In this document: one piece after another, positions 1-64,000 of the stretch | How positions within the stretch are numbered: position 1 is the stretch's first letter | Layout of the letters: each line of letters begins with the position of its first letter | Source: Candidatus Paceibacter sp. | Lineage (GTDB): Bacteria; Patescibacteriota; Minisyncoccia; Phycocordibacterales; BOKC01 | Length of the DNA: 64,000 nucleotides | NCBI GenBank assembly: GCA_020724885.1 | Contig: DYGD01000003.1 | Span: 3,103-67,102 of the forward strand | Direction of reading: 5' to 3' | Program-made: the position numbers and the translations under genes | Notes under the pieces: generated by a model | The model's database searches: none | What the model was told of the DNA's origin: nothing | The model's input: the letters and a program-made list of their open reading frames with translations, nothing else

Positions 1-290
1 TTTGTTTTTTGTTGTGAATATAATTTTGATCGGTTATTTAATTCTTAAACACCACAACATCACAGGGTCCGTTCCAGACCTTCCCAAACCGGATCCTGAG
101 ATAAGATTAATAGACCCAGAGGCCATAGATAGCGTTTTATCGGTTTACGAACAAAAACAAAAAAAAATCTTTGAACTGACAGAAAATCCGAGCGAAATTC
201 CAGACCCGTCAATTTGAATCTAGTTAGATATTACAATCAAAGAAGGCAGGGCTTGCCTAGTTGTTTTTTTTAGTCCAAAATGAGTAGATT

Positions 291-362
291 CTCCCCGTAG
301 TTCAATGGATAGAACGAGGGACTTCTAATCCCTAAATGTAGGTTCGATTCCTACCGGGGGGA
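291..362 (+). tRNA. tRNA-Arg (anticodon TCT)
   Basis: 72-nt cloverleaf read by eye: acceptor CTCCCCG/CGGGGGG, D-stem GTTC/GAAC, anticodon stem AGGGA/TCCCT with loop CTTCTAA, T-arm GTAGG-TTCGATT-CCTAC, discriminator A. Confidence 0.8.
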
Positions 363-471
363 CAGAAAACAAGACAACAGGTCGAATGTCGGCAAATTTA
401 AAACCCTTCTTTAAACTCAGAATTAGTTTATAATTAAGGAACAATTATAAGGTGCGAATTATAAAACAAAA

Positions 472-627
472 ATGGATAAAATAGTACGAGATTTTGTTTC
501 CAAAGAACCGAGGCAGTATAAAATGAAGATTGGCAGAACAGTTGCCTCTTCCCTGACTGGTTTTATAGTCGGAGCAGTATCCGCAAGTATTGTTTGGCAC
601 GTCGCCATAAATAATTTCGGTCTCTAA
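472..627 (+). CDS. small hydrophobic peptide (51 aa, or 34 aa from an internal ATG at 523 that has a GAGG Shine-Dalgarno)
   Basis: Short ORF (...GRTVASSLTGFIVGAVSASIVWHVAINNFGL) with one TM-like segment, ending just before the hairpin terminator at 646-675; not in the ORF track because it is shorter than 60 aa. Confidence 0.25.
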   Translation: MDKIVRDFVSKEPRQYKMKIGRTVASSLTGFIVGAVSASIVWHVAINNFGL

Positions 628-645
628 AACATAATCCGAGAAAAC

Positions 646-675
646 AAAAACCCCGCTAAAGCGGGGTTTTTGTTT
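646..675. terminator. bidirectional Rho-independent terminator hairpin (aaaaaccccgc-taaa-gcggggttttt)
   Basis: Perfect GC-rich stem flanked by A-run and T-run; lies immediately 3' of rpsT on the minus strand and 3' of the small + ORF. Confidence 0.75.
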
Positions 676-685
676 ATCCTTCCAC

Positions 686-943
686 TTATTTAGTTAACAT
701 CGCCGCCATTTGGGACTTTTTTCTAGCCGCCCTGCTTTTACTGATAACTTTCCTTTTCGCCGCCTTATCTATGGCTTTATAGGCCTTAGACAGCAGTTCT
801 CTGACTTTCTCTGGATTTTTTTCAGCTGAATTCTTCTTTACCTCTTTAGTAGCAAGAGACATTGCGTTTTTCCGACGCAAATTAAAAAGTTGTTTTCTTT
901 TTGATGATCTCAGCGCTTTTTTTGCTGAACTTGTTATGGGCAT
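686..943 (-). CDS. rpsT: 30S ribosomal protein S20
   Basis: 85-aa basic alpha-helical protein (AKKALRSSKRKQLFNLRRKNAMSL...KAAKRKVISKSRAARKKSQ) typical of S20. Confidence 0.85.
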   Translation of the reverse strand: MPITSSAKKALRSSKRKQLFNLRRKNAMSLATKEVKKNSAEKNPEKVRELLSKAYKAIDKAAKRKVISKSRAARKKSQMAAMLTK

Positions 944-1057
944 AATAAAATTCTAATCTACAAATGGTATGCTAATCAACGAATTTAAACACTTATTGGT
1001 TAGTCGCTAAAATAGCAGAAATCGCCCAAAAAAGCAAATTTTGTTATCATTAATAAA

Positions 1058-1627
1058 ATGATCGCCAAATTAAAAGGTCCTATAATCTTTAAAGATGAAA
1101 AAAGTATAATTATTGACGCCCAAGGTGTCGGCTACAGGATATTTGCACCGACTCATTGCCTTTTGAAATTCAAAATTGGAGAAATTGGCGAAATCTGGAC
1201 ACATCTTTCAGTCAAAGAAACTTCTCTGGAAATTTTCGGGTTTATTTCCCAATCGGAGCTTAATTTTTTTGAACTTTTGATTTCAATTTCCGGCATTGGC
1301 CCAAGATCAGCTCTCGGAATCCTAAACATCGCCGAAATAGAATCCCTAAAAAAAGGAATTTCGGAAGGCGACATTACTTATCTGACCAAGGTCTCCGGCA
1401 TTGGCAAAAAAACCGCCGAAAAAATTGTGGTGGAATTAAAAGACAAACTGGGCGCCAAGGACTCGCAAGTCGGCTCAACTAAAGAAGACGTGGAAGTGGT
1501 GGAAGCCCTGAAAGCTCTTGGTTATTCCCAAGAAGAAGCTAGGAGCGCTTTGAAAAGAATATCGGCCGAAACAGAAGGCACTTCGGCAAAAATAAAAGAA
1601 TCATTAAAAATTTTAAGCGGGCAATAA
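1058..1627 (+). CDS. ruvA: Holliday junction DNA helicase RuvA
   Basis: 189 aa; N-terminal MIAKLKG...IIDAQGVGYRI OB-fold start and HhH segment (GIGPRSALGIL...VSGIGKKTAEKIV) characteristic of RuvA. Confidence 0.85.
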   Translation: MIAKLKGPIIFKDEKSIIIDAQGVGYRIFAPTHCLLKFKIGEIGEIWTHLSVKETSLEIFGFISQSELNFFELLISISGIGPRSALGILNIAEIESLKKGISEGDITYLTKVSGIGKKTAEKIVVELKDKLGAKDSQVGSTKEDVEVVEALKALGYSQEEARSALKRISAETEGTSAKIKESLKILSGQ

Positions 1628-1632
1628 ATAAA

Positions 1633-2916
1633 GTGAATTCAATAAAAAAACTGATACCGCCAAAAGTTTTAAATACCGTTCGCCCACCCTATCACTATTT
1701 TCTGGCTTTAATCGGGGCGGTATTTTACCGTTTCCCTTCCAAAAAAATAAAGGTGGTGGCAATAACTGGCACTAAAGGCAAGTCCACAACGACTGAAATT
1801 GTAAACGCTGTTTTGGAAGAAGCCGGTTTCAAAACCGCTCTGGCCAACACTTTAAGATTTAAAATCGGCGAGGAAGAAAAAAGGAATCTTTTCAAAATGA
1901 CTATGCCGGGCAGGTTTTTTCTCCAAAAGTTCTTGGGGCAGGCGGTCGGGAAAAATTGCGATTGGGCGGTGATTGAAATGACGTCCGAAGGTGCGCGACA
2001 ATTCCGGCACAAATTTATTGATTTAGACGTGCTGATCTTTTCCAACCTCTCGCCGGAACACATTGAATCCCACGGCTCTTACGAAAATTACGTCAAAGCT
2101 AAGCTTAAAATTGCCAATTCGCTCGCAAACAGTTCTAAAAAAAGACGAGTTTTAGTTGTAAACAATGACGACAAAGAAGCCGAAAAATTCAAAGCCGTAA
2201 AAAACACCGAAAAAGTTTTGTATTCGCTGAAAGACGCGGTTGATCTTAAATTAGAAGAAGCAAAAAGCGTCTTTGTCTGGCAAAATCAAAGAATTGAAAC
2301 AAAGTTAATCGGCGAGTTTAATGTTTATAACATTTTGAGCGCCCTGACTTTCGCCAAGGCGATTGGCATTGATTTGGAAAAAACCGCGCGAGCGATTCAA
2401 AAAATTGAAAAAATCAGGGGCCGGGTGGAAAAAATCTCGACAGACGGCTTTGATGTTTATGTTGACTACGCCCACACGCCAGATTCTTTGGAGAAATTTT
2501 ATCGGGCTTTTGAAGGCCGGAGAAAAATTTGCGTGCTTGGTAATACCGGCGGTGGACGCGACCAATGGAAACGGCCGGAGATGGGGCGTATTGCCGACAA
2601 ATATTGCGACCAAATAATTTTAACCAACGAAGACCCTTATGACGAAGACCCGAAAAAAATTCTAGATGAGATGATAACTGCTATAAATAAAGAAAAATTA
2701 AAAATAATAATAGACCGCCGAGAAGCGATTCATGAAGCCCTAAACCAAGCCAAAAACAATCTAAGGGTGTCGGAAACCCTTAGATTAAAAACGGTAGTTT
2801 TGATAACGGGTAAAGGCACCGACCCGTTTATAATGGGTCCGCAAGGCACAAAAATCCCGTGGGACGACGCAGAGGTGGTGAGGGAGGAAATTGAAAAACT
2901 AGGGTCTAGGGTATAG
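1633..2916 (+). CDS. Mur ligase family protein (MurE/MurF/MurT-like peptidoglycan ligase)
   Basis: P-loop ITGTKGKSTTTEIV and the DYAHTPDSL motif typical of Mur ligases; 427 aa; subfamily not resolvable by eye. Confidence 0.7.
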   Translation: MNSIKKLIPPKVLNTVRPPYHYFLALIGAVFYRFPSKKIKVVAITGTKGKSTTTEIVNAVLEEAGFKTALANTLRFKIGEEEKRNLFKMTMPGRFFLQKFLGQAVGKNCDWAVIEMTSEGARQFRHKFIDLDVLIFSNLSPEHIESHGSYENYVKAKLKIANSLANSSKKRRVLVVNNDDKEAEKFKAVKNTEKVLYSLKDAVDLKLEEAKSVFVWQNQRIETKLIGEFNVYNILSALTFAKAIGIDLEKTARAIQKIEKIRGRVEKISTDGFDVYVDYAHTPDSLEKFYRAFEGRRKICVLGNTGGGRDQWKRPEMGRIADKYCDQIILTNEDPYDEDPKKILDEMITAINKEKLKIIIDRREAIHEALNQAKNNLRVSETLRLKTVVLITGKGTDPFIMGPQGTKIPWDDAEVVREEIEKLGSRV

Positions 2917-2940
2917 CCAATAGCTAATAGAGTTTGAGAC

Positions 2941-2978
2941 AAAAGCCCTTTTTCGCCTTTAGCGAAAAAGGGCTTTTG
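2941..2978 (+). terminator. Rho-independent terminator after the Mur-ligase gene
   Basis: aaaagccctttttcgcc-ttt-agcgaaaaagggctttt hairpin with flanking T-run. Confidence 0.7.
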
Positions 2979-3007
2979 CTGGATAAGAAAAAACAAAGAA
3001 AATCTTA

Positions 3008-3037
3008 TCAACACTCCCACGATCGTGGGAGTGTTGA
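3008..3037 (-). terminator. perfect 30-bp palindrome (TCAACACTCCCACGA|TCGTGGGAGTGTTGA) acting as terminator of the minus-strand structured RNA
   Basis: 15-bp perfect arms centred on CGATCG; on the minus strand it is followed by a T-rich run (AAGATTTTCTTTGTTTTTTCTT). Confidence 0.6.
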
Positions 3038-3039
3038 TA

Positions 3040-3383
3040 TTCCGGTTCTTAAAATTTAGAAATAGAGAAACCCCCGAGCCAGCTAGCGCCAACCCGGGGG
3101 TGATTTTTCGGACCGCCTGCCCTCTTTCAGGGGCTTTAAGCGAGAACCACGTTCGCGCGCGCGAACATGGCCGGTCCTACCCGATCGAATCAGAGGGAGA
3201 GAAGCAGTTTGGCTTTCCTGCGACGCTCTCCCTGCACCTAGTGCTTGACCACAGCTTGACAAGTGCCCCTGACAAGATATGGTCTTCCTTTTTCGATCGT
3301 GCCCGCGGTGACCTGGGCCGTTCGTCCTCACCTTTGCCATGGGCAAGGATTATTAGGGGAACCAGGACACCTTGAAAGAACAA
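3040..3383 (-). ncRNA. unclassified ~340-nt structured RNA (housekeeping-RNA-sized; tmRNA, 6S or other; class not assignable by eye)
   Basis: Sharply G+C-rich block in an AT-rich genome with no credible ORF (overlapping ORFs are R/P-rich alternate frames). Minus-strand sigma70-like promoter TTGACA-16-TATGAT just upstream (plus coords 3391-3418) and palindromic terminator at 3008-3037. Internal hairpins include CAGGGAGAG...CTCTCCCTG, GTTCGCGCGCGCGAAC and CCCCCGGG...CGGGGG. Confidence 0.5.
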
Positions 3384-3390
3384 CTCAATT

Positions 3391-3418
3391 ATCATAGCAG
3401 ATTCAAATTTTTTGTCAA
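3391..3418 (-). promoter_or_regulatory. sigma70-like promoter for the minus-strand structured RNA
   Basis: On the minus strand: TTGACA (plus 3413-3418) - 16 nt - TATGAT (plus 3391-3396). Confidence 0.5.
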
Positions 3419-3582
3419 GCTTTTGGGGGTGTTTTTTCATTTTTCTTTTTTATCACAGCAAAAATACGGCTAAAAATACAGCTTCTTAGTGGACAAGAAT
3501 TAATTGGCAAAAAATGATATTTGGGAATTTTCCCAGAAAACCTATTGGCTAGTGGCCATACCCTAGTGGCTAATTTATTTAG

Positions 3583-3777
3583 CTAACAACCGCATTTCGT
3601 CTCGGCCTCTCCACACTTTTTGCACTTGAGTTTAATCTTGCCACCATAAGCGCAGTGGCGAAAATGGTCAGGGTCGTGGCGAGAAGAAGTAACGCCACAC
3701 TCCGGACACTTAAAACCCTCAACTTCCCCGCCACAAACACTGCAATGCCCGCTTGAAGCGATGTGATGATGTTGCAT
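3583..3777 (-). CDS. small Cys/His-rich putative zinc-ribbon protein (64 aa)
   Basis: MQHHHIASSGHCSVCGG...CPECG...CKKCGEAETKCGC: four CxxC-type pairs; divergently arranged with the GIY-YIG gene. Confidence 0.5.
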   Translation of the reverse strand: MQHHHIASSGHCSVCGGEVEGFKCPECGVTSSRHDPDHFRHCAYGGKIKLKCKKCGEAETKCGC

Positions 3778-3825
3778 GATAATATTATACTACTTCATCC
3801 TCTCAAAATTTTTGGCTGTGGAATT

Positions 3826-4089
3826 ATGCAATACCTTTACATTCTAAAAAGCACTGTGGATGATGAGTTGTATGTCGGTTGCACAAATAATCTCAAGAAA
3901 AGGATAGAATTGCATAATTCCAAGAAAGTATATTCAACAAGCAGTAGATGTCCATTTGAGCTGATATACTATGAGGCGTATTTGAACAAAAAAGACGCTT
4001 TCGCAAGAGAGCAATTTTATAAGTCCGGCTGGGGAAGAAAGCATATCAAGAAAATTCTTGCTAATTACTTTCACAGCCAAAAAATTTAG
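3826..4089 (+). CDS. GIY-YIG nuclease superfamily protein (YhbQ/UPF0213-like)
   Basis: MQYLYILKSTVDDELYVGCTNNLKKRIELHN...FELIYYEAY...AFAREQFYKSGWGRKHIKK matches the GIY-YIG core; start moved to the internal ATG at 3826 (ORF track starts at 3763). Confidence 0.7.
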   Translation: MQYLYILKSTVDDELYVGCTNNLKKRIELHNSKKVYSTSSRCPFELIYYEAYLNKKDAFAREQFYKSGWGRKHIKKILANYFHSQKI

Positions 4090-4097
4090 GAGGACAA

Positions 4098-5030
4098 GTG
4101 CCCGAACTGCCAGAAGTCCACACAACCGCAAAAATGTTAAACGACCTCCTGCCCGGGCGGAAGATTTTGGATGTCTGGAGTAGCTACGGAGGAGTAATTC
4201 ATCGCGGAAAAAATCACATTAAAAACAAAAAATATTTTTCTCAATTTCGAAAAAAAGTCGTTGGAGAGAAAATTGAGAGTGTAAACCGAAGAGGTAAAAA
4301 CGTTTTGATTCATCTTAACAAAAACAAAACAATTTTAGTCCATATGAAAATGACGGGGCACCTGCTTTTTGGCAAATACCAAAAAGCAGGTGCCGAAACA
4401 AAAAAACCGGAGGGTTGGGAGAAAGAACCTTGGTTTCCTATAAAAAACAAAGCGCTCCAAGACCCTTTTAACCGCTTCATCCGGCTCGTCTTCACTCTTT
4501 CAAACGGGAAACACTTAGTGCTTTCCGATGTCCGCAAATTCGCCAAGGTTTGCTTGATTGAAAAAGGCGAAAAAACCGACTTAGACGACCTTGGTCCCGA
4601 ACCGCTAGACAAAAATTTTAATTTTGAAATTTTCAAAACAATAATACTTCATCGCCCAAATAGTCCGATAAAAAGTGTCCTGATGGATCAGGGTCTAATC
4701 GCGGGAATTGGAAATATCTATTCGGATGAAATTTTGTGGCTTTCGGGAATTCATCCGGAAAGCAGAGTTTCAAAAGCGCCCGAAGAAAAACTGAAGTTGA
4801 TTTTTAAAAATATAAAACTGCTTTTGGCCAAAGGGATTAAATTTAAAGGCGACTCAACTTCGGACTACAGAAACCCTGATGGAATACGTGGCGCCTTCCA
4901 ATATCATCACAAGGTCTATCAAAGAAAAGGAGAAAAATGCCTAAAAAAAGGTTGCGGTGGCAAAATTTCAAGGATTGTTGTTGGTGGCCGAAGCGCCCAC
5001 TTTTGCGACAGACACCAGAAAAAATACTAA
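4098..5030 (+). CDS. mutM: formamidopyrimidine-DNA glycosylase (Fpg/MutM/Nei family)
   Basis: N-terminal MPELPEV catalytic Pro2/Glu3 motif and C-terminal zinc finger CLKKGCGGKISRIVVGGRSAHFCDRHQ. Confidence 0.85.
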   Translation: MPELPEVHTTAKMLNDLLPGRKILDVWSSYGGVIHRGKNHIKNKKYFSQFRKKVVGEKIESVNRRGKNVLIHLNKNKTILVHMKMTGHLLFGKYQKAGAETKKPEGWEKEPWFPIKNKALQDPFNRFIRLVFTLSNGKHLVLSDVRKFAKVCLIEKGEKTDLDDLGPEPLDKNFNFEIFKTIILHRPNSPIKSVLMDQGLIAGIGNIYSDEILWLSGIHPESRVSKAPEEKLKLIFKNIKLLLAKGIKFKGDSTSDYRNPDGIRGAFQYHHKVYQRKGEKCLKKGCGGKISRIVVGGRSAHFCDRHQKKY

Positions 5031-5506
5031 ATACCCAAAATCCGGAAGAGTGAGACACCAACGGCAACAGCCACATTCAAAGATTCTTTTTTGCCCTTCA
5101 TCGGGATTTCGGCTATTGTGTCGCAAAGCTTGAGAGATGATTTTGGAAGTCCTTGAACTTCATTGCCGAAAACAAAAGCTGTTTTGGCTTTTGGTTTGAT
5201 TTTTTTATAATCAACGGAATTTTTTGCCTGCTCCAAAGCGACAATATAAAAACCTTGTTTCTTCAAATCCTTCAGAAGATTTTCTGCTGATCTAACCACC
5301 TCCCAATCAACACTTCTTTCAGCGCCAAGTGAAACTTTGGTCAGATCGCGTCGCTCGCGTCCGAAACGGTCCTTCGGCGCTGGAGTTATGCCGGCCAAAT
5401 AAATTTTTGAAACCCCGCAAGTGTCGGCCGTGCGAAAAACAGAGCCAACATTATGGACACTCCGAACGTTGTCCAAAACAATTACATTTTTTTTCTCCCT
5501 TGCCAT
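5027..5506 (-). CDS. SpoU/TrmH-family RNA 2'-O-methyltransferase
   Basis: 159 aa; SPOUT motifs VVLDNVRSVHNVGSVFRTAD...FVFGNEVQGLP...IPMKG...SLNVAVAVGVSLF. Confidence 0.75.
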   Translation of the reverse strand: MAREKKNVIVLDNVRSVHNVGSVFRTADTCGVSKIYLAGITPAPKDRFGRERRDLTKVSLGAERSVDWEVVRSAENLLKDLKKQGFYIVALEQAKNSVDYKKIKPKAKTAFVFGNEVQGLPKSSLKLCDTIAEIPMKGKKESLNVAVAVGVSLFRILGI

Positions 5507-5533
5507 TGTGTTTTTTTAAGTTAAAATTGAGAA

Positions 5534-5938
5534 ATGCTAAACCCTTTTCCAGAACTTCTCGCATACGGCCTCTTGGCCCCCTTTATATTGCGGTTAGCCA
5601 TTGGTTTTTTGTTTATCAATTTGGGTTATCTAAAATTAACCACCGAGAAAGACCGCTGGATTTCCTCTTTTAATGCCCTAAGGTTAAAACCGGCGGCTTT
5701 TTTTGTAAAGGCATTAGCGCTAGTTGAAATAATTGGCGGAATAATGCTTGTTGCCGGCTATCGCACCCAAATCGCCGCTTTGGTTTTGGCGCTTTTGGTT
5801 TTCTCGGAACTTTACGTTGAATATAAAGAAGAATCCGTTTTAAAAAGAAACCTGGTTTTCTATCTTTTGGTTTTTGCGATTTGTCTCTCTCTTCTCTTCT
5901 CCGGCGCCGGATTTTTCGCTTTTGATTTGCCACTGTAA
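5534..5938 (+). CDS. DoxX family membrane protein
   Basis: 134 aa, four hydrophobic helices, LRLAIGFLFINLGYLKL and ALVEIIGGIMLVAGY motifs typical of DoxX. Confidence 0.65.
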   Translation: MLNPFPELLAYGLLAPFILRLAIGFLFINLGYLKLTTEKDRWISSFNALRLKPAAFFVKALALVEIIGGIMLVAGYRTQIAALVLALLVFSELYVEYKEESVLKRNLVFYLLVFAICLSLLFSGAGFFAFDLPL

Positions 5939-5943
5939 GAACC

Positions 5944-6043
5944 TATACAACCGACAACCTCTACGACCTATACAACAAAAACCTTGAATTTTCTGATTTG
6001 TTTGATATATTTTTGTCGTTAGTTGTTGGTTGTATAGGTTTTT
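5944..6043 (+). terminator. imperfect long hairpin plus T-run after doxX
   Basis: cctatacaaccgacaac ... gtcgttagttgttggttgtatagg followed by ttttt; also contains the direct repeat cctatacaac x2. Confidence 0.4.
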
Positions 6044-6116
6044 CCGCCCATAGCTCAATTGGTAGAGCAGTTGCCTTTTAAGCAATTGGTTGTAGGTTCG
6101 AGTCCTACTGGGCGGA
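6044..6116 (+). tRNA. tRNA-Lys (anticodon TTT)
   Basis: Acceptor CCGCCCA/TGGGCGG, D-arm GCTC-AATTGGTA-GAGC, anticodon loop CTTTTAA, T-arm GTAGG-TTCGAGT-CCTAC. Confidence 0.8.
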
Positions 6117-6127
6117 CAATTTAGAAA

Positions 6128-6823
6128 TTAAATTCTCAAAATAAATTGTTCCAGACCGGTGGCGAAATCTTTTTGACCCAAGTGGGACCGGTGATAAAGC
6201 TCAACCAAATCGGTTGAGTGCGTTTTTAATTCCTCGTCGGTAAAATTCTTGGAAAACTCTTTGGCTTTCTTAAAAGGAAAGGGTTTCAAGCCGCTCTCGG
6301 ACGGACTTTTTGATTCCTTGGCAATTAAAATATTTTTCACCTGCCAAAATAAAACACCTTGAATTTCTTCCGGAGTAAAGCCGGCTAAAACCGCCTTTTG
6401 ATAAAGCGCCCAAAGCTTTTTTTTGTTTTTCTGACCAAAAGCGTCGGTCAAAGAATAAAGGTTAAATGCCTTGACCTCCGGCCGGCTGAATTTTTCAAAT
6501 TTGCCTTCTTTCTTGAAAAGACCGAGTAAATCTTCTTTCAGCTCGGTTTCCAAAAAAACAAAAATATTTTGGGATTCGGCAAAATTGCGAGCTCGGGCGA
6601 CAAGCAGTTCTTTTAATTCCTCAAAAGAAAGGAGGTGGTCCAAAACAACTAACCGCTTTTTTTCAAAAAGCCCTTGGCCTTGAATCAAATTTTCTATTTC
6701 GCTTAAAGAAAAATTATCTTGGTCAAAACGGATAATGGAAACGTCTTGGCCGGATTTTTCCATGAACTCCCCGGCTTTTTGTTTAATTTTTTTAAAATCG
6801 TTTCCGTGAAGTAAAATTAACAT
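6128..6823 (-). CDS. holA: DNA polymerase III delta subunit
   Basis: 231 aa; MLILLHGNDFKKIKQKAGEF... N-terminal clamp-loader delta signature. Confidence 0.7.
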   Translation of the reverse strand: MLILLHGNDFKKIKQKAGEFMEKSGQDVSIIRFDQDNFSLSEIENLIQGQGLFEKKRLVVLDHLLSFEELKELLVARARNFAESQNIFVFLETELKEDLLGLFKKEGKFEKFSRPEVKAFNLYSLTDAFGQKNKKKLWALYQKAVLAGFTPEEIQGVLFWQVKNILIAKESKSPSESGLKPFPFKKAKEFSKNFTDEELKTHSTDLVELYHRSHLGQKDFATGLEQFILRI

Positions 6824-7034
6824 ATGACCGATAGCTCATGACTTATAACCGCCTAATGTTTAAATTATACTCTATCCACTGAAATCTTTGGATTGCGTAA
6901 GAACCAGTAAGATGATAAGATTTTGGTATGTCTAAAAAAACCCTAACTATAAAAACAAAATACGGTTCGTTTCGGTGCGTTTTTGAGCCGGAGAAAGATA
7001 TGGGTGGATACATGGCAGAGGCGCGGGGCGTTTT

Positions 7035-9431
7035 CTAATGACCTGTTTTTTTCACCTCCTTCAACTCCCCCCAGTTTTTACCAATTTCGGCGTTTACAAC
7101 AAGAGGCACACCGCCAGTTTCTTCTAAAGTTAGAACTTCTTCCATAATTTTTTTAATTTTTGGAACCACTTCTTCCGCCAAATCTTCAGCCACTTCATAA
7201 ACCAATTCATCGTGAATTTGCAAAACCAAATAAGCTTTGTTCTGCAAATTATTATTTTCAATATATTTATCAACGGCAATCATTGCCAGTTTTATAATAT
7301 CAGCGGCAGTGCCCTGAAGCGGCGCGTTGACCGCCATTCTCTCAGCGGCCGAACGGATATAATCCATCTTTGAGCGTAAAGTGGGAAAATAGCGGCGGCG
7401 ACCAAAAAGCGTTTCCGTATAGCCGTTTTTCTCCGCCTGTTTTTTAATTTGCTCCAGATAATCCGACAAGGTGCTGAAATTCTTGAAGTAGTCGTCTAAA
7501 AACTTTTGAGCTTCTTCCCGACTGGTGCCGAGATTGGCTCGTAAAGCATTTACTCCCATACCGTAAATAATGCCAAAATTTATAACTTTAGCTCTTCGGC
7601 GCATTTCATAATCAACTTTTTCAAGCGGCACGTCAAAAACCACAGACGCTACGGCAGAGTGAACGTCTTCGCCTTTTTTAAAAATCTCCAAGAGTTTTTC
7701 ATCTCTTGAAAGAAAGGCCGCGACTCTAAGCTCAATTTGAGAATAATCAAAAGCGGAGAGTAAAAAGCCACCTTCGGCCACAAAGGCCCCTCTAATTCTT
7801 TTTCCAAGTTCTGTTTTAATAGGAATATTTTGCAAATTGGGAGAGCTTGAAGACATTCGGCCAGTAGTAGTGCCCGTTTGTGAAAATTTAGCGTGAAGCC
7901 GGCCATCGCTTGATAGCATTTCAGGAATATTATCAATATAAGTAGAAAGCAGTTTTTGAAATTCGCGGTATTCCAAAATTAGCGGAATTACCGGGTGCGA
8001 GCCCTTCATTTTTTCCAGCTCTGATTCGCGAGTGGACTTGGCGCCGGTTGAAGTTTTTTTCTGATTTTTGGGTTTTAATTTGAGACCGTCAAAAAGCACT
8101 TGGCCCAACTGTTTGGGCGAATTGATATTAAATTCCAAACCGGAAAGCGACCAGATTGCCTGTTCAAGTTTTTTTAATTCTTGGTGATACTCGGCCGATA
8201 GTTTTTTCAAAAAAGCCGTATCTATTTTTATCCCCCGATCCTCCATTTTCTCCACAATCGGAATAAGTGGTTTTTCTATCCGTTTAAAAAGATCTTCTAA
8301 TTTCCGTTTTTTAAGTTCGGCAAAAATTTTCTCTCCAGCCCGTTCAAACGATTGGCTGTCGGCAAACCCTAAAACCTCGTCCAAGCCCGGATTGGTAATG
8401 TTGGAATCAATAAGCCACAAAGCAATGGCTGTTTCTTTCAGTTTTGATTCTGAAATATCGCTAGTTTTATTTTCATCGAGAGTTAACTGGCGCTTTTCTT
8501 CACCGCCAAAAAAATTATTCTTAACCCGATCACTCAAGGCCCGAAATTCCAACTGGCTAAACATTCGCAGGACTTCTTCTCTCTTTAGTCCGGACAACCA
8601 ATTCTCTTTCGGCAATTCAAAATCGATCGGCGCTTGGAAATTGATGGTAGCCAACGCCTTAGAAAAAATCGCCTCTTCTTCATTCTCCTTTAAGATTTCT
8701 ATCACTCGCGGGCTTACGCCGGCTTGTTCAAGTTTGGCAGGGTCTTTCTTTAAAATTTTATAAATTTTTTCAATAGTGCCAAATTCTTTTATTAAAATAC
8801 CGGCGGTTTTCTCGCCAATGCCGGGCACGCCGATAATGTTGTCGGACGGATCGCCGCGCAGACCTTTATAATCCGGCAAGAGCTCCGGCTGAAAACCAAA
8901 CCGCTCCAAAACCGCCGGCTCGTCATAAATTATCGTGTCTTTTATGCCTTTTTTCAGAGTGTAAACCTTGACTCGGTCTCCTTTCACCAATTGCAAAGTG
9001 TCCATATCGCCAGAAGCGATAATAATTTCCAAATCCTTTCTGTCTTTTAGTTTTTCTACAATCGTTCCCAGCAGGTCATCGGCCTCAAAGCCTTGTTTTT
9101 CATAAACCGGCACATTAAAAGCGGTAAAAAGTTCTTTGGATTTTTCAATCTGCCAAATTAGGTCGTCTTTGGTCTTCGCCCTCTTGGCTTTATATCCCTC
9201 ATAGGCCTCGTGCCGATAGGTCGGGCCTTTAACATCAAAACAAGCGACGATATAATCTGGTTTGAATTCGGAAATAATTTTTAACAACATCAAGGATAGA
9301 CCGTATAAAGCTCCTGTCGGTTCGCCCTTGTTTGAAGAAAAATCCGGCAGAGCGTGATAAGCCCGATGCAAGATGGCTTGAGCGTCTAATAAAACCAAGC
9401 TTATTTTTTTGTCTTTTTCTTTTCCGGCCAT
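7035..9431 (-). CDS. polA: DNA polymerase I (5'-3' exonuclease plus polymerase domains; compact form)
   Basis: N-terminal 5'-3' exo/FEN domain (KISLVLLDAQAILHRAYHA...), polymerase motifs (DYSQIELRV..., KVINFGIIYGMG, LQIHDELV). Start set at internal ATG 9431 (MAGKEK...); track ORF starts at 9488. About 800 aa suggests a reduced or absent 3'-5' exo domain. Confidence 0.85.
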   Translation of the reverse strand: MAGKEKDKKISLVLLDAQAILHRAYHALPDFSSNKGEPTGALYGLSLMLLKIISEFKPDYIVACFDVKGPTYRHEAYEGYKAKRAKTKDDLIWQIEKSKELFTAFNVPVYEKQGFEADDLLGTIVEKLKDRKDLEIIIASGDMDTLQLVKGDRVKVYTLKKGIKDTIIYDEPAVLERFGFQPELLPDYKGLRGDPSDNIIGVPGIGEKTAGILIKEFGTIEKIYKILKKDPAKLEQAGVSPRVIEILKENEEEAIFSKALATINFQAPIDFELPKENWLSGLKREEVLRMFSQLEFRALSDRVKNNFFGGEEKRQLTLDENKTSDISESKLKETAIALWLIDSNITNPGLDEVLGFADSQSFERAGEKIFAELKKRKLEDLFKRIEKPLIPIVEKMEDRGIKIDTAFLKKLSAEYHQELKKLEQAIWSLSGLEFNINSPKQLGQVLFDGLKLKPKNQKKTSTGAKSTRESELEKMKGSHPVIPLILEYREFQKLLSTYIDNIPEMLSSDGRLHAKFSQTGTTTGRMSSSSPNLQNIPIKTELGKRIRGAFVAEGGFLLSAFDYSQIELRVAAFLSRDEKLLEIFKKGEDVHSAVASVVFDVPLEKVDYEMRRRAKVINFGIIYGMGVNALRANLGTSREEAQKFLDDYFKNFSTLSDYLEQIKKQAEKNGYTETLFGRRRYFPTLRSKMDYIRSAAERMAVNAPLQGTAADIIKLAMIAVDKYIENNNLQNKAYLVLQIHDELVYEVAEDLAEEVVPKIKKIMEEVLTLEETGGVPLVVNAEIGKNWGELKEVKKTGH

Positions 9432-9871
9432 AAAATTTTTATTTGTCTGACATCCCCTCCCAGATGTCGCAGTTCTATTTTGACGCAATTTTCAGGCAAA
9501 AGCCCCCCGACTCTTTCCGGCCATTCTACAAAGATAATGTTCTCGCCATTTTCTAAAATTTCTTGCCAGCCGAGCTTCGCTAGTTCATCGGAAGATTCCA
9601 AGCGATAAGCATCTATGTGCACCAAGGTCTTAAAACAAGAATCGCGAACCTTGTAATTTTTCATAATCACAAAGGTCGGACTGATTATATTACTCTCAAT
9701 TCCAAAGTGTTCTGCCAAAAAACCGACTAGGGTCGTTTTGCCGGTCCCCAATTCACCAGAGAGGCAGACAATGACTGCGTGCGCCCCGACACCGCCCAGC
9801 TTCAATAATTTTGAGTGGATTTCTCCCGCCAAAAGACCTGTCTCTTCTCGGTTTTTGCAAATTGTTTCCAT
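9401..9871 (-). CDS. tsaE: tRNA threonylcarbamoyladenosine biosynthesis protein TsaE (YjeE)
   Basis: 156 aa; P-loop LSGELGTGKTTLVGFLAE...SPTFVIMKNY typical of TsaE; 3' end overlaps polA start. Confidence 0.8.
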   Translation of the reverse strand: METICKNREETGLLAGEIHSKLLKLGGVGAHAVIVCLSGELGTGKTTLVGFLAEHFGIESNIISPTFVIMKNYKVRDSCFKTLVHIDAYRLESSDELAKLGWQEILENGENIIFVEWPERVGGLLPENCVKIELRHLGGDVRQIKILWPEKKKTKK

Positions 9872-10008
9872 AAAGATATTCTACCAAAACCTTCTGTCTT
9901 TGCCTTGTTTGTCCAAAATCAACAAAAAGAGTAAAATTAGAGACACGCATCAAGCGAAATCTTGTTTCGGCCACATCAAAAATTTCGAATTTTTTTCATA
10001 AATTTCGT

Positions 10009-11694
10009 ATGCCCAAATTCCAAGACGAAAAACAAAATTTAAAACTGGAAGAGTTGAGAAAACAAGAGGCCGAGGATTTGGCCAAAACCTTGTCTGAAAA
10101 ATATAATCTACCCTACATAGACCTGACAATCAGTCCAATCAATATAGAGGCCTTAAGAATAATAAACAAGAAAGACGCCGAGGAACACGGCTTAACCGCT
10201 TTTGACATCATAAACAAAAAGCTGAAAATTGGCATCTTGGCTCCAAAAAACCTTAAAAGCCGAGAATATATTGAAATTTTAAAGCGGAAAGGATACGAGC
10301 CAGAACTCTATATGGTTTCTCAAGAGGGCTTAAATAGAGCGTGGGAACGGTATGAAGATCTCCACGCCGACACAAAGACCAGGAAAGGTGGTCTGGACAT
10401 TTCAAACGACGAAATTTTAAAGTTGATAAAAACAACCGGCAGTTTGGAAAATATAAAAAACTTGGTTGAAAATAGTTTGTCTGAAAAAAGTGTTTATCGG
10501 ATATCAAAGATATTTGAAGTAATCTTGGCTGGCGCCCTAGCGACAAAAGCGTCCGATATTCATTTGGAACCAGAAGCGGATTATGTTCGCCTTCGGTACC
10601 GACTGGACGGGGTTTTGACCGACATACTTAACTTTGATACCGCGACATACAAACGATTGCTTTCAAGAATAAAACTGCTGTCGGGTTTAAAGTTAAACAT
10701 CACCAGCCAAGCCCAAGACGGCCGTTTCAGTATCGGCTTGAAAGATAAGGAAATAGAAGTAAGAACCTCTATCCTGCCGGGCGCGTATGCAGAAACCATT
10801 GTCTTGAGAATTCTTGATCCCAAAGCTATTTCCGTACCTTTGGAAGAACTGGGGATTCATCCCCGATTGCTACAAATTTTGTTGTATGAAATAAGCAAGC
10901 CGAACGGTATGATTTTAAACACCGGCCCGACCGGCTCCGGCAAAACCACGACTCTTTACGCATTCTTAAAAAAAATCCACCAACCCGGGATAAAAATAAT
11001 TACAATTGAAAACCCGATTGAATACCACCTGCCAGGGATAGTCCAAACCCAAACTGATGCCAAGCAAGGTTATACATTTCTTTCCGGCTTAAGAAGCGCT
11101 TTGCGCCAAGATCCAGATGTTATTATGGTCGGCGAAATTAGAGACCAAGAAACCGCGGAAGTTGCTGTCAATTCGGCTCTGACCGGACACTTGGTTTTTT
11201 CCACCCTGCACACAAACAATGCCGCCGGCACTTTTCCTCGGCTTATAGATTTAAAAATAAATCCAAAAATATTAACTTCGGCTATCAACGTCGCCATGGC
11301 GCAAAGATTAACCAGAAGATTGTGCGATTCTTGTAAAAAACCCAAAAACTTATCGGGCCAAGAAAAAAATAAAGTAGATAAAATTATTAACTCAATCAGA
11401 GACAAAAGCTATCTTGAAAATGTTCAGACAAAACAAACATGGGAAGCAGTCGGATGCAAAAAATGCAATTTTACAGGATTTAGCGGCAGAATCGGTGTCT
11501 ATGAAGCAATCAGAACCGACGAGAACATAGAGATGGTTATTCAGAAAAATCCAAGCGAACGAGAAATTAATAAAGCAGCCGAGGGACAAAATATTTTGAA
11601 TATGGCCCAAGATGGAACGATTAAAATCTTGCAAGGGATCACTTCCCTAACAGAGCTAGAAAGAGTGGTGGATTTGTCTTCCGAAAAGGTGTGA
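10009..11694 (+). CDS. pilB: type IV pilus / type II secretion assembly ATPase (PilB/GspE family)
   Basis: 561 aa; N-terminal GspE-N domain, Walker A GPTGSGKTTTLYAFL, Asp/His boxes, C-terminal tetra-Cys motif CDSCKKP...CKKCNFTGFSGR. Confidence 0.85.
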   Translation: MPKFQDEKQNLKLEELRKQEAEDLAKTLSEKYNLPYIDLTISPINIEALRIINKKDAEEHGLTAFDIINKKLKIGILAPKNLKSREYIEILKRKGYEPELYMVSQEGLNRAWERYEDLHADTKTRKGGLDISNDEILKLIKTTGSLENIKNLVENSLSEKSVYRISKIFEVILAGALATKASDIHLEPEADYVRLRYRLDGVLTDILNFDTATYKRLLSRIKLLSGLKLNITSQAQDGRFSIGLKDKEIEVRTSILPGAYAETIVLRILDPKAISVPLEELGIHPRLLQILLYEISKPNGMILNTGPTGSGKTTTLYAFLKKIHQPGIKIITIENPIEYHLPGIVQTQTDAKQGYTFLSGLRSALRQDPDVIMVGEIRDQETAEVAVNSALTGHLVFSTLHTNNAAGTFPRLIDLKINPKILTSAINVAMAQRLTRRLCDSCKKPKNLSGQEKNKVDKIINSIRDKSYLENVQTKQTWEAVGCKKCNFTGFSGRIGVYEAIRTDENIEMVIQKNPSEREINKAAEGQNILNMAQDGTIKILQGITSLTELERVVDLSSEKV

Positions 11695-11744
11695 ATTAAT
11701 CACTTGTTTTGTAAGACGGGTTGTGAAATGATTAAAAAATCAAA

Positions 11745-11879
11745 AACACAAACCTCTAAGCAGCACTTTTAAGTGGAACAAAAAAGTATGGTGTTTGGCT
11801 AAGGATAGTTCCAGCCGAGGCCAAAAGGTCCTCGCCAAAAACCAAAAGGTCCGGAGACCCGTTGCTTAGAGGTTTGTGT
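11745..11879 (+). repeat. 19-bp long-range inverted repeat (ACACAAACCTCTAAGCAGC / GTTGCTTAGAGGTTTGTGT) flanking 96 nt in the 283-nt pilB-ruvB spacer
   Basis: Arms at 11745-11764 and 11861-11879 (18/19 complementary, 1 G-U); interior has small hairpins GGTCCGGAGACC and GAGGCCAAAAGGTCCTC. Confidence 0.45.
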
Positions 11880-11976
11880 TTTCAATTTCAAAAACCCTAA
11901 CCTCTGGTATCCTAGCATAAAAGATTGCCTGTGTCAAATGTTTCCCTAACCGACCCAAACGGGGTAAAATTTAGCT

Positions 11977-13050
11977 ATGGCTAAAAAAGAAAGCGGAATA
12001 AATCCTCCGTCCCGCCCCGATTCCGCTAAAGCGGAATCGGGGCGGGACACCTCCTTTAGAAAAGTAGGAATAAATAGCGATTTTCAGTACTTAGACCAAA
12101 AACTCCGGCCAAGCCGTTGGGACGAATACATCGGGCAAAAAAACATAAAAGATAATCTGCATATTTTGCTGTCAGCGGCAAAAGAAAGAGAGCACCCGCC
12201 AGAGCATATTCTGTTCTACGGCCCGCCGGGCTTAGGAAAAACCACCCTGGCACACCTTATCGCCAAAGAAATCAACGCTCAAATTAAAATAACTTCCGGT
12301 CCGGCGATTGAAAGAGTTGGCGATTTGGCTTCAATTTTGACCAACCTCTCTCCGGGCGATATTTTGTTCATTGATGAAGTCCACCGCTTGCATAAAACCA
12401 TAGAAGAAGTCCTATACCCAGCAATGGAGTCCGGCAGTTTGGATATTGTCCTCGGCAAAGGCCCTTCGGCCAGAACCGTTCAGTTGGAGTTGCCACCCTT
12501 CACTTTAATCGCCGCTACCACCAGAATTGCCATGCTGTCGTCTCCCCTTCGCAGTCGCTTTTCCGGTGGCGTCTTTAGATTGGAATATTATAATCAGGAA
12601 GAAATCGCCGAGATTATCCGCCGTTCGGCCAAAATCTTAGGAATTAAGATAGAAAATAAAGCGGTGGAAGAAATCGCCAAACGAAGCCGATTCACTCCGC
12701 GTACCGCAAACTATTTTCTGAAGCGATGTCGCGATTTTGCGCAAATTAAAAAAACCAGTTTGACGGAAGGAGTCGTGACTGAAGCATTGAAAATGCTTGG
12801 TATTGACGAAGTCGGTCTTTGGCCATCCGACCGAAAAATTTTGGAAGTCATAGCCCACAACTTCCGAGGCGGGCCGGTCGGACTCAACACTTTAGCCGCC
12901 TCAATTTCCGAAGAATCGGCAACAATTGAAGAATACAACGAGCCATATCTGATTCAAATCGGTTTTTTGGAACGAACTCCAAGAGGCCGAGCGGTTACCA
13001 GTTTCGGACTTAAACACATCAACAAACAAAAAGAAGGTTTGTTTAAATAA
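11977..13050 (+). CDS. ruvB: Holliday junction DNA helicase RuvB
   Basis: 357 aa AAA+; LRPSRWDEYIGQ..., Walker A GPPGLGKTTLAHLIAKE, Walker B FIDEVHRL. Confidence 0.9.
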   Translation: MAKKESGINPPSRPDSAKAESGRDTSFRKVGINSDFQYLDQKLRPSRWDEYIGQKNIKDNLHILLSAAKEREHPPEHILFYGPPGLGKTTLAHLIAKEINAQIKITSGPAIERVGDLASILTNLSPGDILFIDEVHRLHKTIEEVLYPAMESGSLDIVLGKGPSARTVQLELPPFTLIAATTRIAMLSSPLRSRFSGGVFRLEYYNQEEIAEIIRRSAKILGIKIENKAVEEIAKRSRFTPRTANYFLKRCRDFAQIKKTSLTEGVVTEALKMLGIDEVGLWPSDRKILEVIAHNFRGGPVGLNTLAASISEESATIEEYNEPYLIQIGFLERTPRGRAVTSFGLKHINKQKEGLFK

Positions 13051-13062
13051 AGTTTCATTCAC

Positions 13063-13099
13063 GGCAAGGGCTCCCCTAGTAAGAAGGGGAGCCCTTGCC
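13063..13099. terminator. bidirectional hairpin terminator (GGCAAGGGCTCCCC-tagtaagaa-GGGGAGCCCTTGCC)
   Basis: 14-bp perfect stem between convergent ruvB (+) and the island ORF (-). Confidence 0.65.
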
Positions 13100-13172
13100 A
13101 TATTCCGTTATAAAAAATAACCCTCCGTCTGCCGAAGCAAACAGAGGGTCAAGGGGTCCAAGTGCCAAAGTG

Positions 13173-13835
13173 TCAGCTTGCGGCAGACACAGTGGCAGAG
13201 GGCCCAAGAACAGAATTACTGCGAGAGAACACCATGAGGCCAGCGTCCCACCTGCCCGGGTACTCAACGGGGTCGGCGCGGACGAGCCAGCCGTCGCCAT
13301 CCCAGAAGACGTAGACCGCGCGAAGGACGCCATTCCGGTCGTGAGCGTAGAAGATGTTGGCACGGCCGTTGTTCAAGAGAACGCCGGCTTCGCCGTTCTT
13401 CTGTAGTGTCATGAGGTGGTAGATATGTCTGAGTGTCGTTCTTGGGTTCTCCTCCCCGCCGAGTTCGGCGATGATGGGTCCGTCCACCTCTTGTCTTGTG
13501 AGCTTGTAGTAGCAGAGAGTGGCATAGCTTTCCGGCTCTTCTGCCATCCCGCCGAAGTAGTTTCGGAAGTTGTATCCGATGAAAGAGATATTGACCGGAG
13601 CTTTTGGACTTGTGTCCACCTTGAAGTGGTCGTCCACGATGAACGGCTCCGTGCCGGCCGGCACATCCACAGTGCCGATGTGTTGGAGGAGTAGTGGCTT
13701 GGAAGCTTCGTTGATCTGAAACTCCACCGTTCCGTTGAGAACACCGATGACGGTTTTCGCGCCTCCAACCTTCTTGACGAAGGCGTTCAGTTGTCCGACG
13801 GTTAGACTGGCAGATGCGAATTCGGGTGAACTCAT
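13173..13835 (-). CDS. hypothetical protein (220 aa) encoded in a G+C-rich island; no recognisable domain
   Basis: Balanced amino-acid composition (MSSPEFASASLTVGQLNAFVKK...VYVFWDGDGWLVRADPVEYPGRWDAG...), GGAG RBS 7 nt before the ATG. The two other long ORFs over the same DNA are Arg-rich alternate frames. Confidence 0.55.
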   Translation of the reverse strand: MSSPEFASASLTVGQLNAFVKKVGGAKTVIGVLNGTVEFQINEASKPLLLQHIGTVDVPAGTEPFIVDDHFKVDTSPKAPVNISFIGYNFRNYFGGMAEEPESYATLCYYKLTRQEVDGPIIAELGGEENPRTTLRHIYHLMTLQKNGEAGVLLNNGRANIFYAHDRNGVLRAVYVFWDGDGWLVRADPVEYPGRWDAGLMVFSRSNSVLGPSATVSAAS

Positions 13836-13901
13836 CTTTACTCCTTGCCCTTGCTCGGGCGGTTTGATTTGCTCTAATCCGAGCTAGGAGCCATGCCAAC
13901 A

Positions 13902-13951
13902 TGGTCATAGCCAGAAAACCTCTATATTTCAAGGTCTTTTGGCTATGACCA
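13902..13951. promoter_or_regulatory. 12-bp perfect inverted repeat TGGTCATAGCCA-N26-TGGCTATGACCA upstream of the island ORF
   Basis: Arms 13902-13913 and 13940-13951; operator-like dyad about 70-115 bp upstream of the island ORF start. Confidence 0.4.
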
Positions 13952-14087
13952 TAGTATCCTTATCCGCAAGTATAACTTCAAAGAGCAAAACTGCTTCTAG
14001 TATACACTAAAGTAGTTTTTTGTCAATCTTACGAGTGAAAACTCTGATGATATACTACAAACTACCCCGAACTAAAGCACAGCTTAG

Positions 14088-14137
14088 TACGGGACAGGCT
14101 TACTATCCCGACACGCAAAGCGGTCGGGATCCCGTAC
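14088..14137 (+). promoter_or_regulatory. imperfect GC-rich hairpin in the yebC 5' region
   Basis: GTACGGGA...TATCCCGAC-acgcaaagcg-GTCGGGATCCCGTAC, about 40 nt upstream of the yebC TTG start. Confidence 0.35.
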
Positions 14138-14178
14138 CTCCGGCAAAGCCGAAGCGTCGGGACTAACTACAAACTAAC

Positions 14179-14706
14179 TTGGCTGGTCACAACAAATGGT
14201 CAAAAGTTAAGAGGAAAAAGGCGGTTACCGACGCTCAAAAGAGCAAGCTTTTCAGCAAGGCTGTAAAACTGATCAGCGCTGAAGCCAAAAAGTCCGGCGG
14301 AGTAGAGTCCGTCGGTCTAAAGTCGGCGATTGAAAAAGCCAAGGAGGCAAATGTTCCAAAAGATGTCATTGAAAGAGCGGTCAAAAAAGCCAAGGAAAGC
14401 GCGTCACAAGAAGCAATAACCTATGAGGCCTATGGTCCGGGCGGAGTAGCGATAATCATTGAAGCATTAACTGAAAACCGCAACAAAGCGGTGGCGGAAA
14501 TAAAACATATTTTGTCAAAACACGGTTTTGCCTTGGCCACTACAGGCAGTGCTGTTTGGGCTTTCAAGAAAGAGCCGGCTGGGAGCGATTGGCAACCGGC
14601 CAACACCCTTAAACTCTCTGCCGAAGACGAAGAAAAACTCGGCGCCCTAATTGATGACTTGGAAGAAAACGACGAGGTTCAAGAGGTTTTTACCAACGCA
14701 GAGTAA
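14179..14706 (+). CDS. yebC: YebC/PmpR family DNA-binding regulatory protein (short form)
   Basis: (M)AGHNKWSKVKRKKAVTDAQKSKLFSK... canonical YebC N-terminus; TTG start codon at 14179; 175 aa (shorter than the ~240-aa canonical form). Confidence 0.8.
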   Translation: MAGHNKWSKVKRKKAVTDAQKSKLFSKAVKLISAEAKKSGGVESVGLKSAIEKAKEANVPKDVIERAVKKAKESASQEAITYEAYGPGGVAIIIEALTENRNKAVAEIKHILSKHGFALATTGSAVWAFKKEPAGSDWQPANTLKLSAEDEEKLGALIDDLEENDEVQEVFTNAE

Positions 14707-14712
14707 AAAGCT

Positions 14713-14979
14713 ATGGAGGATATTTCAAGTTTTCTAAAAAAATTTCGCTTGCTGGTCAAAGATGGTAGCGAACAAAAGAAAATGGTTGCCGGTGTTCTAA
14801 AACCTTTTTGCAGTTGCGACATTCTACCGAGTGAAATAGATTTTCGCCAAAGAAGAATTTACTTGAAAACAAACAGAACCCAACCCGCCGACAAAAACAA
14901 CATATTCCTGAATAAAAAAGAAATTATAGAAAAAATAAATAAAGAAACCGGACTAAGTTTTGAAGACATCGGTTTTTAA
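14713..14979 (+). CDS. hypothetical protein (88 aa)
   Basis: ORF immediately downstream of yebC in the same orientation; no recognisable motif. Confidence 0.35.
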   Translation: MEDISSFLKKFRLLVKDGSEQKKMVAGVLKPFCSCDILPSEIDFRQRRIYLKTNRTQPADKNNIFLNKKEIIEKINKETGLSFEDIGF

Positions 14980-15009
14980 ACATTCTCCTAACATTTATAA
15001 CAATCTCGG

Positions 15010-17511
15010 TTAGTCAAGAAAAACAAAATCTGCCTCAACTTCAGCTCGATTGAACACCGAATCATAGACAACGGCCTTAAGAGTGTTTTCTCCCTCAAGC
15101 GCTCCAACTTCTACGGGAACAAAAGAGAATGTGAAATTTGGTCCGTTCTCCGAGTTCCCTAAATATCCTTCATTCAAGAAAAATTCGGTTTTAACCCTTG
15201 GATAAAAACCGCCCGTATTCAAACTAACATTGATTCTTTGATTTAAATCAAATCTTGAGCCGGAATTTGGGGTTGAAAAATTAGCAGTTGGAAACCTGGC
15301 GGGAATATGAACATCGTCATACTCTTTCGGCACATCATTTTCAGTTAATTCCTTTATACCCTGCCGCACCACCCACTCTCTGACAGAAAAATCCCAAAGA
15401 GAATATTGAGGGTCTCTTGCGGGGTTGGCCGGCCGTGGCCCTCTCGGCGCATCTTTATCAAGCCAGTGCAAAATTGTTCGGACTTCGCCAATTACAACTT
15501 CTTCCATGGTTTCTTTGGGAGTAAATTCGGTCGCCAACTTACCGGAAATCCTGTCAATGAAAAAGGACTCCCCGCCCTGCCAAATCCCCCTAAGAACGGG
15601 TTTCAGATCTTCCGTTTCGGTCGGCATATCAGGCAAAGGGTTGGAAAATCTTTCGTCCGGAAAAAGAGGCAGGACCTCATCCATAAATGCTCTCCAAAAA
15701 GGCGCGATTATAAAACCAGCGATCTGCTTTTCCATTGGCCTATTATCATTATTGCCTGCCCAAGCGCCAACCGCCAAGCCGGGTGTATAGCCGACAATCC
15801 AAGCATCGCGATAATCATTAGTGGTTCCTGTTTTGACCGCTACCTGCCGGGTCTGAAAATTCAAAGGAGAATTTTGGCCAAAAGCCGGGGCCCGGGCGGT
15901 GTTATCAGACAAAACGTCAGAAATTTTCCTAGCAATATTTTCTTGAAGCACGATTCTCGGCTCAACATTCGCCTTTTCCAAAATTTTGCCAGAGGAATCA
16001 GAAATTTCCAATACGCTGTTATAAGGGATTCTTACCCCATCATTGGCAAACACCCCATACGCGCTCACCAGATCAAGCAAGGACACCTCGCCACCACCCA
16101 AAACCAGTGTTAGTCCGTACTGATTGGCATCTTTCAAATTCTGAATTCCCATTGCTCGAGCCAAGCTCAAGGTCTGTTGCAAACCAGCAAGATAAAGAGT
16201 TTTAACCGAGGGAACATTAACCGACTGCGCCAGCGCTTCTCTCATTGTCATTGGCCCACGAAATACATTGTCATAGTTTTGTGGAGCATAACAATTTACA
16301 CCAACACCTTGGGGCGAACAGCCGGCGGTAAAAACGGTCGGCAAATCAAATAAAGAGGTCTCCGGGGTGTAGCCCTTGTTGAAGGCGGCGGCATAGGCAA
16401 ACGGCTTGAAAGCAGAGCCCGGCTGACGATAAGCGGTAGCAACATTAAAATTGCCGTCTATCTCCTCATCAAAATAATCACGAGAACCAACCATCGTCAG
16501 AATCTCACCCGTCTTTGGAGAAACTGCGACCAAAGATATGTTTTCTGCATTAAAATCAACCGTGTTGCGCAGAGCGAAGTTTTTTGCCAAATCTTCGGCT
16601 TTTTTTTGAATTTCATAATCAAGAGTGGTTATAACCTTGAGACCTCCAGTTTCCAAAACCTGCTGGCCGTATTTTTCCTCCAAGGTTTCTTTCACAAACA
16701 TAACAAAATGTGGGGCCTTTATTCCGGCATCCTCCCGCGACCTAAATTCAGTTTTCTCTTCCAAAGCCCGCTCGTATTCTTCTGTGTTAATAAAACCGTG
16801 ACGCAACATTTCTCTTAAAACCAGATTTTTTCTGTTTTCCAACCTTTCTCTGTTAGCCGGCTGGTAAGGAGAATAAAAAGACGGGGCCTGCGGTAGGGCC
16901 GCTAAATAAGCGGCCTCAACCAAAGTTACCTCGGATGCCTTTTTTCCGAAAAAAGCGCTGGAGGCCTCTTCAACTCCATACAAGTTTCCGCCATAAGGGC
17001 TTTCGTTTAAATATATCGCTAGGATCTCGTCTTTGGTTAAAACATTTTCAAGTTTTACCGCCAAAACCCATTCTTTGATTTTTCTGGAAATTCTTTTTTC
17101 TGTGGTCAAAAGAGAGTTTTTAATAACTTGTTGAGTAATTGTTGAACCGCCCTGCCTGAAACCCAGAGAACCAATGTTCACCAAAATAGCCCTAATAGTA
17201 GAGCGGATCTGGACACCGCCATGATTGTAAAAATCAGCATCTTCTATAGCCAAAGTCGCTTTCTTTATGTGCTCCGAAATTTCCTCAATCGGCACAATCG
17301 TCCTTTTAATATTTTGTGACAGGTCAAACAAAAGAGTTTCGCCAGTTCTATCATATATTTTAGTAGATTGGGCTAAAATTCTCTGATTAAAAGATTGCAG
17401 GTCTGGAATTTTAAAGGTTGAAATCCAAACAGCCAAAAAACCAGCCGCTAAAAAGCCGGCGATCAAAACGCATATTGCTAAAATTTTAATTTTTGATTTT
17501 AAACCTCTCAT
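15010..17511 (-). CDS. penicillin-binding protein 1A-type bifunctional transglycosylase/transpeptidase with C-terminal extension
   Basis: N-terminal TM anchor, GT51 motifs (EDADFYNHGGV, GGSTITQQVIKN, RKIKEWVLAVKLE), transpeptidase SAFKPF...SVN...KTGTTND; start set at internal ATG 17511. Confidence 0.85.
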   Translation of the reverse strand: MRGLKSKIKILAICVLIAGFLAAGFLAVWISTFKIPDLQSFNQRILAQSTKIYDRTGETLLFDLSQNIKRTIVPIEEISEHIKKATLAIEDADFYNHGGVQIRSTIRAILVNIGSLGFRQGGSTITQQVIKNSLLTTEKRISRKIKEWVLAVKLENVLTKDEILAIYLNESPYGGNLYGVEEASSAFFGKKASEVTLVEAAYLAALPQAPSFYSPYQPANRERLENRKNLVLREMLRHGFINTEEYERALEEKTEFRSREDAGIKAPHFVMFVKETLEEKYGQQVLETGGLKVITTLDYEIQKKAEDLAKNFALRNTVDFNAENISLVAVSPKTGEILTMVGSRDYFDEEIDGNFNVATAYRQPGSAFKPFAYAAAFNKGYTPETSLFDLPTVFTAGCSPQGVGVNCYAPQNYDNVFRGPMTMREALAQSVNVPSVKTLYLAGLQQTLSLARAMGIQNLKDANQYGLTLVLGGGEVSLLDLVSAYGVFANDGVRIPYNSVLEISDSSGKILEKANVEPRIVLQENIARKISDVLSDNTARAPAFGQNSPLNFQTRQVAVKTGTTNDYRDAWIVGYTPGLAVGAWAGNNDNRPMEKQIAGFIIAPFWRAFMDEVLPLFPDERFSNPLPDMPTETEDLKPVLRGIWQGGESFFIDRISGKLATEFTPKETMEEVVIGEVRTILHWLDKDAPRGPRPANPARDPQYSLWDFSVREWVVRQGIKELTENDVPKEYDDVHIPARFPTANFSTPNSGSRFDLNQRINVSLNTGGFYPRVKTEFFLNEGYLGNSENGPNFTFSFVPVEVGALEGENTLKAVVYDSVFNRAEVEADFVFLD

Positions 17512-17647
17512 GTGTTCAAAAAACCCACAAAAACAAATATTAGCACGAATCAACAAATATGATACATTTATAAGCGACGCCAAGCGAGAACGAAGGCCTG
17601 CCAGATAACTAATCTCGCCCATCAAATAAGCAACACAAAATTCTCAA

Positions 17648-19060
17648 ATGCTAAAAAACAAGAACAGACAAGAAGTTGATGATTTTTTCACACGAGGAGT
17701 TCGCGATGTAATTGACCCGGACGGGGCTTTCAAGCGCAAACTAGAAAGTGTGCTGGATGGTCAAAATAAGAGAGAAATCATCGTCAAGTGGGGGGTAGAC
17801 CCAACCAGTCCCGATATTCATATAGGACACGCTGTAGTTTTAAGAAAACTAAGACAACTTCAGGAGTTTGGTTGCAAGATCGTCTTCTTGGTGGGCGACT
17901 TCACCTCCCTTATCGGCGATCCAACTGGTAAAAACGTAACTCGTCCAGAAATTGAACAGAAGGTGGTCGAAGAAAATATGAACACCTATCTGAAGCAGAT
18001 AGAAAAGATTCTGAGAACAGAAAAGGAGGTTTTTTCGTGGATAAGAAATTCCGACTGGTTCACCTCGCCGACAGATTTAAACTTGCCGGAAACTTACAAA
18101 GTAAATTTAGAAGTAAATCAAAACAATCAAAAAATAAACGTTCCTATCGCTCCAAATTCTTTTGTCGGCAAGGCAATTGTGTTTGAAAAAACAAGAATGC
18201 AACTTTCGGAGAACACTAAAAACAAAGTGGCGGTTGTCACTTTAAAAAATTTCCTCTGGTTTCTAAAAAAATTAACTCATGCCCGCCTTATTGAACGAGA
18301 CATGTTTCAGGAAAGAATCAGATCGGGCAGAGAGCTGTATATGCATGAGCTGGCCTATCCAATTTTGCAAGGCATTGACTCCCACATAATATCGGAAATT
18401 TACGGGAGTTGCGATCTGGAAGTTGGTGGCAGCGATCAGACCTTCAATATGCTTTGCGGTCGGGAGATAATGAAAAACAACGGTCAGGAACCGCAAGCGG
18501 TTATCACCTTTGAACTCCTTGAGGGGACCGATGGTAAAGAAAAAATGAGCAAAAGTTTAAATAATTATATTGGCATCAACGAGCCGGCAGAAGAAATTTT
18601 TGGGAAAACCATGTCCATACCGGATACCCTTATCATCAAGTATTTCAATCTGTGCACCTACACCCCACGACAAGAGATTGAAGAAATTGAAGAAAAAATA
18701 AACTCTGGAAAGATCAACCCCAGAGATGCAAAAATGCGTTTGGCAAAGGAGATTGTTTCAATCTACCATGGCTCAAGCTCGGCAGAGGAGTCAGAAAAAA
18801 ACTTCTTAAAAGTTTTCCAAAAAAAAGAGGCGCCCGATAATCCGGAAGAGTTGGGGGCAGAAACTGATGAATTTTTATCTGAAATTTTAACTAAAAATAA
18901 ATTTGTAAAATCCAAATCTGATTTCCAACGACTTGCCCGGGCCGGAGCAATTGAAAATGTGGAAACCGGTGAAAAAATCACCGACCGGTTTTTCAAAATA
19001 AAAGAAAAAACTTATCTCAAAATAGGCAAAAAGAAATTTGTCAGAATAAACCCCAGATAA
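17648..19060 (+). CDS. tyrS: tyrosine--tRNA ligase
   Basis: Class I motifs: GVDPTSPDIHIGHAV (HIGH) and KMSKS; GDFTSLIGDPTGK TyrRS signature; C-terminal S4-like domain. Confidence 0.8.
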   Translation: MLKNKNRQEVDDFFTRGVRDVIDPDGAFKRKLESVLDGQNKREIIVKWGVDPTSPDIHIGHAVVLRKLRQLQEFGCKIVFLVGDFTSLIGDPTGKNVTRPEIEQKVVEENMNTYLKQIEKILRTEKEVFSWIRNSDWFTSPTDLNLPETYKVNLEVNQNNQKINVPIAPNSFVGKAIVFEKTRMQLSENTKNKVAVVTLKNFLWFLKKLTHARLIERDMFQERIRSGRELYMHELAYPILQGIDSHIISEIYGSCDLEVGGSDQTFNMLCGREIMKNNGQEPQAVITFELLEGTDGKEKMSKSLNNYIGINEPAEEIFGKTMSIPDTLIIKYFNLCTYTPRQEIEEIEEKINSGKINPRDAKMRLAKEIVSIYHGSSSAEESEKNFLKVFQKKEAPDNPEELGAETDEFLSEILTKNKFVKSKSDFQRLARAGAIENVETGEKITDRFFKIKEKTYLKIGKKKFVRINPR

Positions 19061-19117
19061 ATTCTCTTCTCGTTCTATTTTAGCTCGGAGGATGAGAAGG
19101 CGAGTATCGACAAAAAA

Positions 19118-19150
19118 CAAACACCCCGCTTCAGCGGGGTGTTTGTTTTT
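19118..19150. terminator. bidirectional hairpin terminator (AAACACCCCGCT-tcag-CGGGGTGTTT)
   Basis: Between convergent tyrS (+) and the small acidic ORF/ruvC (-); A-run and T-run on both sides. Confidence 0.7.
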
Positions 19151-19272
19151 TACATTTCTTCTTCGTCATCCTCCTCGTCTTCGTCGTCAGAATCATCTCC
19201 ATCATCGACCGTAGCAGAATCATCGGGGGTTTCCTCATCCGCGCTCATCAAATCATCATGGTCACTATCCAT
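19150..19272 (-). CDS. putative small highly acidic protein (40 aa; MDSDHDDLMSADEETPDDSATVDDGDDSDDEDEEDDEEEM)
   Basis: Short ORF between ruvC and the terminator; weak RBS. The track's 94-aa version starts inside ruvC and is less plausible. The opposite frame is a poly-Ser artefact. Confidence 0.25.
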   Translation of the reverse strand: MDSDHDDLMSADEETPDDSATVDDGDDSDDEDEEDDEEEM

Positions 19273-19396
19273 ATTCTTAGATTTCTTAAAAATTATAAGT
19301 TGGCGACCACCTCCACAGGTAGCTGGAGGTAAATCATTTTTACCAAATTTGGATTTTATTGTAAACAGCCCAAACCCCCAGTGTGGATAACAAAAA

Positions 19397-19900
19397 CTAG
19401 ACGGGTTGGTTTTTAAAATTTTTAAGATGGGCAAACGCGGTCAAGCCGACTGCGACAGCATCATATTCATCATCCTTCAATCCGTCCGGCTTTGTCATTT
19501 TAACAAGTTTTTTGACCATCACTTCAATCTGGCCCTTGTCGCTTCGGCCATATCCGGTAACGGCAACCTTTATCTGTAGAGGGGAATACTGGACCACACG
19601 AACACTCGCCTTCATGGCCTCGTATATCACCACCCCTCTAACTTCAGCAACCTGAAAAGCTGTCTTTTGGTTTTTATTGAAAAAAAGTTTTTCAATGGCC
19701 AAAAGATCTGGAGAAAATTTGCCAATTAACCTTTCAATCTCCCGACCAACCAATAGACACTTTTTTTCAAAGCTGTCGGACTTTTTGGCGGGGGGAGAGA
19801 AACAGTCGGAATACAGCAATTTTTCTCTGCCGTCTGGTTGTCGCTCCAAAACCGCCAAACCAAGGCGGTCATAACCAGGATCAACTGATAAAATCACCAT
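19397..19900 (-). CDS. ruvC: crossover junction endodeoxyribonuclease RuvC
   Basis: 167 aa; MVILSVDPGYDRLGLAVLE... with catalytic Asp in DPG and RNase H-like fold motifs. Confidence 0.85.
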   Translation of the reverse strand: MVILSVDPGYDRLGLAVLERQPDGREKLLYSDCFSPPAKKSDSFEKKCLLVGREIERLIGKFSPDLLAIEKLFFNKNQKTAFQVAEVRGVVIYEAMKASVRVVQYSPLQIKVAVTGYGRSDKGQIEVMVKKLVKMTKPDGLKDDEYDAVAVGLTAFAHLKNFKNQPV

Positions 19901-19907
19901 ATTAGAT

Positions 19908-21008
19908 TTAACGGTTCATCGGCATCACTAAATAAAGAAAACTTTTGTCGCCGACACCCCTTATAACCATTGGTTTGGAAACATCATTTAATGACACAGA
20001 AACGCTGTCGGCGGTTAAAGAATTCAAGCAGTCAGAGACGTATTTCAAATTGAAACTGATATCTATGTCTTTACCGGAAAGAGCCGCGTCGATGCTGTAA
20101 ATATTTTCTCCTAGTTCGGTATTTTTTGTTTTCATTTCAAAAACCTTTTTTACCGGATAAATCACTAAATTTATTTGGTTGAATTTATCAGACATGACGT
20201 TAGCTAACTTTAGAGAAGAAGCCAAATCTTGCCTCAAAACAACTGCTTCTGTTTCAAACTCTTTTGGAATTATTTGCTTATAATCCGGAAAAGTGCTGTC
20301 AACAAGGCGCGAGGTTATGTAAGTCCCGCCGGAACTCAAGGATATTTGATTTTTATCAATAAAAACAGAAACATCTCCACCTTCTCCGTCAAGAATTCGG
20401 GTGATTTCCAAGGCGTTTTTATACGGCAGAAGAACGTTACCAAAATCCTTTGACTGCTTTAACTTGATTCTTTTTTCTGCCAACCTAAACGAATCTGTTG
20501 CGGCAAAGACCAAATCTTCCGAATCGCTATAAATAAAAACACTTGAAAGCTCTGGTTTGATTGATGACTGGGTTGAGCTGTACCAGACGGCCTTTAAGCC
20601 ATTTACAAAATCAGAAGCTGGCATATTAAACGGCTCGGATTTTGTTTCTGGAATACTTGGAAAATCATTTGGGTCTTTGGTTTTTATTGTCGCGAAATTT
20701 TTATTTGTCGTAAGTTTAACCTCGCCGTTAGACCCCTCAAATTTTATATTTTTGGTCTCCGGTAAGTTGCCAATCAAATTTATCAAAACCTCTCCCGGTA
20801 CTGCAACTACCCCGGGGGTTTCTGTTTTTACCGGGACCTCCAACCTGATTCCGATATCCAGGTTTGTCGCTTTTATAATCAATCGATTATTTTTATTTTC
20901 CAAAAGAAAACAACTTAGCACTGGCAACCCAGGATTTCTGTTGGTTGCGATTTTTCCGGCTTTAGTTATGGCGTCTAGTAATTTATCTTTTATACATTCA
21001 AATTTCAT
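19908..21008 (-). CDS. dnaN: DNA polymerase III beta sliding clamp
   Basis: 366 aa; MKFECIKDKLLDAITKAGKIATNRNPGLPVLSCFLLE typical DnaN N-terminus; three-domain length. Confidence 0.85.
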   Translation of the reverse strand: MKFECIKDKLLDAITKAGKIATNRNPGLPVLSCFLLENKNNRLIIKATNLDIGIRLEVPVKTETPGVVAVPGEVLINLIGNLPETKNIKFEGSNGEVKLTTNKNFATIKTKDPNDFPSIPETKSEPFNMPASDFVNGLKAVWYSSTQSSIKPELSSVFIYSDSEDLVFAATDSFRLAEKRIKLKQSKDFGNVLLPYKNALEITRILDGEGGDVSVFIDKNQISLSSGGTYITSRLVDSTFPDYKQIIPKEFETEAVVLRQDLASSLKLANVMSDKFNQINLVIYPVKKVFEMKTKNTELGENIYSIDAALSGKDIDISFNLKYVSDCLNSLTADSVSVSLNDVSKPMVIRGVGDKSFLYLVMPMNR

Positions 21009-21215
21009 TTATTTTTATTATTAGCTATGTTGATAAGTGGAAAAGTTTTAAAATGTTTCAAAATAAGGTTTTTTTGTTGTTTTTCGTGTGTATAAACACT
21101 GGAAAACTGGTGGCTTGTTTTTAATAAGGTGTTGAATTAATTTTTAAATTTACAAACGACATTTTTAATGAACATTTTTCCCAACTTTTCTCAACAGCTT
21201 TTCCAGGCCAGTTTT

Positions 21216-22565
21216 TTAATTTATCATTGTTCGCAGTTGGTCTATTTCTTTGCATAAATTGCTGTCGTGTCGCATCTCCGCTTTTATTTTTTCGCAGGAA
21301 TGGATCACGGTGGTGTGGTCCCTCCCCCCCATCTTTTCACCTATAGAGGGATACGAAATTCCGAAATCCTCTCTCAATAAAAACATCACTATTTGTCTCG
21401 GACGAATTACCTCTTTTTTTCTGGTTTTTTCATAGATTGTGTTTTCTTCCATATTATAGAAATCAGAGACAATTCTGGCGACCTCTTTGACCGACAGCGT
21501 CTTTTTCGGCTTGGAACTGTGTCTCAATAGATTTTTGACCTCTCCAAGAGTAAGCTCCTTGTTTTTTATTTGGTGGTGGCACGAAATAGCGTTGAGGGCA
21601 CCTTCAAGCTCTCGAACATTTGTGGTGATACTTGAAACTATAAAGTCAACGACTTCCTGAGCCAACTCTATTCCCAGATTTTTTGCCTTGGATCTAAGGA
21701 TGGCTGCCCTTGATTCGTGATCTGGGGTCGGGATATCGACTATCATTCCGGCGCTGAACCTAGATTTCAAACGGTCCTCCATATCGGGAATAAAGTTCGG
21801 GTGTTTGTCCGAAGAAAAAATTATTTGTTTATTGCTGTCGTGGATATTATTGAAAAGATGAAAAAGCTCTTCTTGGGTCTTTTCTTTGCTAGATAAAAAT
21901 TGTATGTCATCCATAATCAAAACATCGTATTTTCTGTATTTTTCTTTGAAATTATTTACCTTATTTGCTTGAACAGAACCGATATAATCCATAGCAAACT
22001 TTTCTGATGTCACATAGTGAACTCTTTTTTCCGGATAGGAGTTTTTTATTTGGTTTCCTATCGCTTGAATCAGATGAGTTTTGCCGACGCCGGTGTTGCC
22101 GTAAATGAATAGCGGGTTGTACACCAACCCCGGTTGTTTTACGACCGCCTGTGAGGCCGCGTACGCTAATTCGTTAAAGGGGCCAACCACAAGAGATTCA
22201 AATGTGTATTTTGGATTCAGGTTGTCGTCTTTGTTTATGTAGAGTTCCTCCAAAGGAAGCTCTCTGTTGGGGCTGGTCCTGACTTTGGTTGGCAACTCCT
22301 GTTTTTTCTTGGGGTCGGTTGGTGCGATCGTATACTCCAAAGATCTGATATCACTTGAAAGCCCCCTTAGGATTTTTAGAATGAAGCCGTGATGTTTTGA
22401 GGACAACCAATCCTTAACAAAGGCGTTTGGCACGCTTAAGAACACAGCCCCGCTGTCTTTTTTTAGTATGCGAGTGTCTTTAAACCAAGTGTTAAAATTC
22501 GCTGGAGAAGTGTTCATCTCTATTTCGGCCAAGGTGTTTTCCCATAGTTTTTTTGTGTCATCCAT
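21216..22565 (-). CDS. dnaA: chromosomal replication initiator protein DnaA
   Basis: AAA+ Walker A GNTGVGKTHLIQAIGN, Walker B DVLIMDDIQFL, C-terminal DnaA-box binding HTH (GRDHTTVIHSCEKI); start set to internal ATG 22565 (MDDTKKLWEN...). Confidence 0.9.
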   Translation of the reverse strand: MDDTKKLWENTLAEIEMNTSPANFNTWFKDTRILKKDSGAVFLSVPNAFVKDWLSSKHHGFILKILRGLSSDIRSLEYTIAPTDPKKKQELPTKVRTSPNRELPLEELYINKDDNLNPKYTFESLVVGPFNELAYAASQAVVKQPGLVYNPLFIYGNTGVGKTHLIQAIGNQIKNSYPEKRVHYVTSEKFAMDYIGSVQANKVNNFKEKYRKYDVLIMDDIQFLSSKEKTQEELFHLFNNIHDSNKQIIFSSDKHPNFIPDMEDRLKSRFSAGMIVDIPTPDHESRAAILRSKAKNLGIELAQEVVDFIVSSITTNVRELEGALNAISCHHQIKNKELTLGEVKNLLRHSSKPKKTLSVKEVARIVSDFYNMEENTIYEKTRKKEVIRPRQIVMFLLREDFGISYPSIGEKMGGRDHTTVIHSCEKIKAEMRHDSNLCKEIDQLRTMIN

Positions 22566-22667
22566 AGTGTTTGGGTAATTATATACTCTAGATCTGTTTT
22601 TGAAACTTGTTAAAAGCGTCTGATTATGTTTATAATATGTGAATAAATTGTTAATAAAGTTTAGCCC

Positions 22668-22712
22668 CGTCCTATTCCCGATGCTCTGCATCGGGAATAG
22701 GACGGGGCATCA
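22668..22712. promoter_or_regulatory. 18-bp-stem hairpin (CCCCGTCCTATTCCCGATGC-tc-TGCATCGGGAATAGGACGGGG) in the AT-rich dnaA-rpmH intergenic, candidate oriC region
   Basis: Very stable palindrome inside the 200-bp AT-rich spacer between divergent dnaA and rpmH; near-consensus DnaA box TGTGAATAA at 22638-22646. Confidence 0.4.
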
Positions 22713-22765
22713 GGGTAAATTTTTGTAATAAAATGGCAAAAGCAAATAAATTAAAAAGGAGAAAA

Positions 22766-22867
22766 ATGTCTCGCGCCCACGGCTTTCTGAAGAGAAAAAG
22801 TTCCTCGGGAGGCAAAAAAGTCGTTCGGTCTCGCAGAAGGAAGGGACGCCGGGCGCTTACTAAATAA
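22766..22867 (+). CDS. rpmH: 50S ribosomal protein L34
   Basis: 33-aa MSRAHGFLKRKSSSGGKKVVRSRRRKGRRALTK; not in ORF track (shorter than 60 aa); canonical position upstream of rnpA. Confidence 0.8.
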   Translation: MSRAHGFLKRKSSSGGKKVVRSRRRKGRRALTK

Positions 22868-22917
22868 TCCCCTATCCCGACTTTCGCTAGCGAGGTTTTT
22901 GGGAACTTAATATCATT

Positions 22918-23265
22918 ATGCTACCCCGAGAATATCGGATCAGTAGGGCTCATTTTGCCGATATTTTTAAAAAAGGCCGTTTTTTCTCCGGCCAAAATTT
23001 AACTCTGGTTGTGCTGAAAAAACCGGAATCGGCTAAAAAGAGTAGCCGCTTTGCTTTTTCGGTGTCCAAAAAAGTCAGCAATAAGGCGGTGGTTAGGAAT
23101 AAGTTAAGGCGACGTGGTTATGAGGCCGTCGGAGAGCTGATTTCCCAAGTAAAATCTGGTTTTTTGGCAGTTTTTGTTTTAAAAAAGGGTGCCGAAAAAC
23201 TGAAATTTGAAGAATATAAAAAAGAAATAAAAGGACTTTTGATTAAATCGGGCTTGACAAAATAA
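22918..23265 (+). CDS. rnpA: ribonuclease P protein component
   Basis: 115 aa basic protein; MLPREYRISRAHFADIFKKG...FAFSVSKKVSNKAVVRNKLRRRGYEAV typical RnpA. Confidence 0.85.
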   Translation: MLPREYRISRAHFADIFKKGRFFSGQNLTLVVLKKPESAKKSSRFAFSVSKKVSNKAVVRNKLRRRGYEAVGELISQVKSGFLAVFVLKKGAEKLKFEEYKKEIKGLLIKSGLTK

Positions 23266-23357
23266 CAGAATTTGGTATCTTGTTAGCGGAAATGCACCCA
23301 GACGAAGGCGTGTTGCCTTTGTCGGACAGAACAAACGAACCCTGTCAGGAGATAGAA

Positions 23358-23762
23358 ATGCCAAGGTTTACCCTGAATTTTCGAGACGGAACCACCGGGG
23401 TAGTGGATGGGGAGACCATCAGTGATGCCTGCAGAATCTACAACCATCGGCCGGTTCATGTTCTCGCAGATCTTCAAAACTACACCACGGAAGATGGCCA
23501 AGAAGTTCCTGTGGCCGGAATCGCAGACTGTGGTTGCTTCTACCACGCGGAGCGGGGTGAAGCATGCCGCCACGATCTCGAAAAGGCCGGGATCATTACA
23601 GCCAGCGACAATGGCTGTGATACGGACGAGCATGACCGCCGTGATTTTGAGTGCGGTCCGCAACTTCTCGATCCGGCGCTTCGCGGTCTTGATGCTAGCA
23701 AAGTGCCGGCGGAGAGGCCGGAGGAATGCTTTCCGGGCGATGCCCAACGCAGGAATGCGTAA
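23358..23762 (+). CDS. hypothetical acidic Cys-containing protein (135 aa) in a G+C-rich island between rnpA and yidC
   Basis: AGGAGA RBS 6 nt upstream of ATG 23358; followed by a Rho-independent terminator; MPRFTLNFRDGTTGVVDGETISDACRIYNHRPVHVLADLQNYTTEDGQEV...; the competing minus-strand ORF 23283-23825 is Arg-rich at its N-terminus (alternate-frame artefact). Confidence 0.45.
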   Translation: MPRFTLNFRDGTTGVVDGETISDACRIYNHRPVHVLADLQNYTTEDGQEVPVAGIADCGCFYHAERGEACRHDLEKAGIITASDNGCDTDEHDRRDFECGPQLLDPALRGLDASKVPAERPEECFPGDAQRRNA

Positions 23763-23787
23763 GTGTCGATCTGAGCAGGTTCCTAAA

Positions 23788-23839
23788 CCGTACGCGACAC
23801 GCAAACGAAAGTTTGCTCCGCGCACGGTTTTTTCTTTTT
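23788..23839 (+). terminator. Rho-independent terminator after the island-b ORF
   Basis: CCGTACGCG...CGCGCACGG stem followed by TTTTTTCTTTTT. Confidence 0.6.
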
Positions 23840-23890
23840 ATTGCAATTCGTCAATCCCAAAAGATTGACTTAAATTTCACTTGCTATAAT

Positions 23891-23924
23891 TCCACTAATT
23901 TTCCCGATCGGGAAAATTAGTGGA
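23891..23924. promoter_or_regulatory. perfect 34-bp palindrome TCCACTAATTTTCCCGA|TCGGGAAAATTAGTGGA abutting a TATAAT -10 element upstream of yidC
   Basis: 17-bp perfect arms centred on CGATCG, starting 1 nt after TATAAT (23885-23890); TTGACT at 23865-23870. Confidence 0.5.
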
Positions 23925-24024
23925 ATTAGAGTGTAACGAATCGCTTAGAATTTTATCAACATTCAGATTAGGAACAAGTCGATATAAAATTGTAATTTTA
24001 AGGCAAATGATTTAAAATAGCCGA

Positions 24025-24738
24025 ATGTCTTGGCTTTATCATACTCTCATTTATCAACCACTCTACAACGGGTTGGTTTTTTTGATGGATATTGGGGCTG
24101 ATGCCGGTATTGCGGTGGTGGTTTTGACCCTCGCCGTTCGTTTTATTCTGTTCCCTTTATCTAAGAAAGCGGTTACCACTCAACAAAAAATCAGAGAATT
24201 CCAGCCGGAAATAGACCGCGTAAAGGAACAATATAAAAAAGACCGACAAGAACAAGCCAAGAAAATAATGGAGTTTTACAAGGAAAAAGGCATCAATCCT
24301 TTTTCAAGTTTTTTTCTGGTTTTAATTCAGTTGCCGATAATTTTCGGTCTCTATCGCATTTTCTGGGCTTCTGGCTTGCCGGAAATTCAACAACAAATTC
24401 TTTATTCATTTGTTCCAGTTCCCGCTTCGGTTGATATGATATTTTTGGGATTGGTTGATATTGCCTTAAAGAGCTGGCCGTTAGCTATTTTGGTGGGCAT
24501 TACCACCTTTTTCCAAATGAAGCTCTCAATGCCTGCTCTGAAGAATACCAAACCGGTCGGTCAATCTTTCAAAGATGATTTGGCGCGCAGTATGAACCTG
24601 CAGATGCGATACTTTTTTCCGGTCATTTCCATTTTTTTGTCCTACACCCTTTCGGGTGCTATCGCTCTCTACTGGTTGACTAGCAATCTCTTTACCATCG
24701 GACAAGAAATGTTTTTGAAGAGAAATAATAAAAAGTAG
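24025..24738 (+). CDS. yidC: membrane protein insertase YidC (short Oxa1-like form)
   Basis: 237 aa, five TM segments; canonical placement after rnpA. Confidence 0.85.
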   Translation: MSWLYHTLIYQPLYNGLVFLMDIGADAGIAVVVLTLAVRFILFPLSKKAVTTQQKIREFQPEIDRVKEQYKKDRQEQAKKIMEFYKEKGINPFSSFFLVLIQLPIIFGLYRIFWASGLPEIQQQILYSFVPVPASVDMIFLGLVDIALKSWPLAILVGITTFFQMKLSMPALKNTKPVGQSFKDDLARSMNLQMRYFFPVISIFLSYTLSGAIALYWLTSNLFTIGQEMFLKRNNKK

Positions 24739-24743
24739 AAACC

Positions 24744-25241
24744 ATGGAAGACAAAAACAACAACGAAGAGCATATAAATTCCCTTGCCTATTGTATGGAA
24801 GTAAGGACGGTTATTGAAGAATTATTGCGCCAAATGAACGTCGCCTACGAAGAAGTGGAGGTTTTTAAGGGACTTTCCGAAGTTGGCCCGAAGTTTATTA
24901 TAAAAAGCCGAGAGTCGGGAATTTTAATCGGCGCTCGCGGTGAAAACTTGCGGGCTTTCAGCCACTTGGCCAGAAGAATTGTTTTCAAGAAAAAGGACGG
25001 CTTGGCCAAATTTACCTTGGACATTAACAATTACCAAGAGGAGGCGACTAAGAAAATCAAAAACCAAGCGCTGTCTTTGGCCGAAGAAGTCAGAAAGAAT
25101 AAAAGGCGGATTGAATTGGAACCAATGTCTTCTTACGAACGAATGATTATTCACTCCCTTTTTTCTACCGACCCGGAAATTGAAACCGAATCAATCGGCG
25201 AAAAATCCGACCGGCGGGTGGTAATAAAACCTAGAAAGTAG
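24744..25241 (+). CDS. jag: Jag/KhpB-like RNA-binding protein (KH + R3H)
   Basis: 165 aa; C-terminal R3H motif (ELEPMSSYERMIIHSLF); canonical placement after yidC. Confidence 0.8.
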   Translation: MEDKNNNEEHINSLAYCMEVRTVIEELLRQMNVAYEEVEVFKGLSEVGPKFIIKSRESGILIGARGENLRAFSHLARRIVFKKKDGLAKFTLDINNYQEEATKKIKNQALSLAEEVRKNKRRIELEPMSSYERMIIHSLFSTDPEIETESIGEKSDRRVVIKPRK

Positions 25242-25326
25242 TTTGTAAGTTAAAAACCCTAAGGACTCAGTTTTGAACTTATAGCAGAGCGGAACTTACC
25301 AACTTACCAACTTACAAACTTACCAA

Positions 25327-26880
25327 CTATTGCAATTCAAACACCCAAAGTGAATAGTCGTTTTTGTTGGTGAAAAAAATAAATTTTTCTGTTTCGTCTA
25401 AAAACAGATTGGTGGCGTCTATGTTTTCCAATTGAGATAATGGGAAAATTCGTCCGTCTGAAACATTAATTTCCCAAAGCGCGTCGCTGAAAGAAATTGC
25501 GCCTTGATACCAACTGTCCGGGTAAGCGAATCCTTCCGGTATAACTTCAGGCATAGCGCAGTAAAGAATTATGGGATTTTTCTTGCTCCAGACGCATTTT
25601 TCTGGAAAGGTGCCGCCAAAATCCGACAAGTCGCTTGTTTGCCTGCCGTTTAAATCAAAAAGATTAAATGAAATTCTACCTTGAGTTGACCCAGAATAAA
25701 CCGCTTTTGAAACATCGGGGCTGATTAAAGCAGATAACCCGAATATGCCGTCTAAAATTTTCCGCATTTCTCCGTTGCTATTTAAAATGTATGCCAGCCC
25801 CGGGAAAAGAAAAGACGGCTTGGTCTGAATTAAGATACCCTGCCCGTTTATGCCGGAAGCGCGCCACTCCCGCGCCGGCGATTCAAAAATTTGCTGTCTT
25901 TGGCTACCGTCAGGGTTAGCCAGAAAGCCAACCGAACCCGAAGCGTCCTCAAGTAAATAGAAAATTTTGTTTAAATTTGGTAGATAAATCAGATTTTTGA
26001 TATCAGTCGGCAGAAAATTTAGAGCTGTGCGATAAAATTCGTCCTCGTTTCCGTCTTCTGTAACTTCGGCCGGTTTTTTGGCGCCGGTTATTTCATTCAA
26101 TTTTTCTCTGGTTAATTCGTCTACAATACCCGTCGGCTCTGTCAGATTTTGCGGGGTAAGAATTTCAACAGTGTATTTTTCTTGGAATTTTTCAACCGCT
26201 ACTCTGGTTGCCGGTCCGAAAATAGTGGTTTCCAACCCCGGACTGCCGGCGCCAGTTGATGCAATTCTGGTATCCGGGTCCTGATTTAAGATCCTTTGCA
26301 AGTTTAGCACCGCCGCACCAGTGCTACCTTGGCGCAGTTCGGAAGTAAATTCATAGCCGGAGGCAACGGTGCCTGTTTCGGCGCCGGCCGTTAAAAGTCG
26401 CAAGCTAACACTCTCTACTGTTTCCCGATCTTCTTTTAGAAATCTCAAAATAACATTGTTCGGTCCGGCCCAGACGGCCTCTTGGATTTTGGGTATGGTG
26501 GTGTTGGAAACCCGACCTAGCCCGGAGGTCTCAACGTTTCCTTCCCAAATGTGGCCGGTGGCGCGGTCAACAAAACGAAATAAAGTTTCTCCGTTTAAGT
26601 TAAAGACGGTGGCGCCGGCAATCGGCCGTTCGGAAATTTTTCTCAATTGCGTCAAAAAGGTTTCTGCCGGCGCAATTGGCCTCTCCTCTGTCTGCCCCAA
26701 GCCATTTTGAGGAGTGGTTGGGCGCGGAGTGTCGGTCTCCGAAGTTCGGCCAAAAGGAAAAAAGTCGCGGACGCTTAACCCGTTCTGCCTTTCTCCCGCG
26801 CTCTGCCTGTTGGTGAAAATAAAAATTACAAAAAACAAGACAATCAGAATCAGAGCAATAATTATCAATTTTTTTTTCAT
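25327..26880 (-). CDS. membrane-anchored secreted protein with a peptidoglycan-binding (PG_binding_1-like) domain
   Basis: N-terminal signal-anchor MKKKLIIIALILIVLFFVIFIF; internal GSTGAAVLNLQRILNQDPDTRIASTGAGSPGLETTIFGPATRVAVEKFQ resembling the PG-binding repeat. Confidence 0.55.
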   Translation of the reverse strand: MKKKLIIIALILIVLFFVIFIFTNRQSAGERQNGLSVRDFFPFGRTSETDTPRPTTPQNGLGQTEERPIAPAETFLTQLRKISERPIAGATVFNLNGETLFRFVDRATGHIWEGNVETSGLGRVSNTTIPKIQEAVWAGPNNVILRFLKEDRETVESVSLRLLTAGAETGTVASGYEFTSELRQGSTGAAVLNLQRILNQDPDTRIASTGAGSPGLETTIFGPATRVAVEKFQEKYTVEILTPQNLTEPTGIVDELTREKLNEITGAKKPAEVTEDGNEDEFYRTALNFLPTDIKNLIYLPNLNKIFYLLEDASGSVGFLANPDGSQRQQIFESPAREWRASGINGQGILIQTKPSFLFPGLAYILNSNGEMRKILDGIFGLSALISPDVSKAVYSGSTQGRISFNLFDLNGRQTSDLSDFGGTFPEKCVWSKKNPIILYCAMPEVIPEGFAYPDSWYQGAISFSDALWEINVSDGRIFPLSQLENIDATNLFLDETEKFIFFTNKNDYSLWVFELQ

Positions 26881-26889
26881 TTTCTCAAT

Positions 26890-27756
26890 CTAAATAAGTT
26901 TACAGGTAAAATACTGACATGCTGGAGGGCCAGTTTCACTCCCCCAAATTTCTTTTACATATTCTTCGCATTCTTCTGGTGTGTTGAATTGTATTTGTGT
27001 TCGGTAGTTCATAACGACTTTCCGGTCGCCAACGCATTGATCTGGTGATGTTTCTTCCACATCTCCGTTCAACGCATAAACTGTCGGCCCAAAACAACGC
27101 CAGGCTTGACAGCTTTGGGATGGTCCTTCAAATTGTTCCCTTAACCACATTGTTTCAGAAACTTTTCTGGCGAACCGATCATTTTGGAAGAATTCTGCCA
27201 ACCAGAGCTGGCATGCTTCCGGACTTGATCTAGTAATCCCTTCATCACCCCGCTGACTAAAATCATAAGAACAAGAAAACTGTTTTTTTTGAAATGTGTT
27301 TTGAAGCACCTCGATAGAATATTTTGGCAATGTGGGTTGTGGTGGAGTTGGTTGTATTGGCGGTAGTGGTTCAATGCCGATTCGCAGAGATAAAATATTT
27401 GGATTAATGGTGTATAAAATCAGATAAGCGGCAATGGCCAGAATCAAACCGAGCACGGCTTTGGTAATTTTTTCCTTCCCCTCCTCTTTGCCCGTGAAAG
27501 AGTCGGTGGTGATATATTGAATCCCACCAATCATAATTACGATTACCGCCAAGACCCCGGCAATTCCTATCAAAATAGCGAAAGCGCCACTTAGGTAAGA
27601 AACCAAATTTATTTTTTCTCCGGCTTCCGGAGTAACTCCCGGAATCGGCGCCAAAGGCACATAGCCAGCATCTTGAGCAAAAATCAAAAATGGCGTCGCG
27701 ATTAGCGTTAAAGTAATTATTAAAATAATTGTTTTGGCGACTATTTTTATTTTCAT
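26890..27756 (-). CDS. putative VirB2/TrbC-like pilin-type protein with Cys-rich C-terminal domain
   Basis: Signal peptide then two long hydrophobic helices (LSGAFAILIGIAGVLAVIVIMIGG... / KAVLGLILAIAAYLILY) as in VirB2/TrbC pilins; C-terminal 150 aa with 10 Cys. Confidence 0.45.
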   Translation of the reverse strand: MKIKIVAKTIILIITLTLIATPFLIFAQDAGYVPLAPIPGVTPEAGEKINLVSYLSGAFAILIGIAGVLAVIVIMIGGIQYITTDSFTGKEEGKEKITKAVLGLILAIAAYLILYTINPNILSLRIGIEPLPPIQPTPPQPTLPKYSIEVLQNTFQKKQFSCSYDFSQRGDEGITRSSPEACQLWLAEFFQNDRFARKVSETMWLREQFEGPSQSCQAWRCFGPTVYALNGDVEETSPDQCVGDRKVVMNYRTQIQFNTPEECEEYVKEIWGSETGPPACQYFTCKLI

Positions 27757-28745
27757 TGCGATAAATTAATTGAAACATCGGTGCCGGTATTTTGTAGTAA
27801 GCGGTTTTTATGCCGAACCGATACCGAGATTTCCGCTTGCCCCGTCGCTTGCTCTTCATTTCTCAAAGTAATTAAGCTTTGATTGCCGGTGGTTCTAATC
27901 GTCTGCCCGCTCTGTCGCCAGACATATTCCAGGTCGCGACTTTCTCTGAAAAAAGTTGAAAAAGAATAAGGGATGGCCGATAAAACTATTTCTCTGTCTT
28001 TTAATTCAAAATTTTGCAGGGCGCGGTTGAAAAGCAGTCCGTAAAGCGGGCTGTCTTCGTATATCAGAACCTGTGGATCGGTGTTAATGATGGTGGCGGT
28101 TTTCTCGGCCCGCATTGAATTGTTCTGCGTCGCCACTACGACTTTTATGCCTATCGGCCTAGTGATCGGGCCGGCGCCTATGGTTATCCGGTCGCGACCG
28201 ACCCCGGACAAATCTCTTAATAAGAGATTTTCTCTATACCAACTGTAAACCAAATTTTTCGGGTCAGCCATTCCGCCTTGGCTGTCTAAAAACAAAGGAA
28301 TAGCGGAGACCGTAATCTCACTGCGGTCGGTGAAAAGTGATCGGCCGGAATAAAACGGCGGGCTGTAGGTCTCGGCGTTCCAGACGATATTCACTTCCGC
28401 CGGCCGGATCACTATTTCCCTTCTGAAAGTTTGCCCCTCAAAAGTTTTTAATTCCAGATTTAAGCGGGTGGTGTCACCGGGGGCGCCAGCGTTAAACTCA
28501 AAACGGGTATTGCCAATCCCACTTTCTGCCAATTCTCCGTCTATAAACCAAGCTACTTCAGCTTTTTTAAGGTCGGTTAAATTCAGCTCAATATTGGCGG
28601 TGATTGTTTCAAAAGGCGCTGGATTGGCCGGACGCAAATTAAGTTTCAAAAACTCGTTCAGGATTGGCATCTGGGCGCTGGCTGGAAAAGCAAGCAAAAG
28701 CAGGGGAAAAACCAAAGAAGTTAGTTTTAGAAAAATCCCTTTCAT
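27753..28745 (-). CDS. secreted protein, function unknown (330 aa)
   Basis: Signal peptide MKGIFLKLTSLVFPLLLLAFPASA; translationally coupled (ATGA overlap) with the downstream gene. Confidence 0.5.
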   Translation of the reverse strand: MKGIFLKLTSLVFPLLLLAFPASAQMPILNEFLKLNLRPANPAPFETITANIELNLTDLKKAEVAWFIDGELAESGIGNTRFEFNAGAPGDTTRLNLELKTFEGQTFRREIVIRPAEVNIVWNAETYSPPFYSGRSLFTDRSEITVSAIPLFLDSQGGMADPKNLVYSWYRENLLLRDLSGVGRDRITIGAGPITRPIGIKVVVATQNNSMRAEKTATIINTDPQVLIYEDSPLYGLLFNRALQNFELKDREIVLSAIPYSFSTFFRESRDLEYVWRQSGQTIRTTGNQSLITLRNEEQATGQAEISVSVRHKNRLLQNTGTDVSINLSQ

Positions 28746-28820
28746 TGCCCTAATTTTAGCATATTTAGACGCGGGCGCGGGTGAAGCTGTGAATTTTTTG
28801 CTCCTGGAACTGTTTGGAAT

Positions 28821-29267
28821 TCAAACCGGCTTAGCGACTTTGCCGATAGCAAGCAATTCCTCTCTTTTTTCAAAAAAAATAGTGAAAAATACGGAGGCGG
28901 TGATAGCCGGAAGTGGCGTCCAGGAAAACAGAAAACCCAAACCCATTGATGCTAGTTTTTTAGGTGTTAACATCCGAACTCCTTTTAATGAAAACCAGAA
29001 AAAGAAAATGCCATACGCCAAAACGCTGATGGCTAATCCGATTATTTGTCCAGCGATCGGTATAATGTTTATTAAGGCAATCAGGAGATCAAAAAAAATG
29101 GCGGTCCCGTACATTAAATACTTGGTTCCTTGGCTCAATTTCTCACCATTTCCACCGCTAGCCCTGGCTTTATTGGGCGAGGTATTAGGAGGCTCCTTTT
29201 TTTCTTGCCGTGGCCTAATATGATGCGCCTCTGTTTTTTGTTGCGCGGACTTTTGTTGTTCATCCAT
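28821..29267 (-). CDS. small polytopic membrane protein (148 aa)
   Basis: Three hydrophobic helices after a charged N-terminus; sits between the VirB4-like ATPase and the secreted protein. Confidence 0.45.
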   Translation of the reverse strand: MDEQQKSAQQKTEAHHIRPRQEKKEPPNTSPNKARASGGNGEKLSQGTKYLMYGTAIFFDLLIALINIIPIAGQIIGLAISVLAYGIFFFWFSLKGVRMLTPKKLASMGLGFLFSWTPLPAITASVFFTIFFEKREELLAIGKVAKPV

Positions 29268-29295
29268 TTTTATATTTTGTTATTTAGCCATTTGG

Positions 29296-31125
29296 TTATT
29301 TGTTCTCGGTTTCTTCTAGCTCCTGCTTGGCTTTTTTAATTGCCAGAATCTGCGACGGGTCGGAGGTGATAATCTGGTCTTCGGTGTAGGAAGCAATAAT
29401 TTTTATGGCCACGTGTTTTAAGCCGGCAAAGAAGATTCCCTCGCCAACTCCTGACTCTAAAAGCAGAAACTTTTCCTCGTCGGTCAGGTTAAAGACCTTT
29501 TGGAGTTTGTCTATTACGGTAGGCGATTGCTTAAGCAGGACCTGAATTGAAGAATTGGTGATAATCGGCAAACCGTAGGGTGATTTCAAAAAATCGTCAA
29601 CGTCTTGGGTGATAGTAGAAAGACCGAGATAGTATTTTCTCCCTCTTTTTGCCAAACTAAGCAAAAAAGAAGCCGTGTCTTCGGATTTCATCATCCACCA
29701 TGCCTCATCTATAACCAAAAGCCGTTTTTTCAGTTCTTTCCGGATAGCGTTCCAGATGTAATGCATAACTATATACATTGCCACTGGCTTTAGCTCGTCT
29801 TCCATATCGCGCAAAGAAAAAACGATAAATTTGCTGTTGATGTCTATGTTGGTTGGCTGATTGATAAAACCAGACCAGGTGCCGACGGTGTATTTTGTCA
29901 GACGTTGGGCTAAAGATTCAGCCCCCTCCATCCCCTTCAAGACCGTTTCAAAATCGGAAAGCAGAGGCGCTTCAACATTTGAGAAATCGGACTCGGTGGT
30001 GATATCTTTCAGGGCGTAGGTCTCGCTGATAGCGCGGTCAATAATGGCGTCTTCTTCCGGTGTCAAACCGCCTAGCATCAATCGGAAAAGTCCGACCAGG
30101 TTAATGATGTGCGAGCGCAAAACATCAGAACGAGATTCATCTTCGGCCGCAATCGGCAAGTCAAACGGGTTGATGTGGTGTTCTGATGTCAGTGAGATTT
30201 TAAAATAGCGACCGCCGATAGCATCAGCCATATATTCATATTCACGCTCCGGATCAATCACCATCACGTCGGTATCAAACATCAGAGTTCTCAAAATTTC
30301 TAGTTTTGTCGTGTAGCTTTTGCCGGAGCCGGATTTGGCGAAAATTACCGAGTTATAATTCTCCAAAGAGAAGCGATCAAAGAGAACCAAGCTAGAGTTG
30401 TGGCGGTTGATACCGTAGAGGATTCCCCGGTCCGAAGTCAAGTCAAAAGAGATGAAAGGAAACACGCTTGATAAGGGCGAAGAATTAAGTTTGGAGTGAA
30501 CTTCCAAAAGGTCGGTGCCGATTGGCACTACGCTTTTTAAGCCCTGCTCTTGTTGGAAAAGAGCCGGTTTGACATAGACAAGCTGGGCTTCCAGAATTGA
30601 CTTCATTTCTGTCTCTATTTTATCCATCTCTTCTTCGTTGTCGGCATAGATTGAAACATATAAACCAACGTCAAAAATTTTTTCTTGGGCTTGTTGCAGT
30701 TGATCGCGCAATGCTTCCAAGTCGGCATACGCGGTGTCAAGCATTGGGTCGCGGACCATACCTTTCTCTTCTCGGGTGTGGATCTGGCTCTGGATTTCCG
30801 CGACCTTTTTTTGGAATTGCTTTAAAATTCTGGCGGTGTCTATTGGGTGCACAAAAATTGAAACATCAAAAATTTTGTCCAAGTTTATAATCGGGGCAAA
30901 CCATCCTTCGGCCAAATATCTTGGATAAGAGATAACAAAATAAGTTCTGACAATTTTGTTGCCCAGATTCAATTCTCGCGGGCCTACTTTCAAAGCGCTG
31001 GGCGCGATAATATCTTTTAGCTCCAAAGCGCTGGCCCGATAAAGTTCTTGGGGCAGAATGAGATTTTCCTCCGCCTCCCCGCCCTCCTCATCTTTCTTTT
31101 TTTTGAACAAACCTAAAAAACTCAT
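29296..31125 (-). CDS. virB4: VirB4/TrbE/CagE-family type IV secretion ATPase (ATPase domain portion)
   Basis: Walker A FAKSGSGKSYTTK, Walker B-like LLVIDEAWWMM, TrbE-like C-terminal region; start set at ATG 31125. Confidence 0.75.
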   Translation of the reverse strand: MSFLGLFKKKKDEEGGEAEENLILPQELYRASALELKDIIAPSALKVGPRELNLGNKIVRTYFVISYPRYLAEGWFAPIINLDKIFDVSIFVHPIDTARILKQFQKKVAEIQSQIHTREEKGMVRDPMLDTAYADLEALRDQLQQAQEKIFDVGLYVSIYADNEEEMDKIETEMKSILEAQLVYVKPALFQQEQGLKSVVPIGTDLLEVHSKLNSSPLSSVFPFISFDLTSDRGILYGINRHNSSLVLFDRFSLENYNSVIFAKSGSGKSYTTKLEILRTLMFDTDVMVIDPEREYEYMADAIGGRYFKISLTSEHHINPFDLPIAAEDESRSDVLRSHIINLVGLFRLMLGGLTPEEDAIIDRAISETYALKDITTESDFSNVEAPLLSDFETVLKGMEGAESLAQRLTKYTVGTWSGFINQPTNIDINSKFIVFSLRDMEDELKPVAMYIVMHYIWNAIRKELKKRLLVIDEAWWMMKSEDTASFLLSLAKRGRKYYLGLSTITQDVDDFLKSPYGLPIITNSSIQVLLKQSPTVIDKLQKVFNLTDEEKFLLLESGVGEGIFFAGLKHVAIKIIASYTEDQIITSDPSQILAIKKAKQELEETENK

Positions 31126-31126
31126 A

Positions 31127-31768
31127 TTATTTTTCGTTAATTTTGATGGCCTTTTCGAGCTCTCCGGGGTTAAATGTTTTGTAAAACAATTCAACCACTT
31201 CTTCCGTTTTTAAGACCGCCGTTCTAAGACCAAAACTTATAAGCCCTTGTTCAATAACCGAGATTCTCTGCTCCAGTTGGGTGATGTTTTCTTCAAACCC
31301 GCTTTGTTGTGTGTCTTTTTTGGTTTCTTTTTTCCCGAATCTACCAAAAGAAATTTTGCCACCGGCTTTGCCGAGAATTGCCGGCGAGTATGGCACAATG
31401 ATAAAAAAATGCTTGGTCATTATATTTGTGCTTTCGGTGAAGGCCTTAATGAAGCCGATGTATTCTCTGACCTGGATTTTCATCAGGTCGCTCTTCTGTT
31501 CTCGCTCTCTTTCTTCGAGCAGGGTTATGTATGGCCGGATATCCAATCTTCTGGATTGGATGACAATTTGGATTGAAAAATCCAGAGAATTCAGAAGATT
31601 TTGGAACTGATAAATTATCGCTTTTCTTTCATCTTCTGACTTTAAGGCAAAATTTGTTGATGAAACCATCAAGACGGCCCTCAAGCTGTTGTCTTTTAAT
31701 TTTATTATTCCATCCCGAATTTCTTTTATTGGGACGAATTCTTGTGTCGCCTTCGCTGATAAAGCCAT
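31127..31768 (-). CDS. VirB4/TrbE N-terminal-domain protein (separate ORF; split or frameshifted virB4)
   Basis: FVPIKEIRDGIIKLKDNSLRAVLMVSSTNFALKSEDE matches the CagE/TrbE/VirB N-domain; stop TAA (31129-31127) is 1 nt from the ATG of the ATPase ORF in a different frame; combined length about 820 aa, a full-size VirB4. Confidence 0.6.
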   Translation of the reverse strand: MALSAKATQEFVPIKEIRDGIIKLKDNSLRAVLMVSSTNFALKSEDERKAIIYQFQNLLNSLDFSIQIVIQSRRLDIRPYITLLEEREREQKSDLMKIQVREYIGFIKAFTESTNIMTKHFFIIVPYSPAILGKAGGKISFGRFGKKETKKDTQQSGFEENITQLEQRISVIEQGLISFGLRTAVLKTEEVVELFYKTFNPGELEKAIKINEK

Positions 31769-31825
31769 AAGAAATTTTATTGCAAACTTGGAAGATGCTA
31801 GAAGTTTACCCGCGGTGTTAATTCT

Positions 31826-32308
31826 TTATTCTCCGCTACCGCCCATTTTAACATTTTTTTCTGCCGTTTTTTGCGCCAAATTGCTATCCTTGTATCTTCT
31901 GATTTCAGCACCCTGCTCTTTTATGTCTAAGTTCCAAGTGAGCTCCTTTAGCTTGGAGCCGGACATTCGAGGAATCATACTACTGGCCGCTTTTTCGCGG
32001 ATAATTTCTTCGGCGATTTCAACTTTTGGATCCTGCTTTTTCCAGATATAAAGTTTCCCACCAGCCAGATACTTGAAAGCTGCCTCCAGAATTTCAATAA
32101 ACGGCTTATTGTTGATCTTCCAAAAAGCCAGAGCAATTCCCAACCCGCCCATTGGAATTATCAGAAAAAAAGCCAGGAATTTCGGCAGAGCGTTGTATAA
32201 AACGACGATAATCCCAGCCGTACCGGCCAGATAGATAAATTGTTTCAAGGTAAAAGGCCCGATAATCTTGTCTTCCACTTCTATAAATTGGGGGACTTGA
32301 AAACGCAT
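31826..32308 (-). CDS. putative VirB3/PrgI-like small membrane protein
   Basis: 160 aa; N-terminal two-helix hydrophobic hairpin (FIYLAGTAGIIVVLYNALPKFLAFFLIIPMGGLGIALAF) then a charged tail; immediately upstream of the VirB4 genes. Confidence 0.4.
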   Translation of the reverse strand: MRFQVPQFIEVEDKIIGPFTLKQFIYLAGTAGIIVVLYNALPKFLAFFLIIPMGGLGIALAFWKINNKPFIEILEAAFKYLAGGKLYIWKKQDPKVEIAEEIIREKAASSMIPRMSGSKLKELTWNLDIKEQGAEIRRYKDSNLAQKTAEKNVKMGGSGE

Positions 32309-32365
32309 GTCGTTTAATTACTCTAATTACTCTAATTTACCTAATTTCTAAACAAGCACCAATTT

Positions 32366-32641
32366 CTAATCTTCCCTAATCTTTTTATAAATGGAGTTAA
32401 AAATGAGATTTAATTCTTTTGCTTCGGTCCATAAAACTCTCGCCCTTTCTGCCATTTCAGGAACAGCTACTCCAGACATTCTTAAGAAGTGTTTTGATTC
32501 TCTTGATTCTTTCTTACAAATTCCGATCTTATGCCTGAAATCTTCCCTGCTCTCCGCGTCATCGGCTTCGCAGTAATTGGCACCGACACTTGTTCCAAAT
32601 TTAGCGGTTCTTTCTTCTAGAACATATTTGTCATCAGACAT
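32366..32641 (-). CDS. four-helix-bundle protein (family often annotated as 23S rRNA intervening-sequence protein), N-terminally short
   Basis: TSVGANYCEADDAESREDFRHKIGICKKESRESKHFLRM matches the conserved core of the family. Confidence 0.55.
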   Translation of the reverse strand: MSDDKYVLEERTAKFGTSVGANYCEADDAESREDFRHKIGICKKESRESKHFLRMSGVAVPEMAERARVLWTEAKELNLIFNSIYKKIRED

Positions 32642-32661
32642 TGGGATTTTCTTAGGTCAAT

Positions 32662-33708
32662 TTACTCAGTCGGTTCTCTATACGGATCCTCGTTGTGATA
32701 TCTTTCTTTCCTGGCATTTTCAATTTCTCTCGGATTTCTTTTCAAATCAGGTTCTTTGGTTGGTAAATTTTCCGGTGCTTGGCTTTTGGGCCGAAAGTCG
32801 GTCTGTTTTGAATTTCCAAAGACCTGATTTTCAAATGGGGTTTTCGGAGCGTATGATGGCGGATGCTCTATTTCTTCAAGAATTTTATTTTTATCAAGGT
32901 CTTCTTCGTTGCTGTCGCCAATTTCGTCGTGTTGGCTTTCTATCTCAACACCGCCGACGCTTCCCTTCCAGTCAAAATCGTCTGTGCCCAAGTCGCGCGC
33001 CGGCTCCACTCCATACCTTCTTTCCGCTTGAGCCGAAGCGTCGGCGCTCAATCGCGCGCCCAAGTTTCCACTCTGTGAAAATCTGGGCTGGTCTTGTTTA
33101 CCTAAGTTTTCGGCCGGCGAAAATCTGGCGGGTCTAGTTTGGGCAGGAGAGGTTCCAGTTCTCGGTTCTGTGGTCGGCGGGACGTATCTTTTTTCTGGAG
33201 TGCTTGTCGCTTTGGGCGTTTGGGGAATTTGCGCCAACTCTTGCCGAAGCCGTCTCAAGGATTCCCCATCGCCGTTTTTTGGTTTTGAAGCGGTTGGTGG
33301 AGAGTAGACCTCCGGTTCCCTTTTAAAAGCTTCGGAGGGGGTACCCTCTTTCCGGTCTTCCCCCTTCCCCTCTTCGTTTTCTGGTTCTAGAGAATTTTCA
33401 ATTGCTTCAAGGGTTTCTTCTACTGGTTGGAATATATTTTTATAAACATCCAATGCGATTGAGGTTGCCCGATCCAACCCGACTTCCAACCCCCTTTTTA
33501 CATTTCCCGTATAATCGCTCAAATCAGACAAGCCCAGCAAGACAAGATAGGTTTCGTCTTTCAATCTGGTCAGCTGATCTTCGCTGATACTGTGGGCGGT
33601 AGCAATTGCTTGGAATTTGTCCTTGAGACCCGGGTCCGTTATTACCGCCTTCAGATCTTCAGGCAGGATCGGATAAATCTCCTCTATTGTTTTTTGTAAT
33701 TCGTCCAT
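32662..33708 (-). CDS. low-complexity Pro/Glu/Thr-rich protein (348 aa), likely disordered
   Basis: Structured N-terminal 100 aa then P/E/T/S/K-rich sequence; embedded in the T4SS-like cluster. Confidence 0.45.
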   Translation of the reverse strand: MDELQKTIEEIYPILPEDLKAVITDPGLKDKFQAIATAHSISEDQLTRLKDETYLVLLGLSDLSDYTGNVKRGLEVGLDRATSIALDVYKNIFQPVEETLEAIENSLEPENEEGKGEDRKEGTPSEAFKREPEVYSPPTASKPKNGDGESLRRLRQELAQIPQTPKATSTPEKRYVPPTTEPRTGTSPAQTRPARFSPAENLGKQDQPRFSQSGNLGARLSADASAQAERRYGVEPARDLGTDDFDWKGSVGGVEIESQHDEIGDSNEEDLDKNKILEEIEHPPSYAPKTPFENQVFGNSKQTDFRPKSQAPENLPTKEPDLKRNPREIENARKERYHNEDPYREPTE

Positions 33709-33725
33709 TGTTTTTTTGATTTTTA

Positions 33726-35693
33726 TTATTGGGGTTTTTTGTCTCCGCCTGCGTCTTTATCTTTCTTTTCCTCGTCTTTTATCAGTTTCTTGAGCGTATC
33801 TTCCAAGGAATCTTTGGGTCCTTCAATTTTTTCTCCGACCTTGGCCTTTCTTACTTTTTCGGCTATTTCCTTACGCCTCTTTTTGCTAAGAGAAACAAGT
33901 AGTGTGCCAGTTTTGACTTGTGTTTTTTTATCGGTAAAAGGTATCCTTATTTTTATTGAAGGTCCTTCTTCTATCTTGCTTGCGCTCAGTTCTTGGATTT
34001 CTTTAAGTATTTCAGGGTCTATTTTTCCTTCCCGCTTTATCTCTCTTTCTTGCTCCTCTTTCTTTTTTCTGGCTTCTTGTATCGCTTTGTCGTATTTTGC
34101 ATTTATTGAGGCAACAACATCAGCGCTTGAAGTCCCGAGTTTTTGCGCCCTCGCTTGCTCGATGTCTCTTCCGGCATTTATTGTTTGTTCGTCCGATTGG
34201 AGTTTGGTGTTTAATTCTTCTATTCTTTTTTCGGTAGTTTGCTCTCTCGCCTTACGCTCATTTGATTTTCTTTCTGCTTCAGCTTTTGCGCTGTCATAAG
34301 CCCCCTTTCTCTTCTTTGTCTTTGCGTTTAAATTAGCTCCTGAAGGCCCCTTGCTACCAAACTTGCTTTTGCCGACCGCGCCGAGAGGAGCTCTAAGAGC
34401 CGACCCAACCAGTGTGTTGCCGAAGCGGGTTTTTCCAAGCCACGAGTCCGCTCCCGCTGCCAATCTTCCGGTATGTCTTGCTGGCGCGCTGGCCACTCTT
34501 TTGCTCGCGTTGGTCGCCCATTTCACCGCTTTTTCTCCGCCTTGAACCCCGAGTATTTTTGCGGCGATTATTGAGAATATTGCCATGCCGATGATTATTA
34601 TGAAATTCAGAACCAATTGAATACTGCCTTCCTTACCCGGTTCAAAAACCCCCTTTTGACCTTCTGTTGGAATTAAATCTACAAAGGATGCTTGGTTGTT
34701 GCCAACCACATCGCCCAAGATAACTAAAGTAACCCAAATCAGGGCCAAAAAAGCTGGCGCAAAAATTGCTTGAGAAATCAGAGCGTCCCACCATTTCTTG
34801 GACCATTTGTCGTTGGGTAAGGCCATTGCGGCGAAAGCTAGTGGCGACAAGATCATCAAAAATATGAAAACAACGAATCTGATCACAAGAAGTATGGCGG
34901 CGGCGGCAAAAACAAAAGCAACAATCATAAAAAGAAGTGAGGCGAGAAATCCCAACAATAGAATATTTATAAAACCCTTTCGCCCTCCTAATAATTTCGC
35001 CGCTCCGGCAGGATCCAAAAAGCTCTGCATCCCGAGCTTCTGCATAAAAGCTCCGGAAAGCCCCATATCGCCACCCGCATCTTTTATTTGTTCGTAGAAA
35101 AAAGTCGCGGTTATATTGGAGGTGTCAATAACCACTTTGGTGAAAAACAAACTGAAATTCAAGAGTAGAGCCATAATGACCACATGGACCAAGAGTTTTT
35201 TGGTGGTGGCAGTATCCATCCGCAATATGGTCATTATGGCGATATAGAGAATAATGAAAATAAAGAATATGTTGGCCAGGTCCCTGAAGGTTGACCACGC
35301 AGTATTTATACTAACCATTCCTCTGACCATTTCAGACATTTCCACAATGGTGTAGCTTATTGTCGTGTTTAGCAATAATCCGGACAAACCGAGCACCCAG
35401 CCGGCTATCATGAGTAGTAAACCAGCGACCCAGCCGGCTAAAAATTCTGCTACCTTTTCACCACATTTAGATATGTTTCTAAGGCCACATTTGTCGTTAT
35501 CTGCTTCTATATGCGCGGATGAATTTGCACTGGTGCCGTGAGCAATTCCTGCGCTGTTAACAGAAGTATCTAGCGCATTTACAATATTTCTATCAAAATT
35601 GTCAAAAGGAAAGGGTGCCACTGCGGTAAACAAAAATACCCCGATCATTGCCAGAGAAAATATTATTTTCTGTTTTTTGTTGACGTTAAACAT
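33726..35693 (-). CDS. VirB6/TrbL-like polytopic inner-membrane protein with charged coiled-coil C-terminal tail
   Basis: 655 aa; signal/TM, about 6-7 TM helices in the central 300 aa, then a long K/E-rich hydrophilic tail; architecture of TrbL/VirB6. Confidence 0.55.
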   Translation of the reverse strand: MFNVNKKQKIIFSLAMIGVFLFTAVAPFPFDNFDRNIVNALDTSVNSAGIAHGTSANSSAHIEADNDKCGLRNISKCGEKVAEFLAGWVAGLLLMIAGWVLGLSGLLLNTTISYTIVEMSEMVRGMVSINTAWSTFRDLANIFFIFIILYIAIMTILRMDTATTKKLLVHVVIMALLLNFSLFFTKVVIDTSNITATFFYEQIKDAGGDMGLSGAFMQKLGMQSFLDPAGAAKLLGGRKGFINILLLGFLASLLFMIVAFVFAAAAILLVIRFVVFIFLMILSPLAFAAMALPNDKWSKKWWDALISQAIFAPAFLALIWVTLVILGDVVGNNQASFVDLIPTEGQKGVFEPGKEGSIQLVLNFIIIIGMAIFSIIAAKILGVQGGEKAVKWATNASKRVASAPARHTGRLAAGADSWLGKTRFGNTLVGSALRAPLGAVGKSKFGSKGPSGANLNAKTKKRKGAYDSAKAEAERKSNERKAREQTTEKRIEELNTKLQSDEQTINAGRDIEQARAQKLGTSSADVVASINAKYDKAIQEARKKKEEQEREIKREGKIDPEILKEIQELSASKIEEGPSIKIRIPFTDKKTQVKTGTLLVSLSKKRRKEIAEKVRKAKVGEKIEGPKDSLEDTLKKLIKDEEKKDKDAGGDKKPQ

Positions 35694-35695
35694 TT

Positions 35696-36982
35696 TTACA
35701 GCGCCTTAGTTCGTGCAATGACGGGCGATGAAAGATTTGATTCCCCCGCTTCATTGAAAGCCGAGATCTGATAGATGTATTCGGTGTCGGGCAATAGACC
35801 AACGTCGGTAAAAATGGTTTCAATGGTTGTGACGATCGCCTCCCCGTTTCTAAAAACTCGATAATTTATTGATCCAACTTGGCCGACTGACGCTTCCCAG
35901 CTCAAACTTATATTTGATTGGGTAATTTCTGTCGCGGTCAATTTTTCCGGAGTCAAAGGAACAAAACTTCTGGTCGGGACGATAAACTTGCCTTGGCTAT
36001 CTTTCTCTCGGGTGTCTGATGCCTCTTTTAAACCACCGCTACTCAAAACGCTGGTTATAAGATTGCTAGAAAGGGCTTGCAAAATCCGATCAAAACTATC
36101 GGCCGTTTCAAGCTCTCGTAATTCGGAGCCCAAAACCTGATCCAAGCTGTTGGCGATTGTTTTCCCGGGAGTGATGATGTTGCCCCCGTCGTCGGTTAGA
36201 GAAAAGAAGCCGTCGCCCCAATTCAACTTCATCAGTTCTATATTTTGAGCGCTGGAAATTCTGGCGCCGAGTTCTGTTTCGGCCGCCAACAGCGCGCCAT
36301 AAGCGTTGTTTTGTGGCTGAATAATTTGGAACCATCCGTCCCAACCGCCGACAGCAAAACCGTCCGGCTTGGTGAAAGCGGCATAATTTTCAGCATTACT
36401 GATGGCCCCATCAAGGGTGCAGGACCATTGAGATCTTTGAGGTTCAGAGCGACCACTGTAGCGGAAATCAAGTAAGCTTCTCAAATTAAAACCAAAATCA
36501 GGAATGTTGGTTTGAAATGGTTGACAGAGAGAATTAAGCCCAGACCCATTTATAAATTCACCGGAAACTTGGTCGGCAATATCCAAAAAATATCTGCTCG
36601 GATCGGAAACAAAAGCCGGACCACCGTTAAATTCAGAATAAATCCATTTGATCATACTACTTGTCAGTTGCCCGGTAATTTCGCTGGAAATCTGACGAGC
36701 AATAAAGTCATGACTGGTCGGCGCCAGCCCAGCGGCCATGCCTGGACTAGGAGACAGAGGATGAATGCCCGGCACCTGGCCGACTTCTTTGGCGGTTTGA
36801 GCGCCCGCGGCAATGGCGGTTTGCGTTTGCAAAGTATTGAGTTGAGTGCCAAGCAGGGCGTCAATCGGCACATACGGATACTGCTGGGCTTCCGAGAAAT
36901 TCGGGTTGGAAAAAATCCCCACAATCAACGCAAAAAAACCTGCCGAAACCAGCCCGTATTTTTTTCTTTTAGAAATGTTCAT
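35696..36982 (-). CDS. secreted protein with C-terminal fibronectin type III domain
   Basis: Signal peptide; C-terminal LTATEITQSNISLSWEASVGQVGSINYRVFRNGEAIV...TEYIYQISAFNEAGES is an FN3 fold signature. Confidence 0.55.
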   Translation of the reverse strand: MNISKRKKYGLVSAGFFALIVGIFSNPNFSEAQQYPYVPIDALLGTQLNTLQTQTAIAAGAQTAKEVGQVPGIHPLSPSPGMAAGLAPTSHDFIARQISSEITGQLTSSMIKWIYSEFNGGPAFVSDPSRYFLDIADQVSGEFINGSGLNSLCQPFQTNIPDFGFNLRSLLDFRYSGRSEPQRSQWSCTLDGAISNAENYAAFTKPDGFAVGGWDGWFQIIQPQNNAYGALLAAETELGARISSAQNIELMKLNWGDGFFSLTDDGGNIITPGKTIANSLDQVLGSELRELETADSFDRILQALSSNLITSVLSSGGLKEASDTREKDSQGKFIVPTRSFVPLTPEKLTATEITQSNISLSWEASVGQVGSINYRVFRNGEAIVTTIETIFTDVGLLPDTEYIYQISAFNEAGESNLSSPVIARTKAL

Positions 36983-36983
36983 T

Positions 36984-37883
36984 TTAATGAGCCGCGACTC
37001 TAACTTGGATTGCTCTTTCTATCACATACCCAAGCTCGTCTTCCGAAAAAACAATCTTGTTTTTTTTCAGATAGCTGTCAATTTGTTTCAAGGCCTCATG
37101 CAGGTCGGCGCCGTAGCCGGCGTAATTGGTCAAGACCAAAATTCCGTCAATCGGGTCAATCAAAACCGACTCAAAGTTTTGCACGCTGTTTTTGACTCCA
37201 TTTAAGGCATTGATCATATTCAAATGACCGGAAGAGATTTCAGCCGGAACTTCGGTTTTCAAATATTCCGCAATCAAGTTGTTGTAATTTTTGACGACCG
37301 CTTCAAGCGCTATCAAGTCGGCCGAATTTTTGGACATCATTGCCTTGGCAAGTATTTCGCTCGGGTCGGTGGTCTCGCCAGCGAAAGCGTATTTGACAGC
37401 GATTTCTCCGATTTTGTTGCCATAATTGCGGAGCGATTCGGAGTCATTCTTTCCTGTTATTTTCAGGTCGGAAATTTGATAACTTGGCGCCGCTTTTCTT
37501 GCTATCTCGCGGTCAACCGGATTTTTCTGTAAGACATTTTCCACCAAAACGCTTTCATTGGGCTTCTGGTCGGCTAGAAAAAATTCTTCCAAAACACTCT
37601 TTGCCAATTCTTCTGAATAAGCCCCACTGACTCTGGGGATGATATTTTTTTGTCGAGCTAGAATATTTTTCTCCCAATCGGATAAAGTATTTTTATCGGT
37701 CGTCCCGACTCCGTTAGCCGATAAAAGCACTGGCTCGGCTTTGTAGCTTACACTGCCGGCGACACCATCGTGCCACTTATAAGACAGAGACCCCAAAATA
37801 ATGAAGGCAGAAAAGATTCCGGCGCTTGTAATCGCAAATATTTTTTTATTCTTTCGGGAGTTAAGCATAGAATTCAAGAACAT
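36984..37883 (-). CDS. membrane-anchored hypothetical protein (300 aa)
   Basis: Start set at ATG 37883 (MFLNSMLNSRKNKKIFAITSAGIFSAFIILGSL TM anchor); a TATAAT overlaps the start (possible leaderless mRNA); the track ORF extends to 38186. Confidence 0.45.
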   Translation of the reverse strand: MFLNSMLNSRKNKKIFAITSAGIFSAFIILGSLSYKWHDGVAGSVSYKAEPVLLSANGVGTTDKNTLSDWEKNILARQKNIIPRVSGAYSEELAKSVLEEFFLADQKPNESVLVENVLQKNPVDREIARKAAPSYQISDLKITGKNDSESLRNYGNKIGEIAVKYAFAGETTDPSEILAKAMMSKNSADLIALEAVVKNYNNLIAEYLKTEVPAEISSGHLNMINALNGVKNSVQNFESVLIDPIDGILVLTNYAGYGADLHEALKQIDSYLKKNKIVFSEDELGYVIERAIQVRVAAH

Positions 37884-38025
37884 TATACCAAAAAAACCGC
37901 CATTTTTTATTTTTATTTTTGTTGTGTGGATTGCTACGGACGACCTGACTTGTTGGGGTTTGTTCGGGTATCCCGCCACCACTTTGCCTTTTTCGGCAGA
38001 ACCTATAAAATGGAGGTTATTGGAT

Positions 38026-39093
38026 ATGGGCTTTAAAAGATTTTTAAAACCGTTCTTAAAATATTTGTTTGTGGTCGCCCTGTTTTTGGTTTTAATGTTG
38101 GCCGGAATTAATTTCGGTTTTTTGCAGAAGGATTTCCAGCCCGCGGTTGTTTTTCTGTCGGAATATTTTGATTTTTCAAAACTCAAGCTCGCCGAAGCAT
38201 CGATCCACTTTTTCTTTTTGTTTCCATCGGATAATTGCCGAGAGATAACTTACTCATACGGTGTGTTTCCTGAAAAAATGCCATCTTGTTACGGCATTTT
38301 TAATTCTTGGCGCAAATGGGGTTTTGACATTGACAGCGACTCTCATCCTCTTTGGCTGGTTTGGAATTATTGGCAAGAAAACACGGAACGGCGCCGACCG
38401 ATTACTTTTGGAGAATGGGAAACAGGGGCTTTACAGATGGGTTCTTCCTGGGCACCCTTTATGGAAAAATACGAAGGTTCGGTTGATGATATTCATAATC
38501 CTTGCCACGAAATCACTCTTTATTATACTTCTGATCCAAATTATACCGGGAGTTTTTACAACAAAGGATGGGGTAGTTATGGAGATTATTACAAAAGATG
38601 CGAAGAGAAATTCAATGAAACCAGCGGTTTTGAGTATGACGACCCCGACCACCCGCTCTGGCTTTTCTGGCAGATGTGGGATTCTGACGAAAAGGCGGAT
38701 AATCAGCGTTCCCAATTACCCCCTCTCTTTGATCAGTGGGAAACTGGCGCCGGTCTCTTAGCCCAAAGTGGTTGGGATTTTGCTAGGCAACCTTTTTTCA
38801 GCAGTTTGCCGGGTTTCGGAGGTAATCTTTCCATAGTTCATGATTGTACTTGCTATTTTAAAGACAAGTTGTTTTATATGACTCCTGTTCCTGGCAGTTG
38901 GTCGGGTCCGTATCTGGTCACGCCATCTTCAGATTTGCACCCGATTTATGGCAATATTTCGCCGGGTCGGTGGGTTCTTGGCGATGTCAATTCCGGCGGG
39001 GTTTGTATGATGCGCTCTAATACGGGCTGTTATCCGATCCCGACTATGTTTAAAGTTCAGCCACGCCCGGCCGGAATAGGCACCAGTCAGTGA
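38026..39093 (+). CDS. membrane-anchored protein with tandem Trp-rich repeats (355 aa)
   Basis: Start at ATG 38026 with GGAGG RBS; TM anchor; two copies of D(S/P)D(S/H)HPLWL(V/F)W..W...(F/L)(G/D)(E/Q)WETGA; several Cys. Confidence 0.5.
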   Translation: MGFKRFLKPFLKYLFVVALFLVLMLAGINFGFLQKDFQPAVVFLSEYFDFSKLKLAEASIHFFFLFPSDNCREITYSYGVFPEKMPSCYGIFNSWRKWGFDIDSDSHPLWLVWNYWQENTERRRPITFGEWETGALQMGSSWAPFMEKYEGSVDDIHNPCHEITLYYTSDPNYTGSFYNKGWGSYGDYYKRCEEKFNETSGFEYDDPDHPLWLFWQMWDSDEKADNQRSQLPPLFDQWETGAGLLAQSGWDFARQPFFSSLPGFGGNLSIVHDCTCYFKDKLFYMTPVPGSWSGPYLVTPSSDLHPIYGNISPGRWVLGDVNSGGVCMMRSNTGCYPIPTMFKVQPRPAGIGTSQ

Positions 39094-39902
39094 CAGATAT
39101 TTTTCACCAAACAGCCCCAGTTTTCCAAAGATAAATTTTCGGCGCGGACTTTCTCATTGAGCCCGCAGGTTTTAAAAACTTCTTCAATTTTTTCCGGTGT
39201 CGCAAACCGCAAAAGTTTTTTGTTCAAGACCTTTCTTTTTTGAGCAAAACCGGCTTTTAGAATTTCAAAAAATTCTTGTTCGTTGATTTTATTATGTCTA
39301 AAAAAATCTCTGCTGATTTTCGAGATAAGTAGAATTGCCGAATCAACTTTTGGTGCCGGCCGAAACGCGCCGGCTTTTACTGTTTGAATATATTTGGGCT
39401 CTCCAAAACATTTGATGCTCAAAGACAGGACACTTTGACGATCGTCAGGGTGTCCATATCCGGCAATTCTTCTAGCCACTTCTTTTTGGAGCATTAGGAC
39501 CATTAATTTTGGCTGGTTTTCGGCTTGCAAAAATTTCCGCAAAAACTTTCCGGTGATGTAGTAAGGTAAATTCGCAACGATCTTATAAGGTTCTGTTGAA
39601 AATTGAAAATTGAAAATTGGAGTTTCTAAAACGTCTCCGTGTATGAGTTCAAATCTAGAGTCAGAAATTTCATCAGAAAATTTGTTTTTCAGAAAATCTA
39701 TTAGCCGGTCGTCTTTTTCAACGGCGATAACCTTGCCAGCGGCTTTTAAAATCTCTTCGGTCAGAATTCCCTCACCCGGGCCGATTTCCAATACCAAATC
39801 TTTGCCGGTTATTTCTCCAATCACAACCATCTTTCGCAAAATTGTTCTATCACGCAAAAAATTTTGCCCCAGTGTTTTTTTTGTCTTGATTTTTTCGTCC
39901 AT
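39087..39902 (-). CDS. ksgA: 16S rRNA (adenine1518/1519-N6)-dimethyltransferase
   Basis: 271 aa; TLGQNFLRDRTILRKMV...VLEIGPGEGILTEEIL SAM motif. Confidence 0.85.
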   Translation of the reverse strand: MDEKIKTKKTLGQNFLRDRTILRKMVVIGEITGKDLVLEIGPGEGILTEEILKAAGKVIAVEKDDRLIDFLKNKFSDEISDSRFELIHGDVLETPIFNFQFSTEPYKIVANLPYYITGKFLRKFLQAENQPKLMVLMLQKEVARRIAGYGHPDDRQSVLSLSIKCFGEPKYIQTVKAGAFRPAPKVDSAILLISKISRDFFRHNKINEQEFFEILKAGFAQKRKVLNKKLLRFATPEKIEEVFKTCGLNEKVRAENLSLENWGCLVKNICH

Positions 39903-39903
39903 T

Positions 39904-41838
39904 TTAAAATTCTATGTTCAGCAATCCGCCGGACGCTCCGCTTGTTCCCACTCCGGTTTCAATTAAGGCCGCTGGAATATCGTTTATGAATGATGACGGC
40001 AAGTTGTAGACATTAGCTCCGAAGATCCCTCTTTTTACCGAGTAAGATAAGAAAACTTTTTTTCTGGCTCGGGTCAGGGCGACATAAAATAATCTCCGCT
40101 CTTCTTCCTTTTCTTCTTCGTTTGAGTCAGATTTTTTATAAGGAAAAAGTTCCTCCTCCAGTCCACTGATGAAAACATAGTCAAATTCCAGACCCTTGGC
40201 GGCGTGGACTGTCATTAGCTTTATGTTTTCCGCGCTTTTGTTCAGCCCGTCTTGGTCGCTGGCGAGGGCGATATCGTCTAAAAACTTATTCAGAGCTTCA
40301 GTCGGACTGCCGAAACCGTATCGGCCGGCAAAATTTACAAGTTCAAAAATGTTTTCCAATCTTTCTTTTTCTTCCTGGCCGCCGGATTCAAGGTGTGTTT
40401 TCCAGCCGCTTTTTTCAAGGGTAAAATTTATCAATTCGGCTGGGAATTTGTTGGCGGCCTCGGCTTTTATAGTTTTTAGGAGGTCTCTAAATTTTGCGAT
40501 CTTCTCTCGCATTCCTCTATTAAGTCCCTCTTCCCGACCGGCCAAAATTTTTTCTAAAGCCGTTTTGCCGAGACCTCTTGGCGGGACGTTGATGATTCTT
40601 TTTATATCGGAGAATGATTTTTCATTCATAGCTGACCTTAAATAAGAAACCACGTCTTTCACCTCTTTCCTTTCAAAGAATTTTGTGCCGACAACCTGAT
40701 ACGGCAACCCTTCTTCCATAAAAACTTCTTCCAACGCTCGTGATTGAAAATTTGCGCGGTAAAGAACCGCAATTTCTCCGGTATTTCCGCCATTCTCTAT
40801 TATTTTTCTAATCGTCAAGGCGATTTTTCCGGCCTCGTTATTTTCATCCAACGCTTCCGTTAGGGATATTTTTTCACCACTGTTGTTTTTGGTGAAAAGT
40901 TTTTTTTCTATCCTGAATTTATTTTTGCCGATAACAGAATTTGCGGCGTCAAGAATGTTTTGACTGGATCGATAATTTTCCTCAAGTAGGATAATTTTTG
41001 CTTCCGGATAATCTTTTTCAAAATCAATTAAGTTTTTAAATCTGGCGCCTCGAAAACTGTAAATGCACTGGTCATGGTCACCGACGACGCAGATGTTTCT
41101 GTGTTTGTCTGACAGCAACTTTGCGATCGCGTATTGGGCTTTGTTCGTGTCTTGATATTCGTCAATGTGTATGTACTGCCATCTGTTTTGATATTGGTTT
41201 TTTATGTTTTCGTTTCTTAACAATTTTTCTGTTTTGAGCAGGAGGTCGTCAAAATCAAGGGCCCCCTCTCTCTTTAGTATTTTTTCGTATTCTTGCCAGA
41301 CCTTGAAGATCTCCCGACTTAAATACGCCTCGTTACCATCTTCATCTATTGTGTTTTCAAATTCTTCAATAGATCTAAGCTCTCCCTTTTGTTTTGAAAT
41401 TATATTTAAAACCGCTCCCGGCGAGAGGTTTTCTTCCCCCACCTTCTTTAGCGATTCTCTCACTGCCTTTTTGGATTCGTCTCTGTCAAAAATTTTGAAA
41501 TACCTGTTTAACCCCAAACTTTCGGCGTTTTCCCGAATGATTCTAACTCCCAAGGCGTGAAATGTGCCTATGAAAGGCGCGCGGTCTGATTGATGATTGT
41601 CTGTGTTTTTATGCAAAAGAGCGAGGACTCTGACTCTCATCTCTTCCGCGGCTTTGTTCGTAAAAGTTATTGCCAGTATTTTTTCTGGTGAAACCCCGCT
41701 TTTTATTAGATGAAAAATTCTTCTGGTTATTGTTTTTGTCTTGCCGGCACCGGCACCAGCCACTATTAGGACAGGCCCCTCGGTCGTTTTGACCGCCTCT
41801 TCTTGTTTGGGGTTCAAATTTTCTTCTGGATTATCCAT
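39904..41838 (-). CDS. UvrD/PcrA/Rep-family ATP-dependent DNA helicase
   Basis: Motif I AGAGAGKTKTITRRI, motif II/III DEYQDTN...GDHDQCIYSFRGA, motif VI VALTRAR; start set at ATG 41838. Confidence 0.85.
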   Translation of the reverse strand: MDNPEENLNPKQEEAVKTTEGPVLIVAGAGAGKTKTITRRIFHLIKSGVSPEKILAITFTNKAAEEMRVRVLALLHKNTDNHQSDRAPFIGTFHALGVRIIRENAESLGLNRYFKIFDRDESKKAVRESLKKVGEENLSPGAVLNIISKQKGELRSIEEFENTIDEDGNEAYLSREIFKVWQEYEKILKREGALDFDDLLLKTEKLLRNENIKNQYQNRWQYIHIDEYQDTNKAQYAIAKLLSDKHRNICVVGDHDQCIYSFRGARFKNLIDFEKDYPEAKIILLEENYRSSQNILDAANSVIGKNKFRIEKKLFTKNNSGEKISLTEALDENNEAGKIALTIRKIIENGGNTGEIAVLYRANFQSRALEEVFMEEGLPYQVVGTKFFERKEVKDVVSYLRSAMNEKSFSDIKRIINVPPRGLGKTALEKILAGREEGLNRGMREKIAKFRDLLKTIKAEAANKFPAELINFTLEKSGWKTHLESGGQEEKERLENIFELVNFAGRYGFGSPTEALNKFLDDIALASDQDGLNKSAENIKLMTVHAAKGLEFDYVFISGLEEELFPYKKSDSNEEEKEEERRLFYVALTRARKKVFLSYSVKRGIFGANVYNLPSSFINDIPAALIETGVGTSGASGGLLNIEF

Positions 41839-41902
41839 AAAATTGCCGGACTGTGATATCCACACACTTTTTTGCGATCTATTGACCGGACTGGTGGTAT
41901 GT

Positions 41903-42057
41903 ATATAATGGCAAGTATACCAGAAAACGGACTCGGCTGGATTATAAAGCGAGAGGGGGGCCAGAACGTCTGATTTATCATTTATTTAAGCAATATTTTA
42001 GCTAATTCTAAGTATCCTGACCCCCTAGGGTCTCAAAGCGGGGGGCGGAAAAATAAT
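41903..42057 (+). promoter_or_regulatory. promoter (TTGACC-16-TATAAT, 41903-41930) plus about 120-nt structured leader of the M23/LysM peptidase gene
   Basis: Leader has a C-run (42028-42033) that can pair either with an upstream G6 run (41978-41983, inside GAGAGGGGGGCCAG) or with the downstream G6 run (42044-42049) next to the RBS. Confidence 0.45.
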
Positions 42058-43050
42058 TTGTTTTTGAATCAGCCCTTTTTGGGTGTTTTTGGCTTGTTTT
42101 TGCTTGTGATTATCCCTTTTTTGGCTCAAGCCAACATCTTCCAGCGGATTTTTGATCGTGATAGGCATAATGAACCCGCGCAACTGCCAAACTCACAACA
42201 AATGGAATTGCTGGCACCGCCACTATCCCCCTTTAATTCAATTGGTGGTGGAGATATCACTATAGTTGACGGGGCTCTTTCAGCAGAGACCGGCTTTAGT
42301 GGTAGCTTGTTCTCTGAACCCGGCCGGAAGAGTGTTTATACCGTGAAAGAAGGAGAAACCTTATCAGAAATAGCCGAGATGTTTGGAATTTCTACAAACA
42401 CTTTAAGATGGAGTAATGATATCTCAGGCAGTACCATTAGGCCGGGACAAATTTTAACAATTCTACCTGTTTCCGGGGTGTCACATATTATTAAATCGGG
42501 TGATACTTTGCAAAAAATTGCCTCCCAATATAAGGGAGATTTAGAGGGAATCGCTTTTTACAATAATATTTCCAGAGACGCTAAGCTGGCTATTGGAACT
42601 GAAATCATAATCCCGGATGGAGTTATTCCGGCCGCCGCTCCATCTCCAAAGATTTCTACCTCTGTGGCGTCCAGACCGTCCACTGAAACAGCGGCGCAAG
42701 TCGGCTATTATATCAGGCCAGTTGTCGGAGGATATAGAAGTCAGGGGTTGCACTCTCAAAACGCGGTTGACATAGCGGTTTCCTTCGGCACTCCGATTCG
42801 GGCCGCCGCTAATGGCGTTGTAGACGCAATTTGTAATGGCTGGTGCGCCGGTTACGGCAATTTTGTCTTAATTGCTCATCCAAACGGTACCAAGACTAGA
42901 TATGCTCATAATAGTAAAAATCTTGTTATTGAGGGCCAACAGGTTTCTCAGGGAGAAATAATCGCTGAAGTCGGATCTACTGGTCGTTCAAGCGGTCCGC
43001 ATGTTCACTTTGAAATTGTCGGCCGTAATGCTCCAAGAAACCCATTTTAA
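42058..43050 (+). CDS. secreted LysM-LysM-M23 peptidoglycan endopeptidase
   Basis: TTG start; signal peptide; two LysM repeats (YTVKEGETLSEIAEMFGIS..., HIIKSGDTLQKIASQYKGD...); M23 core HPNGTKTRYAHNSKN...GSTGRSSGPHVHFEI. Confidence 0.85.
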   Translation: MFLNQPFLGVFGLFLLVIIPFLAQANIFQRIFDRDRHNEPAQLPNSQQMELLAPPLSPFNSIGGGDITIVDGALSAETGFSGSLFSEPGRKSVYTVKEGETLSEIAEMFGISTNTLRWSNDISGSTIRPGQILTILPVSGVSHIIKSGDTLQKIASQYKGDLEGIAFYNNISRDAKLAIGTEIIIPDGVIPAAAPSPKISTSVASRPSTETAAQVGYYIRPVVGGYRSQGLHSQNAVDIAVSFGTPIRAAANGVVDAICNGWCAGYGNFVLIAHPNGTKTRYAHNSKNLVIEGQQVSQGEIIAEVGSTGRSSGPHVHFEIVGRNAPRNPF

Positions 43051-43071
43051 AATAAAGGCAGGGCAAACCTA

Positions 43072-44643
43072 TTACACCAACTCCATTTTTTTCGGGCGGT
43101 ACTGGAGAGCTTCTAAAATATGCGGTTCTTTGATTTCCTCTGATTCTTCAAGGTCGGCGATGGTGCGGGAGAGTTTTAGCACTTTGTGATACGACCGCGC
43201 CGACAAGTCCAGCCGGCGGGCCATTTCATTAAATTTGTTTTTCAAATCATCCGGCAAGATAATTTGCTTTATCAAATCCTTGGCGCCAAGCGAGCTGTTG
43301 GTCCTGATGTTTTTTAAACCAAAATTCTCAAATCTTTTTTGTTGAAAATCTCTGGCTTTGACCACTCGCTCGCGAACCTTTTCCGTCTCACTCTCGCGCC
43401 GGCTTTCCGAAAGTTTTTCATAATCAATTTTGGCAACTTCAAGCCAGAGATCAATGCGGTCCATAATCGGCCCGGAAATTTTTCGCTGATATCGCTGGAT
43501 GTGCGAGGGTTGGCAAACGCATTCTTTGCCTTTGGTTCCGAAATTGCCACAAGGGCAAGGGTTCATCGCCGCCACCAAAATAAAATCAGCCGGGAACAAA
43601 GCCGAACCCTTGCTACGGGAAACATTTATAACTCTTTCTTCCAGGGGTTGTCTCAAGGACTCAACCACTCGCCGGTCAAATTCTGGAAATTCATCAAGAA
43701 AAAGCACCCCGCGGTGAGCCAAAGTGATTTCGCCCGGTTTAGGAATCGCGCCACCGCCTCCGACAACCGAAACATGGGAGGAAGTATGATGCGGGGCGCG
43801 GAAGGGCGGATGAATGACAAGTGTCTCCTGTAAAGAGCCGGCCACCGAATGAATGCCGGTAATTTCCAAAATTTCGTCAAAAGAAAGGGGCGGTAAAATA
43901 AAAGAAAAAGCTTTGGCTAGCATTGTTTTGCCGGTGCCGGGCGGGCCGTACATTGAGACATTGTGTCCACCGGCCGCCGCAATTTCCAATCCCCGCTTGG
44001 CGCTCTCCTGCCCTCGGACATCGGCAAAATCAATCGGGTAATGTCGCTCTTGGTAGACCACTTCGGTTTTTTTGCACGGTTCAATTTTGGCTTGCCAATG
44101 ATCTTCTTCAAATTTTTCACCCTGTTTTGTATTGATGTGAGAGATAACCTCTTTTAAAGTTTCAACGCCGAAAATCTTTATACCGCTAATCAAAGCGGCT
44201 TCGCGAGCGTTTTCTTTCGGCAAATAAATTTCTTCAAAACCGATTCTTTTGGCTTCTTGGGCAATTGGCAGAATACCTCTCATGGGTTGCAATTTTCCAT
44301 CCAAAGAAAGCTCGCCAACAAATAATTTTTTTGAAGGGTGAAATTTTATTTCTTGAGCGGCCAAAAGATACCCCAGAGCAATCGGCAAATCAAAAATCGG
44401 CCCCTCTTTTTTGAGATCGGCCGGGGAAAGAGAAACGATAACTTTTTGATTTTTGGTTTTTGGTGAAGTAAAGCCGGTGTTTTTAATTGCGGCGCTGACC
44501 CGGTCTTTTGATTCTTCCACTGCCTTGTCCGGCAGACCGACGATTGAAAAAGCGTTGAGTCCGCCGGAAAGATCAACTTCAACATTGATCATTCGGGCTT
44601 TGAGCAAGATGTTCTGGGCGCTTTGGACTTTTGCAAAAGCCAT
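43072..44643 (-). CDS. comM: YifB/ComM-family Mg-chelatase-like AAA+ ATPase
   Basis: 523 aa; Lon-like N-domain, Walker A GPPGTGKTMLAKAF, ChlI motifs. Confidence 0.85.
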   Translation of the reverse strand: MAFAKVQSAQNILLKARMINVEVDLSGGLNAFSIVGLPDKAVEESKDRVSAAIKNTGFTSPKTKNQKVIVSLSPADLKKEGPIFDLPIALGYLLAAQEIKFHPSKKLFVGELSLDGKLQPMRGILPIAQEAKRIGFEEIYLPKENAREAALISGIKIFGVETLKEVISHINTKQGEKFEEDHWQAKIEPCKKTEVVYQERHYPIDFADVRGQESAKRGLEIAAAGGHNVSMYGPPGTGKTMLAKAFSFILPPLSFDEILEITGIHSVAGSLQETLVIHPPFRAPHHTSSHVSVVGGGGAIPKPGEITLAHRGVLFLDEFPEFDRRVVESLRQPLEERVINVSRSKGSALFPADFILVAAMNPCPCGNFGTKGKECVCQPSHIQRYQRKISGPIMDRIDLWLEVAKIDYEKLSESRRESETEKVRERVVKARDFQQKRFENFGLKNIRTNSSLGAKDLIKQIILPDDLKNKFNEMARRLDLSARSYHKVLKLSRTIADLEESEEIKEPHILEALQYRPKKMELV

Positions 44644-44739
44644 GTTTAGTTTATAAGTTTCGCTTTGCTCCTAAGTTGGTAAGTTAAGAAACTTACAGCG
44701 AGCGAAGCGAGCGGAACTTACCAACTTTTAAATTACCAA

Positions 44740-45108
44740 CTACTCCATATGCTTCTTGCATGTCGCCGCGGCCGGATTGGCTTCCAAGCGGTCGCTTTCA
44801 ATCGGTTCGCCGGACACTTCGCAAAAACCATAACTGCCGCCTTCAATTTTTTGCAGAGCTTTTTTGACGTTATTGAAGCGGATTTCCAACTCATTCAAAA
44901 TACCGGCGTTTTCGCCGTAGGCCTCATAAGCGTCGGCTGTCTCGTTTGGGTCGGCAGCAACGTCTAATTTTTCTGGTTTAGCTTCCCAATCGTCCGGATT
45001 GTCGGGGTTGATTCGCCCGACGGTTTTCAACTCCTCAATCAGAAGGGTTTTTTCTTCCTCCAGTTTTTTTCGAAAATATTCAAAATCTATGTCGTTTCTT
45101 TTTTGCAT
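44740..45108 (-). CDS. DksA/TraR-family C4 zinc-finger protein
   Basis: Start at ATG 45108 (MQKRNDIDFEYFRKKLEEEK...); C-terminal CEVSGEPIESDRLEANPAAATCKKH zinc-finger pattern. Confidence 0.65.
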   Translation of the reverse strand: MQKRNDIDFEYFRKKLEEEKTLLIEELKTVGRINPDNPDDWEAKPEKLDVAADPNETADAYEAYGENAGILNELEIRFNNVKKALQKIEGGSYGFCEVSGEPIESDRLEANPAAATCKKHME

Positions 45109-45166
45109 TTGATTAATTTTACTTTTTATTGGCAGACATAGCAAGAGAGCATAAAATTTATGGACT

Positions 45167-45574
45167 TTAATTGAAGAGTAATAAGCCGTTTTTGCGATAA
45201 TGAGTGTCAAAACTAACTATTGCTTGAAAATTTCCCAAACGAAACAAGGCGATATTGGCAGCATCAACAAAACTAACATTTTTAGATCGCTGTGAACGAA
45301 AAATTTTTTTACTTTCCTCAAACAACCTTTCCGACGGATGAATGATGGTAATTTCTGCTCTTTCTGTATCGTTCATAAAGTGCCTAGCTACAGACTGGCT
45401 AACTCTCATAGACAAAACCGTTGTTATTTCGCCATAGACAAAAACTGAAAGAGCCAAATCCAGACCGCGCTCTTGGATTTTTTCAAGAACGGCCAAAGCT
45501 CGCTTATGGTTGCTGTCGTCCTTTTTATAAAGAGCGATGAAAAAATCGGCGTCAGCCAGCAATCTATTTTCCAT
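45167..45574 (-). CDS. vapC: PIN-domain toxin (VapC-like)
   Basis: MENRLLADADFFIALYKKDD...VSFVDAANIAL...SFDTHY: conserved PIN Asp residues; overlaps the upstream antitoxin by 11 nt. Confidence 0.6.
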   Translation of the reverse strand: MENRLLADADFFIALYKKDDSNHKRALAVLEKIQERGLDLALSVFVYGEITTVLSMRVSQSVARHFMNDTERAEITIIHPSERLFEESKKIFRSQRSKNVSFVDAANIALFRLGNFQAIVSFDTHYRKNGLLLFN

Positions 45575-45818
45575 AAAGATAAAAATCGTGCCTTTTAGAA
45601 AGGTCTTTTGGACCGCCTTTCCCGGCATGCTTTCGGGCGTTTTTTAACAATAAACTCGCATTAAAGTTTTTCTTTGGTTGGTAAAACTCCTTATGCTTCC
45701 AGGCGCGCAACATATCGCGAAAAAATTCGCTTTTGGTGCCGTATCGCCCTTGTTTGATTTCCTGTTCAATCTCTTGATAGAGATGGTCAGGCATAGAAAT
45801 GTTAACAACTTTTCTCAT
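45564..45818 (-). CDS. ribbon-helix-helix (CopG/ParD-like) antitoxin
   Basis: KVVNISMPDHLYQEIEQEIKQGRYGTKSEFFRDMLRAW RHH signature; directly upstream of and overlapping the PIN gene. Confidence 0.55.
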   Translation of the reverse strand: MRKVVNISMPDHLYQEIEQEIKQGRYGTKSEFFRDMLRAWKHKEFYQPKKNFNASLLLKNARKHAGKGGPKDLSKRHDFYLYGK

Positions 45819-45934
45819 ATAAAGGTATTGTAGTGTTTTGTATTACAGAAGTCAATCATCACTTGTGGACTTCCGAAGTCCGAAAGCAGGTGATTTACAT
45901 GAGTGACATTCGTAGTGTCGTAACCCCGCCCCAG

Positions 45935-46006
45935 TTTTGTAAGCAAAACTGGGGCGGGACGTTAAACAATGAAAAAGACCGCGACGGTGGAACCGCGCGG
46001 TCTTGC
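45935..46006 (-). terminator. tandem hairpins; the proximal one plus T-run terminates the island pilin gene
   Basis: CCCGCCCCAGTTTTG-taagc-AAAACTGGGGCGGG (45935-45968) and AAGACCGCG-acggtggaac-CGCGCGGTCTT (45975-46006), followed on the minus strand by TTTTTCATTGTTT. Confidence 0.55.
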
Positions 46007-46027
46007 AAGGAGCGTTCCAGGGGATCT

Positions 46028-46462
46028 TCACTCGTCGCCGGATTCGGATTCAGCGACGAGTGTCCGAAGGCGCTGAAGATGATTGTCCAGCGCTCGCACC
46101 CATTCCTCGCTCGGCAACTCGCCGTCGCCTCGGGGAATTATTTCCCACTGGTGCCCTCTGCTCTGAACGGGTAGGATTACCCTTACCGCCAAAGTTCGGG
46201 GGTTGAGATGAAAGACCTCCACCTCATCTCCACTGAACTGGAAGAAGAAGTAGATCGGGCGATCGGGGAGAGCCGTGTTCCGGAGCAGATCTCCGGTCTG
46301 AATCTCGGCCCACTGCTCGCCGTGCTCCTCCACGATCTTCTGCCTGACCTCATCCGGAGTGGGGGCAGGATCCTTGAACATTGTCGTGGCAAGCAAGCCG
46401 AGGATTGTCACGATCAGGACAAGAACCACCAATTCGGGCAGGGTGAATCCGCGCTTCATCAC
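46028..46462 (-). CDS. type IV pilin / pseudopilin with class III (prepilin) signal peptide, encoded in a G+C-rich island
   Basis: MMKRG|FTLPELVVLVLIVTILGLLATT: textbook prepilin-peptidase site with Glu+5 and hydrophobic helix; 144 aa; local G+C visibly far above flanks. Confidence 0.65.
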   Translation of the reverse strand: MMKRGFTLPELVVLVLIVTILGLLATTMFKDPAPTPDEVRQKIVEEHGEQWAEIQTGDLLRNTALPDRPIYFFFQFSGDEVEVFHLNPRTLAVRVILPVQSRGHQWEIIPRGDGELPSEEWVRALDNHLQRLRTLVAESESGDE

Positions 46463-46672
46463 CTATCTCCTTGCTTTGGGTGTGGCAACAAGCCAAAACC
46501 CAGTTTGCGTCCGGTTGAAATACTAGCAAATTTAGTCTAAAAAGTCAAGCTGGTTTGGTAATGTGCACACACTTTTAAGGATAGCTGTTTTCAGCCCCCC
46601 TTTTTAGCGACACGTGTCGGCAAAAGGGGAGAGAAAAAAAGGGGGTGTGAAAATTTATGGTAAAGAATCGGA

Positions 46673-47644
46673 TTATCTGTGGGCTAGCAAAAACCTGTCC
46701 AGAATTTCCCGAAAAGTTTCTATTTCGTCGGTGATTAAAAGATGGCGATTGTCCAAAAACGAATACAAAACAATCGTCTCGCCGGCGCGCCCTCGCAAAA
46801 TTCTCAAGTCGCGGTTTCTGACTGTCGTGTCTTCAAAGTTTTCCCTCGCTTCCCCGCTTTTAGCGATTAAATCCCGCAAATCTCCCGCCAAATTTTTCTC
46901 CCAAGCAAGCATACCGGCAAAAGTATGCTCAAAGGACTCAATTTCCAGAATTAAAAACGGCGAAATATTTTCTTTGGCGAAGAAACCAAAAGTTATCTTC
47001 TCGCCCAAGGCCCGCAGTAAAGACGGCGGCGCGCCCCTTGCTGATATTTCCAGAAAAGTTTCAGCGTTTAGGGAAACATCCATTGTCGTTGCCTGTTGGG
47101 TCAGGTAAAGAATATTGATGCCGGAGTCGTCTGCCGTGTTGGCCGATTCGTTTCTTATGACCCCGACCAAATTTTCTCGGTTGAGTTCGGCCAGCGGAAC
47201 AATTCTCACTAAATCGCCACGGATGATTGTGTCGGCGGGTATTGTTCTTTCCACTGGAATTTCTTTAACCACTTTTTTGTTTTGAATAATCCGCGCCACT
47301 TGGAAAGATAGCAAAATACCACCCAACACAACCAAAAAAACCAAGCCGAAAACGGCAACTTTTTTGACCGTGGAATAATCGGATGCCCGACGCTCTATAT
47401 CCGGTGTCGGTTTTTTGCTTTTTTCTTTCGCCTGCTCTTTTTCTTCTCTTTTCTTTTGCTCTTCCAGCCGGACTTTGGTTTGCGAGGCCTCTTTTTCCCG
47501 GACTAACTCGGCCAAATCCCGCTCGTAGGTTCGGATTGGTTTTACCGCGCGAAAATAGTTTTCTTGTTCAGGAGAAATACCGCCTGCTTTTGTGGCGGAT
47601 CTATTGTCAGGTTCTGGAACTTTGCGCAGGTTTTCCGGAGGCAT
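46673..47644 (-). CDS. single-pass membrane protein, function unknown (323 aa)
   Basis: Charged N-terminus, one TM (VAVFGLVFLVVLGGILLSF), large C-terminal domain; 3' of pnp on the same strand. Confidence 0.5.
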   Translation of the reverse strand: MPPENLRKVPEPDNRSATKAGGISPEQENYFRAVKPIRTYERDLAELVREKEASQTKVRLEEQKKREEKEQAKEKSKKPTPDIERRASDYSTVKKVAVFGLVFLVVLGGILLSFQVARIIQNKKVVKEIPVERTIPADTIIRGDLVRIVPLAELNRENLVGVIRNESANTADDSGINILYLTQQATTMDVSLNAETFLEISARGAPPSLLRALGEKITFGFFAKENISPFLILEIESFEHTFAGMLAWEKNLAGDLRDLIAKSGEARENFEDTTVRNRDLRILRGRAGETIVLYSFLDNRHLLITDEIETFREILDRFLLAHR

Positions 47645-49763
47645 TGTGGTTTGGATTTGAAAGTTTGTTTTTTATGAAATCCGGATCGGTGTCTTTGAGT
47701 GAAAGCTTGATCCGATCGCGTTCGTCAATTTCTTTAATTATAACAGGTATTTTTTCTCCCAAACTCAAGACGTTTTCAACTTTTTCAATCCTCATCGGAG
47801 CGATTTCGGAAATGTGAAGCAGGCCTTCGGTATTGGCGCCGATTTTTACAAAGGCGCCGAATTCAACGATTTTGGTTATCTCGCCGATAAATTTTTCACC
47901 AGCCAAATATTCTCTGGTCATTTCTCGGATAATGATGGCGGCTTTTTCGGCCGAGCCGTTTTTGCCGGTGATAAAGACCGAGCCGTCGTCTTCTATGTCA
48001 ATTTCAACTTGAGTTGTGTCTTTTATTTGGTTGATGGTCTTGCCGCCGGAGCCGATGACTAGACCAATTTGATCGGGTTTTATTTTAACAATCACAATTT
48101 CCGGCGCGTTGGGAGAAATTTTTTCTCTAGGACTGGCAATTTCGGCTTCAATTTTATCCAAGATTTGCATTCGCGCCTCGCGACCGCGTTGCAAGGCCTC
48201 AATCAAAACCGAAACCGGCACGCCGTGGACTTTCACGTCCATTTGAACGGCGGTGATTCCTTCTCTGGTGCCGGCGACTTTAAAATCCATATCGCCGTGA
48301 TGATCTTCCGGCCCCTGAATATCCGTCAAAATCTTATATCTTTTCTCATCTTCCATCATCAACCCCATAGCAATACCGGCAACTGGCCGCTTTATCGGCA
48401 CGCCGCCATCCATAAGCGCCAAGGCGCCGGCGCAGACGGAAGCCATTGAAGTAGAACCATTGGAAGCCAGGCACTCCGAGACCAGACGAATGGTGTATGG
48501 GAATTCTTCTTTGTTTGGTAGAACGGCTGAAAGAGCTTTTTCAGCCAGAGCGCCATGGCCGACCATCCGCCGGTTGAAACCGCCGACCCGGCCGGTTTCT
48601 CCGGTGGAAAAAGGCGGAAAATTGTAATGATGCATAAACCTCTTCTGGGTTTGGAATTCCATAGCGTCTATTACTTGCGAATCGCCAGGACCACCCAAAG
48701 TCAATACTGACAAAACATGGGTGCCGCCCCGATAGAAAACGCCCGAGCCGTGTAGTATCGGCGAAATTCCGCCGGCTTTGGCAAAAAGCGGTCGGATTTC
48801 ATCAATTTTTCGCCCGTCAGCTCGCTTCTCGTTCTCTATGGCTTCTTGATGAATCAGTTCGTTCACTCTTTCTTCAAAGTATTCTTTGGCTAAATTTACA
48901 TCAGTGTCAGGTACTTTTTCTAAGAAAATTTCAAGCCAAATTTCAGAGAGTTCCGAGATTTTTTCCTTTTGGCCGCTAAATATGTATTCCGGCATTTTTT
49001 CGGCGATGTTTTCATTGAAAGTCCGTATTAATTGCTCCGGAAACTCAACTTTTTCCACTACAATTTTTTCCTGCCCGATTTCTTTAATGATGCTCCTCTG
49101 GAATTGTTGTAATTTCTCAATCTCTGAAAGAGCCAATTCAAAGGCCTCGGCTAGTTCTCCCTCTTTTACTTCCAAAGCTCCGACTTCAATCATATTGATA
49201 CTACCTTCTTTACCACAACATAAAATATCAGCTTGATATTCTGCCCCATCGCGGTTTTGGTAGGTCGGATTGATTTCAGGCTGGTTATTTTGTTTGTTTT
49301 TTCCGAGGCGGACGGCGCTGACCGGTCCGTTCCAAGGAATTTTGGAAGTTCCGAGTGCCAGTGACGCGCCGATCACCGATAAGACATCGGGGTCGTATTC
49401 GCCAAGCGAGAGCACGTTAATAATTACCTGCACTTCGTGCCGGATATGTTGTTCAAAAAGAGGCCTGATTGTCCGATCCACAATCCGGCCGGAAAGGATG
49501 GCCTCTTCAGTCGGTCGTCCTTCGCGGCGGGTGTATCGGCTGCCCAAAATCTTGCCGGCGGCATAGAATTTTTCTTCAAAATCAACAGTTAGCGGGAAAA
49601 AGTCGGTATTGTCTTTGGGAAATTTTGAAATGACGGCGGTAGCCAGAACCACCGTATCTCCCATTCTGACAAAAACCGAACCATTGGCCTGGTCTGCTAA
49701 ATCATTAAATTCTACCGAGAGTTTTTGCCCGGCTATGTCCAAAAAATACTCTTTCTTATTCAT
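47607..49763 (-). CDS. pnp: polyribonucleotide nucleotidyltransferase (PNPase)
   Basis: 718 aa; two RNase PH domains, KH and S1 C-terminal domains (GKTINQIKD..., GEKFIGEITKIVEFGAFVKI). Confidence 0.9.
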   Translation of the reverse strand: MNKKEYFLDIAGQKLSVEFNDLADQANGSVFVRMGDTVVLATAVISKFPKDNTDFFPLTVDFEEKFYAAGKILGSRYTRREGRPTEEAILSGRIVDRTIRPLFEQHIRHEVQVIINVLSLGEYDPDVLSVIGASLALGTSKIPWNGPVSAVRLGKNKQNNQPEINPTYQNRDGAEYQADILCCGKEGSINMIEVGALEVKEGELAEAFELALSEIEKLQQFQRSIIKEIGQEKIVVEKVEFPEQLIRTFNENIAEKMPEYIFSGQKEKISELSEIWLEIFLEKVPDTDVNLAKEYFEERVNELIHQEAIENEKRADGRKIDEIRPLFAKAGGISPILHGSGVFYRGGTHVLSVLTLGGPGDSQVIDAMEFQTQKRFMHHYNFPPFSTGETGRVGGFNRRMVGHGALAEKALSAVLPNKEEFPYTIRLVSECLASNGSTSMASVCAGALALMDGGVPIKRPVAGIAMGLMMEDEKRYKILTDIQGPEDHHGDMDFKVAGTREGITAVQMDVKVHGVPVSVLIEALQRGREARMQILDKIEAEIASPREKISPNAPEIVIVKIKPDQIGLVIGSGGKTINQIKDTTQVEIDIEDDGSVFITGKNGSAEKAAIIIREMTREYLAGEKFIGEITKIVEFGAFVKIGANTEGLLHISEIAPMRIEKVENVLSLGEKIPVIIKEIDERDRIKLSLKDTDPDFIKNKLSNPNHNASGKPAQSSRT

Positions 49764-50059
49764 TGTCTTTTTGTCTGCGCGCTAAGTTTGGTGGTGCGAG
49801 ATTAGCTCGCCCCCAGATTCTAGAGAGAAATCGAATTTTAAACCGATTTCACGCTATTTATCCGAAGACCAGCTGGTTATTGATAACGAAATCAATATAT
49901 CAAATTATCCACCTACTGGCCAATTACTGGATTACCGTTATTTATTTTTGGTATACTGATAGTCAGGTATCTTTATTAAGAGGTCGAATAAATTATCAGC
50001 TACTTCTCTTGCGCGTGAGTAAGCTTTTGTTTGGCTAATCCTCGGGCGAGAGATAAAAA

Positions 50060-50314
50060 ATGAAAAACAACGCTTTAAATTGGATCGCTTGGCTTTTGGT
50101 GGTTGTCGGAGCTCTTAATTGGGGGCTCGTCGGCCTCGGTTCTTTCTTGGGTGGAAACTGGAATCTTGTAAACTGGATTCTCGGCAGTTGGCCGGTTGTT
50201 GAAAACTTGGTTTATCTTTTGGTTGGTGTTGCTGGCGTTCTGTTTATTTTCAGCGGCAGATGCCGAACCTGTATGCCGAAGAGTTCTCAAGGTGGTTCAG
50301 CGCCGATGGCTTAG
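50060..50314 (+). CDS. DUF378-family small membrane protein
   Basis: WIAWLLVVVGALNWGLVGL...NLVYLLVGVAGV two-helix signature. Confidence 0.6.
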   Translation: MKNNALNWIAWLLVVVGALNWGLVGLGSFLGGNWNLVNWILGSWPVVENLVYLLVGVAGVLFIFSGRCRTCMPKSSQGGSAPMA

Positions 50315-50441
50315 GTCATTTTGGATTATAAACCGTTGTTGTCCCAGCTTGGCCACTTTATTATGGCCAAGCTGGGGGGCGCGGTATTTTTTAACTTCTG
50401 TGCCGCAAATTTAAGATGCGGCCATTACAGAGCCAGAAAAA

Positions 50442-51647
50442 ATGTTGGGCCAAATCGCCGGCTTGTCTTTTGAAAAGGACGAGGTCGGCAGTGAAATTTT
50501 AGATAATTTGATCAAAGAGGCGTTCAAGCTAAACGCTTCTGATATTCATATTGACCCAACCCCCAGTGGTTTAAGTGTTAGATTCAGAATAGACGGTAGC
50601 CTGCATCGGCTACCGTCTATTCATTTGGAAAGACACCCCGAAATTGTTTCCAGGATAAAAATTTTGGCTGGTTTGCGAATTGATGAGCATCGCAAAGCGC
50701 AAGACGGCAGAATAAGATTTGATTTGATTGGTAGCGATGGGTTTGTTGATATCAGAATCTCAACTGCGCCATCTTATCATGGGGAAAGCGTGGTATTAAG
50801 AATGCTTTATGATAAAGATGAAGCGATGAGTTTGCAGTCATTGGGTTTTAGTGAGTCCAATTTAGCCAAAATAAAGAGGGCGATGGGTAAAACAGGTGGG
50901 ATGATTTTGGCTACCGGCCCGACTGGTAGTGGCAAAACAACAACACTTTATTCTATTCTCAAAGAATTAAATACGGAAGATGCCTCTATTATCACAATTG
51001 AAGAGCCGATTGAGTATTCCATTCACGGAATTAGGCAGATTCAGGTTGATTATGGCAGTCAGATGAATTTTGCCAATGGCTTGCGTTCAATTTTAAGGCA
51101 AGACCCGAACATTATTATGGTCGGGGAAATTCGTGATCGGGAAACGGCGGCCATTGCGGTTAACGCGGCTTTGACTGGACACCTTCTTCTCTCAACCTTG
51201 CATACCAATGACGCCGCCTCTGCTCTGCCTCGTCTTATGGATATGGGTATTGAACCTTTCCTTTTGGCTTCAACTTTCAATTTGGCGATTAACCAGCGGT
51301 TGGTTAAAAAAATTTGTTTGAATTGCCGAACGAAGTTTGATGTCGGGGATTCGCAGAGAAAAACACTAGAAGAACTACTTAACAAATCTTTGCGAGACAT
51401 TGTGTTTTACAAAGGACTTGGTTGCGATCGCTGTCATCAAAGTGGCTATTCTGGTCGGACTTTGGTTGCCGAAGTTCTGGCTCTTAATGAAGAGATTCGT
51501 CGTCTGATAGTTGAGAAAAAAACTGCTGGCGAGATTAGGCAGAGAGCGGTCAAAAACGGCATGCCCCCGCTTTTAAGCGACGGCATTGCCAAGGCCTCGC
51601 TTGGTATTACAAGCTTGGAAGAGGCCCTGCGGGTTGGTTATGAGTAA
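50442..51647 (+). CDS. short-form PilB/GspE/ComGA-like pilus assembly ATPase
   Basis: 401 aa; Walker A ATGPTGSGKTTTLYSIL, Asp/His boxes, C-terminal tetra-Cys CLNCRT...CDRCHQSGYSGR. Confidence 0.8.
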   Translation: MLGQIAGLSFEKDEVGSEILDNLIKEAFKLNASDIHIDPTPSGLSVRFRIDGSLHRLPSIHLERHPEIVSRIKILAGLRIDEHRKAQDGRIRFDLIGSDGFVDIRISTAPSYHGESVVLRMLYDKDEAMSLQSLGFSESNLAKIKRAMGKTGGMILATGPTGSGKTTTLYSILKELNTEDASIITIEEPIEYSIHGIRQIQVDYGSQMNFANGLRSILRQDPNIIMVGEIRDRETAAIAVNAALTGHLLLSTLHTNDAASALPRLMDMGIEPFLLASTFNLAINQRLVKKICLNCRTKFDVGDSQRKTLEELLNKSLRDIVFYKGLGCDRCHQSGYSGRTLVAEVLALNEEIRRLIVEKKTAGEIRQRAVKNGMPPLLSDGIAKASLGITSLEEALRVGYE

Positions 51648-52725
51648 TTTATTTGAAAGGTTACAAAGTCGTCTTATCGCCGGAAGAAAAATCGGGCTTT
51701 CTGATCAGCTTGATTTTGCCGACCGGCTTTCTTTTCTTCTGAATTCCGACGTACCGATTCTTGAGGCGCTGAAAATTCTGGAGAATCAAACCGGGGATCT
51801 TCGCCGTAAAAATTTTTACCGGCAAATCGCCGGGGAAATTGCTCTCGGTAAATCTTTTTCTAAAAGTATCAGTCCTTTTGTCAGCAATTTTTTTCTTGGA
51901 GTCGTGGAAGCGGGACAGTCAGGTGGTTTTTTGGGCGCTAACCTGAAATATTTGTCTGACGAACTCAAACGAAAAAAAACAATGCGAAAAAAAGTAATTC
52001 AGGCCCTTGTCTATCCATCTTTCATCGCTTTAGCGACTCTGGCAATTGTCTCTTTTCTTTTGGTCTACATTTTCCCAAAAATCTTGCCGGTGGTCAGAGG
52101 TCTAAATATGGAATTGCCGTATTCCACCCGTTTACTTGTCGCAATAAGCGGTTTTATTTCAAACTTTGGGTTTTATTTTGTCTTGGGAGTCGTTGTTGTC
52201 GTAGTGGTGTTTGTTTTGGCAGTTAGGAAAAATAAAAAATTTAGATTTTCGGTCCATCGGCTAGCTTGGCGTTTGCCGATTTTGGGCAAAATTCACCAGG
52301 ACCTTCTGTTAGCAAATTTTTGCCGGTCTTTTGGGATGCTTTTGGGTAGTGGTTTACCGGCTGATCGGGCGCTTAAATTCAGTTTTTCGTCAGCCAATAA
52401 TCTTTTTATTCGCGCGAAACTATCAGAGATGGAAAAGGCGGTTGCTTGCGGCGCCACGATTTCCGCTTTTTTGTTGGCTGAGCATAAAATTTTTCCGTCA
52501 CAAATTGGAGAGATGGCGGCGGTTGGCGAGCGCACCGGAAATCTTTCATTGGTTTTTATAAACCTCGGAGATTTCTACAGCGAGCAGTTCTCTGATCGGG
52601 TCAAAAATATATCGGCCGTTATTGAACCCGGGCTTCTGGTCCTTGCCGGCCTCATTGTCGGTTTTGTTGCCGTATCAATCATCGCGCCAGTTTATGAGAT
52701 TACGCACGGTTTGCAAAAAAGATAG
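51640..52725 (+). CDS. single-domain GspF/PilC/ComGB-like pilus platform protein
   Basis: Start at ATG 51640 overlapping the ATPase stop; T2SS-F domain with three TM segments. Confidence 0.7.
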   Translation: MSNLFERLQSRLIAGRKIGLSDQLDFADRLSFLLNSDVPILEALKILENQTGDLRRKNFYRQIAGEIALGKSFSKSISPFVSNFFLGVVEAGQSGGFLGANLKYLSDELKRKKTMRKKVIQALVYPSFIALATLAIVSFLLVYIFPKILPVVRGLNMELPYSTRLLVAISGFISNFGFYFVLGVVVVVVVFVLAVRKNKKFRFSVHRLAWRLPILGKIHQDLLLANFCRSFGMLLGSGLPADRALKFSFSSANNLFIRAKLSEMEKAVACGATISAFLLAEHKIFPSQIGEMAAVGERTGNLSLVFINLGDFYSEQFSDRVKNISAVIEPGLLVLAGLIVGFVAVSIIAPVYEITHGLQKR

Positions 52726-52740
52726 ATTTCACCATCCACT

Positions 52741-53295
52741 ATGCCATTACATTTCGCAGCTAAATTAAAAAAATTTTGGCAGAAACTAATTTTTTATTGC
52801 GCCAGTAATTTTGGTTGGCAGGCGGGATGGAAAAATAAACCGCGATGCCGTAATGGACGTGGGGATAAAGGTTTTTCCATTGTTGAAATTGTTGTGGTCT
52901 TGGGGATTTTAACCTTCTTTTTAGCCGGCGGGATTTTTGTTAGTTTTGGCTCATTGCGAGGCCAGAATTTTTTATCGGAAGAAAAAATGTTAGTGGATCT
53001 TTTGTGGTTGGCTCGCAATCGGTCTTTGAATAATTTTGGAAGCAGTTCTCACGGAGTTTTTATTGATGAGGATAATTTTATTTTGTTTCAGGGCGAAGGA
53101 TTTTCTTATGCTGAAAAATCGGAAGAATTTGCTAGAGACAGAAGTGTGGAAATAAAGACCGACACCGGCGAAAATCAAATTGAAATTATTTTTCAGAAAT
53201 TGACCGGTCAGGTTCTTGACCCAAAAGCCCTGACTATGTCTGATGGCGCCAGGGAAATTTTGATCTCGGTAGGGGCGGAAGGTAGAGTTAATTAG
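52741..53295 (+). CDS. prepilin-type pseudopilin
   Basis: DKG|FSIVEIVVVLGILTFFLAGGIF class III signal; true start probably downstream of the annotated ATG (long leader). Confidence 0.55.
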   Translation: MPLHFAAKLKKFWQKLIFYCASNFGWQAGWKNKPRCRNGRGDKGFSIVEIVVVLGILTFFLAGGIFVSFGSLRGQNFLSEEKMLVDLLWLARNRSLNNFGSSSHGVFIDEDNFILFQGEGFSYAEKSEEFARDRSVEIKTDTGENQIEIIFQKLTGQVLDPKALTMSDGAREILISVGAEGRVN

Positions 53296-53303
53296 CCACC
53301 TTA

Positions 53304-54704
53304 ATGTCAAAGGTTAACAGCCGAATTTTAAATGTTGAAAGAGGTTTCAGCACCGTTGAAATTTTGGTCGCGCTTTTTGTTTTTTCAACCCTGACAGCTT
53401 CGGCTTTTATGTTTTCTTACGGCAGTCAATTTTCAATCACTAAAGCAAAAATTTACCAAGAGCTCTTGGCGCAGGCCCAAGAAGCCACGGAGGACAACAA
53501 GGCCGTTGTCTATAAAGATGTTTCTGGTTTTGAAGTTGAAAGAGATGATGTGAAAATAAATTCGGAGGTTTCTCTGCTTTATGATTTTTCCAAAAAGATA
53601 AAAACCCGCGTCTTTTCGCTGGTTGACAAAAATTTGCGTCCGGTGGAATTGCCACTTTTAATCTCCAATTGGTCAGAGAGTATTGGCGCAAGCACCTGCT
53701 TTAGAACATTACCTCCAGCCGAGAGTTATTCAAAGTTTGGAGAACTAGATTTACAAATAGATTATGCGCCTAAAGATATAGATGTTGTTCGCGGCAAAGC
53801 GTATATAACCGCTAATGGCACGACGGGCAGTGATAATTTTTTTATTGCTGATGTCTCTGATAAAAATTCGCCTATTCTACTTTCCGAGATTTCTACTAAA
53901 AATACTGGCAACGAAAAACTTCATGTGGTTGCCGGTTATGCTTTTGTTGCTAATGACTCAAAAACATCGCAACTGCAAGTAATTAATCTCGCCGATTTTA
54001 ATACTACAAATTTTAGAATTATTTCAGACGACCCGGAAATACCAAATCCGGGACAAGGAATTAGTGTTCTCCACAACAAAAACAAAATTTATCTGGGAAC
54101 AGCGGCCGGAGCAGAATCTGGGCCCGAGTTTCATATTGTGAATGTGGTAAACCCCGCTGCTCCTTTTCTGGAAAATTCTTGGGATATAGGAAATAGAGTA
54201 AATGATATTGTGGTTGAAAATAATTTTGCTTTTTTAGCTTCCGTTAATCCCTATCCGTTGAGGGTGGTTGATATTGGCAACTCGCAATCAGAACCCCTGA
54301 AAATTTTTGTTGAATCTTCAGATAACGAAAGCCAAGCTGGTCAAAATTTATTTCTTCTGGATAATTTTTTAGCTTTGGGACGTTCGGTTTTTAGTCGTCA
54401 TCCTGATTATCACGAGTTTTTAATTTTTGATATGAAACAACCGACCAGTCCGGAAATTATTGACAGCTTTCATCTTGGTCAAAGTGTCAGAGGTTTAGTT
54501 TTTAGAGAAAACTTAATTGTTCTGGCTACTACTTGGGGTAGTAAAAATGAGATCAGTTTTTTTGATTTTGACGGCATTACTTTGACCGAAAATTCTCATA
54601 AAATTGGATTACCGGGAAAACCCACCGCCTTGGATTGTGAAAACGATGTCTTGTATGTTGTCACCGAGGCGCCAAGCAAATTGTTAATTATTGCACCAAA
54701 ATAG
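53304..54704 (+). CDS. large prepilin-type protein (466 aa) with beta-rich C-terminal domain
   Basis: ERG|FSTVEILVALFVFSTLTASAF class III signal; long C-terminal region with repeated aromatic/Gly segments. Confidence 0.55.
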   Translation: MSKVNSRILNVERGFSTVEILVALFVFSTLTASAFMFSYGSQFSITKAKIYQELLAQAQEATEDNKAVVYKDVSGFEVERDDVKINSEVSLLYDFSKKIKTRVFSLVDKNLRPVELPLLISNWSESIGASTCFRTLPPAESYSKFGELDLQIDYAPKDIDVVRGKAYITANGTTGSDNFFIADVSDKNSPILLSEISTKNTGNEKLHVVAGYAFVANDSKTSQLQVINLADFNTTNFRIISDDPEIPNPGQGISVLHNKNKIYLGTAAGAESGPEFHIVNVVNPAAPFLENSWDIGNRVNDIVVENNFAFLASVNPYPLRVVDIGNSQSEPLKIFVESSDNESQAGQNLFLLDNFLALGRSVFSRHPDYHEFLIFDMKQPTSPEIIDSFHLGQSVRGLVFRENLIVLATTWGSKNEISFFDFDGITLTENSHKIGLPGKPTALDCENDVLYVVTEAPSKLLIIAPK

Positions 54705-54707
54705 TTC

Positions 54708-55310
54708 GTGAAACTGAAAGCCAGACAGCGAGTTTTCAATATCAATTTGGCAAACATTGTCGCGGGTTATCAAATGTCCTCAAATTTAATTGAAATGCTA
54801 AAAATCAAAGATCAAACACTCGCTTCACGTCGCGCCAGAGATTTTGTTCCGGATCTAAACTCTCCCAAGGGCTTTCTTTTGGTTGAAGTTGTTTTGTATA
54901 TTGCTCTCTTTTCAATCATTGTTGTCGGGGCGACAGTCGGTTTATACAACCTTTCTTCTGCCAACCGAGGTTTGGAATATCAGACGGCGCTTATCAATGA
55001 AACGGAATTTATTTTAAAAAAAATCGATCTGGTCTTATCTGACGTTTCTCAAATTTTTGAAGTCGGGGAAACCCTGGTTGTTTCTAATAGTGCTGGCGAA
55101 ACTCTAAGAATTGGATTAGAAGATGGAACGGTTTTTCTCCAATCTTTCTCTGAAAAACATTTTTTAAACGGCGATGTAATATGGGTGGAGGAGTTGGAAT
55201 TTGAAAAAGCCGATATCGGTTTGTCTGACAGATTTTTTGTAAAGATTTCTCTGGAGGCCGGCGGAGAAAAATTTAGCACGTCGCGCCTAGGTTATTTTAA
55301 TGAAAAATAA
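54708..55310 (+). CDS. prepilin-type pseudopilin
   Basis: SPKG|FLLVEVVLYIALFSIIVVG class III signal; the real start may be the internal ATG at 54774 or 54795. Confidence 0.5.
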   Translation: MKLKARQRVFNINLANIVAGYQMSSNLIEMLKIKDQTLASRRARDFVPDLNSPKGFLLVEVVLYIALFSIIVVGATVGLYNLSSANRGLEYQTALINETEFILKKIDLVLSDVSQIFEVGETLVVSNSAGETLRIGLEDGTVFLQSFSEKHFLNGDVIWVEELEFEKADIGLSDRFFVKISLEAGGEKFSTSRLGYFNEK

Positions 55311-55722
55311 AATTTATTTTGGAAAATGTGCTGAAGGGTATGTTGCTCTCATGGCGGTGCTCATAATTTCTTTAGTGACTTTGATGGCGGCTTCGGCAAC
55401 TTCTTTTGGTGGTTTTGGCGGGTTGTCGGCTGTTCTCAATAGAGAGAACAAAGAGATAAGTTTGAATTTGGCGTGGTCTTGTCTGGATCAGGCGATTTTG
55501 CGAACTGTCCAAAGTCCGAGCTGGCAGTTAAAAGATGAAGGCGAGAATGTTTTTATAGACAGTTGGTCGTGTGAAATTGTCAGTATTGAAAAAGAGGAAG
55601 ATCAGTTTTTGATAAAGACATTTTCTGAAGTTGGCCGAGCCGCAACTCAGCTTGAGACGAGAGTGGAAATAAAGACAGATGGCGGTCTACAAGTGAAGAT
55701 TTTTTCCGTCAGGGAAATTTAA
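55300..55722 (+). CDS. prepilin-like minor pilin (140 aa)
   Basis: AEG|YVALMAVLIISLVTLMAAS hydrophobic N-terminal helix after Gly; last gene of the pilus operon. Confidence 0.4.
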   Translation: MKNKIYFGKCAEGYVALMAVLIISLVTLMAASATSFGGFGGLSAVLNRENKEISLNLAWSCLDQAILRTVQSPSWQLKDEGENVFIDSWSCEIVSIEKEEDQFLIKTFSEVGRAATQLETRVEIKTDGGLQVKIFSVREI

Positions 55723-56415
55723 AAGCAACACAGAAGACACGGCGATGGCGGCGGTTTCGGCGCGGAGGATTTGTTCGCCTAACGAAACAATCGGAATTTT
55801 ATTTTTTTCAAACACCTTTATTTCATTTTCAGTCCAACCACCTTCGGGACCCACCAAAATTCCGATTTTTTTAGCCCCAAAATTTTCTGAAGAAAATTTT
55901 GGGGCATCGGGTTCAAGCGCAAGATAAACCCTTCCCTCTTCCCGACTTGCCAAGAAATCTGCGAGTTTGGCGAGGTCAAAAATTTCAGGCACGACAGCTT
56001 TGCCTGACTGCTCGGCCGCTTCAATTATAATTTTTCTGCTTCTTTCCAAGTTTAATTTTAACTTTATGCTTCGCTCGGAGATGACCGGTATGATTTTTGA
56101 GACACCAAGCTCGGTGGCTTTTTCCAGAACCAACTCAAAGCCCTCTCTTTTTATAATTGACGGAATGAGATGCAAATCGGTTTTTGGTTTGAATAAAACC
56201 GGATGCTCTTCAATAAAAGAAATTTCGACACCCTTGTCCGAGATGTTTTTAATGAGACATAGAAATTCACTGCCGTTGCCGTCAAAAAGGATAACCTTGT
56301 CGCCCGCTTTGAATCGCAGAACCTTTCTCCATTGGTTTAGCAGGGTCTTATCCGAAACGATCAATCTTTCGCCGGTATTGATTTTTTGATTTATAAAAAA
56401 ACGATGAAAACGCAT
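55687..56415 (-). CDS. rsmE: 16S rRNA (uracil1498-N3)-methyltransferase RsmE
   Basis: MRFHRFFINQKI...; C-terminal SPOUT knot motif GPEGGWTENEI...LGEQILRAETAAI; start at ATG 56415. Confidence 0.8.
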   Translation of the reverse strand: MRFHRFFINQKINTGERLIVSDKTLLNQWRKVLRFKAGDKVILFDGNGSEFLCLIKNISDKGVEISFIEEHPVLFKPKTDLHLIPSIIKREGFELVLEKATELGVSKIIPVISERSIKLKLNLERSRKIIIEAAEQSGKAVVPEIFDLAKLADFLASREEGRVYLALEPDAPKFSSENFGAKKIGILVGPEGGWTENEIKVFEKNKIPIVSLGEQILRAETAAIAVSSVLLLNFPDGKNLHL

Positions 56416-56470
56416 TTTTAATTTCAAATTTAGAATTTCAAATTTCAAATTTGCAATCTAAAATCTGCAA
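56416..56470. repeat. short AT-rich tandem repeats (ATTTCAA / AATCTGCAATTT) in the divergent rsmE-clpP promoter region
   Basis: aatttcaaatttagaatttcaaatttcaaatttgcaatctaaaatctgcaatttatgatttgc. Confidence 0.4.
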
Positions 56471-56544
56471 TTTATGATTTGCTAACTTAACTACACTTTG
56501 ATAACATGTTCCATTATAAAAGCAAAAGAAATAAGTAAAGTAAA

Positions 56545-57129
56545 ATGCTTATTCCAACAGTCATAGAAAAGTCCCAATTCGGTGAACGGGCTTACGATAT
56601 CTACTCTCGTTTGCTAAAAGAAAGGATTATTTTTCTGGGCGGGCCGATTGACGACCACATCGCCAATTTGGTTATTGCCCAGCTTTTGTTTTTAGAATCG
56701 GAGGACTCAAAAAAAGACGTTTCTTTATACATCAATTCTCCCGGTGGTTCGGTCACGGCGACTTTGGCGATGCTAGACACTATGAATCACATAAAACCTG
56801 ATGTTTCCACCGTTTGTGTCGGCATTGCCGCTTCCGGCGCCGCCATCCTTTTGGCTGCCGGCGAAAAAGGTAAACGCTTTGCCCTGCCAAATGCCGAAGT
56901 GATGGTGCACCAGCCGTGGGGTGGAGTGCAAGGCCAAGCCACCGACATTGAAATTACTGCCAAGCATATTTTGCAAACTCGCGACAAGCTCAACAAAATT
57001 TTAGCCGAACATACCAGTCAATCTTTGGAAAAAATAGAAAAAGACGTAGACAGGGATTTCTTTATGTCGGCCGAAGAAGCCAAAAAGTACGGCATCATAG
57101 ACAAGATCCACCAACCTAGAAATTCTTAA
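56545..57129 (+). CDS. clpP: ATP-dependent Clp protease proteolytic subunit
   Basis: 194 aa; catalytic triad context GGSVTA...MVHQP...; typical ClpP length. Confidence 0.9.
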
Positions 57130-57150
57130 TCACTTTTCCACGCTATAATC

Positions 57151-57178
57151 TTGACTAAAGTCCGGTTTCAGCTATACT
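57151..57178 (+). promoter_or_regulatory. sigma70-like promoter TTGACT-16-TATACT for the downstream structured RNA
   Basis: TTGACT 57151-57156, TATACT 57173-57178. Confidence 0.5.
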
Positions 57179-57184
57179 TGAATA

Positions 57185-57525
57185 AGGTATAAACAGACGA
57201 CACGTTACTACCGGCACTTCGCTTTCTGAAAAAGGCCTGATTCCCCACAGGATGGGGTTCGGGCTCTGGTCTAACGACCGAGGCGAGGGAATGGGAAACC
57301 GTGTCTGCTGTAGGGGTTACTCTCGCGCGAAGAGTACGCGCGAAAGCGAGAGTAAAAAACAGGGTGGTTGGTACCGTCCGTAACATATCGGACAAAAGGA
57401 CTTCGTCTGTAATTTGTGCAGACAGACGGTAGGAGGAAACCATACTCCCTCCACCCTGCCCCACGACCCGCTCGTTGCATTGATCCTCACCGACCAGGGG
57501 ATCATCTTGCGCGAGCGGGTTTTTT
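57185..57525 (+). ncRNA. ~340-nt structured RNA, candidate RNase P RNA (rnpB), divergent/reduced
   Basis: G+C-rich, no ORF; own promoter and Rho-independent terminator (CCCGCTCG...CGAGCGGG + TTTTTT at 57468-57525). By-eye resemblances to bacterial RNase P RNA: GGUC-UAAC-GACC hairpin (P8-like), GGGAAACC (P9-like), AGGGUG (P10/11 region), GUCCG-UAACAUAU-CGGAC hairpin (P13-like), ACAGACGGUAGG near the 3' end that can pair with CUACCG near the 5' end (P4-like). rnpA is present in the window. Confidence 0.45.
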
Positions 57526-57791
57526 CATTTGAATTACCCTAGCGCCTAGCGCCTGTTTACCCCGTCTGGACTTTTTAGAAAACCTGGAGTAATATGGGAT
57601 GGTACTTTTAATTGTTAATTTTATGATTTCGCTTCTTTTTAGTTTTTCTGTTGATTCTGCTGATTTTTTGCCGATTATGCCTAAAAACAACTTATTTCCG
57701 CCGAGGATATATTTACCAATCCCATTTTAAGGACTTCTGGTTGTTGTCTGAAGATAGGAAATTCTAGAAAAAAGCGAGTTCATTCGCTTTT

Positions 57792-59321
57792 ATGTCGTTA
57801 AAATTAGTTTTACTTTTGCTGATTGCCGCCGGTTTGGTCGGTACGGCTTTTGGCTATTTCTTGCGCTGGATAATTTCTTTGGGCAAGAAGGGTTCGGTTG
57901 AACTGGAAATAAAGCAGAGGATTTTTGAGGCCAACAGCGAAGCCAAAAAGATTGTTTCTGAAGCGGAAGAAAAAGCCAGAGAAACTCTTGAGGAGGTCAA
58001 GCGTGAGGTTAAAGAACGAGAGGCGGGGATCAAGAAGCAAGAAGAGCGCCTGATTAAGAAAGAGGAATTTTTGGATAATCGGCAGATGGATCTTGATAAG
58101 GAAGCCGAAAACCTGAAGGAGAAGGTTGCTGAAGTCAGGGCGATAAAAGACAAGACCGAAGATTTACAAAAGCAAAAGCAATCTGAATTAGAAAAACTGA
58201 GCCAGTTATCAAAAGATGAGGCTCGCGCCGAGCTTTTTGCCGCAGTGGAAAAAGAGAGTGAAGAGGACTTGGTTGTTAGAATGCAGAAACTTGAATTGCA
58301 AGCCAGCGAGCGCTTGGAAAGAAAAGCCAAAGATATTCTCGCCACAACTATTCAGCGTCTGGCGACATCCGTCTCTTCAGATATCATGACGACAAATGTT
58401 GCCATTCCATCGGGCGAGGTAAAGGGCAAAGTTATAGGCAAAGAAGGTCGCAATATTAAGGCCTTTGAAAGAGCTACGGGCGTGGAAGTTATTATAGACG
58501 ATACCCCCGGTTCTATAACCCTGTCTTCTTTTGATCCGATTAGGCGTCAGGTCGCCAGAGTGGCTCTGGAGAATCTGATTTTGGACGGTCGAATTCAGCC
58601 GGCTAAGATTGAGGAAATGGTGTCTAAAGCCAAAGAAGAAGTCGGCAAAATTATCAAAGAAAAGGGAGAGCAGGCGGCTTATGAGTGCGGTGTGCTAAAC
58701 CTTGACCCCAGAATTGTAATGATTTTGGGTCGCCTTCATTTTCGGACCAGTTATGGCCAGAACGTGCTCCAACATTCAATTGAAATGGCTCATATCGCCG
58801 GAATGCTTGCCGAAGAGCTTGATGCCGATATTGCCGTAGCTAAGGCCGGCGCCCTGCTCCACGACATCGGCAAAGCCCTTGATCATGAAGTGGTTGGTAG
58901 TCATGTTGAAATTGGGCGCAGAATTCTTCAGAAATTTGGCGCTAGCGAGGAAATCATAAAAGCTATGCAGGCCCACCATGAAGAATATCCATACGAAACC
59001 ATTGAATCAATCATTGTTCAGGTGGCTGATTCAATTTCGGGTGGCAGACCCGGCGCGAGACGCGATACGGTGGAGAATTATCTTAAAAGATTAGGCGAGT
59101 TGGAGGCGATTGCCAATTCTTTTGAAGGTGTTGAAAAATCTTATGCTCTGCAAGCCGGTCGAGAGATCAGAATTTTCGTTACCCCGGAAGCGATTTCTGA
59201 TCTTGATGCTCAAAAAATAGCCAGAGACATTGCGATGAGAATAGAAAATGAGCTGAAATACCCCGGCGAGATAAAAGTCAATGTGATTCGGGAGACAAGG
59301 GTGGTGGAATATGCCCGGTAA
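57792..59321 (+). CDS. rny: ribonuclease Y
   Basis: 509 aa; N-terminal TM, coiled coil, KH domain (GKVIGKEGRNIKAFE), HD domain (HSIEMAHIAGMLAEEL...HDIGKA). Confidence 0.9.
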   Translation: MSLKLVLLLLIAAGLVGTAFGYFLRWIISLGKKGSVELEIKQRIFEANSEAKKIVSEAEEKARETLEEVKREVKEREAGIKKQEERLIKKEEFLDNRQMDLDKEAENLKEKVAEVRAIKDKTEDLQKQKQSELEKLSQLSKDEARAELFAAVEKESEEDLVVRMQKLELQASERLERKAKDILATTIQRLATSVSSDIMTTNVAIPSGEVKGKVIGKEGRNIKAFERATGVEVIIDDTPGSITLSSFDPIRRQVARVALENLILDGRIQPAKIEEMVSKAKEEVGKIIKEKGEQAAYECGVLNLDPRIVMILGRLHFRTSYGQNVLQHSIEMAHIAGMLAEELDADIAVAKAGALLHDIGKALDHEVVGSHVEIGRRILQKFGASEEIIKAMQAHHEEYPYETIESIIVQVADSISGGRPGARRDTVENYLKRLGELEAIANSFEGVEKSYALQAGREIRIFVTPEAISDLDAQKIARDIAMRIENELKYPGEIKVNVIRETRVVEYAR

Positions 59322-59449
59322 AACCTTGCCTTGCCTAAAAAATCGCTTGAGATATAATGTTTTTAGCTATAAAGCATATAAAGCTTTGTGGAACGAGGAA
59401 AAGTCGAAGTTCCTTTGGTCCGGATTATAAGCAATTTCAAAATATTATT

Positions 59450-59722
59450 ATGAATAAAGCATCAATTGTTGAGGCGGTACACGCCAAGATCGGTGGCACC
59501 AAAGTTCAAGCCGAACAGGCAGTGGACACTGTGGTTGATTCAATAATCAACTCTTTGAAGCAGGGCAATGAGGTTTCTATTGCCGGCTTGGGAATTTTTT
59601 CGGTTAAAACCAGAGCGGCCCGAACCGCCAGAAACCCTCGCACTGGCGAGTCCATTCAAGTGCCCTCTATGAAAGTGCCTAAGTTTAGAGCCGCTAAAGG
59701 TCTCAAAGACGCGGTGAAATAG
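59450..59722 (+). CDS. hup: DNA-binding protein HU
   Basis: 90 aa from ATG 59450: MNKASIVEAVHAKIGGTKVQAEQAVDTVVDSI...ARTARNPRTGESIQVP. Confidence 0.85.
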   Translation: MNKASIVEAVHAKIGGTKVQAEQAVDTVVDSIINSLKQGNEVSIAGLGIFSVKTRAARTARNPRTGESIQVPSMKVPKFRAAKGLKDAVK

Positions 59723-59795
59723 ATCTCTTCAAAAACTAAAACTTTCTTAAGTAAAATACCGCCGGCCAAATGGTCGGTGGTATTTTACTTAAGGA

Positions 59796-59813
59796 TGTGG
59801 GATGGGAGAATCG
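59796..59813 (-). repeat. 18-nt direct repeat of the tRNA-Gly(TCC) 3' end (17/18 identical), 197 bp from the intact gene
   Basis: tgtgggatgggagaatcg vs tgcgggatgggagaatcg at 59993-60010; intervening 180 bp includes a G+C-rich stretch (59830-59940). Confidence 0.5.
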
Positions 59814-59992
59814 GTCAGCTTCGTCGGATTTTTTACTTCGCTCTGCTCGCAAAAAATCTCGACTACCCGACCCGCGCTTGGCGGCTCGCCGCTCGCAATG
59901 CTCGCGTCGGCTTCGCGCCGCCTCGGTTCAATTCTCCCTTTCCCTATAAAAATATACTCCGTAAATAATTCTTATTCACTCCGTTATTTTTT

Positions 59993-60063
59993 TGCGGGAT
60001 GGGAGAATCGAACTCCCAACCTCAGTTTGGAAAACTGATATTTTACCATTAAACTAATCCCGC
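59993..60063 (-). tRNA. tRNA-Gly (anticodon TCC)
   Basis: Acceptor GCGGGAT/ATCCCGC, anticodon stem TCAGT/ACTGA loop TTTCCAA, T-arm GGGAG-TTCGATT-CTCCC. Confidence 0.75.
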
Positions 60064-60103
60064 AACTCTTCATTGGAAGAGTTTACCAGTTTACAAGAAA
60101 TTT

Positions 60104-60133
60104 AAAAGCCCCGCGCGCAAGCGCGGGGCTTTT
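60104..60133. terminator. GC-rich hairpin AAAAGCCCCGCGCGC-aa-GCGCGGGGCTTTT
   Basis: Perfect stem with flanking A-run and T-run; 40 bp from the tRNA-Gly 5' end. Confidence 0.55.
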
Positions 60134-60353
60134 AAACTACATAGCAGTTTCTTCTTCGGTAGGGGTTTCAGGAGTAGGAGTGGTTTGCTCATCTCCTGTC
60201 GGAGTTGTTTGATCGTCCATTGTGATTTTCAGATTAACCCTGAGAAACCTGTTTCCTAAAAAAAATTAAGAAACAGACAAAGCAGAGCGCGCTGATAATT
60301 AAATCCGGCCAATTAAGCCAGATTTAAATCATTATACACTATTTTTTAAAAAG

Positions 60354-60659
60354 TCAAAGCTTTTTGGAAGAAATGTCTATAACTTTTTGGAAATCGTCTT
60401 TATCGCTCACCCCATTTCTTTTTTTAAATCGGCAGATTTCGCATTCGTGGACTAAAAAATATTTGCCGCTTTTTTTAAAGACAGATACTGGTCTCATCAT
60501 CCCACCGCACTCGGCTCTCCTATCTCCGGGGTTTATATCAACATGCCGGCTCCAAAGGCATTTTGGGCAATGATTGGTGTAGCCGTTTCCGCTTACACTA
60601 TGTCCACATTTTTTACAAACAAAATCCTCCTTATTTTTTTGAAATTTTCTCGCCCCCAT
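60354..60659 (-). CDS. RNHCP-domain zinc-ribbon protein (101 aa)
   Basis: From ATG 60659: FVCKKCGHSVSGNGYTNHCPKCLWSRH...ECGGMMRP...HECEICRF with the (R/T)NHCP motif and Cys pairs. Confidence 0.55.
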   Translation of the reverse strand: MGARKFQKNKEDFVCKKCGHSVSGNGYTNHCPKCLWSRHVDINPGDRRAECGGMMRPVSVFKKSGKYFLVHECEICRFKKRNGVSDKDDFQKVIDISSKKL

Positions 60660-60703
60660 ATTTGGCAAAAATATGCTAACATAGCAAGGCCTTGGAGAAA
60701 AAG

Positions 60704-60763
60704 CGGGGCGTAGTATATCGGCAGTATACATGGTTTGGGACCATGAGGTCCGAGCACGCCCCC
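60704..60763 (+). pseudogene. tRNA-Pro-like pseudo-copy (acceptor 5' strand, D-arm and anticodon arm intact; T-loop deleted)
   Basis: CGGGGCG-TA-GTAT-ATCGGCA-GTAT-A-CATGG-TTTGGGA-CCATG-AGGT-CCGAG then CACGCCCCC; a 45-nt block nearly identical to the true tRNA-Pro 98 bp downstream. Confidence 0.5.
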
Positions 60764-60798
60764 ACACCAATATTTGAAATAAAGTAAGTATGTTATTA

Positions 60799-60869
60799 CG
60801 GGATGTAGTATAGTGGTAGTATACATGGTTTGGGACCATGAGGTCCGAGTTCGATTCTCGGCATCCCGA
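60799..60869 (+). tRNA. tRNA-Pro (anticodon TGG)
   Basis: Acceptor CGGGATG/CATCCCG, anticodon stem CATGG/CCATG loop TTTGGGA (G37), T-arm CCGAG-TTCGATT-CTCGG. Confidence 0.75.
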
Positions 60870-60917
60870 AAAAATATATTGGTGTGAGATAAAATTCTCG
60901 GCGCTCTAATAGCCAAA

Positions 60918-61277
60918 TCACTCCGGCACCACATCTTCTATAATCTTAATTCTTGCTGTGCCGGATTCCGGATTTAACAAAATTGGTATGACCAAAAAAC
61001 GCCAATTTTTCCCTTCCAGGTTTTTTCTCAAGGTGTAAATTTGAATGGCGCGGGAGATTCTTTTTAACTTATAATGGTCTACCCTTTCTTCTGGCCGATT
61101 TTCTTTATCTACTTTGTCTAAACTGGTTTTAACTTCAACAAAATAAAATTCTTTGTCTTTTATGGCAATAATGTCCAACTCACCTACTTTCTTACTGAAA
61201 TTCCTTTCTACAATTTTAAACCCCCTTTTTACCAGATAAGCGGAGGCAATTTCTTCGCCCTTTTTTCCTATATTCAT
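60918..61277 (-). CDS. yraN: YraN/UPF0102-family endonuclease
   Basis: GEEIASAYLVKRGFKIVERNFSKKVGELDIIAIKDKEFYFVEVKTS matches the YraN core. Confidence 0.7.
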   Translation of the reverse strand: MNIGKKGEEIASAYLVKRGFKIVERNFSKKVGELDIIAIKDKEFYFVEVKTSLDKVDKENRPEERVDHYKLKRISRAIQIYTLRKNLEGKNWRFLVIPILLNPESGTARIKIIEDVVPE

Positions 61278-61368
61278 TATCTTTAAATTTCTAAAGAACC
61301 TTCGCCCTAAAGGTCAGTTTAGGGACTTTTTTAGGTAATTTGTCCTTTTAATTCACATTTCCACAGAG

Positions 61369-61390
61369 TTATCCACAGATTTGTGGATAT
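61369..61390. promoter_or_regulatory. inverted pair of DnaA boxes: TTATCCACA (perfect) - GATT - TGTGGATAT (8/9)
   Basis: TTATCCACAgattTGTGGATAT, 92 bp upstream of the yraN start, in an AT-rich spacer that also holds a stem-loop + T6 (61305-61332). Confidence 0.5.
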
Positions 61391-61523
61391 TTGTTATCAA
61401 AAAAGCGTTGAAAATCTGCCTTAAATTATGGCTTTTTAGTCAAAGTTTATTCAATTTTTCCGATCTTCGTGTTGCTATCAAAGTTCTTTAGGACACTTTA
61501 TGCGGGCACCCACACCTTTCATG

Positions 61524-61811
61524 TTACTGCAGACTTTCAGAAATTCTTCTTTTAAGTCGGGCGAACGCTTTACCATCTTTTGTAAGAGACACTTCCCGTT
61601 TAGGAGCGTCAGATTCACTATGAAATGCTTCATAGTAGCGCAGTAAAAACGGTTTCCGCGGTTTTGTAGATGGCACTTTTCCCTCGTTGTGTTCTGAAGG
61701 TCTGCGTTTCAAATCATCAGTAGAGTCGATATATAAATTTCCATCCTTCTTACTTTTCAAAAAAAGCGATAATACATACTTATTGTTACCTATGATTTGA
61801 AACAATAACAT
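61524..61811 (-). CDS. GIY-YIG nuclease superfamily protein (second copy)
   Basis: KYVLSL...GNLYIDSTDDLKRRPSEHNEGK...PFLLRYYEAFHSESDAPKRE matches the GIY-YIG core; directly abuts tRNA-Gly(GCC). Confidence 0.6.
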   Translation of the reverse strand: MLLFQIIGNNKYVLSLFLKSKKDGNLYIDSTDDLKRRPSEHNEGKVPSTKPRKPFLLRYYEAFHSESDAPKREVSLTKDGKAFARLKRRISESLQ

Positions 61812-61823
61812 GAAAGGTGAGGG

Positions 61824-61894
61824 TGCGGGCAGGGAGAATCGAACTCCCGTCTGATCCTTGGCAAGGATCTGTCATGCCACTAAACTATGCCCGC
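61824..61894 (-). tRNA. tRNA-Gly (anticodon GCC)
   Basis: Acceptor GCGGGCA/TGCCCGC, anticodon stem GATCC/GGATC loop TTGCCAA, T-arm GGGAG-TTCGATT-CTCCC. Confidence 0.75.
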
Positions 61895-61983
61895 GATTTA
61901 ATTGACCAGCAAAATCCTACAATTCACAACTCAAGAATATCAGAATCAAAATTAATTTCAATTTTCGGCTGTTGGTTTATTTG

Positions 61984-62056
61984 CGTCCCTGAGAGGATTT
62001 GAACCCCTGGCCTCTTCCTCCGGAGGGAAGCGCTCTATCCGCTGAGCTACAGGGAC
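61984..62056 (-). tRNA. tRNA-Arg (anticodon CCG)
   Basis: Acceptor GTCCCTG/CAGGGAC, D-arm GCTC-AGCGGATA-GAGC, anticodon loop CTCCGGA, T-arm AGGGG-TTCAAAT-CCTCT. Confidence 0.75.
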
Positions 62057-62145
62057 AAAATTTTAATATCGGGGTCTGTTAAATCCCGACGCTTCAGTCG
62101 GGACCTCGACCTCCGGCACACCCTGTGGTCGGAGCTCCAACGATA

Positions 62146-62218
62146 TACCCCCGGAAGGAATCGAACCCTCATCTGCGGTTCCGAAGACCGCTGCTTTTAT
62201 CCTTTAAGCTACGGGGGC
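62146..62218 (-). tRNA. tRNA-Arg (anticodon TCG)
   Basis: Acceptor GCCCCCG/CGGGGGT (G1-U72), D-arm GCTT/AAGC, anticodon stem GCGGT/ACCGC loop CTTCGGA, T-arm GAGGG-TTCGATT-CCTTC. Confidence 0.65.
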
Positions 62219-62239
62219 GATTGATTTGTACCACCGTCT

Positions 62240-62647
62240 TTATTTTGCAGTTTTTCTCCTATGACAATTGGCACATAAAACTTGACATTTTACTATTTCC
62301 TCCTTTATTGTATTTAAATTGTGATTCCTCCCAAGAATTGATACATCAGAAGTCTTTATAAAGTTCGGGAGATGATCAAACTCTAGAACAATAGGATCTT
62401 TTTCGCCACAATGCAAGCAAGGATGTTTTTTTAAATAATCATGCAGATATTTTCTGATTTCACTCCTAATTCTTTTGTTCCTCTTATATGCTTTCAATAA
62501 ATAATATTTTTTATTTTTTTCATAATGTGATTTTAAGTAAAATCGTCCACATTTCTTACAGTAACCATGCTTAATACCTCTTTCTTTATTTTTAAAACTA
62601 AATTCATCTAAAGGCTTTTCAATTTTACATCGATTACAAATTCTCAT
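62240..62647 (-). CDS. HNH endonuclease with zinc-ribbon motifs (135 aa)
   Basis: CNRC...C..C N-terminal Cys cluster and HNH core HPCLHCG...DHLPNF...N...CANCH. Confidence 0.6.
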   Translation of the reverse strand: MRICNRCKIEKPLDEFSFKNKERGIKHGYCKKCGRFYLKSHYEKNKKYYLLKAYKRNKRIRSEIRKYLHDYLKKHPCLHCGEKDPIVLEFDHLPNFIKTSDVSILGRNHNLNTIKEEIVKCQVLCANCHRRKTAK

Positions 62648-62750
62648 TGCAATATTATATCAAATTACTACTTCGAATCATAGTCAGCTTTCAAGGGACA
62701 AAGTAGACGCGATTAGCTAAAAATCAAAGCGTATATTAAAATTACTTGAA

Positions 62751-64000
62751 ATGAACTTCACCATCCCTAAGGAAATTACCGAAATAGCTGAAAAGCTAAA
62801 AAAGGGCGGTTTTGAGGCCTATTTAGTGGGTGGTTGCGTAAGAGATTTGCTTTTAGGTCTTAAGCCGAAGGATTGGGATTTTGCTACGAACGCTTTACCG
62901 GAAGAAATAATGAAAATTTTTAGTAATTCTTTTTACGAAAATGATTATGGCACGGTTGGAGTTGTGAATGATAATGTTTCTGATGAAACCTTAAAGGTTG
63001 TTGAAATCACTCCCTATCGAGAGGAATCCGAGTACACTGATTTTAGGAGGCCGGATAAAGTATCTTTTGGTACGACCTTGGAAAAAGATTTAGAAAGAAG
63101 AGATTTTACGATTAATGCGATGGCGTTTGATCCGACTAAAGGACAACTCATTGATATCCATAAAGGACAAAAGGATATAAAGGACAAAATTGTTAGAGCA
63201 GTAGGTAGTCCGGTGGATAGATTTTCAGAAGACGGTCTTAGAATACTAAGGGCTATCCGAATTTCTTCAGAGTTGGGTCTAAGTATAGAAAAAGAAACGG
63301 AAAAAGCCATAATTTCAAGCGCCAGTTTCATAAGAAACATCTCCAAGGAAAGAATAAGAGACGAATTTTCAAGAATAATTGACTCAAAAAATCCAGTAGG
63401 CGGTCTCATTCTTTGCCAAAATCTAGGGGTTTTAAAAGAATTTCTGCCGGAATTAGAGCAATCTGTGGGTGTAAAACAGAATAAAGCTCATTCTTACGAT
63501 GTCTGGACTCATCTTTTGAAAAGTTTAGAACATTCAAATAAGAAGAATATGAAGTTTCATGTGAAACTTTCTGCTCTTTTTCATGATATATCCAAACCAG
63601 AGACCAGAAGATGGTCTGATGAAAAGAAAGATTGGACTTTCTATGGTCATGACGTTGTTGGTTCTAGGGTAACAGAAAGAATTTTGAAGAGATTGAAGTT
63701 TCCCATGAAACTTATTGAAAATGTGGTTATTTTGGTTAGATGGCATATGTTTTTCTCTGATACTGATAAAATAACACTTTCTGCGGTTAGAAGGTTGGTT
63801 TCTAGGGTTGGAAAAGAAAATATTTGGGACTTGATGGATCTTAGAGCTTGCGACAGAATAGGAACGGGACGGCCCAAGGAAAGTCCTTACAGATTGAGAA
63901 AATTTCATTCAATGATAGAGGAAGTCATGGCGGATCCGGTTTCTGTTTCTATGCTTAAAATAGACGGTAAGAAGATTATGGAAGTTTCACAAGAAACACC
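62751..64000 (+). CDS. cca: CCA-adding tRNA nucleotidyltransferase with HD domain (3'-truncated by window end)
   Basis: Open frame from ATG 62751 to the window edge; not in the ORF track (no stop). Head-domain motif LVGGCVRDLLLG...DWDFAT, RRDFTINAMA; HD segment LSALFHDISKPE...HD. Confidence 0.8.
   Translation, partial: MNFTIPKEITEIAEKLKKGGFEAYLVGGCVRDLLLGLKPKDWDFATNALPEEIMKIFSNSFYENDYGTVGVVNDNVSDETLKVVEITPYREESEYTDFRRPDKVSFGTTLEKDLERRDFTINAMAFDPTKGQLIDIHKGQKDIKDKIVRAVGSPVDRFSEDGLRILRAIRISSELGLSIEKETEKAIISSASFIRNISKERIRDEFSRIIDSKNPVGGLILCQNLGVLKEFLPELEQSVGVKQNKAHSYDVWTHLLKSLEHSNKKNMKFHVKLSALFHDISKPETRRWSDEKKDWTFYGHDVVGSRVTERILKRLKFPMKLIENVVILVRWHMFFSDTDKITLSAVRRLVSRVGKENIWDLMDLRACDRIGTGRPKESPYRLRKFHSMIEEVMADPVSVSMLKIDGKKIMEVSQET

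Follow-up and report, generated by a model that had tools for sequence, protein, structure and literature searches.

The window analysed here, by which is meant the whole 64-kb stretch of DNA, derives from a member of the Paceibacterota (Patescibacteria, or CPR), and the best relatives of its MurE protein are found in Yonathbacteria, Paceibacterota and other patescibacterial MAGs. The part of interest contains genes for RuvA, a MurE-type Mur ligase, a small zinc-ribbon protein and a GIY-YIG nuclease (Table 1), while further neighbouring genes encode Fpg, a SpoU methylase, DoxX, a protein with the C-terminal domain of the DNA polymerase III delta subunit, and PolA. Between the convergent murE-like and zinc-ribbon genes lies a block of DNA that a sequence-only reading had previously described as G+C-rich within an AT-rich intergenic region, and that description holds: the G+C fraction rises to 0.54-0.58 over positions 3001-3400 (with values of 0.54, 0.555 and 0.525 in intervals of 200 nt), as compared with 0.426 for the window as a whole and with 0.335-0.345 in the AT-richer flanks at 3401-3600 and 2601-2800.

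The same reading had placed a minus-strand promoter, TTGACA-16-TATGAT, at one edge of the block, and this element is present at 3418..3391, with 11 of 12 matches and an additional TG. It is the best of six promoter-like sites in the interval 2700-3900, for which shuffled sequences give 1.8. The RNA body predicted to follow from it runs to a first G+C-rich terminator hairpin; a hairpin followed by TTTCTCTATTT, placed at 3101..3070 on the minus strand, corresponds to that terminator 1, as does the CCCCCGGG...CGGGGG helix of the earlier reading, which is found in the minimum free energy (MFE) fold with a pair probability of 0.95-1.0. Further downstream, the palindrome that had been proposed as the terminator of the unit is indeed perfect and is followed by a T-rich run, but its length is 34 nt and not 30; it represents either a second terminator or a site that acts at the level of DNA. 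The bidirectional terminator of the convergent murE-like gene is a third barrier to any minus-strand transcript.

The features predicted for this block include those of an independent small-RNA transcription unit, namely a minus-strand promoter, a non-coding body and two terminator-like hairpins with U-runs. When the block was considered instead as a riboswitch or cis-regulatory leader, no minus-strand ORF was found downstream of it, the two hairpins being followed by the 3' end of the convergent murE gene. As a separate observation, the promoter-like site on the opposite strand within the RNA body includes a 10-nt inverted copy of the -35 region of the RNA promoter.

Table 1. Features of the murE/zinc-ribbon region and of the RNA-like units of a related locus (positions are those of the window unless a locus is named)
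Feature	Position	Strand	Remarks
RuvA	1058-1627		
MurE-type Mur ligase (murE-like)	1633-2916	+	
Left inverted-repeat arm	2896..2944		ACTAGGGTCTAGGGTATAGCCAATAG...; overlaps last codons and stop of murE
Bidirectional terminator hairpin of murE-like gene	2940..2978		17-bp perfect stem, 5-nt loop
Perfect palindrome and following U-rich run	2985..3039	-	34 nt (17+17, 3006-3039), centre CGATCG
Terminator 1	3059..3101	-	14-bp G+C-rich hairpin (four G-U pairs), then UUUCUCUAUUU
Predicted RNA body	3060..3384	-	~320 nt, transcription start to U-tract past terminator 1; GC 0.57
Domain 2	3109..3305	-	~200-nt multi-branch; closing stem CGGGC/GUCCG
GAAA-loop hairpin in Domain 2	3114-3142	-	
12-bp hairpin in Domain 2	3145-3172	-	GGCCAUGUUCGC/GCGAACGUGGUU
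87-aa ORF, JGI gene call	3177..3440	-	L039 5545-5808; judged spurious
Three-way junction in Domain 2	3182-3299	-	closed by CGAUCGAA/UUCGAUCG
Promoter-like site inside RNA body	3256..3283	+	TTGACA-16-TATGGT
Domain 1	3307..3371	-	65 nt; stem GGUG/CACC and CCUGG/CCAGG around internal loop and apical hairpin
Predicted transcription start	near 3384	-	
Sigma-70-type promoter	3391..3418	-	TTGACA-16-TATGAT; 11/12 matches; TGn extended -10, A-rich stretch upstream
Right inverted-repeat arm	3528..3576		just past zinc-ribbon stop codon
64-aa zinc-ribbon protein	3777-3583	-	
GIY-YIG nuclease	3763-4089		
RNA-A (related locus)	L034 6060-6206	-	promoter-like site and terminator-like hairpin
RNA-B (related locus)	L034 6360-6566	-	promoter-like site and terminator-like hairpin

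Predicted fold and coding potential

The stability of the predicted fold, judged against dinucleotide shuffles, differs between the two strands at every scale at which it was calculated. On the minus strand the whole unit gives z = -8.2 and the body (3060-3384) gives -5.3, as compared with -5.9 and -2.0 on the plus strand, and the MFE is -145.6 kcal/mol on the minus strand versus -117.9 kcal/mol on the plus strand. Terminator hairpins inflate fold z-scores, and the core (3105-3384) was refolded without any of them; it retains a z-score of -4.17 for the minus strand, against -2.32 for the plus strand, while seven control segments of 281 nt from the window, five of them taken from G+C-rich ORFs, give values from -0.10 to -1.93. 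The minus-strand fold contains 13 G-U pairs and the plus-strand fold six, and this excess, together with the difference in energy, fits a structure formed at the level of RNA on the strand that the promoter faces.

The minus-strand fold is organised in two domains (Table 1), in which most helices have a pair probability of 0.9-1.0, and its 5' and 3' ends are not paired with each other. In Domain 1 the outer stems reach probabilities of 0.98-1.0, and the apical helix, which consists either of UCCUUGCC/GGUGAGGA or of the alternative CCUUGCC-CAU-GGCAAAGG, reaches 0.67. The internal helices that had been picked out by eye, namely AGGGAGAG/CUCUCCCU enclosing the hairpin GCAG-GAAAGCCAAA-CUGC, as well as the hairpin GUUCGCGCGCGCGAAC, all recur in the MFE fold, where their pairs have probabilities of 0.95-1.0.

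The earlier judgement that the block has no credible ORF was likewise borne out. Overlapping ORFs of 87-116 aa are present in three frames, and one of them, of 87 aa, was annotated by the JGI gene caller; a small protein-coding gene corresponding either to this ORF or to an 85-aa basic ORF at 3083-3346 was considered on that account. The block shows no 3-nt periodicity (a value of 1.45, as against 3.7-5.5 for the G+C-rich genes of the window), and its G+C content is flat across codon phases (0.60/0.56/0.54). The called ORF begins upstream of the RNA promoter, has no Shine-Dalgarno sequence and gives no Pfam match, and neither it nor the 116-aa ORF of the plus strand has a homologue beyond the identical sequence among 1.84 billion representatives and in a set of 5.8 billion proteins, searches that covered these two ORFs. 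A coding gene is very improbable here, and the gene of 87 aa annotated on the public contig is likely to be spurious.

Known RNA families and the search for homologues

A comparison with Rfam, which the sequence-only reading had recommended as a check, placed the block in no family of Rfam 15 when the whole window was searched at the gathering score. At E<=10, the segments 2850-3600 (751 nt) and 3050-3395 (346 nt) matched no housekeeping or riboswitch family, and nothing at that threshold assigned them to a known class; the entries, of 8-15 bits, are chance resemblances involving the terminator hairpins and one 12-bit alignment with the unpaired tail of cow-rumen-1. When the whole window was examined with ARAGORN, seven tRNAs and no tmRNA were reported. 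These results accord with the earlier remark that motifs of tmRNA, RNase P RNA and SRP RNA could not be recognised in the block.

The hallmark of tmRNA is a tRNA-like domain built from the paired 5' and 3' ends, combined with an internal reading frame for a tag peptide. The block resembles tmRNA in its size range and in having its own promoter and terminator, but it lacks the tRNA-like ends (acceptor and T-arm) as well as the tag reading frame, and tmRNA was rejected, ARAGORN and the Rfam tmRNA-clan models (CL00001) both being negative. In RNase P RNA, the corresponding hallmarks are the P4 helix, formed by CR-I (GAGGAAAGUCC...) and CR-V (ACAGAA..GGCUUA), and a P1 helix that pairs both ends. 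The block is similar to RNase P RNA (RF00010/RF00011) in length (~320-340 nt), in having a G+C-rich fold of several domains and in coming from a CPR host, where that RNA can be hard to detect; it differs in having no CR-I/CR-V P4 sequences and no pairing of its 5' and 3' ends, and in not being conserved. Two short stretches, GAGGACGAACGGCCC and CAGGAAAGCC, resemble the CR-I motif GAGGAAAGUCCGGGC when read by eye; they have no partner strand, and neither an ACAGAA...GGCUUA partner for a P4 helix nor any other CR-V-like sequence was found in the block.

In 10 of 35 complete CPR genomes, the recognition of RNase P RNA required sub-threshold RF00010 scores (Lui et al. 2021, PMC8172020), but those diverged RNAs were still detected by RF00010 at low scores, whereas the block is absent from lists that reach 8-12 bits. 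Neither RF00010 nor RF00011 appears in the E<=10 lists, the candidate was rejected, and the block represents neither the RNase P RNA nor the tmRNA of the organism. SRP RNA is recognised by the hairpin of its domain IV, with a GNAR loop and conserved symmetric and asymmetric loops; it too was rejected, as no SRP model matched and the GCAG-GAAAGCCAAA-CUGC hairpin has a 10-nt loop without the GGAA...AGCA motifs. 6S RNAs diverge strongly in sequence, so that sequence models alone are weak evidence with respect to them, and they form a single long irregular hairpin of ~150-200 nt with a large central bubble. The block was rejected as a 6S RNA both because no 6S-type model matched it and because its fold, of 320 nt, is two-domain and multi-branched.

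The size of the block had been taken to point to tmRNA or another housekeeping RNA, and a highly diverged member of one of these four classes, missed by standard models, might be proposed from that size (320-340 nt, compatible with RNase P RNA or tmRNA), from the CR-I-like stretches and from the sub-threshold RNase P RNAs reported in CPR (PMC8172020). That suggestion was not sustained. No RNase P, tmRNA, SRP or 6S model was listed for the 346-nt segment at E<=10, even though 12-bit matches were, and the RNA sits in a strain-variable insert and, in relatives, is found neither at the syntenic site nor elsewhere in the island. Conservation would be expected of a housekeeping RNA, and this one is absent from every relative examined, which argues that it is not of that type; such an origin can hardly be correct.

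The only other copy of the block is a 100% identical stretch on the JGI/GEM contig Ga0246236_1000504. Among 32 GTDB loci that are syntenic by virtue of a MurE-like protein (<=63% identity), neither nhmmer nor blastn found a homologue of the RNA, and Rfam identified only tRNAs; in 16 further loci from closer relatives, reached through protein database look-ups, there was no homologue of the RNA body, and only the promoter was common. This 27-nt promoter is the sole part shared with loci L033-L035, in which it is 92-93% identical to the promoter of a different RNA-like unit, RNA-A. Phage and plasmid collections gave no blastn match, pattern scans of IMG/VR yielded nothing or chance matches, and a metagenome scan with the conserved promoter as its pattern yielded one chance match, inside an unrelated coding region. 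A single-sequence covariance model of the three-way junction (R1) matched only itself in 444 kb, and a second copy of the RNA unit is absent from the 64-kb window and the 48 loci. Local alignments of the RNA body with RNA-A, with a second unit (RNA-B) and with a block of L029 were no better than those of shuffled sequences (z = 1.15, -0.06 and 0.23). The RNA is a singleton within the collections searched.

A hypervariable island at the murE/zinc-ribbon site

The site occupied by the RNA differs greatly in content among relatives of the window. It is empty in loci L042 (66% MurE identity) and L047 (68%), in which the stop codons of murE and the zinc-ribbon gene lie 45-55 nt apart, and gene order is different in L048 and L029 (63%). 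A comparable unit, bounded by a promoter and a terminator, was observed beside murE in L029. In relatives with 72-77% MurE identity the site is filled, with a cargo that is different each time.

In L034 and L035 the cargo, all of it on the minus strand, comprises the 215-nt RNA-B, the 140-nt RNA-A and a G+C-rich orphan ORF of 206 aa, with RNA-B and the ORF each having a promoter-like site of their own. The order in L034 is such that the promoter shared with the window RNA precedes the 140-nt RNA and its terminator, after which come the separately promoted 206-aa ORF and a further terminator. L033 corresponds to the L034 arrangement without RNA-A, which has been removed by a clean 160-nt indel that also took the -10 box; L041 carries a different orphan ORF, of 211 aa, together with RNA-B, and L036 carries an orphan ORF of 208 aa and an IS-like helix-turn-helix fragment. 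L034 and L041 are nonetheless very close relatives (ruvA 100% identical, the zinc-ribbon gene 99.4% and murE 90%), and the combination of such closeness with unlike cargo indicates that cargo is turned over within a species.

RNA-A and RNA-B resemble the window RNA in that they lie in the same island and on the same strand, each between a sigma-70-type promoter and a hairpin terminator, and the promoter of RNA-A is nearly base-for-base that of the window RNA. They differ from it in length (140 and 215 nt, as against 320 nt) and show no significant similarity to its body. Their folds (z = -2.2 and -4.4, respectively) were rated weaker than that of the window RNA, and neither belongs to an Rfam family. 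The orphan cargo proteins of 206, 211 and 208 aa were also used as tblastn queries against the region, which returned nothing, and the block was accordingly rejected as a pseudogene of a cargo protein. A viral origin of the G+C-rich orphan genes was not supported, and scanning the neighbouring and cargo proteins for defence systems and Pfam domains was uninformative.

The borders of the island are marked by TAGGG-rich, imperfect inverted repeats, one pair of which (I1) is 49 nt long and 73% complementary, and another (I3) 26 nt long and 77% complementary. These repeats bracket the whole 680-bp insert. The islands of L033, L034 and L041 are edged by similar TAGGG-rich sequence, whereas the empty site of L047 has none and that of L042 shows only a weak TTAGG-like trace.

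Interpretation of the RNA block

The block is probably a real RNA, and an unclassified one; it is an orphan candidate that fits no described family. The proposal that it might be a divergent or novel structured RNA can be retained in so far as it concerns a non-coding, structured unit of no described family with a promoter-like site of its own, and is to be given up in so far as it implied an RNA of housekeeping type. The best explanation, to which we assign a probability of about one half, is that the block encodes a lineage-specific accessory structured RNA that is linked to the island. Under this explanation, the near-consensus promoter would drive constitutive synthesis of an RNA ending at terminator 1, which would act in trans as a stable folded molecule, and which would most likely serve a mobile or fast-turnover island as an accessory RNA, binding protein or forming a scaffold, as opposed to having a housekeeping function. 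The RNA would have arrived, or been reshaped, recently in its lineage, as is suggested by sibling strains, in which the site is occupied by other RNA-like units and by orphan ORFs; in one of these strains the shared promoter is combined with a different 140-nt RNA.

The promoter and terminators, the strand-specific fold, the absence of a coding signal and the setting in a variable island all speak for an accessory RNA. Conservation and covariation are the standard evidence for functional RNA structure, and here a single distinct sequence is available, so that neither contributes support. Also counting against the accessory RNA are its absence from every relative examined and the fact that a partner protein or target is not evident. 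A lack of conservation combined with signs of coding had been named beforehand as the outcome that would speak against a new RNA; conservation is indeed lacking, but there is no sign of coding either. G+C-rich foreign fragments can fold well by virtue of composition, an objection that the dinucleotide-shuffle controls oppose.

A local rise in G+C within an intergenic region, in a genome of lower GC, is itself a published signal in screens for structured RNA (PMC8632094). With orphan, island-borne RNAs that such screens yield, of which the unnamed candidates of PMC8632094 are examples, the block shares a long intergenic setting of raised local G+C, its own promoter and intrinsic terminator, a strong fold and a non-coding character. 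The named candidates of these screens rest on several homologues and on covariation, whereas the window RNA is without a homologue and so is not a motif class. At present it is a single-genome prediction; if real and functional, it would be a large structured addition to the non-coding RNAs of a radiation that has scarcely been explored in this respect.

The main rival to an accessory RNA is a transcribed relic, in which the front end of a cassette (its promoter, a small-RNA or leader module, and terminators) would persist after deletion of the protein-coding part, and would have no present function. The presence of three serial terminators, the first two of which are 30 nt apart, could mean that the unit is such a deletion remnant. 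The arrangement in L034 provides a model for what was lost, since there the shared promoter, the 140-nt RNA and its terminator are followed by the separately promoted 206-aa ORF and its own terminator; such an ORF would have its place in the 30-nt gap that separates terminator 1 from the palindrome, and by analogy with L034 the palindrome may be the terminator that a lost downstream ORF left behind. Clean, module-sized indels are known at the site, as in L033, which lacks the 160-nt RNA-A unit of L034, and the RNA is conserved in no relative examined. Against these points, the promoter is still near-consensus, and an unusually stable, strand-specific fold has been kept, where a relic would be expected to drift. 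Moreover, past the promoter the body is unlike RNA-A (z = 1.15 against shuffles) and unlike any cargo protein, which indicates that the block is not simply the L034 arrangement minus its ORF. A relic is on balance an unlikely explanation.

A non-autonomous mobile DNA element, comparable to MITEs and to the PATEs of the IS200/IS605 family, would account for the hairpins as DNA-level substrates of a transposase or recombinase, with the RNA structure as a by-product. The block resembles such elements in being a small, palindrome-rich insert with imperfect inverted repeats at a site that is empty in relatives: 49-nt repeats surround the 680-bp insert, L042 and L047 lack it, a perfect palindrome such as the 34-nt one is seen more typically at DNA sites than in terminators, and CGATCG occurs three times in ~280 bp, as compared with 13 times in the 64-kb window. 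It differs from them in being single-copy in the window and the 48 loci, and a target-site duplication was not recognised. In relatives with unlike cargo it is the whole island that the inverted repeats enclose, and hence they are not specific to the RNA, and the strand-specific advantage of the fold uses G-U pairs, which are impossible in DNA or on the other strand. These differences weaken the case for a mobile DNA element, which is a rather improbable identity for the block.

A broader proposal, which is quite improbable as it stands, would make the block the first member to be seen of a new CPR class of accessory RNAs, large and structured, and the murE/zinc-ribbon site a hot spot of cassette exchange, enclosed by TAGGG-rich inverted repeats, at which RNA-like units and G+C-rich orphan ORFs are swapped between strains. 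Under that proposal, the site could have a part in conflict or defence, with the RNAs as functional partners, for instance as guides, scaffolds or antitoxins. A real and functional RNA at this position would also mean that a strain-variable locus exchanges RNA genes, and not proteins alone. The more interesting lead is the locus itself, which is strain-variable and repeatedly holds RNA-like units bounded by promoters and terminators along with orphan G+C-rich genes.

Small RNA-like units of the variable island

At the variable island, the insert between the convergent murE-like ligase gene and the 64-aa Zn-ribbon gene, sibling strains carry small RNA-like units distinct from the window RNA, which is a predicted structured RNA of ~320 nt. 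One of these, RNA-B, is ~215 nt in length, displays a folding z of -4.4, is closed by a stem in which GGACGUG pairs with CACAUGUCC and which is followed by a strong terminator, and is preceded by a TTGACA-17-TATAAT promoter that is intact in the L033 and L041 copies and has a mutated -35 box in that of L034. Direct repeats, CA(A/C)GGTTAAACCTCCCAGAGA, lie on either side of the unit in L041 and L034; the window lacks RNA-B, which returned no match to Rfam. Within the terminator hairpin, the loop is inverted between these two near-identical strains (...CCACGATCGAGAAGAATGTGG... at ~6362-6392 of L034, and ...CTACGCTCTCCTCGATCGTGG... at ~2180-2212 of L041), which suggests that the loop has flipped via the inverted repeats of the hairpin.

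The second unit, RNA-A, corresponds to a G+C-rich stretch of 140 nt followed by a terminator, and shares with the window RNA the promoter that drives it. L034 and L035 both carry this unit; the otherwise near-identical L033 lacks precisely RNA-A and the -10 box, a clean indel of 160 nt bordered by GAATCTGCT and TCCTTGATGAG.

In the more distant L029, a G+C-rich block of ~200 nt is located immediately past murE, on the strand opposite to that gene, bounded by sequences that resemble a promoter and a terminator hairpin, and has a folding z of -5.0; it matched neither Rfam nor any other locus. In the window RNA, CGGGCACGAUCGAAAAAGG, at 3287-3311 (-), is similar to part of the Rfam consensus for cow-rumen-1, namely its unpaired 3' tail, at 12 bits (E = 6), and CACGATCG recurs both in the 34-nt palindrome downstream of the first terminator of the window RNA and in the terminator with which RNA-B ends in L034; the likeness is probably due to chance.

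Coordinates of features in the window and in the loci of relatives
Feature	Locus	Position	Strand	Remark
RNA-B	L034	6360-6590	-	
RNA-B	L033	6192-6439	-	
RNA-B	L035	3605-3874	-	
RNA-B	L041	2175-2433	-	
RNA-A	L034	6060-6236	-	compared with L033 6053-6091 (-)
G+C-rich block	L029	6360-6575	-	63% MurE identity
TAGGG-rich inverted repeats	window	2896-2944, 3528-3576		also island borders in L033, L034, L041
GIY-YIG nuclease gene	window	3763-4089	+	108 aa; inverted repeats 3798-3826, 4066-4094
Leader hairpin	window	13903-13950	-	
Leader hairpin	L041	~3244-3289	-	
G+C-rich gene	window	13173-13835	-	
G+C-rich gene	window	~23358-23762	+	
G+C-rich gene	window	46030-46460	-	
Five-tRNA cluster	window	59992-62218		Gly-TCC, Pro-TGG, Gly-GCC, Arg-CCG, Arg-TCG
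tRNA genes	window	291-363, 6044-6117		

Island borders and possible neighboring recombination

The island is delimited by TAGGG-rich inverted repeats (for example, CTAGGGTCTAGGGTATAGCCAATAG), the left arm of which is coding sequence for the final codons of MurE, and a run at the L041 border, GGGTATAGGGTCTAGGGTATAGGGTTTAGGGG, matches a G-quadruplex pattern. These repeats are missing at the empty site of L047, and only a weak TTAGG-like trace is present at that of L042. Between L034 and L041, murE is 90% identical, although ruvA and the Zn-ribbon gene, between which it lies, are 100% and 99.4% identical, respectively; this disparity in sequence identity suggests recombination adjoining the hot spot.

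Between the Zn-ribbon gene and fpg, the GIY-YIG nuclease gene looks like a separate selfish insertion. Inverted repeats of 29 nt, 83% complementary, are situated close to both of its ends, each within the listed ORF; the gene was not found at this position in any relative by tblastn, and has a paralogue of 42% identity at window 61539-61760.

G+C-rich protein genes and a shared leader hairpin

Several protein genes of the window, encoding products of 130-220 aa, have a G+C content of 0.58-0.63 in a genome of 43% GC, which shows that raised G+C by itself is no marker of RNA genes in this genome. All of these genes come with a promoter-like site of the TTGAC(A/T) type of their own and, as judged by eye, a hairpin resembling a terminator, and one product appears prepilin-like from a reading of its N-terminal sequence. 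A conserved leader hairpin, GGTCATAGCCAAAAGACCTTGAAATATAGAGGTTTTCTGGCTATGACC, which may represent a shared regulatory or cassette-junction element, is placed after a strong promoter and before two unrelated G+C-rich orphan ORFs, of 220 aa in the window and 211 aa in L041.

Follow-up and report, generated by a model that had tools for sequence, protein, structure and literature searches.

Variable proteins of diversity-generating retroelements (DGRs) that adopt a C-type lectin fold have been described from a Bordetella phage (Mtd), from Treponema denticola (TvpA), from Archaea (AvpA) and from Thermus (TaqVP), and these are the closest described counterparts of one of the genes presented here. 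Its family is also close to the CPR set of DGRs (Paul et al. 2017; Wu et al. 2018, PMC5758913; clade 2 in Roux et al. 2021, PMC8144416). In Wu et al. (2018, PMC5758913), a GC deviation of at least 5 % is taken as a sign of recent transfer, and targets located remotely, more than 100 kb away, are reported only for Lineage 4 and its neighbours, not for the CPR set. The window, i.e., the whole 64-kb stretch of DNA analysed, contains three GC-rich islands. We consider it probable (about 0.75) that these are transcription units of one gene each, unrelated to one another and each with a history of its own, and that their high G+C is an unreliable sign of a high-GC donor.

Composition and junctions of the three islands

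The window has a GC of 0.426 (standard deviation between 200-nt windows 0.058). Segments with at least 0.53 GC were longest at 13061-13920 (0.557), 23361-23860 (0.550) and 45861-46520 (0.561). Against a background of 53 genes (GC 0.418 ± 0.039, GC3 0.423 ± 0.056), the genes of islands 1, 2 and 3 had a GC of 0.567 (z 3.8), 0.568 (z 3.9) and 0.582 (z 4.2) and a GC3 of 0.69 (z 4.8), 0.56 (z 2.5) and 0.70 (z 5.1). They were the three worst-fitting genes in synonymous codon usage (z -6.2, -3.2 and -7.4, respectively), and islands 1 and 3 were the top outliers in tetranucleotides; GC3 was even along the island genes. Windowed GC and the z-scores for codon usage and tetranucleotides thus bear out the GC-rich blocks in AT-rich surroundings reported in the preliminary description, and each block is, as described there, a single gene that has its own ribosome-binding site (a Shine-Dalgarno sequence) and terminator; each also has a promoter-like site (Table 1). 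The neighbours are RuvB and YebC for island 1, RnpA and YidC for island 2 and a PIN/RHH (VapBC) pair for island 3. Two more GC-rich patches without ORF, absent from the preliminary description, are located at 3045-3385 and 57140-57600; both are strongly structured (fold z -5.4 and -4.9).

The gap between ruvB and yebC is 1128 nt in the window versus a median of 65 nt in 16 relatives. RnpA and yidC are 760 nt apart in the window; across 55 relatives this distance has a median of 54 nt and never exceeds 313 nt. None of these relatives had a homolog of island 1 or 2. An insertion, as proposed for all three blocks, is therefore supported by the junction comparison for islands 1 and 2, but not for island 3, which is present in a syntenic relative (see below). 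Direct or terminal inverted repeats and target-site duplications were not found at the flanks of any island, nor a tRNA near the islands or an integrase or recombinase in the neighbouring ORFs. In three relatives the ruvB-yebC junction carries other, unrelated single-gene inserts in antisense orientation.

Table 1 Features of the three islands, in positions of the window
Feature	Position	Strand	Remarks
Second hairpin	13063..13099		perfect, 15 bp; 13 nt after ruvB stop; outside DGR-target-homologous block
Island 1 transcription unit	about 13108-14026	-	
Island 1 family-specific hairpin and T-run	13108..13151	-	GACCCTCTGTTTGC-TTCG-GCAGACGGAGGGT; hairpin itself 13118-13151
Island 1 ORF	13173..13835	-	220 aa; AAGGAG Shine-Dalgarno 5 nt upstream; DGR-type variable protein, predicted fold C-type-lectin-like
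Island 1 VR-homologous segment	13218..13328	-	aa 170-206 (VLRAVYVFWDGDGWLVRADPVEYPGRWDAGLMVFSRS)
Island 1 leader hairpin, predicted 5' UTR	13901..13952	-	21-nt arms, 10-nt loop
Island 1 promoter, sigma-70-like	13999..14026	-	TTGACA-16-TATACT, 11/12 matches
Island 2 promoter-like site	23254..23281	+	TTGACA-16-TATCTT, TG extension; overlaps end of rnpA
Island 2 ORF	23358..23762	+	134 aa; AGGAG Shine-Dalgarno
Island 2 compound hairpin, terminator-like	23788..23839	+	followed by TTTTTTCTTTTT
Palindrome	23884..23931		perfect, 48 nt; covers -10 box of yidC promoter
Island 3 terminator region	45925..45997	-	hairpin 45980-45997 and T-run; second, perfect 15-bp hairpin 45925-45958
Island 3 ORF	46028..46459	-	143 aa from ATG; 144 aa from GTG at 46462; AAGGAG Shine-Dalgarno
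Island 3 promoter-like site	46520..46548	-	TTGACT-17-TAGTAT, with TG

The island 1 gene and its DGR family

The island 1 ORF is unannotated in public gene calls, which instead show an ORF of 103 aa on the plus strand and one of 214 aa in a wrong frame here; the frame read in the window was checked and is the one conserved in the family. The protein is 45-60 % identical to 31 proteins. The family was sampled in 80 GTDB loci, all from uncultured MAGs and most labelled Patescibacteria-type; a few carry the labels Gammaproteobacteria, Bdellovibrionales or Spirochaetia, and cultured high-GC organisms were absent (0/80). Homologous loci possess a 114-nt VR, a TR differing from it at template adenines and an adjacent RT gene, located just downstream of the TR. 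Nineteen of 22 differences in the VR/TR pair of locus L005 and 21 of 31 in that of L006 were at TR adenines, and the repeat pairs of the homologs were adenine-specific when tested. Such differences are the footprint of cDNA-mediated VR rewriting. The VR segment of the window matched the TR of L005 with 75.7 % identity over 111 nt and was mismatched at 19 of 27 template adenines, but only at 11 of 87 other bases; foreign TRs aligned to it with 72-76 % identity over 111 nt, and the best of them kept 9-11 non-adenine differences. At the 3' side, the VR/TR homology has an IMH-like boundary, TCTCG(C/A)AA. The target-TR-RT block is shared with 78-94 % nucleotide identity between loci with unrelated flanks. 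The protein had been described as lacking a recognisable domain, which is true for Pfam and NCBIfam, but its predicted fold is C-type-lectin-like, as expected of DGR proteins that present variable residues, and a DGR variable region is discernible. Judged from these alignments, island 1 is a DGR target gene encoding a variable protein, with codons 170-206 as its variable region.

A hairpin with a T-run 15-60 nt after the stop codon was present in 56 of 79 family loci versus 5 of 1580 control segments, and pairs 7-13 of its stem covary. The copy in the window is the terminator of the island 1 gene and possibly also a DGR target-site hairpin. The preliminary description had wrongly placed the terminator at the second hairpin behind ruvB, which is probably the end of ruvB's own transcript; DNA homology of island 1 to the family cassettes stops at about 13108. 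Only two Taylorbacteria loci, L050 and L020, the latter with two copies, share the leader hairpin with the window; changes in its inner stem are compensatory. The promoter-like site lies outside the GC-rich part.

No RT, Avd or TR was found within the 64-kb window. A tblastn search of the window with family RT and Avd sequences yielded nothing (best E 0.27-0.37), and Pfam detected no RVT domain among 20 ORFs of the window, which include most of the long ones. Island 1 would thus be a target-only copy that was inserted between ruvB and yebC. Two fates of such a copy have to be weighed. We lean, with little more than even confidence, to a VR that a DGR located beyond the 64 kb rewrites in trans. 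Alternatively, the target has lost its TR and RT and now evolves as an ordinary static gene, a serious contender which we rate somewhat below even odds. The lack of TR, RT and Avd in 64 kb fits such a stranded copy, as does the VR, which is the same in all five consensus sequences (the window, a JGI contig and three Logan contigs). A 3-nt insertion at the 3' edge of the window VR, directly behind the conserved TCTCGC, also points to decay, and decay does occur in the family: in the L006 cassette a transposase fragment occupies the place expected for the RT. However, island 1 retains an intact ORF and Shine-Dalgarno sequence, its leader hairpin and family hairpin-terminator are intact too, and remote copies are the norm, with no RT within 6 kb in 48 of 80 family loci. 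In all three other genomes that allow a comparison, RT-less paralogs match the TR of their own genome with adenine-specific mismatches (14/17, 16/17 and 23/29), which argues for rewriting in trans.

The high GC of island 1 is shared by its family. Target genes had a GC of 0.553 and a GC3 of 0.69, versus 0.424 for the rest of the locus, and the target was higher in 80 of 80 loci. The RT of the cassette had a GC of 0.402, below that of the target in 32 of 32 loci; RT GC follows host GC (slope 0.72, r 0.83), target GC only weakly (slope 0.32). Because the target is GC-rich in 80 of 80 loci while the RT of the cassette is AT-rich, the high GC is, as far as base composition tells, to be seen as a family trait and not as the signature of a donor. 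In all AT-rich hosts the target family stays rich in GC3 and C3, while the co-travelling RT gene drifts to the host composition, so some gene-specific selection or mutational bias would maintain the GC. That a retroelement-linked process actively keeps the Patescibacteria DGR target genes of this family at high GC3/C3 is a speculative and rather unlikely extension. Candidate processes would be selection that favours a GC-rich target able to pair stably in cDNA homing, selection that spares a co-transcript of target and TR from off-target adenine mutagenesis, or a biased repair following recurrent cDNA-mediated conversion. If true, a solitary GC3-rich gene in an AT-rich genome would be a compositional fingerprint of hypermutation targets, and could expose remote or orphan targets missed by RT-centred searches, as with the mis-called island 1 gene.

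Islands 2 and 3 and the origin of the blocks

The ORF of island 2 is a real single gene of 134 aa, not of 135 aa as reported. Its terminator-like hairpin was not called by a simple scan because of the long loop. Pfam and NCBIfam agree with the reported lack of a recognisable domain for this protein too. Its residues 1-80, however, make up a small Cys/His domain, DAC...VAG..CGCxYHAExGxxCxHDL..G, that is conserved in 32 remote homologs, mostly of 77-106 aa. Only one homolog (P0046, residues 2-133) also aligns over the whole C-terminal extension. The product is probably a small, metal-binding Cys/His-rich protein. The closest homolog (51 % identity, gene GC 0.62) belongs to a 51 %-GC genome with Patescibacteria-like gene content (L180); in another locus, L181, the GC of the homolog is host-like. 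Island 2 was inserted between rnpA and yidC in the lineage of the window only, and since the closest homolog resides in this GC-richer genome with Patescibacteria-like genes, a GC-richer relative is a plausible source.

Island 3 had been described as a prepilin-type pilin. The leader motif MKRG/FTLPE is visible and followed by a transmembrane helix of about 20 hydrophobic residues, but the prepilin profile TIGR02532 reached only 14.0 bits, under the cut-off of 16.3, Pfam gave no hit, and the pilin-type leader is absent from the ortholog. Past the membrane helix, the predicted structure is an SH3-like barrel of five strands, preceded by one helix and followed by a C-terminal one; the predicted head is thus the SH3-like barrel and not the alpha/beta-roll head domain of pilins. 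In the relative L002, island 3 occupies the same syntenic position, the flanking PNPase, ComM and DksA are 77-78 % identical, and GC3 is 0.67-0.70 in both diverged orthologs. At a flanking-protein identity of 77 %, synonymous sites are saturated. Since position and GC3 are the same in L002 at this divergence of the flanking proteins, island 3 is neither recent nor an insertion. It is an old resident gene whose small product is membrane-anchored and has a predicted SH3-like domain; the insertion at this place is the neighbouring VapBC pair.

Recent import of all three blocks from a high-GC donor or host, with a composition not yet drifted to that of the recipient, would account for the strongly atypical composition and codon usage, for the lack of islands 1 and 2 at the same junctions in 16-55 related loci and for the GC-rich closest homolog of island 2. 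Against this reading stand the family-wide high GC of island 1 with an AT-rich RT in the same cassette that tracks host GC, the restriction of the 80 family loci to uncultured MAGs, and the lack of mobility genes, target-site duplications and terminal repeats around all islands. For island 3, recent import is refuted by the synteny with L002. The step from foreign composition to a recent high-GC donor, taken in the preliminary description, hence fails for islands 1 and 3; we regard a common import as very unlikely, and such a donor explains at most one of the three islands.

An imposition of the high G+C by a second function in the same DNA, a structured RNA or an overlapping frame, had also been considered; it is very unlikely as well and, if anything, slightly less probable. 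The sense strand of island 2 folds with a z of -3.3 (0/100 shuffles as good) versus -1.5 for the antisense strand and -1.6 for a control gene, long alternative-frame ORFs are present in islands 1 and 2, and the two ORF-less GC-rich patches of the window are strongly structured. But islands 1 and 3 fold no better than the control gene (z -1.7 and -1.9), Rfam matches were not obtained, the alternative-frame translations are arginine-rich and unlike protein, and along the genes GC3 is uniform. Because C-rich third positions strip stops from the other two sense frames, long alternative ORFs are to be expected as a by-product. What stands of the proposal is a weak indication for RNA in island 2 only.

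Assembly or binning chimeras attached to an AT-rich genome, suggested by several Logan contigs that stop 154 nt after island 2, have a negligible probability: ruvB-island 1-yebC is 100 % identical in one JGI and two Logan assemblies, a third Logan contig covers this stretch up to 14183, just inside the start of yebC, three Logan runs give an identical sequence for the rnpA-island 2 junction, and the island 3 junctions are mirrored in the unrelated sample L002. The four contigs (three runs) all end at 23916, inside the perfect 48-nt palindrome. Perfect palindromes are a known breakpoint of de Bruijn graphs, and the shared contig end is an assembler effect, not strain heterogeneity. The chimerism which the preliminary description wished to have excluded is thereby excluded for the tested junctions.

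Comparison with known systems

With the CPR set of DGRs, as described in the reports named above, the island 1 family shares single small targets without recognisable domains, the restriction to Patescibacteria and the order target, TR, RT; unlike that set, it could not be matched to the VR classes UVR1-6 named there. A target systematically far GC-richer than its own RT is not mentioned in the searched text of Wu et al. (2018, PMC5758913) and Roux et al. (2021, PMC8144416). Applied to the island 1 family, the inference of recent transfer from GC deviation would mislead. Remote DGR targets of the Treponema and Legionella type (Wu et al. 2018, PMC5758913) resemble island 1 as targets without an adjacent RT; like these, the RT-less copies in three other genomes of the family match the single TR in trans. 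Unlike in the known remote-target systems, no partner TR for island 1 was found within the 64-kb window. Island 3 shares MKRG/FTLPE and about 20 hydrophobic residues with type IV pilins and pseudopilins (TIGR02532 / PF07963). PilB- and PilT-like ATPases and pilin-like genes are also encoded in the window. Classical genomic islets are resembled by islands 1 and 2 in the atypical GC and codon usage and in being missing from the junctions of relatives. Unlike such islets, the islands are without integrase, tRNA attachment site, direct or terminal inverted repeats, island 3 is no insertion, and the composition of island 1 belongs to a gene family and not to a donor genome.

Composition, assembly and junctions of the three islands

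The G+C content of the window is 42.6 %, and its longest stretches with at least 53 % G+C in 200-nt windows were located at 13061-13920 (island 1), 23361-23860 (island 2) and 45861-46520 (island 3), each with 55-56 % G+C. Measured against 53 background genes, the island genes deviated by z = 3.8-4.2 in GC and, for islands 1 to 3 in turn, by z = 4.8, 2.5 and 5.1 in GC3. Their synonymous codon usage gave the three worst fits in the window (z -6.2, -3.2 and -7.4), and the top tetranucleotide outliers were islands 1 and 3. Pfam identified RuvB and YebC as neighbours of island 1, RnpA and YidC of island 2 and a PIN/RHH pair beside island 3. Thus, the G+C-rich blocks noted in the preliminary description do differ from their surroundings. 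The observation is real, while the explanation that was to unify it, a recent import of all three from a high-GC donor, is largely wrong. The window shows cleanly how three GC islands can look alike and yet each have a different origin.

Assembly chimerism, initially considered, was dismissed for the tested junctions by comparison with independent JGI and Logan assemblies. The metagenomes belonging to this MAG are JGI 3300029893, SRR5011273, SRR5011275, SRR6488413 and SRR6488455. From ruvB through island 1 to yebC, one JGI assembly and two Logan assemblies agreed with the window at 100 % identity; a further Logan contig covers this stretch as far as 14183, within the first bases of yebC. For the junction of rnpA and island 2, three Logan runs gave the identical sequence. 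The region is represented by four Logan contigs (three runs), each of which stops at 23916 inside a perfect palindrome (Table). This contig end is certainly an assembler breakpoint, not heterogeneity; the palindrome is possibly an operator.

A common gene order, pilB-ruvB-yebC...dnaN-dnaA-rpmH-rnpA-yidC-jag, was seen in 80 metagenome loci around DnaA (55-81 % identity). Between ruvB and yebC the window has 1128 nt, the median of 16 relatives being 65 nt; between rnpA and yidC it has 760 nt, whereas 55 relatives have a median of 54 nt and do not exceed 313 nt. In the closest relative (DnaA 81 %), the latter gap has 287 nt of ordinary composition. Homologs of island 1 or island 2 were not encoded in the DnaA-centred loci of the relatives. 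The inserts are absent from both junctions there; islands 1 and 2 are insertions in the lineage of the window. In three relatives the space between ruvB and yebC is taken by other single genes, which are antisense, unrelated and in no case GC-rich. The junction therefore tolerates insertions and seems to be a recurrent landing site; island 1 is likewise antisense. Direct or terminal inverted repeats marking transposition were not found flanking any island.

No stretch in this part of the window is as AT-rich as the spacer between dnaA and dnaN (21009-21215; GC 0.29 at 21001-21300), which is likely the replication origin. If so, replication runs in the direction of islands 1 and 2 and head-on to ruvB and yebC; a 2026 study reported that co-directional orientation favours the homing of diversity-generating retroelements (PMC12875486). 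The PBP-trpS-ruvC segment (15010-19900) is inverted with respect to most relatives (L099-L170), the order of the window being that of loci L092 and L118.

Table. Features located in the window and in related metagenome loci (L-numbers)
Feature	Coordinates	Strand	Remark
GC-rich patch (0.54), ORF-less	3045-3385	minus	MFE -148 vs -117 kcal/mol, z -5.4 vs shuffles
Inverted repeat, 49 nt, imperfect	2896-2944 and 3528-3576		brackets the patch 3045-3385
Post-stop hairpin and T-run	13118-13151	minus	window copy of the family element
Island 1 ORF, 220 aa	13173-13835	minus	31 homologs, 45-60 % identity
Island 1 VR-homologous segment	13218-13328	minus	encodes residues 170-206; aligns to the TR of L005
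Leader hairpin, ~52 nt	13901-13952	minus	downstream of the promoter-like site
Promoter-like site TTGACA-16-TATACT	13999-14026	minus	sequence match
Perfect 48-nt palindrome	23884-23931		overlies -10 box of yidC promoter
VapBC (PIN and RHH) pair	45167-45818		absent from otherwise syntenic L002
GC-rich region, ORF-less	57140-57600	plus	between clpP and rny-like gene; z -4.9 plus, -3.8 minus
ruvB-yebC insert, 250 aa	L167 18385-19137		antisense to ruvB, yebC; no Pfam domain
ruvB-yebC insert, 158 aa	L142 9982-10458		antisense to ruvB, yebC; no Pfam domain
ruvB-yebC insert, 95 aa	L103 19196-19483		antisense to ruvB, yebC; no Pfam domain
Three tandem island 2 paralogs (77, 58, 97 aa)	L180 2377-3418		97-aa copy GC3 0.82

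Islands 2 and 3 and further elements of the window

Islands 2 and 3 are ordinary small genes with different histories and without an assigned function; significant matches in Pfam or NCBIfam were obtained for none of the three island proteins. A word-indexed protein search with the island 2 protein returned only itself. An exhaustive HMMER search revealed 32 remote homologs, mostly of 77-106 aa, that align to residues 1-80 at 32-53 % identity. The family shares the motif DAC...VAG..CGCxYHAExGxxCxHDL..G with (near-)invariant C58, C60, C70, H72 and D73, and a Pfam domain is absent from every member. Homologs and motif establish the sense ORF as a real gene, with its length corrected to 134 aa (23358-23762). 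An antisense ORF of 180 aa, lacking a Shine-Dalgarno sequence, was rejected in its favour. The protein consists of a small Cys/His-rich domain, which probably binds metal, and a C-terminal extension. The closest homolog (51 % identity, gene GC 0.62) is accompanied by two tandem paralogs in a 51 %-GC genome of Patescibacteria-like gene content; another homolog, in a 42 %-GC genome, has a host-like composition. An import from a moderately GC-richer relative is plausible for island 2, which is all that survives of the donor hypothesis. The mRNA of island 2 folds somewhat better than shuffled sequences (z -3.3; antisense strand -1.5, control gene -1.6), a result that is no more than suggestive.

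For the island 3 protein a single homolog with 45 % identity was found. Its contig, L002, presents the order pnp, a 318-aa gene, the homolog, dksA, comM ... uvrD, ksgA as in the window but without the VapBC pair, and the flanking proteins are 54-78 % identical (PNPase 77 %, ComM 78 %). GC3 of the homolog is 0.67 versus 0.35-0.41 in its surroundings, in the window 0.70 versus 0.42-0.48. The same position and the high GC3 in a diverged relative make island 3 an old resident with a maintained GC3 rather than a recent insertion; the insertion is the VapBC pair, missing in the syntenic contig. The assignment as a prepilin-type pilin is weak: the leader motif MKRG|FTLPE speaks for it, but the score for TIGR02532 (14.0 bits) is under the cut-off of 16.3, and the ortholog has a plain transmembrane anchor without the leader. 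A search of PHROGs with the island proteins gave only matches to the leader region of island 3.

A secondary RNA function tied to the high G+C content had been suggested. The folding of islands 1 and 3 is no stronger than that of a control gene. Rfam at gathering thresholds detected only tRNAs in the whole window, and at E up to 1 on 2900-3800, 23200-24050 and 57100-57800 its matches were only of chance level. Two ORF-less patches, at 3045-3385 and 57140-57600, look like structured RNAs. The first could represent a structured RNA that is either undescribed or very divergent; the second has a TATAAT-like box at its 5' edge and no Rfam match. A very AT-rich ORF within a tRNA gene cluster (62240-62647; GC 0.277, GC3 0.21) lies in a compositional island of the opposite kind (tetranucleotide z of the region ~3.3). 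Upstream of tRNA-Pro by 95 nt, a 51-nt segment (60704-60754) matches the 5' part of that gene (60799-60849) with 90 % identity; it may be a tRNA fragment, perhaps an integration scar. At 26890-31194, a T4SS-pilin-domain protein and a TraG/VirB4-like P-loop ATPase adjoin a conserved 517-aa peptidoglycan-binding protein, which looks like a type IV secretion-like cluster within a housekeeping region.

Island 1 and a family of retroelement target genes

The island 1 protein had 31 homologs with 45-60 % identity, none with a Pfam domain, and a profile search against PDB sequences gave no match. One homolog is located directly upstream of a 334-aa RVT_1 gene, another adjoins a faint match to bAvd. 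In both loci, L005 and L006, a 114-nt repeat at the 3' end of the gene recurs in direct orientation 478-499 nt further downstream. The two differ almost solely at adenines of the downstream copy, which lie mostly in AAC codons (19/22 differences in L005, 21/31 in L006). Such an adenine-specific pair is the defining footprint of a diversity-generating retroelement (DGR), which copies a template repeat (TR) into a variable repeat (VR) under adenine mutagenesis. The alignment of the 31 sequences displayed hypervariable columns between invariant W, G, A, V and F residues, corresponding to residues 170-206 in the window. The DNA encoding them aligned to the L005 TR with 75.7 % identity over 111 nt (E 1e-17) and differed at 19 of 27 TR adenines and 11 of 87 other bases; one form of it with N at adenine-derived positions is CTTCGCGCGGTCNNCGTCNNCTGGNNNGNCGACGGCTGGNNCGTCNNNGCCNACCCCGTTGAGNACCCGNNCAGGTGGNACGNTGGCNNCNNGGTGTTCTCTCG. 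Judged from these alignments, island 1 is a previously unannotated Patescibacteria DGR target gene, of a kind already known.

Public gene calls lack the island 1 ORF, hence the missing self-match in the protein search; they contain instead a 103-aa plus-strand ORF and a 214-aa ORF in the wrong frame. C-rich third positions strip stop codons from the other two sense frames, thus creating the long alternative ORFs that misled the gene callers. The gene mis-called by annotation pipelines in this genome is one for a hypervariable protein, alone between two housekeeping genes.

Family members carry a hairpin 15-60 nt past the stop codon with the consensus TTGACCCTCGGTCTGC-TTCG-GCGGATTGGGGGTCAATTTTTT. 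Together with a T-run it was present in 56 of 79 family loci versus 5 of 1580 control segments, and stem pairs 7-13, which were not fixed by the search pattern, covary. In the window this hairpin is the island's own terminator; the one at 13063-13099, initially assigned to it, is a separate element, and DNA homology to the family cassettes stops at ~13108. The leader hairpin is common only to two Taylorbacteria loci besides the window, with compensatory changes in the inner stem. The post-stop hairpin and the leader hairpin both belong to the island 1 unit.

Neither a TR nor genes for a reverse transcriptase (RT) or the accessory protein Avd were found within the 64-kb window, thus island 1 is a target-only copy. 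Its VR recurs unchanged in one JGI contig and in three Logan contigs. Among 80 family loci in GTDB species representatives, 48 had no RT within 6 kb. Three genomes hold RT-linked and RT-less copies, and the RT-less VRs match the TR of their own genome (adenine-specific differences 14/17, 16/17 and 23/29). On account of these matches, we slightly favour a DGR encoded beyond the 64 kb, with island 1 as its remote target; that the copy is stranded is a serious rival reading. According to Roux et al. 2021 (PMC8144416), remote targets escape metagenome surveys that begin with the RT. In this family, RT-less copies are the majority. A phage reservoir of the island 1 and island 2 families was unsupported, with two weak matches and none, respectively, on viral contigs.

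Base composition of DGR target genes

For the survey of composition, different Patescibacteria-type MAGs contributed 80 loci. In these, the target gene had a mean GC of 0.553 and a GC3 of 0.69 versus a GC of 0.424 in the rest of the locus, and was higher in 80/80. The adjacent RT gene, with a mean GC of 0.402, was slightly below the host and below the target in all 32 loci with both genes. RT composition followed host GC (slope 0.72, r 0.83), target composition only weakly (slope 0.32). Target, TR and RT form a block of 2.3-2.7 kb with 78-94 % nucleotide identity between loci with unrelated flanks. They travel as one block, so that the mobile cassette is itself a compositional mosaic, the target lying ~16 GC points above the RT (32/32 loci), and the target composition is uninformative about the donor genome. 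The high G+C content of island 1 is a trait of its family.

Along the target gene GC3 is uniform, which ruled out an effect of the VR only. C3 is doubled (0.40-0.48) and A3 and T3 are both depleted; avoidance of adenine alone was rejected, T3 being depleted equally with A3. Translational selection was rejected as well, since genes of ribosomal proteins, nusG and secE beside a family member have a GC3 of 0.23-0.36. In 0.9 Mb of dnaA-centred loci of relatives, a scan for further GC3-rich genes yielded only spurious antisense ORFs and the ortholog of island 3. 

A GC deviation of at least 5 % was taken as evidence of recent transfer in a passage of Wu et al. (PMC5758913). Atypical composition, the standard flag of recent horizontal transfer, misleads for the island 1 family. 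In the DGR surveys read, no mention of an asymmetry of GC between target and RT was found, and none of the papers searched contained 'diversity-generating retroelement' together with 'GC3'. A surprising by-product of this analysis is the lasting GC3 gap that separates target from RT genes of one and the same DGR cassette, together with the similar persistence of a high GC3 in island 3. The gap points to a gene-specific force acting on DGR targets, which is open to test in the reconstituted DGR systems now existing.

Follow-up and report, generated by a model that had tools for sequence, protein, structure and literature searches.

What kind of machine is encoded by a T4SS-like gene block that has neither a relaxase nor a coupling protein nearby? 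We addressed this question for a block lying in a 64-kb window (the whole stretch of DNA analysed), which a sequence-only reading had proposed to encode a chromosomally fixed, non-conjugative T4SS-derived apparatus. Our analysis indicates that the cluster is very probably the chromosomal T4SS typical of Patescibacteria (CPR), in the layout found by the replication origin in Paceibacteria, which descends from MPF_FATA monoderm conjugation systems, is no longer tied to DNA mobilisation and serves epibiont-host contact and macromolecule movement rather than plasmid transfer. Relaxase-less T4SS clusters of Patescibacteria have been described in papers of 2023 and 2025, and since the locus matches these reports (Wang et al. 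2023, Cell, PMC10633639; Quiñonero-Coronel et al. 2025, Microb Genom, PMC12102498), the finding itself is already known.

Organisation of the gene block

The ORF listing shows twelve tightly packed, co-directional genes on the minus strand (window positions 25327–37883), with intergenic gaps of −4 to 75 nt. Together with the profile matches described below, this confirms the densely packed T4SS-like minus-strand block noted previously, which is, however, shorter than first proposed (25327–39093). The true end lies at ~37883, beyond which a divergent plus-strand gene (38026–39093) encodes a Cys/Trp-rich protein of 355 aa that is not present in relatives. VirB4, TrsD-like, PrgI and T4SS_pilin proteins were each matched by curated profiles in HMM searches, and the layout of the cluster is identical across three independent assemblies. 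A scan for promoters and terminators across the block returned counts at chance level.

VirB4, TrsD-like and PrgI proteins

The ATPase of the system (29296–31125, minus strand like all genes of the block; 609 aa from the ATG at 31125) matches the Pfam profiles PF19044 (1.9e-28), AAA_10 (5.3e-12) and DUF87, identifying it as VirB4-type, and its P-loop is intact, with AKSGSGKS as Walker A and LLVIDE as Walker B motif. More than 8000 homologues were found, the best being 80–100% identical, and the closest relatives (77–100% identity) that bear a name all come from Patescibacteria (Paceibacteria/Paceibacterota/Parcubacteria, Zambryskibacteria and others); identity between species is 77–85%. Judging from this similarity and from the organism names of its relatives, the protein would belong to the monophyletic Patescibacteria clade of VirB4 nested in MPF_FATA.

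Directly upstream, a 213-aa ORF (31127–31768) matches the N-terminal region of VirB4_plasma (1.7e-13), the CD1110 family (2.9e-7) and TrsD/TraD (1.4e-5) in NCBIfam, and the same gene is annotated with PF26593 (TraC-like) in independent assemblies. These matches identify the TrsD-like product as a predicted free-standing homologue of the VirB4 N-terminal domain. The two ORFs had been interpreted as a split VirB4; two ORFs are indeed present, but as a conserved TrsD+VirB4 gene pair without any disruption. A single nucleotide separates the TrsD-like stop codon from the virB4 ATG downstream (TAA-t-ATG, read directly), and the ORFs are separate in 77 of 77 related loci and never fused. A frameshifted or pseudogenised VirB4 was rejected on these grounds and on the same arrangement being seen in independent assemblies; the two-ORF arrangement is the ancestral TrsD+VirB4 layout of the pGO1-type MPF_FATA subclass.

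The PrgI/VirB3-like membrane protein (160 aa, 31826–32308) scores 34.3 bits against PF12666 (PrgI), above the gathering cut-off of 27 and in agreement with its earlier assignment; it carries a TM hairpin and is present in 44/44 loci. A small membrane protein of 148 aa (28821–29267), without a match in Pfam or NCBIfam, is detectable in 26 of 80 related loci, and in three loci (L001, L007 and L027) it forms an in-frame C-terminal extension of VirB4; it is likely a VirB4-associated membrane partner.

A VirB2-like pilin with a variable C-terminal domain

The pilin (288 aa, 26890–27756) matches PF18895 (T4SS_pilin) with 31.6 bits against a cut-off of 26.6, as well as the Mbov_0395 family of pilin-like conjugal transfer proteins (E = 9.9e-5). 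The PF18895 domain was recovered in ten out of ten related pilin ORFs tested, and the pilin core is present in 43 of the 44 loci. In this protein, a signal peptide precedes two TM helices and their Lys-rich loop, and a Pro-rich linker leads to a C-terminal domain (residues ~145–288), so that its earlier description as a two-helix VirB2/TrbC-like protein holds, with the Cys count of the C-terminal domain corrected from ten to eight. These C-terminal domains are hypervariable (59 of 66 relatives). Topology rules predict that the variable, disulfide-rich domain faces outward. The C-termini of VirB2 and TrbC are removed during maturation, and the domain could instead be cleaved off in this way. 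A comparison of the pilin tail with the Cys/Trp-rich plus-strand gene found no similarity, and a domain common to both was rejected.

The VirB6-like protein and its secreted neighbour

A protein of 655 aa (33726–35693) has ~7 TM segments and a long, charged helical C-terminal tail, and its family is present in 43/44 loci. The protein itself has no direct Pfam match, and searches of the PDB with sequences and profiles of the family gave no significant match; some homologues carry PF04610 (TrbL) or PF19590, with 5 of 56 members matching TrbL (best E = 1e-6). For the AF2 model (mean pLDDT 75.7, TM core >90), the top three Foldseek matches in the PDB were all TrwI/VirB6 of R388 (probability 0.80–0.99, E 0.04–0.09, target-normalised TM 0.28–0.42). 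The Pfam matches of the homologues and the modest fold match to TrwI (E ~0.04, TM ~0.4) lend indirect support to the VirB6/TrbL-like polytopic protein with a charged tail proposed previously, and we refer to it as VirB6-like.

The gene beside it (35696–36982) encodes a secreted protein of 428 aa, present in 41 of 44 loci, in which a conserved ~300-aa N-terminal domain is followed by one C-terminal fn3 domain (E = 1.3e-9), as had been suggested. In relatives, the C-terminus is swapped for Ig-like, F5/8 type C or InlB B-repeat domains. The family of the N-terminal domain comprises 5049 cluster representatives; profiles of 34 and 50 members found no PDB match and, in Pfam, only a marginal match to DUF4141, and AF2 with nine sequences of the domain yielded a pLDDT of ~33. 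A VirB5-like tip adhesin was also considered for this protein, with no PDB match from the profile searches.

Accessory proteins

The last gene of the block (25327–26880) encodes a 517-aa membrane-anchored protein with one N-terminal TM segment and a PG_binding_1 domain (E = 1.9e-5) inserted at residues 188–261, bearing out the peptidoglycan-binding protein read from the sequence. Homologues occur in 44/44 loci, with the PG_binding_1 domain found in just 2 of 40 family members. The family profile weakly matches TolB in the PDB, as well as PD40 and DPPIV_N, and the fold is probably a beta-propeller. Also present in all 44 loci is a conserved secreted protein of 330 aa (27753–28745). It starts with a signal peptide; Pfam and NCBIfam gave no match, and its family profile matches Hoc and an antigen-receptor Ig domain only weakly.

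The block begins with a gene (36984–37883) for a bitopic membrane protein detectable in 22 of 44 loci. It is membrane-anchored, as proposed, with a single N-terminal TM segment; the 400-aa ORF 36984–38186 is an over-extension, the protein having 299 aa in independent gene calls. It is the only bitopic VirB8 candidate in the block and has no match in Pfam, NCBIfam or PDB-profile searches; sequence and profile searches of the PDB with the 330-aa, 517-aa and 299-aa families gave no significant match. No VirB8-like (NTF2-like fold) or VirB1-like component was identified within the block, and VirB8 likewise went undetected in most classes in PMC12102498. A protein with LysM and Peptidase_M23 domains (42058–43050) lies outside the block and is nearby in 8 of 44 loci.

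The 348-aa protein (32662–33708) combines a conserved ~100-aa N-terminal domain, the only part detectable in relatives (11 of 44 loci), with a P/E/T-rich tail, apparently disordered to judge by its composition. It has no Pfam or NCBIfam match and, with no predicted TM segment, is probably cytoplasmic. The proposed four-helix-bundle protein (91 aa, 32366–32641; 23S rRNA IVP/TIGR02436 family) was verified by TIGR02436 (E = 1.7e-10), with PF05635 under its cut-off. The gene is missing from all 44 related loci and shared by three independent assemblies from its own species; from this distribution across the sequences, it is a lineage-specific insertion, and its product probably stands outside the machine.

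Genomic setting and possible functions

The cluster sits between dnaN-dnaA-rpmH-rnpA-yidC-jag and ksgA-uvrD, and in a check of conservation across relatives, all 44 of 44 full-length related loci from different Paceibacteria species had the genes arranged as dnaN-dnaA-rnpA-yidC-[cluster]-ksgA-uvrD. No domain of a relaxase, coupling protein (T4CP, VirD4/TcpA-type) or integrase was detected in any scanned ORF of the 64-kb window, upholding their reported absence, and neither a tRNA-type boundary nor an integrase was found at the cluster. These observations, together with the conserved VirB4 and its intact Walker motifs, support the fixed, non-conjugative apparatus of the sequence-only reading, a conclusion also reached for Patescibacteria T4SSs in PMC10633639, PMC12102498 and PMC12857230.

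The domain scan recovered the comM (43072–44643), pilB (10009–11694) and Com-like pilus genes (a T2SSE/T2SSF pilus locus from 50442–52725 onward) previously noted in the window. With comM and type IV pilus genes at hand, the cluster could encode a dedicated DNA-uptake machine that cooperates with these competence genes, like Helicobacter pylori ComB or archaeal Ced, which likewise have no coupling protein, and import of DNA or other macromolecules has been proposed (PMC12102498). We nevertheless consider this quite unlikely. comM lies ~5 kb from the cluster and is within ±10 kb of it in just 2 of 44 related loci, so that their linkage is not conserved. Furthermore, competence in Southlakia epibionticum needs comEC and the type IV pilus, and deletion of comEC is viable whereas the homologous T4SS is essential (PMC12857230), which argues against ComEC-dependent DNA uptake as the essential role.

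A working conjugation system, either an ICE or a chromosomal transfer system whose relaxase, coupling protein and oriT would be located outside the window, is less probable still, and in our view very improbable. T4CP genes are frequently far from virB4, our scan covered 64 kb and a T4CP or relaxase could be encoded beyond it, and VirD4-like matches occur in most Patescibacteria genomes (PMC12102498). However, relaxases are found in just 103 of 3035 Patescibacteria genomes, the T4CP homologue of S. epibionticum is non-essential while its T4SS genes are essential (PMC12102498), and 44 species keep the order of the flanking core genes, with neither an integrase nor a tRNA-type boundary. Finally, a functionless, decaying remnant of an integrated conjugative element would fit VirB4 homology spanning two ORFs, the missing relaxase and T4CP and the many genes without annotation, but is hardly credible and was rejected on synteny and conservation, with twelve packed genes in the same core-gene flanks in 44 species with reduced genomes, the two-ORF layout kept at translational-coupling spacing in every locus compared, and VirB4 well conserved between species with both Walker motifs intact.

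Discussion

Starting from the observed genes, their families, conservation and order, and the lack of a relaxase or coupling protein nearby, established T4SS biology suggests how a contact machine of this kind could work. PrgI/VirB3 and the small 148-aa protein would tether a VirB4 hexamer and the free-standing TrsD protein to the membrane, and VirB4 with TrsD would power the pulling of the VirB2-like pilin out of the membrane. With the VirB6-like protein as a platform, the pilin would polymerise to form a short pilus or tube across the cell wall, with its disulfide-rich variable C-terminal domain pointing outward; VirB2-like pilins have been modelled on VirB6 pentamers in Gram-positive T4SSs (bioRxiv 10.64898/2025.12.18.695078). 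The secreted proteins with adhesin-like modules and the wall-binding propeller protein would provide wall anchoring and host-cell contact. The machine would most likely serve contact between epibiont and host and macromolecule movement between both cells, not plasmid transfer, and since no coupling protein is encoded in cis, we lean towards pilus building plus uptake, or coupling-protein-independent export. S. epibionticum depends on a homologous cluster for its epibiotic growth (PMC10633639; PMC12857230), a requirement known from Tn-seq of strain ML1 only (PMC10633639).

More speculatively, the Paceibacteria-clade pilin may be a pilin-adhesin fusion, in which a hypervariable disulfide-rich domain, carried on a Pro-rich linker at the outward-facing C-terminus of every subunit, acts jointly with the exchangeable adhesin-like C-termini of the secreted protein to coat the T4SS pilus and set host specificity; we put this forward as a tentative and rather unlikely proposal. 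Saccharimonadia may reach the same end through arrays of divergent pilin genes. A limited literature search found no earlier description of decorated conjugative-type pilins.

Few machines have so far proved essential for the CPR epibiotic lifestyle, the Patescibacteria T4SS being one of them, and the window provides a clean and complete example of its Paceibacteria layout rather than a new kind of system. Our analysis adds the hypervariable pilin C-terminal domains, the large uncharacterised secreted family encoded beside VirB6 and the occasional fusions of VirB4 with the small membrane protein; the conserved accessory genes and variable surface domains could guide host-recognition experiments.

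Among known systems, the coupling-protein-free T4SSs (Bordetella Ptl, Brucella VirB, H. pylori ComB and archaeal Ced) are similarly VirB4-driven, with no T4CP in the locus and a non-conjugative use, but the first three belong to diderms and have VirB7/9/10 cores, and Ced is an archaeal DNA importer, unlike the locus described here. The Gram-positive MPF_FATA T4SSs (pGO1/pSK41 Trs, pIP501 Tra and pCF10 Prg) share VirB4 (TrsE/PrgJ), a free-standing TrsD, PrgI/TrsC (VirB3-like), a VirB6-like protein and a small two-helix VirB2-like protein (PrgF), and have no outer-membrane core complex. Compared to these, our locus is without relaxase, T4CP and oriT and has no recognisable VirB8-like protein or VirB1-like hydrolase in the block; instead of being carried by a plasmid or ICE, it lies on the chromosome and is conserved vertically, and its pilin has an extra domain.

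The closest match is the Patescibacteria-clade T4SS (PMC12102498; S. epibionticum SEML1_0006-0019, PMC10633639). Saccharimonadia encode an array of several divergent pilin genes, whereas our locus has a single pilin that ends in a long, variable domain. PMC12102498 and PMC10633639 do not name the conserved accessory genes of our locus, those for the propeller protein, the secreted protein of 330 aa, the secreted family carrying adhesin-like C-terminal modules and the membrane protein of 148 aa. The set of VirB4, separate TrsD, PrgI/VirB3, VirB6 and VirB2-like pilin, with no relaxase or T4CP nearby, is shared, and is encoded on the chromosome of a Patescibacteria host, by dnaA, dnaN, rnpA and ksgA, in line with the relaxase-less set reported near dnaA/rnpA/ksgA in Paceibacteria (PMC12102498).

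Organisation of the gene cluster

The ORF map shows twelve co-directional minus-strand genes, running from 37883 down to 25327 and separated by intergenic gaps of -4 to 75 nt. The sequence-only reading had placed this block at 25327-39093; its minus-strand cluster is real, with an upper end at ~37883, and 38026-39093 lies on the plus strand. A 400-aa ORF at 36984-38186 was rejected as an over-extension, as independent gene calls give a bitopic protein of 299 aa (36984-37883).

We assigned block genes by matches to curated profiles (Pfam, NCBIfam), and these profiles matched every VirB4, VirB3/PrgI, VirB2-like, four-helix-bundle, peptidoglycan-binding and fn3 member previously named from the sequence. 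The VirB4 ATPase (29296-31125, minus strand; PF19044, 1.9e-28; AAA_10) carries the Walker A motif AKSGSGKS and the Walker B motif LLVIDE. The PrgI/VirB3-like protein (31826-32308, minus) exceeds the cut-off of PF12666, and the T4SS pilin (26890-27756, minus) that of PF18895, also matching a mycoplasma ICE pilin-like family. Further matches were to PG_binding_1 (25327-26880, minus; E 1.9e-5), to fn3 (35696-36982, minus; E 1.3e-9) and, for the four-helix-bundle protein (32366-32641, minus), to the 23S rRNA IVP family (TIGR02436, 1.7e-10).

The 655-aa polytopic protein (33726-35693) had no direct Pfam match in the profile search; PF04610 (TrbL/VirB6) or PF19590 was found on several of its homologues. 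Its AF2 model has a confident membrane core, and a Foldseek search of this model against the PDB returned TrwI/VirB6 of the R388 T4SS as the best three matches (probability up to 0.99, but E, at 0.04, and TM, at ~0.4, are modest). Together, homologue profiles and predicted fold lend moderate support to the earlier VirB6/TrbL-like call.

VirB4 and TrsD form a conserved gene pair

The TrsD-like protein (31127-31768, minus) matches the N-terminal region only of VirB4 models (1.7e-13), as well as the TrsD/TraD family (1.4e-5). The junction of the two genes reads ...KINEK-TAA-t-ATG-SFLGLF..., and the two-gene structure is identical in three independent assemblies. What had been taken for a VirB4 split into two ORFs is instead a conserved pair: in every one of 77 loci, TrsD and VirB4 occupy an ORF each, so the two-ORF state is ancestral. 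In pGO1-type Gram-positive systems, TrsD and VirB4 are likewise found in two ORFs.

VirB4 homologues number in the thousands, the best sharing 80-100% identity and coming from Patescibacteria, Paceibacterota or Parcubacteria wherever a source is named. Scanning species-representative genomes with VirB4 yielded 80 loci, all from MAGs, and the taxa in their record titles, where given, are Patescibacteria lineages (e.g. Zambryskibacteria, Taylorbacteria, Campbellbacteria, Nomurabacteria). Three of these relatives (L001:9983-12163; L007:10001-12223; L027:10001-12187) carry a homologue of the 148-aa membrane protein (28821-29267 in the window) fused in frame to the VirB4 C-terminus, in products totalling 727-741 aa; these fusions suggest that the 148-aa protein and VirB4 physically interact.

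Pilin extensions and accessory proteins

The pilin tail contains eight cysteines, rather than the ten counted in the sequence-only reading, and consists of a Pro-rich linker followed by the 8-Cys domain, possibly two 4-Cys modules. This domain is predicted to face outward, because the inter-helix loop is Lys-rich. Among pilin ORFs of the 80 related loci, 59 of 66 carry an extension, 60 aa or longer, beyond the two-helix core, total lengths ranging from ~130 to 560 aa. The extensions are often Cys-rich and mostly unrelated in sequence, with 24 in one cluster and the remainder largely singletons, and no Pfam match was found for those of the related ORFs.

The secreted fn3-family protein has a conserved N-terminal domain (~230-300 aa), for which no PDB or Pfam match was found, and its family counts no fewer than 5049 cluster representatives (E<=1e-3). 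C-termini of its relatives swap between fn3, Ig-like, discoidin (F5/8 type C) and InlB B-repeat, and these interchangeable modules are adhesin-like. Within the 517-aa protein, PG_binding_1 (residues 188-261) is an insertion present in only 2 of 40 family members; the family is otherwise propeller-like (TolB/PD40-like), and its gene is a conserved terminal member of the T4SS block.

Genomic context and conservation

The block is flanked by core genes, with dnaN, dnaA, rpmH, rnpA, yidC and jag on one side, and ksgA, uvrD/pcrA, a LysM-M23 peptidase gene and comM on the other. Synteny was compared across the 44 related loci having full 10-kb flanks, all of which (44/44) share the order dnaN-dnaA-rnpA-yidC-cluster-ksgA-uvrD, with T4SS core genes found in 41-44 of them. 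The conserved order within the cluster is 517-aa, pilin, 330-aa (27753-28745), (148-aa), VirB4, TrsD, PrgI, (disordered), VirB6-like, fn3-family, (bitopic), where brackets mark the 148-aa, disordered (32662-33708) and bitopic proteins.

Two genes depart from this pattern: the four-helix-bundle gene, which lies between those for PrgI and the disordered protein, and the plus-strand gene (38026-39093), which other, independently assembled genomes of this species nevertheless carry. As both are missing from all 44 related loci, they are lineage-specific additions and probably no part of the machine. The divergent plus-strand gene encodes a 355-aa Cys/Trp-rich product with a hydrophobic segment near its N-terminus and an internal repeat (…HPLWLVWNYWQ… / …HPLWLFWQMWD…), for which no family match was found.

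The remainder of the window holds housekeeping and type IV pilus genes. Its genes related to the envelope or to competence include the previously noted comM, pilB and Com-like pilus locus: ComM (43072-44643, minus), PilB (T2SSE+MshEN; 10009-11694, plus) and a second T2SSE/T2SSF pair with four ORFs downstream that lack a Pfam match and are possibly pseudopilins (50442-55722, plus). In relatives, synteny between comM and the T4SS is not kept (2 of 44). At 45167-45818 (minus), a PIN-domain gene and the small ORF upstream of it resemble a toxin-antitoxin pair. Between rnpA and yidC, ~740 bp (23280-24020) contain overlapping ORFs of 160, 180 and 153 aa on both strands, of ambiguous coding status; no Pfam match was found for the 160- and 180-aa ORFs, nor a credible Rfam match for the stretch.

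Among the ORFs scanned in the 64-kb window, none yielded a domain of a relaxase, a coupling ATPase or an integrase, as the sequence-only reading had stated.

Proposed mechanism

In well-studied T4SSs, the pilus is built by the very set of genes present here, VirB2, VirB3, VirB4 and VirB6. Since Gram-positive VirB2-like proteins have also been modelled as pili atop VirB6 pentamers (bioRxiv 10.64898/2025.12.18.695078), we infer that a VirB4-powered machine may build a tube of pilin across the cell wall in the direction of the host cell, with secreted and wall-binding accessory proteins providing anchoring and contact. For such a machine, uptake from the host and coupling-protein-independent export are both possible. 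DNA export by classical substrate recruitment is unlikely, because a coupling protein is absent in cis. ComEC-dependent DNA uptake is also unlikely to be the essential role, given that comEC is dispensable in Southlakia epibionticum and the T4SS is not (PMC12857230).

Comparison with published Patescibacteria systems

The S. epibionticum T4SS cluster, which is essential for on-host growth, resembles Gram-positive conjugative systems, with pilin genes present and recognisable coupling and relaxase proteins absent (Wang et al. 2023, PMC10633639). A survey of 3035 Patescibacteria genomes (Quiñonero-Coronel et al. 2025, PMC12102498) found VirB4 in 2417, mostly in one clade nested within MPF_FATA. 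[quoted passage not shown] In Paceibacteria, the surveyed cluster adjoins dnaA, dnaN, rnpA, ksgA and rpmH (PMC12102498), exactly the layout of the window, and a 2025 review (PMC12857230) regards the Patescibacteria systems as an established type of T4SS. The proposal of a fixed, non-conjugative T4SS-derived apparatus is supported and agrees with current opinion; because these three papers already describe the system, the finding is not new. To the published descriptions, the present analysis makes four small additions: the pilin extensions, the large secreted family beside VirB6, the fusions of VirB4 with the 148-aa protein and the PG_binding_1 insertion.
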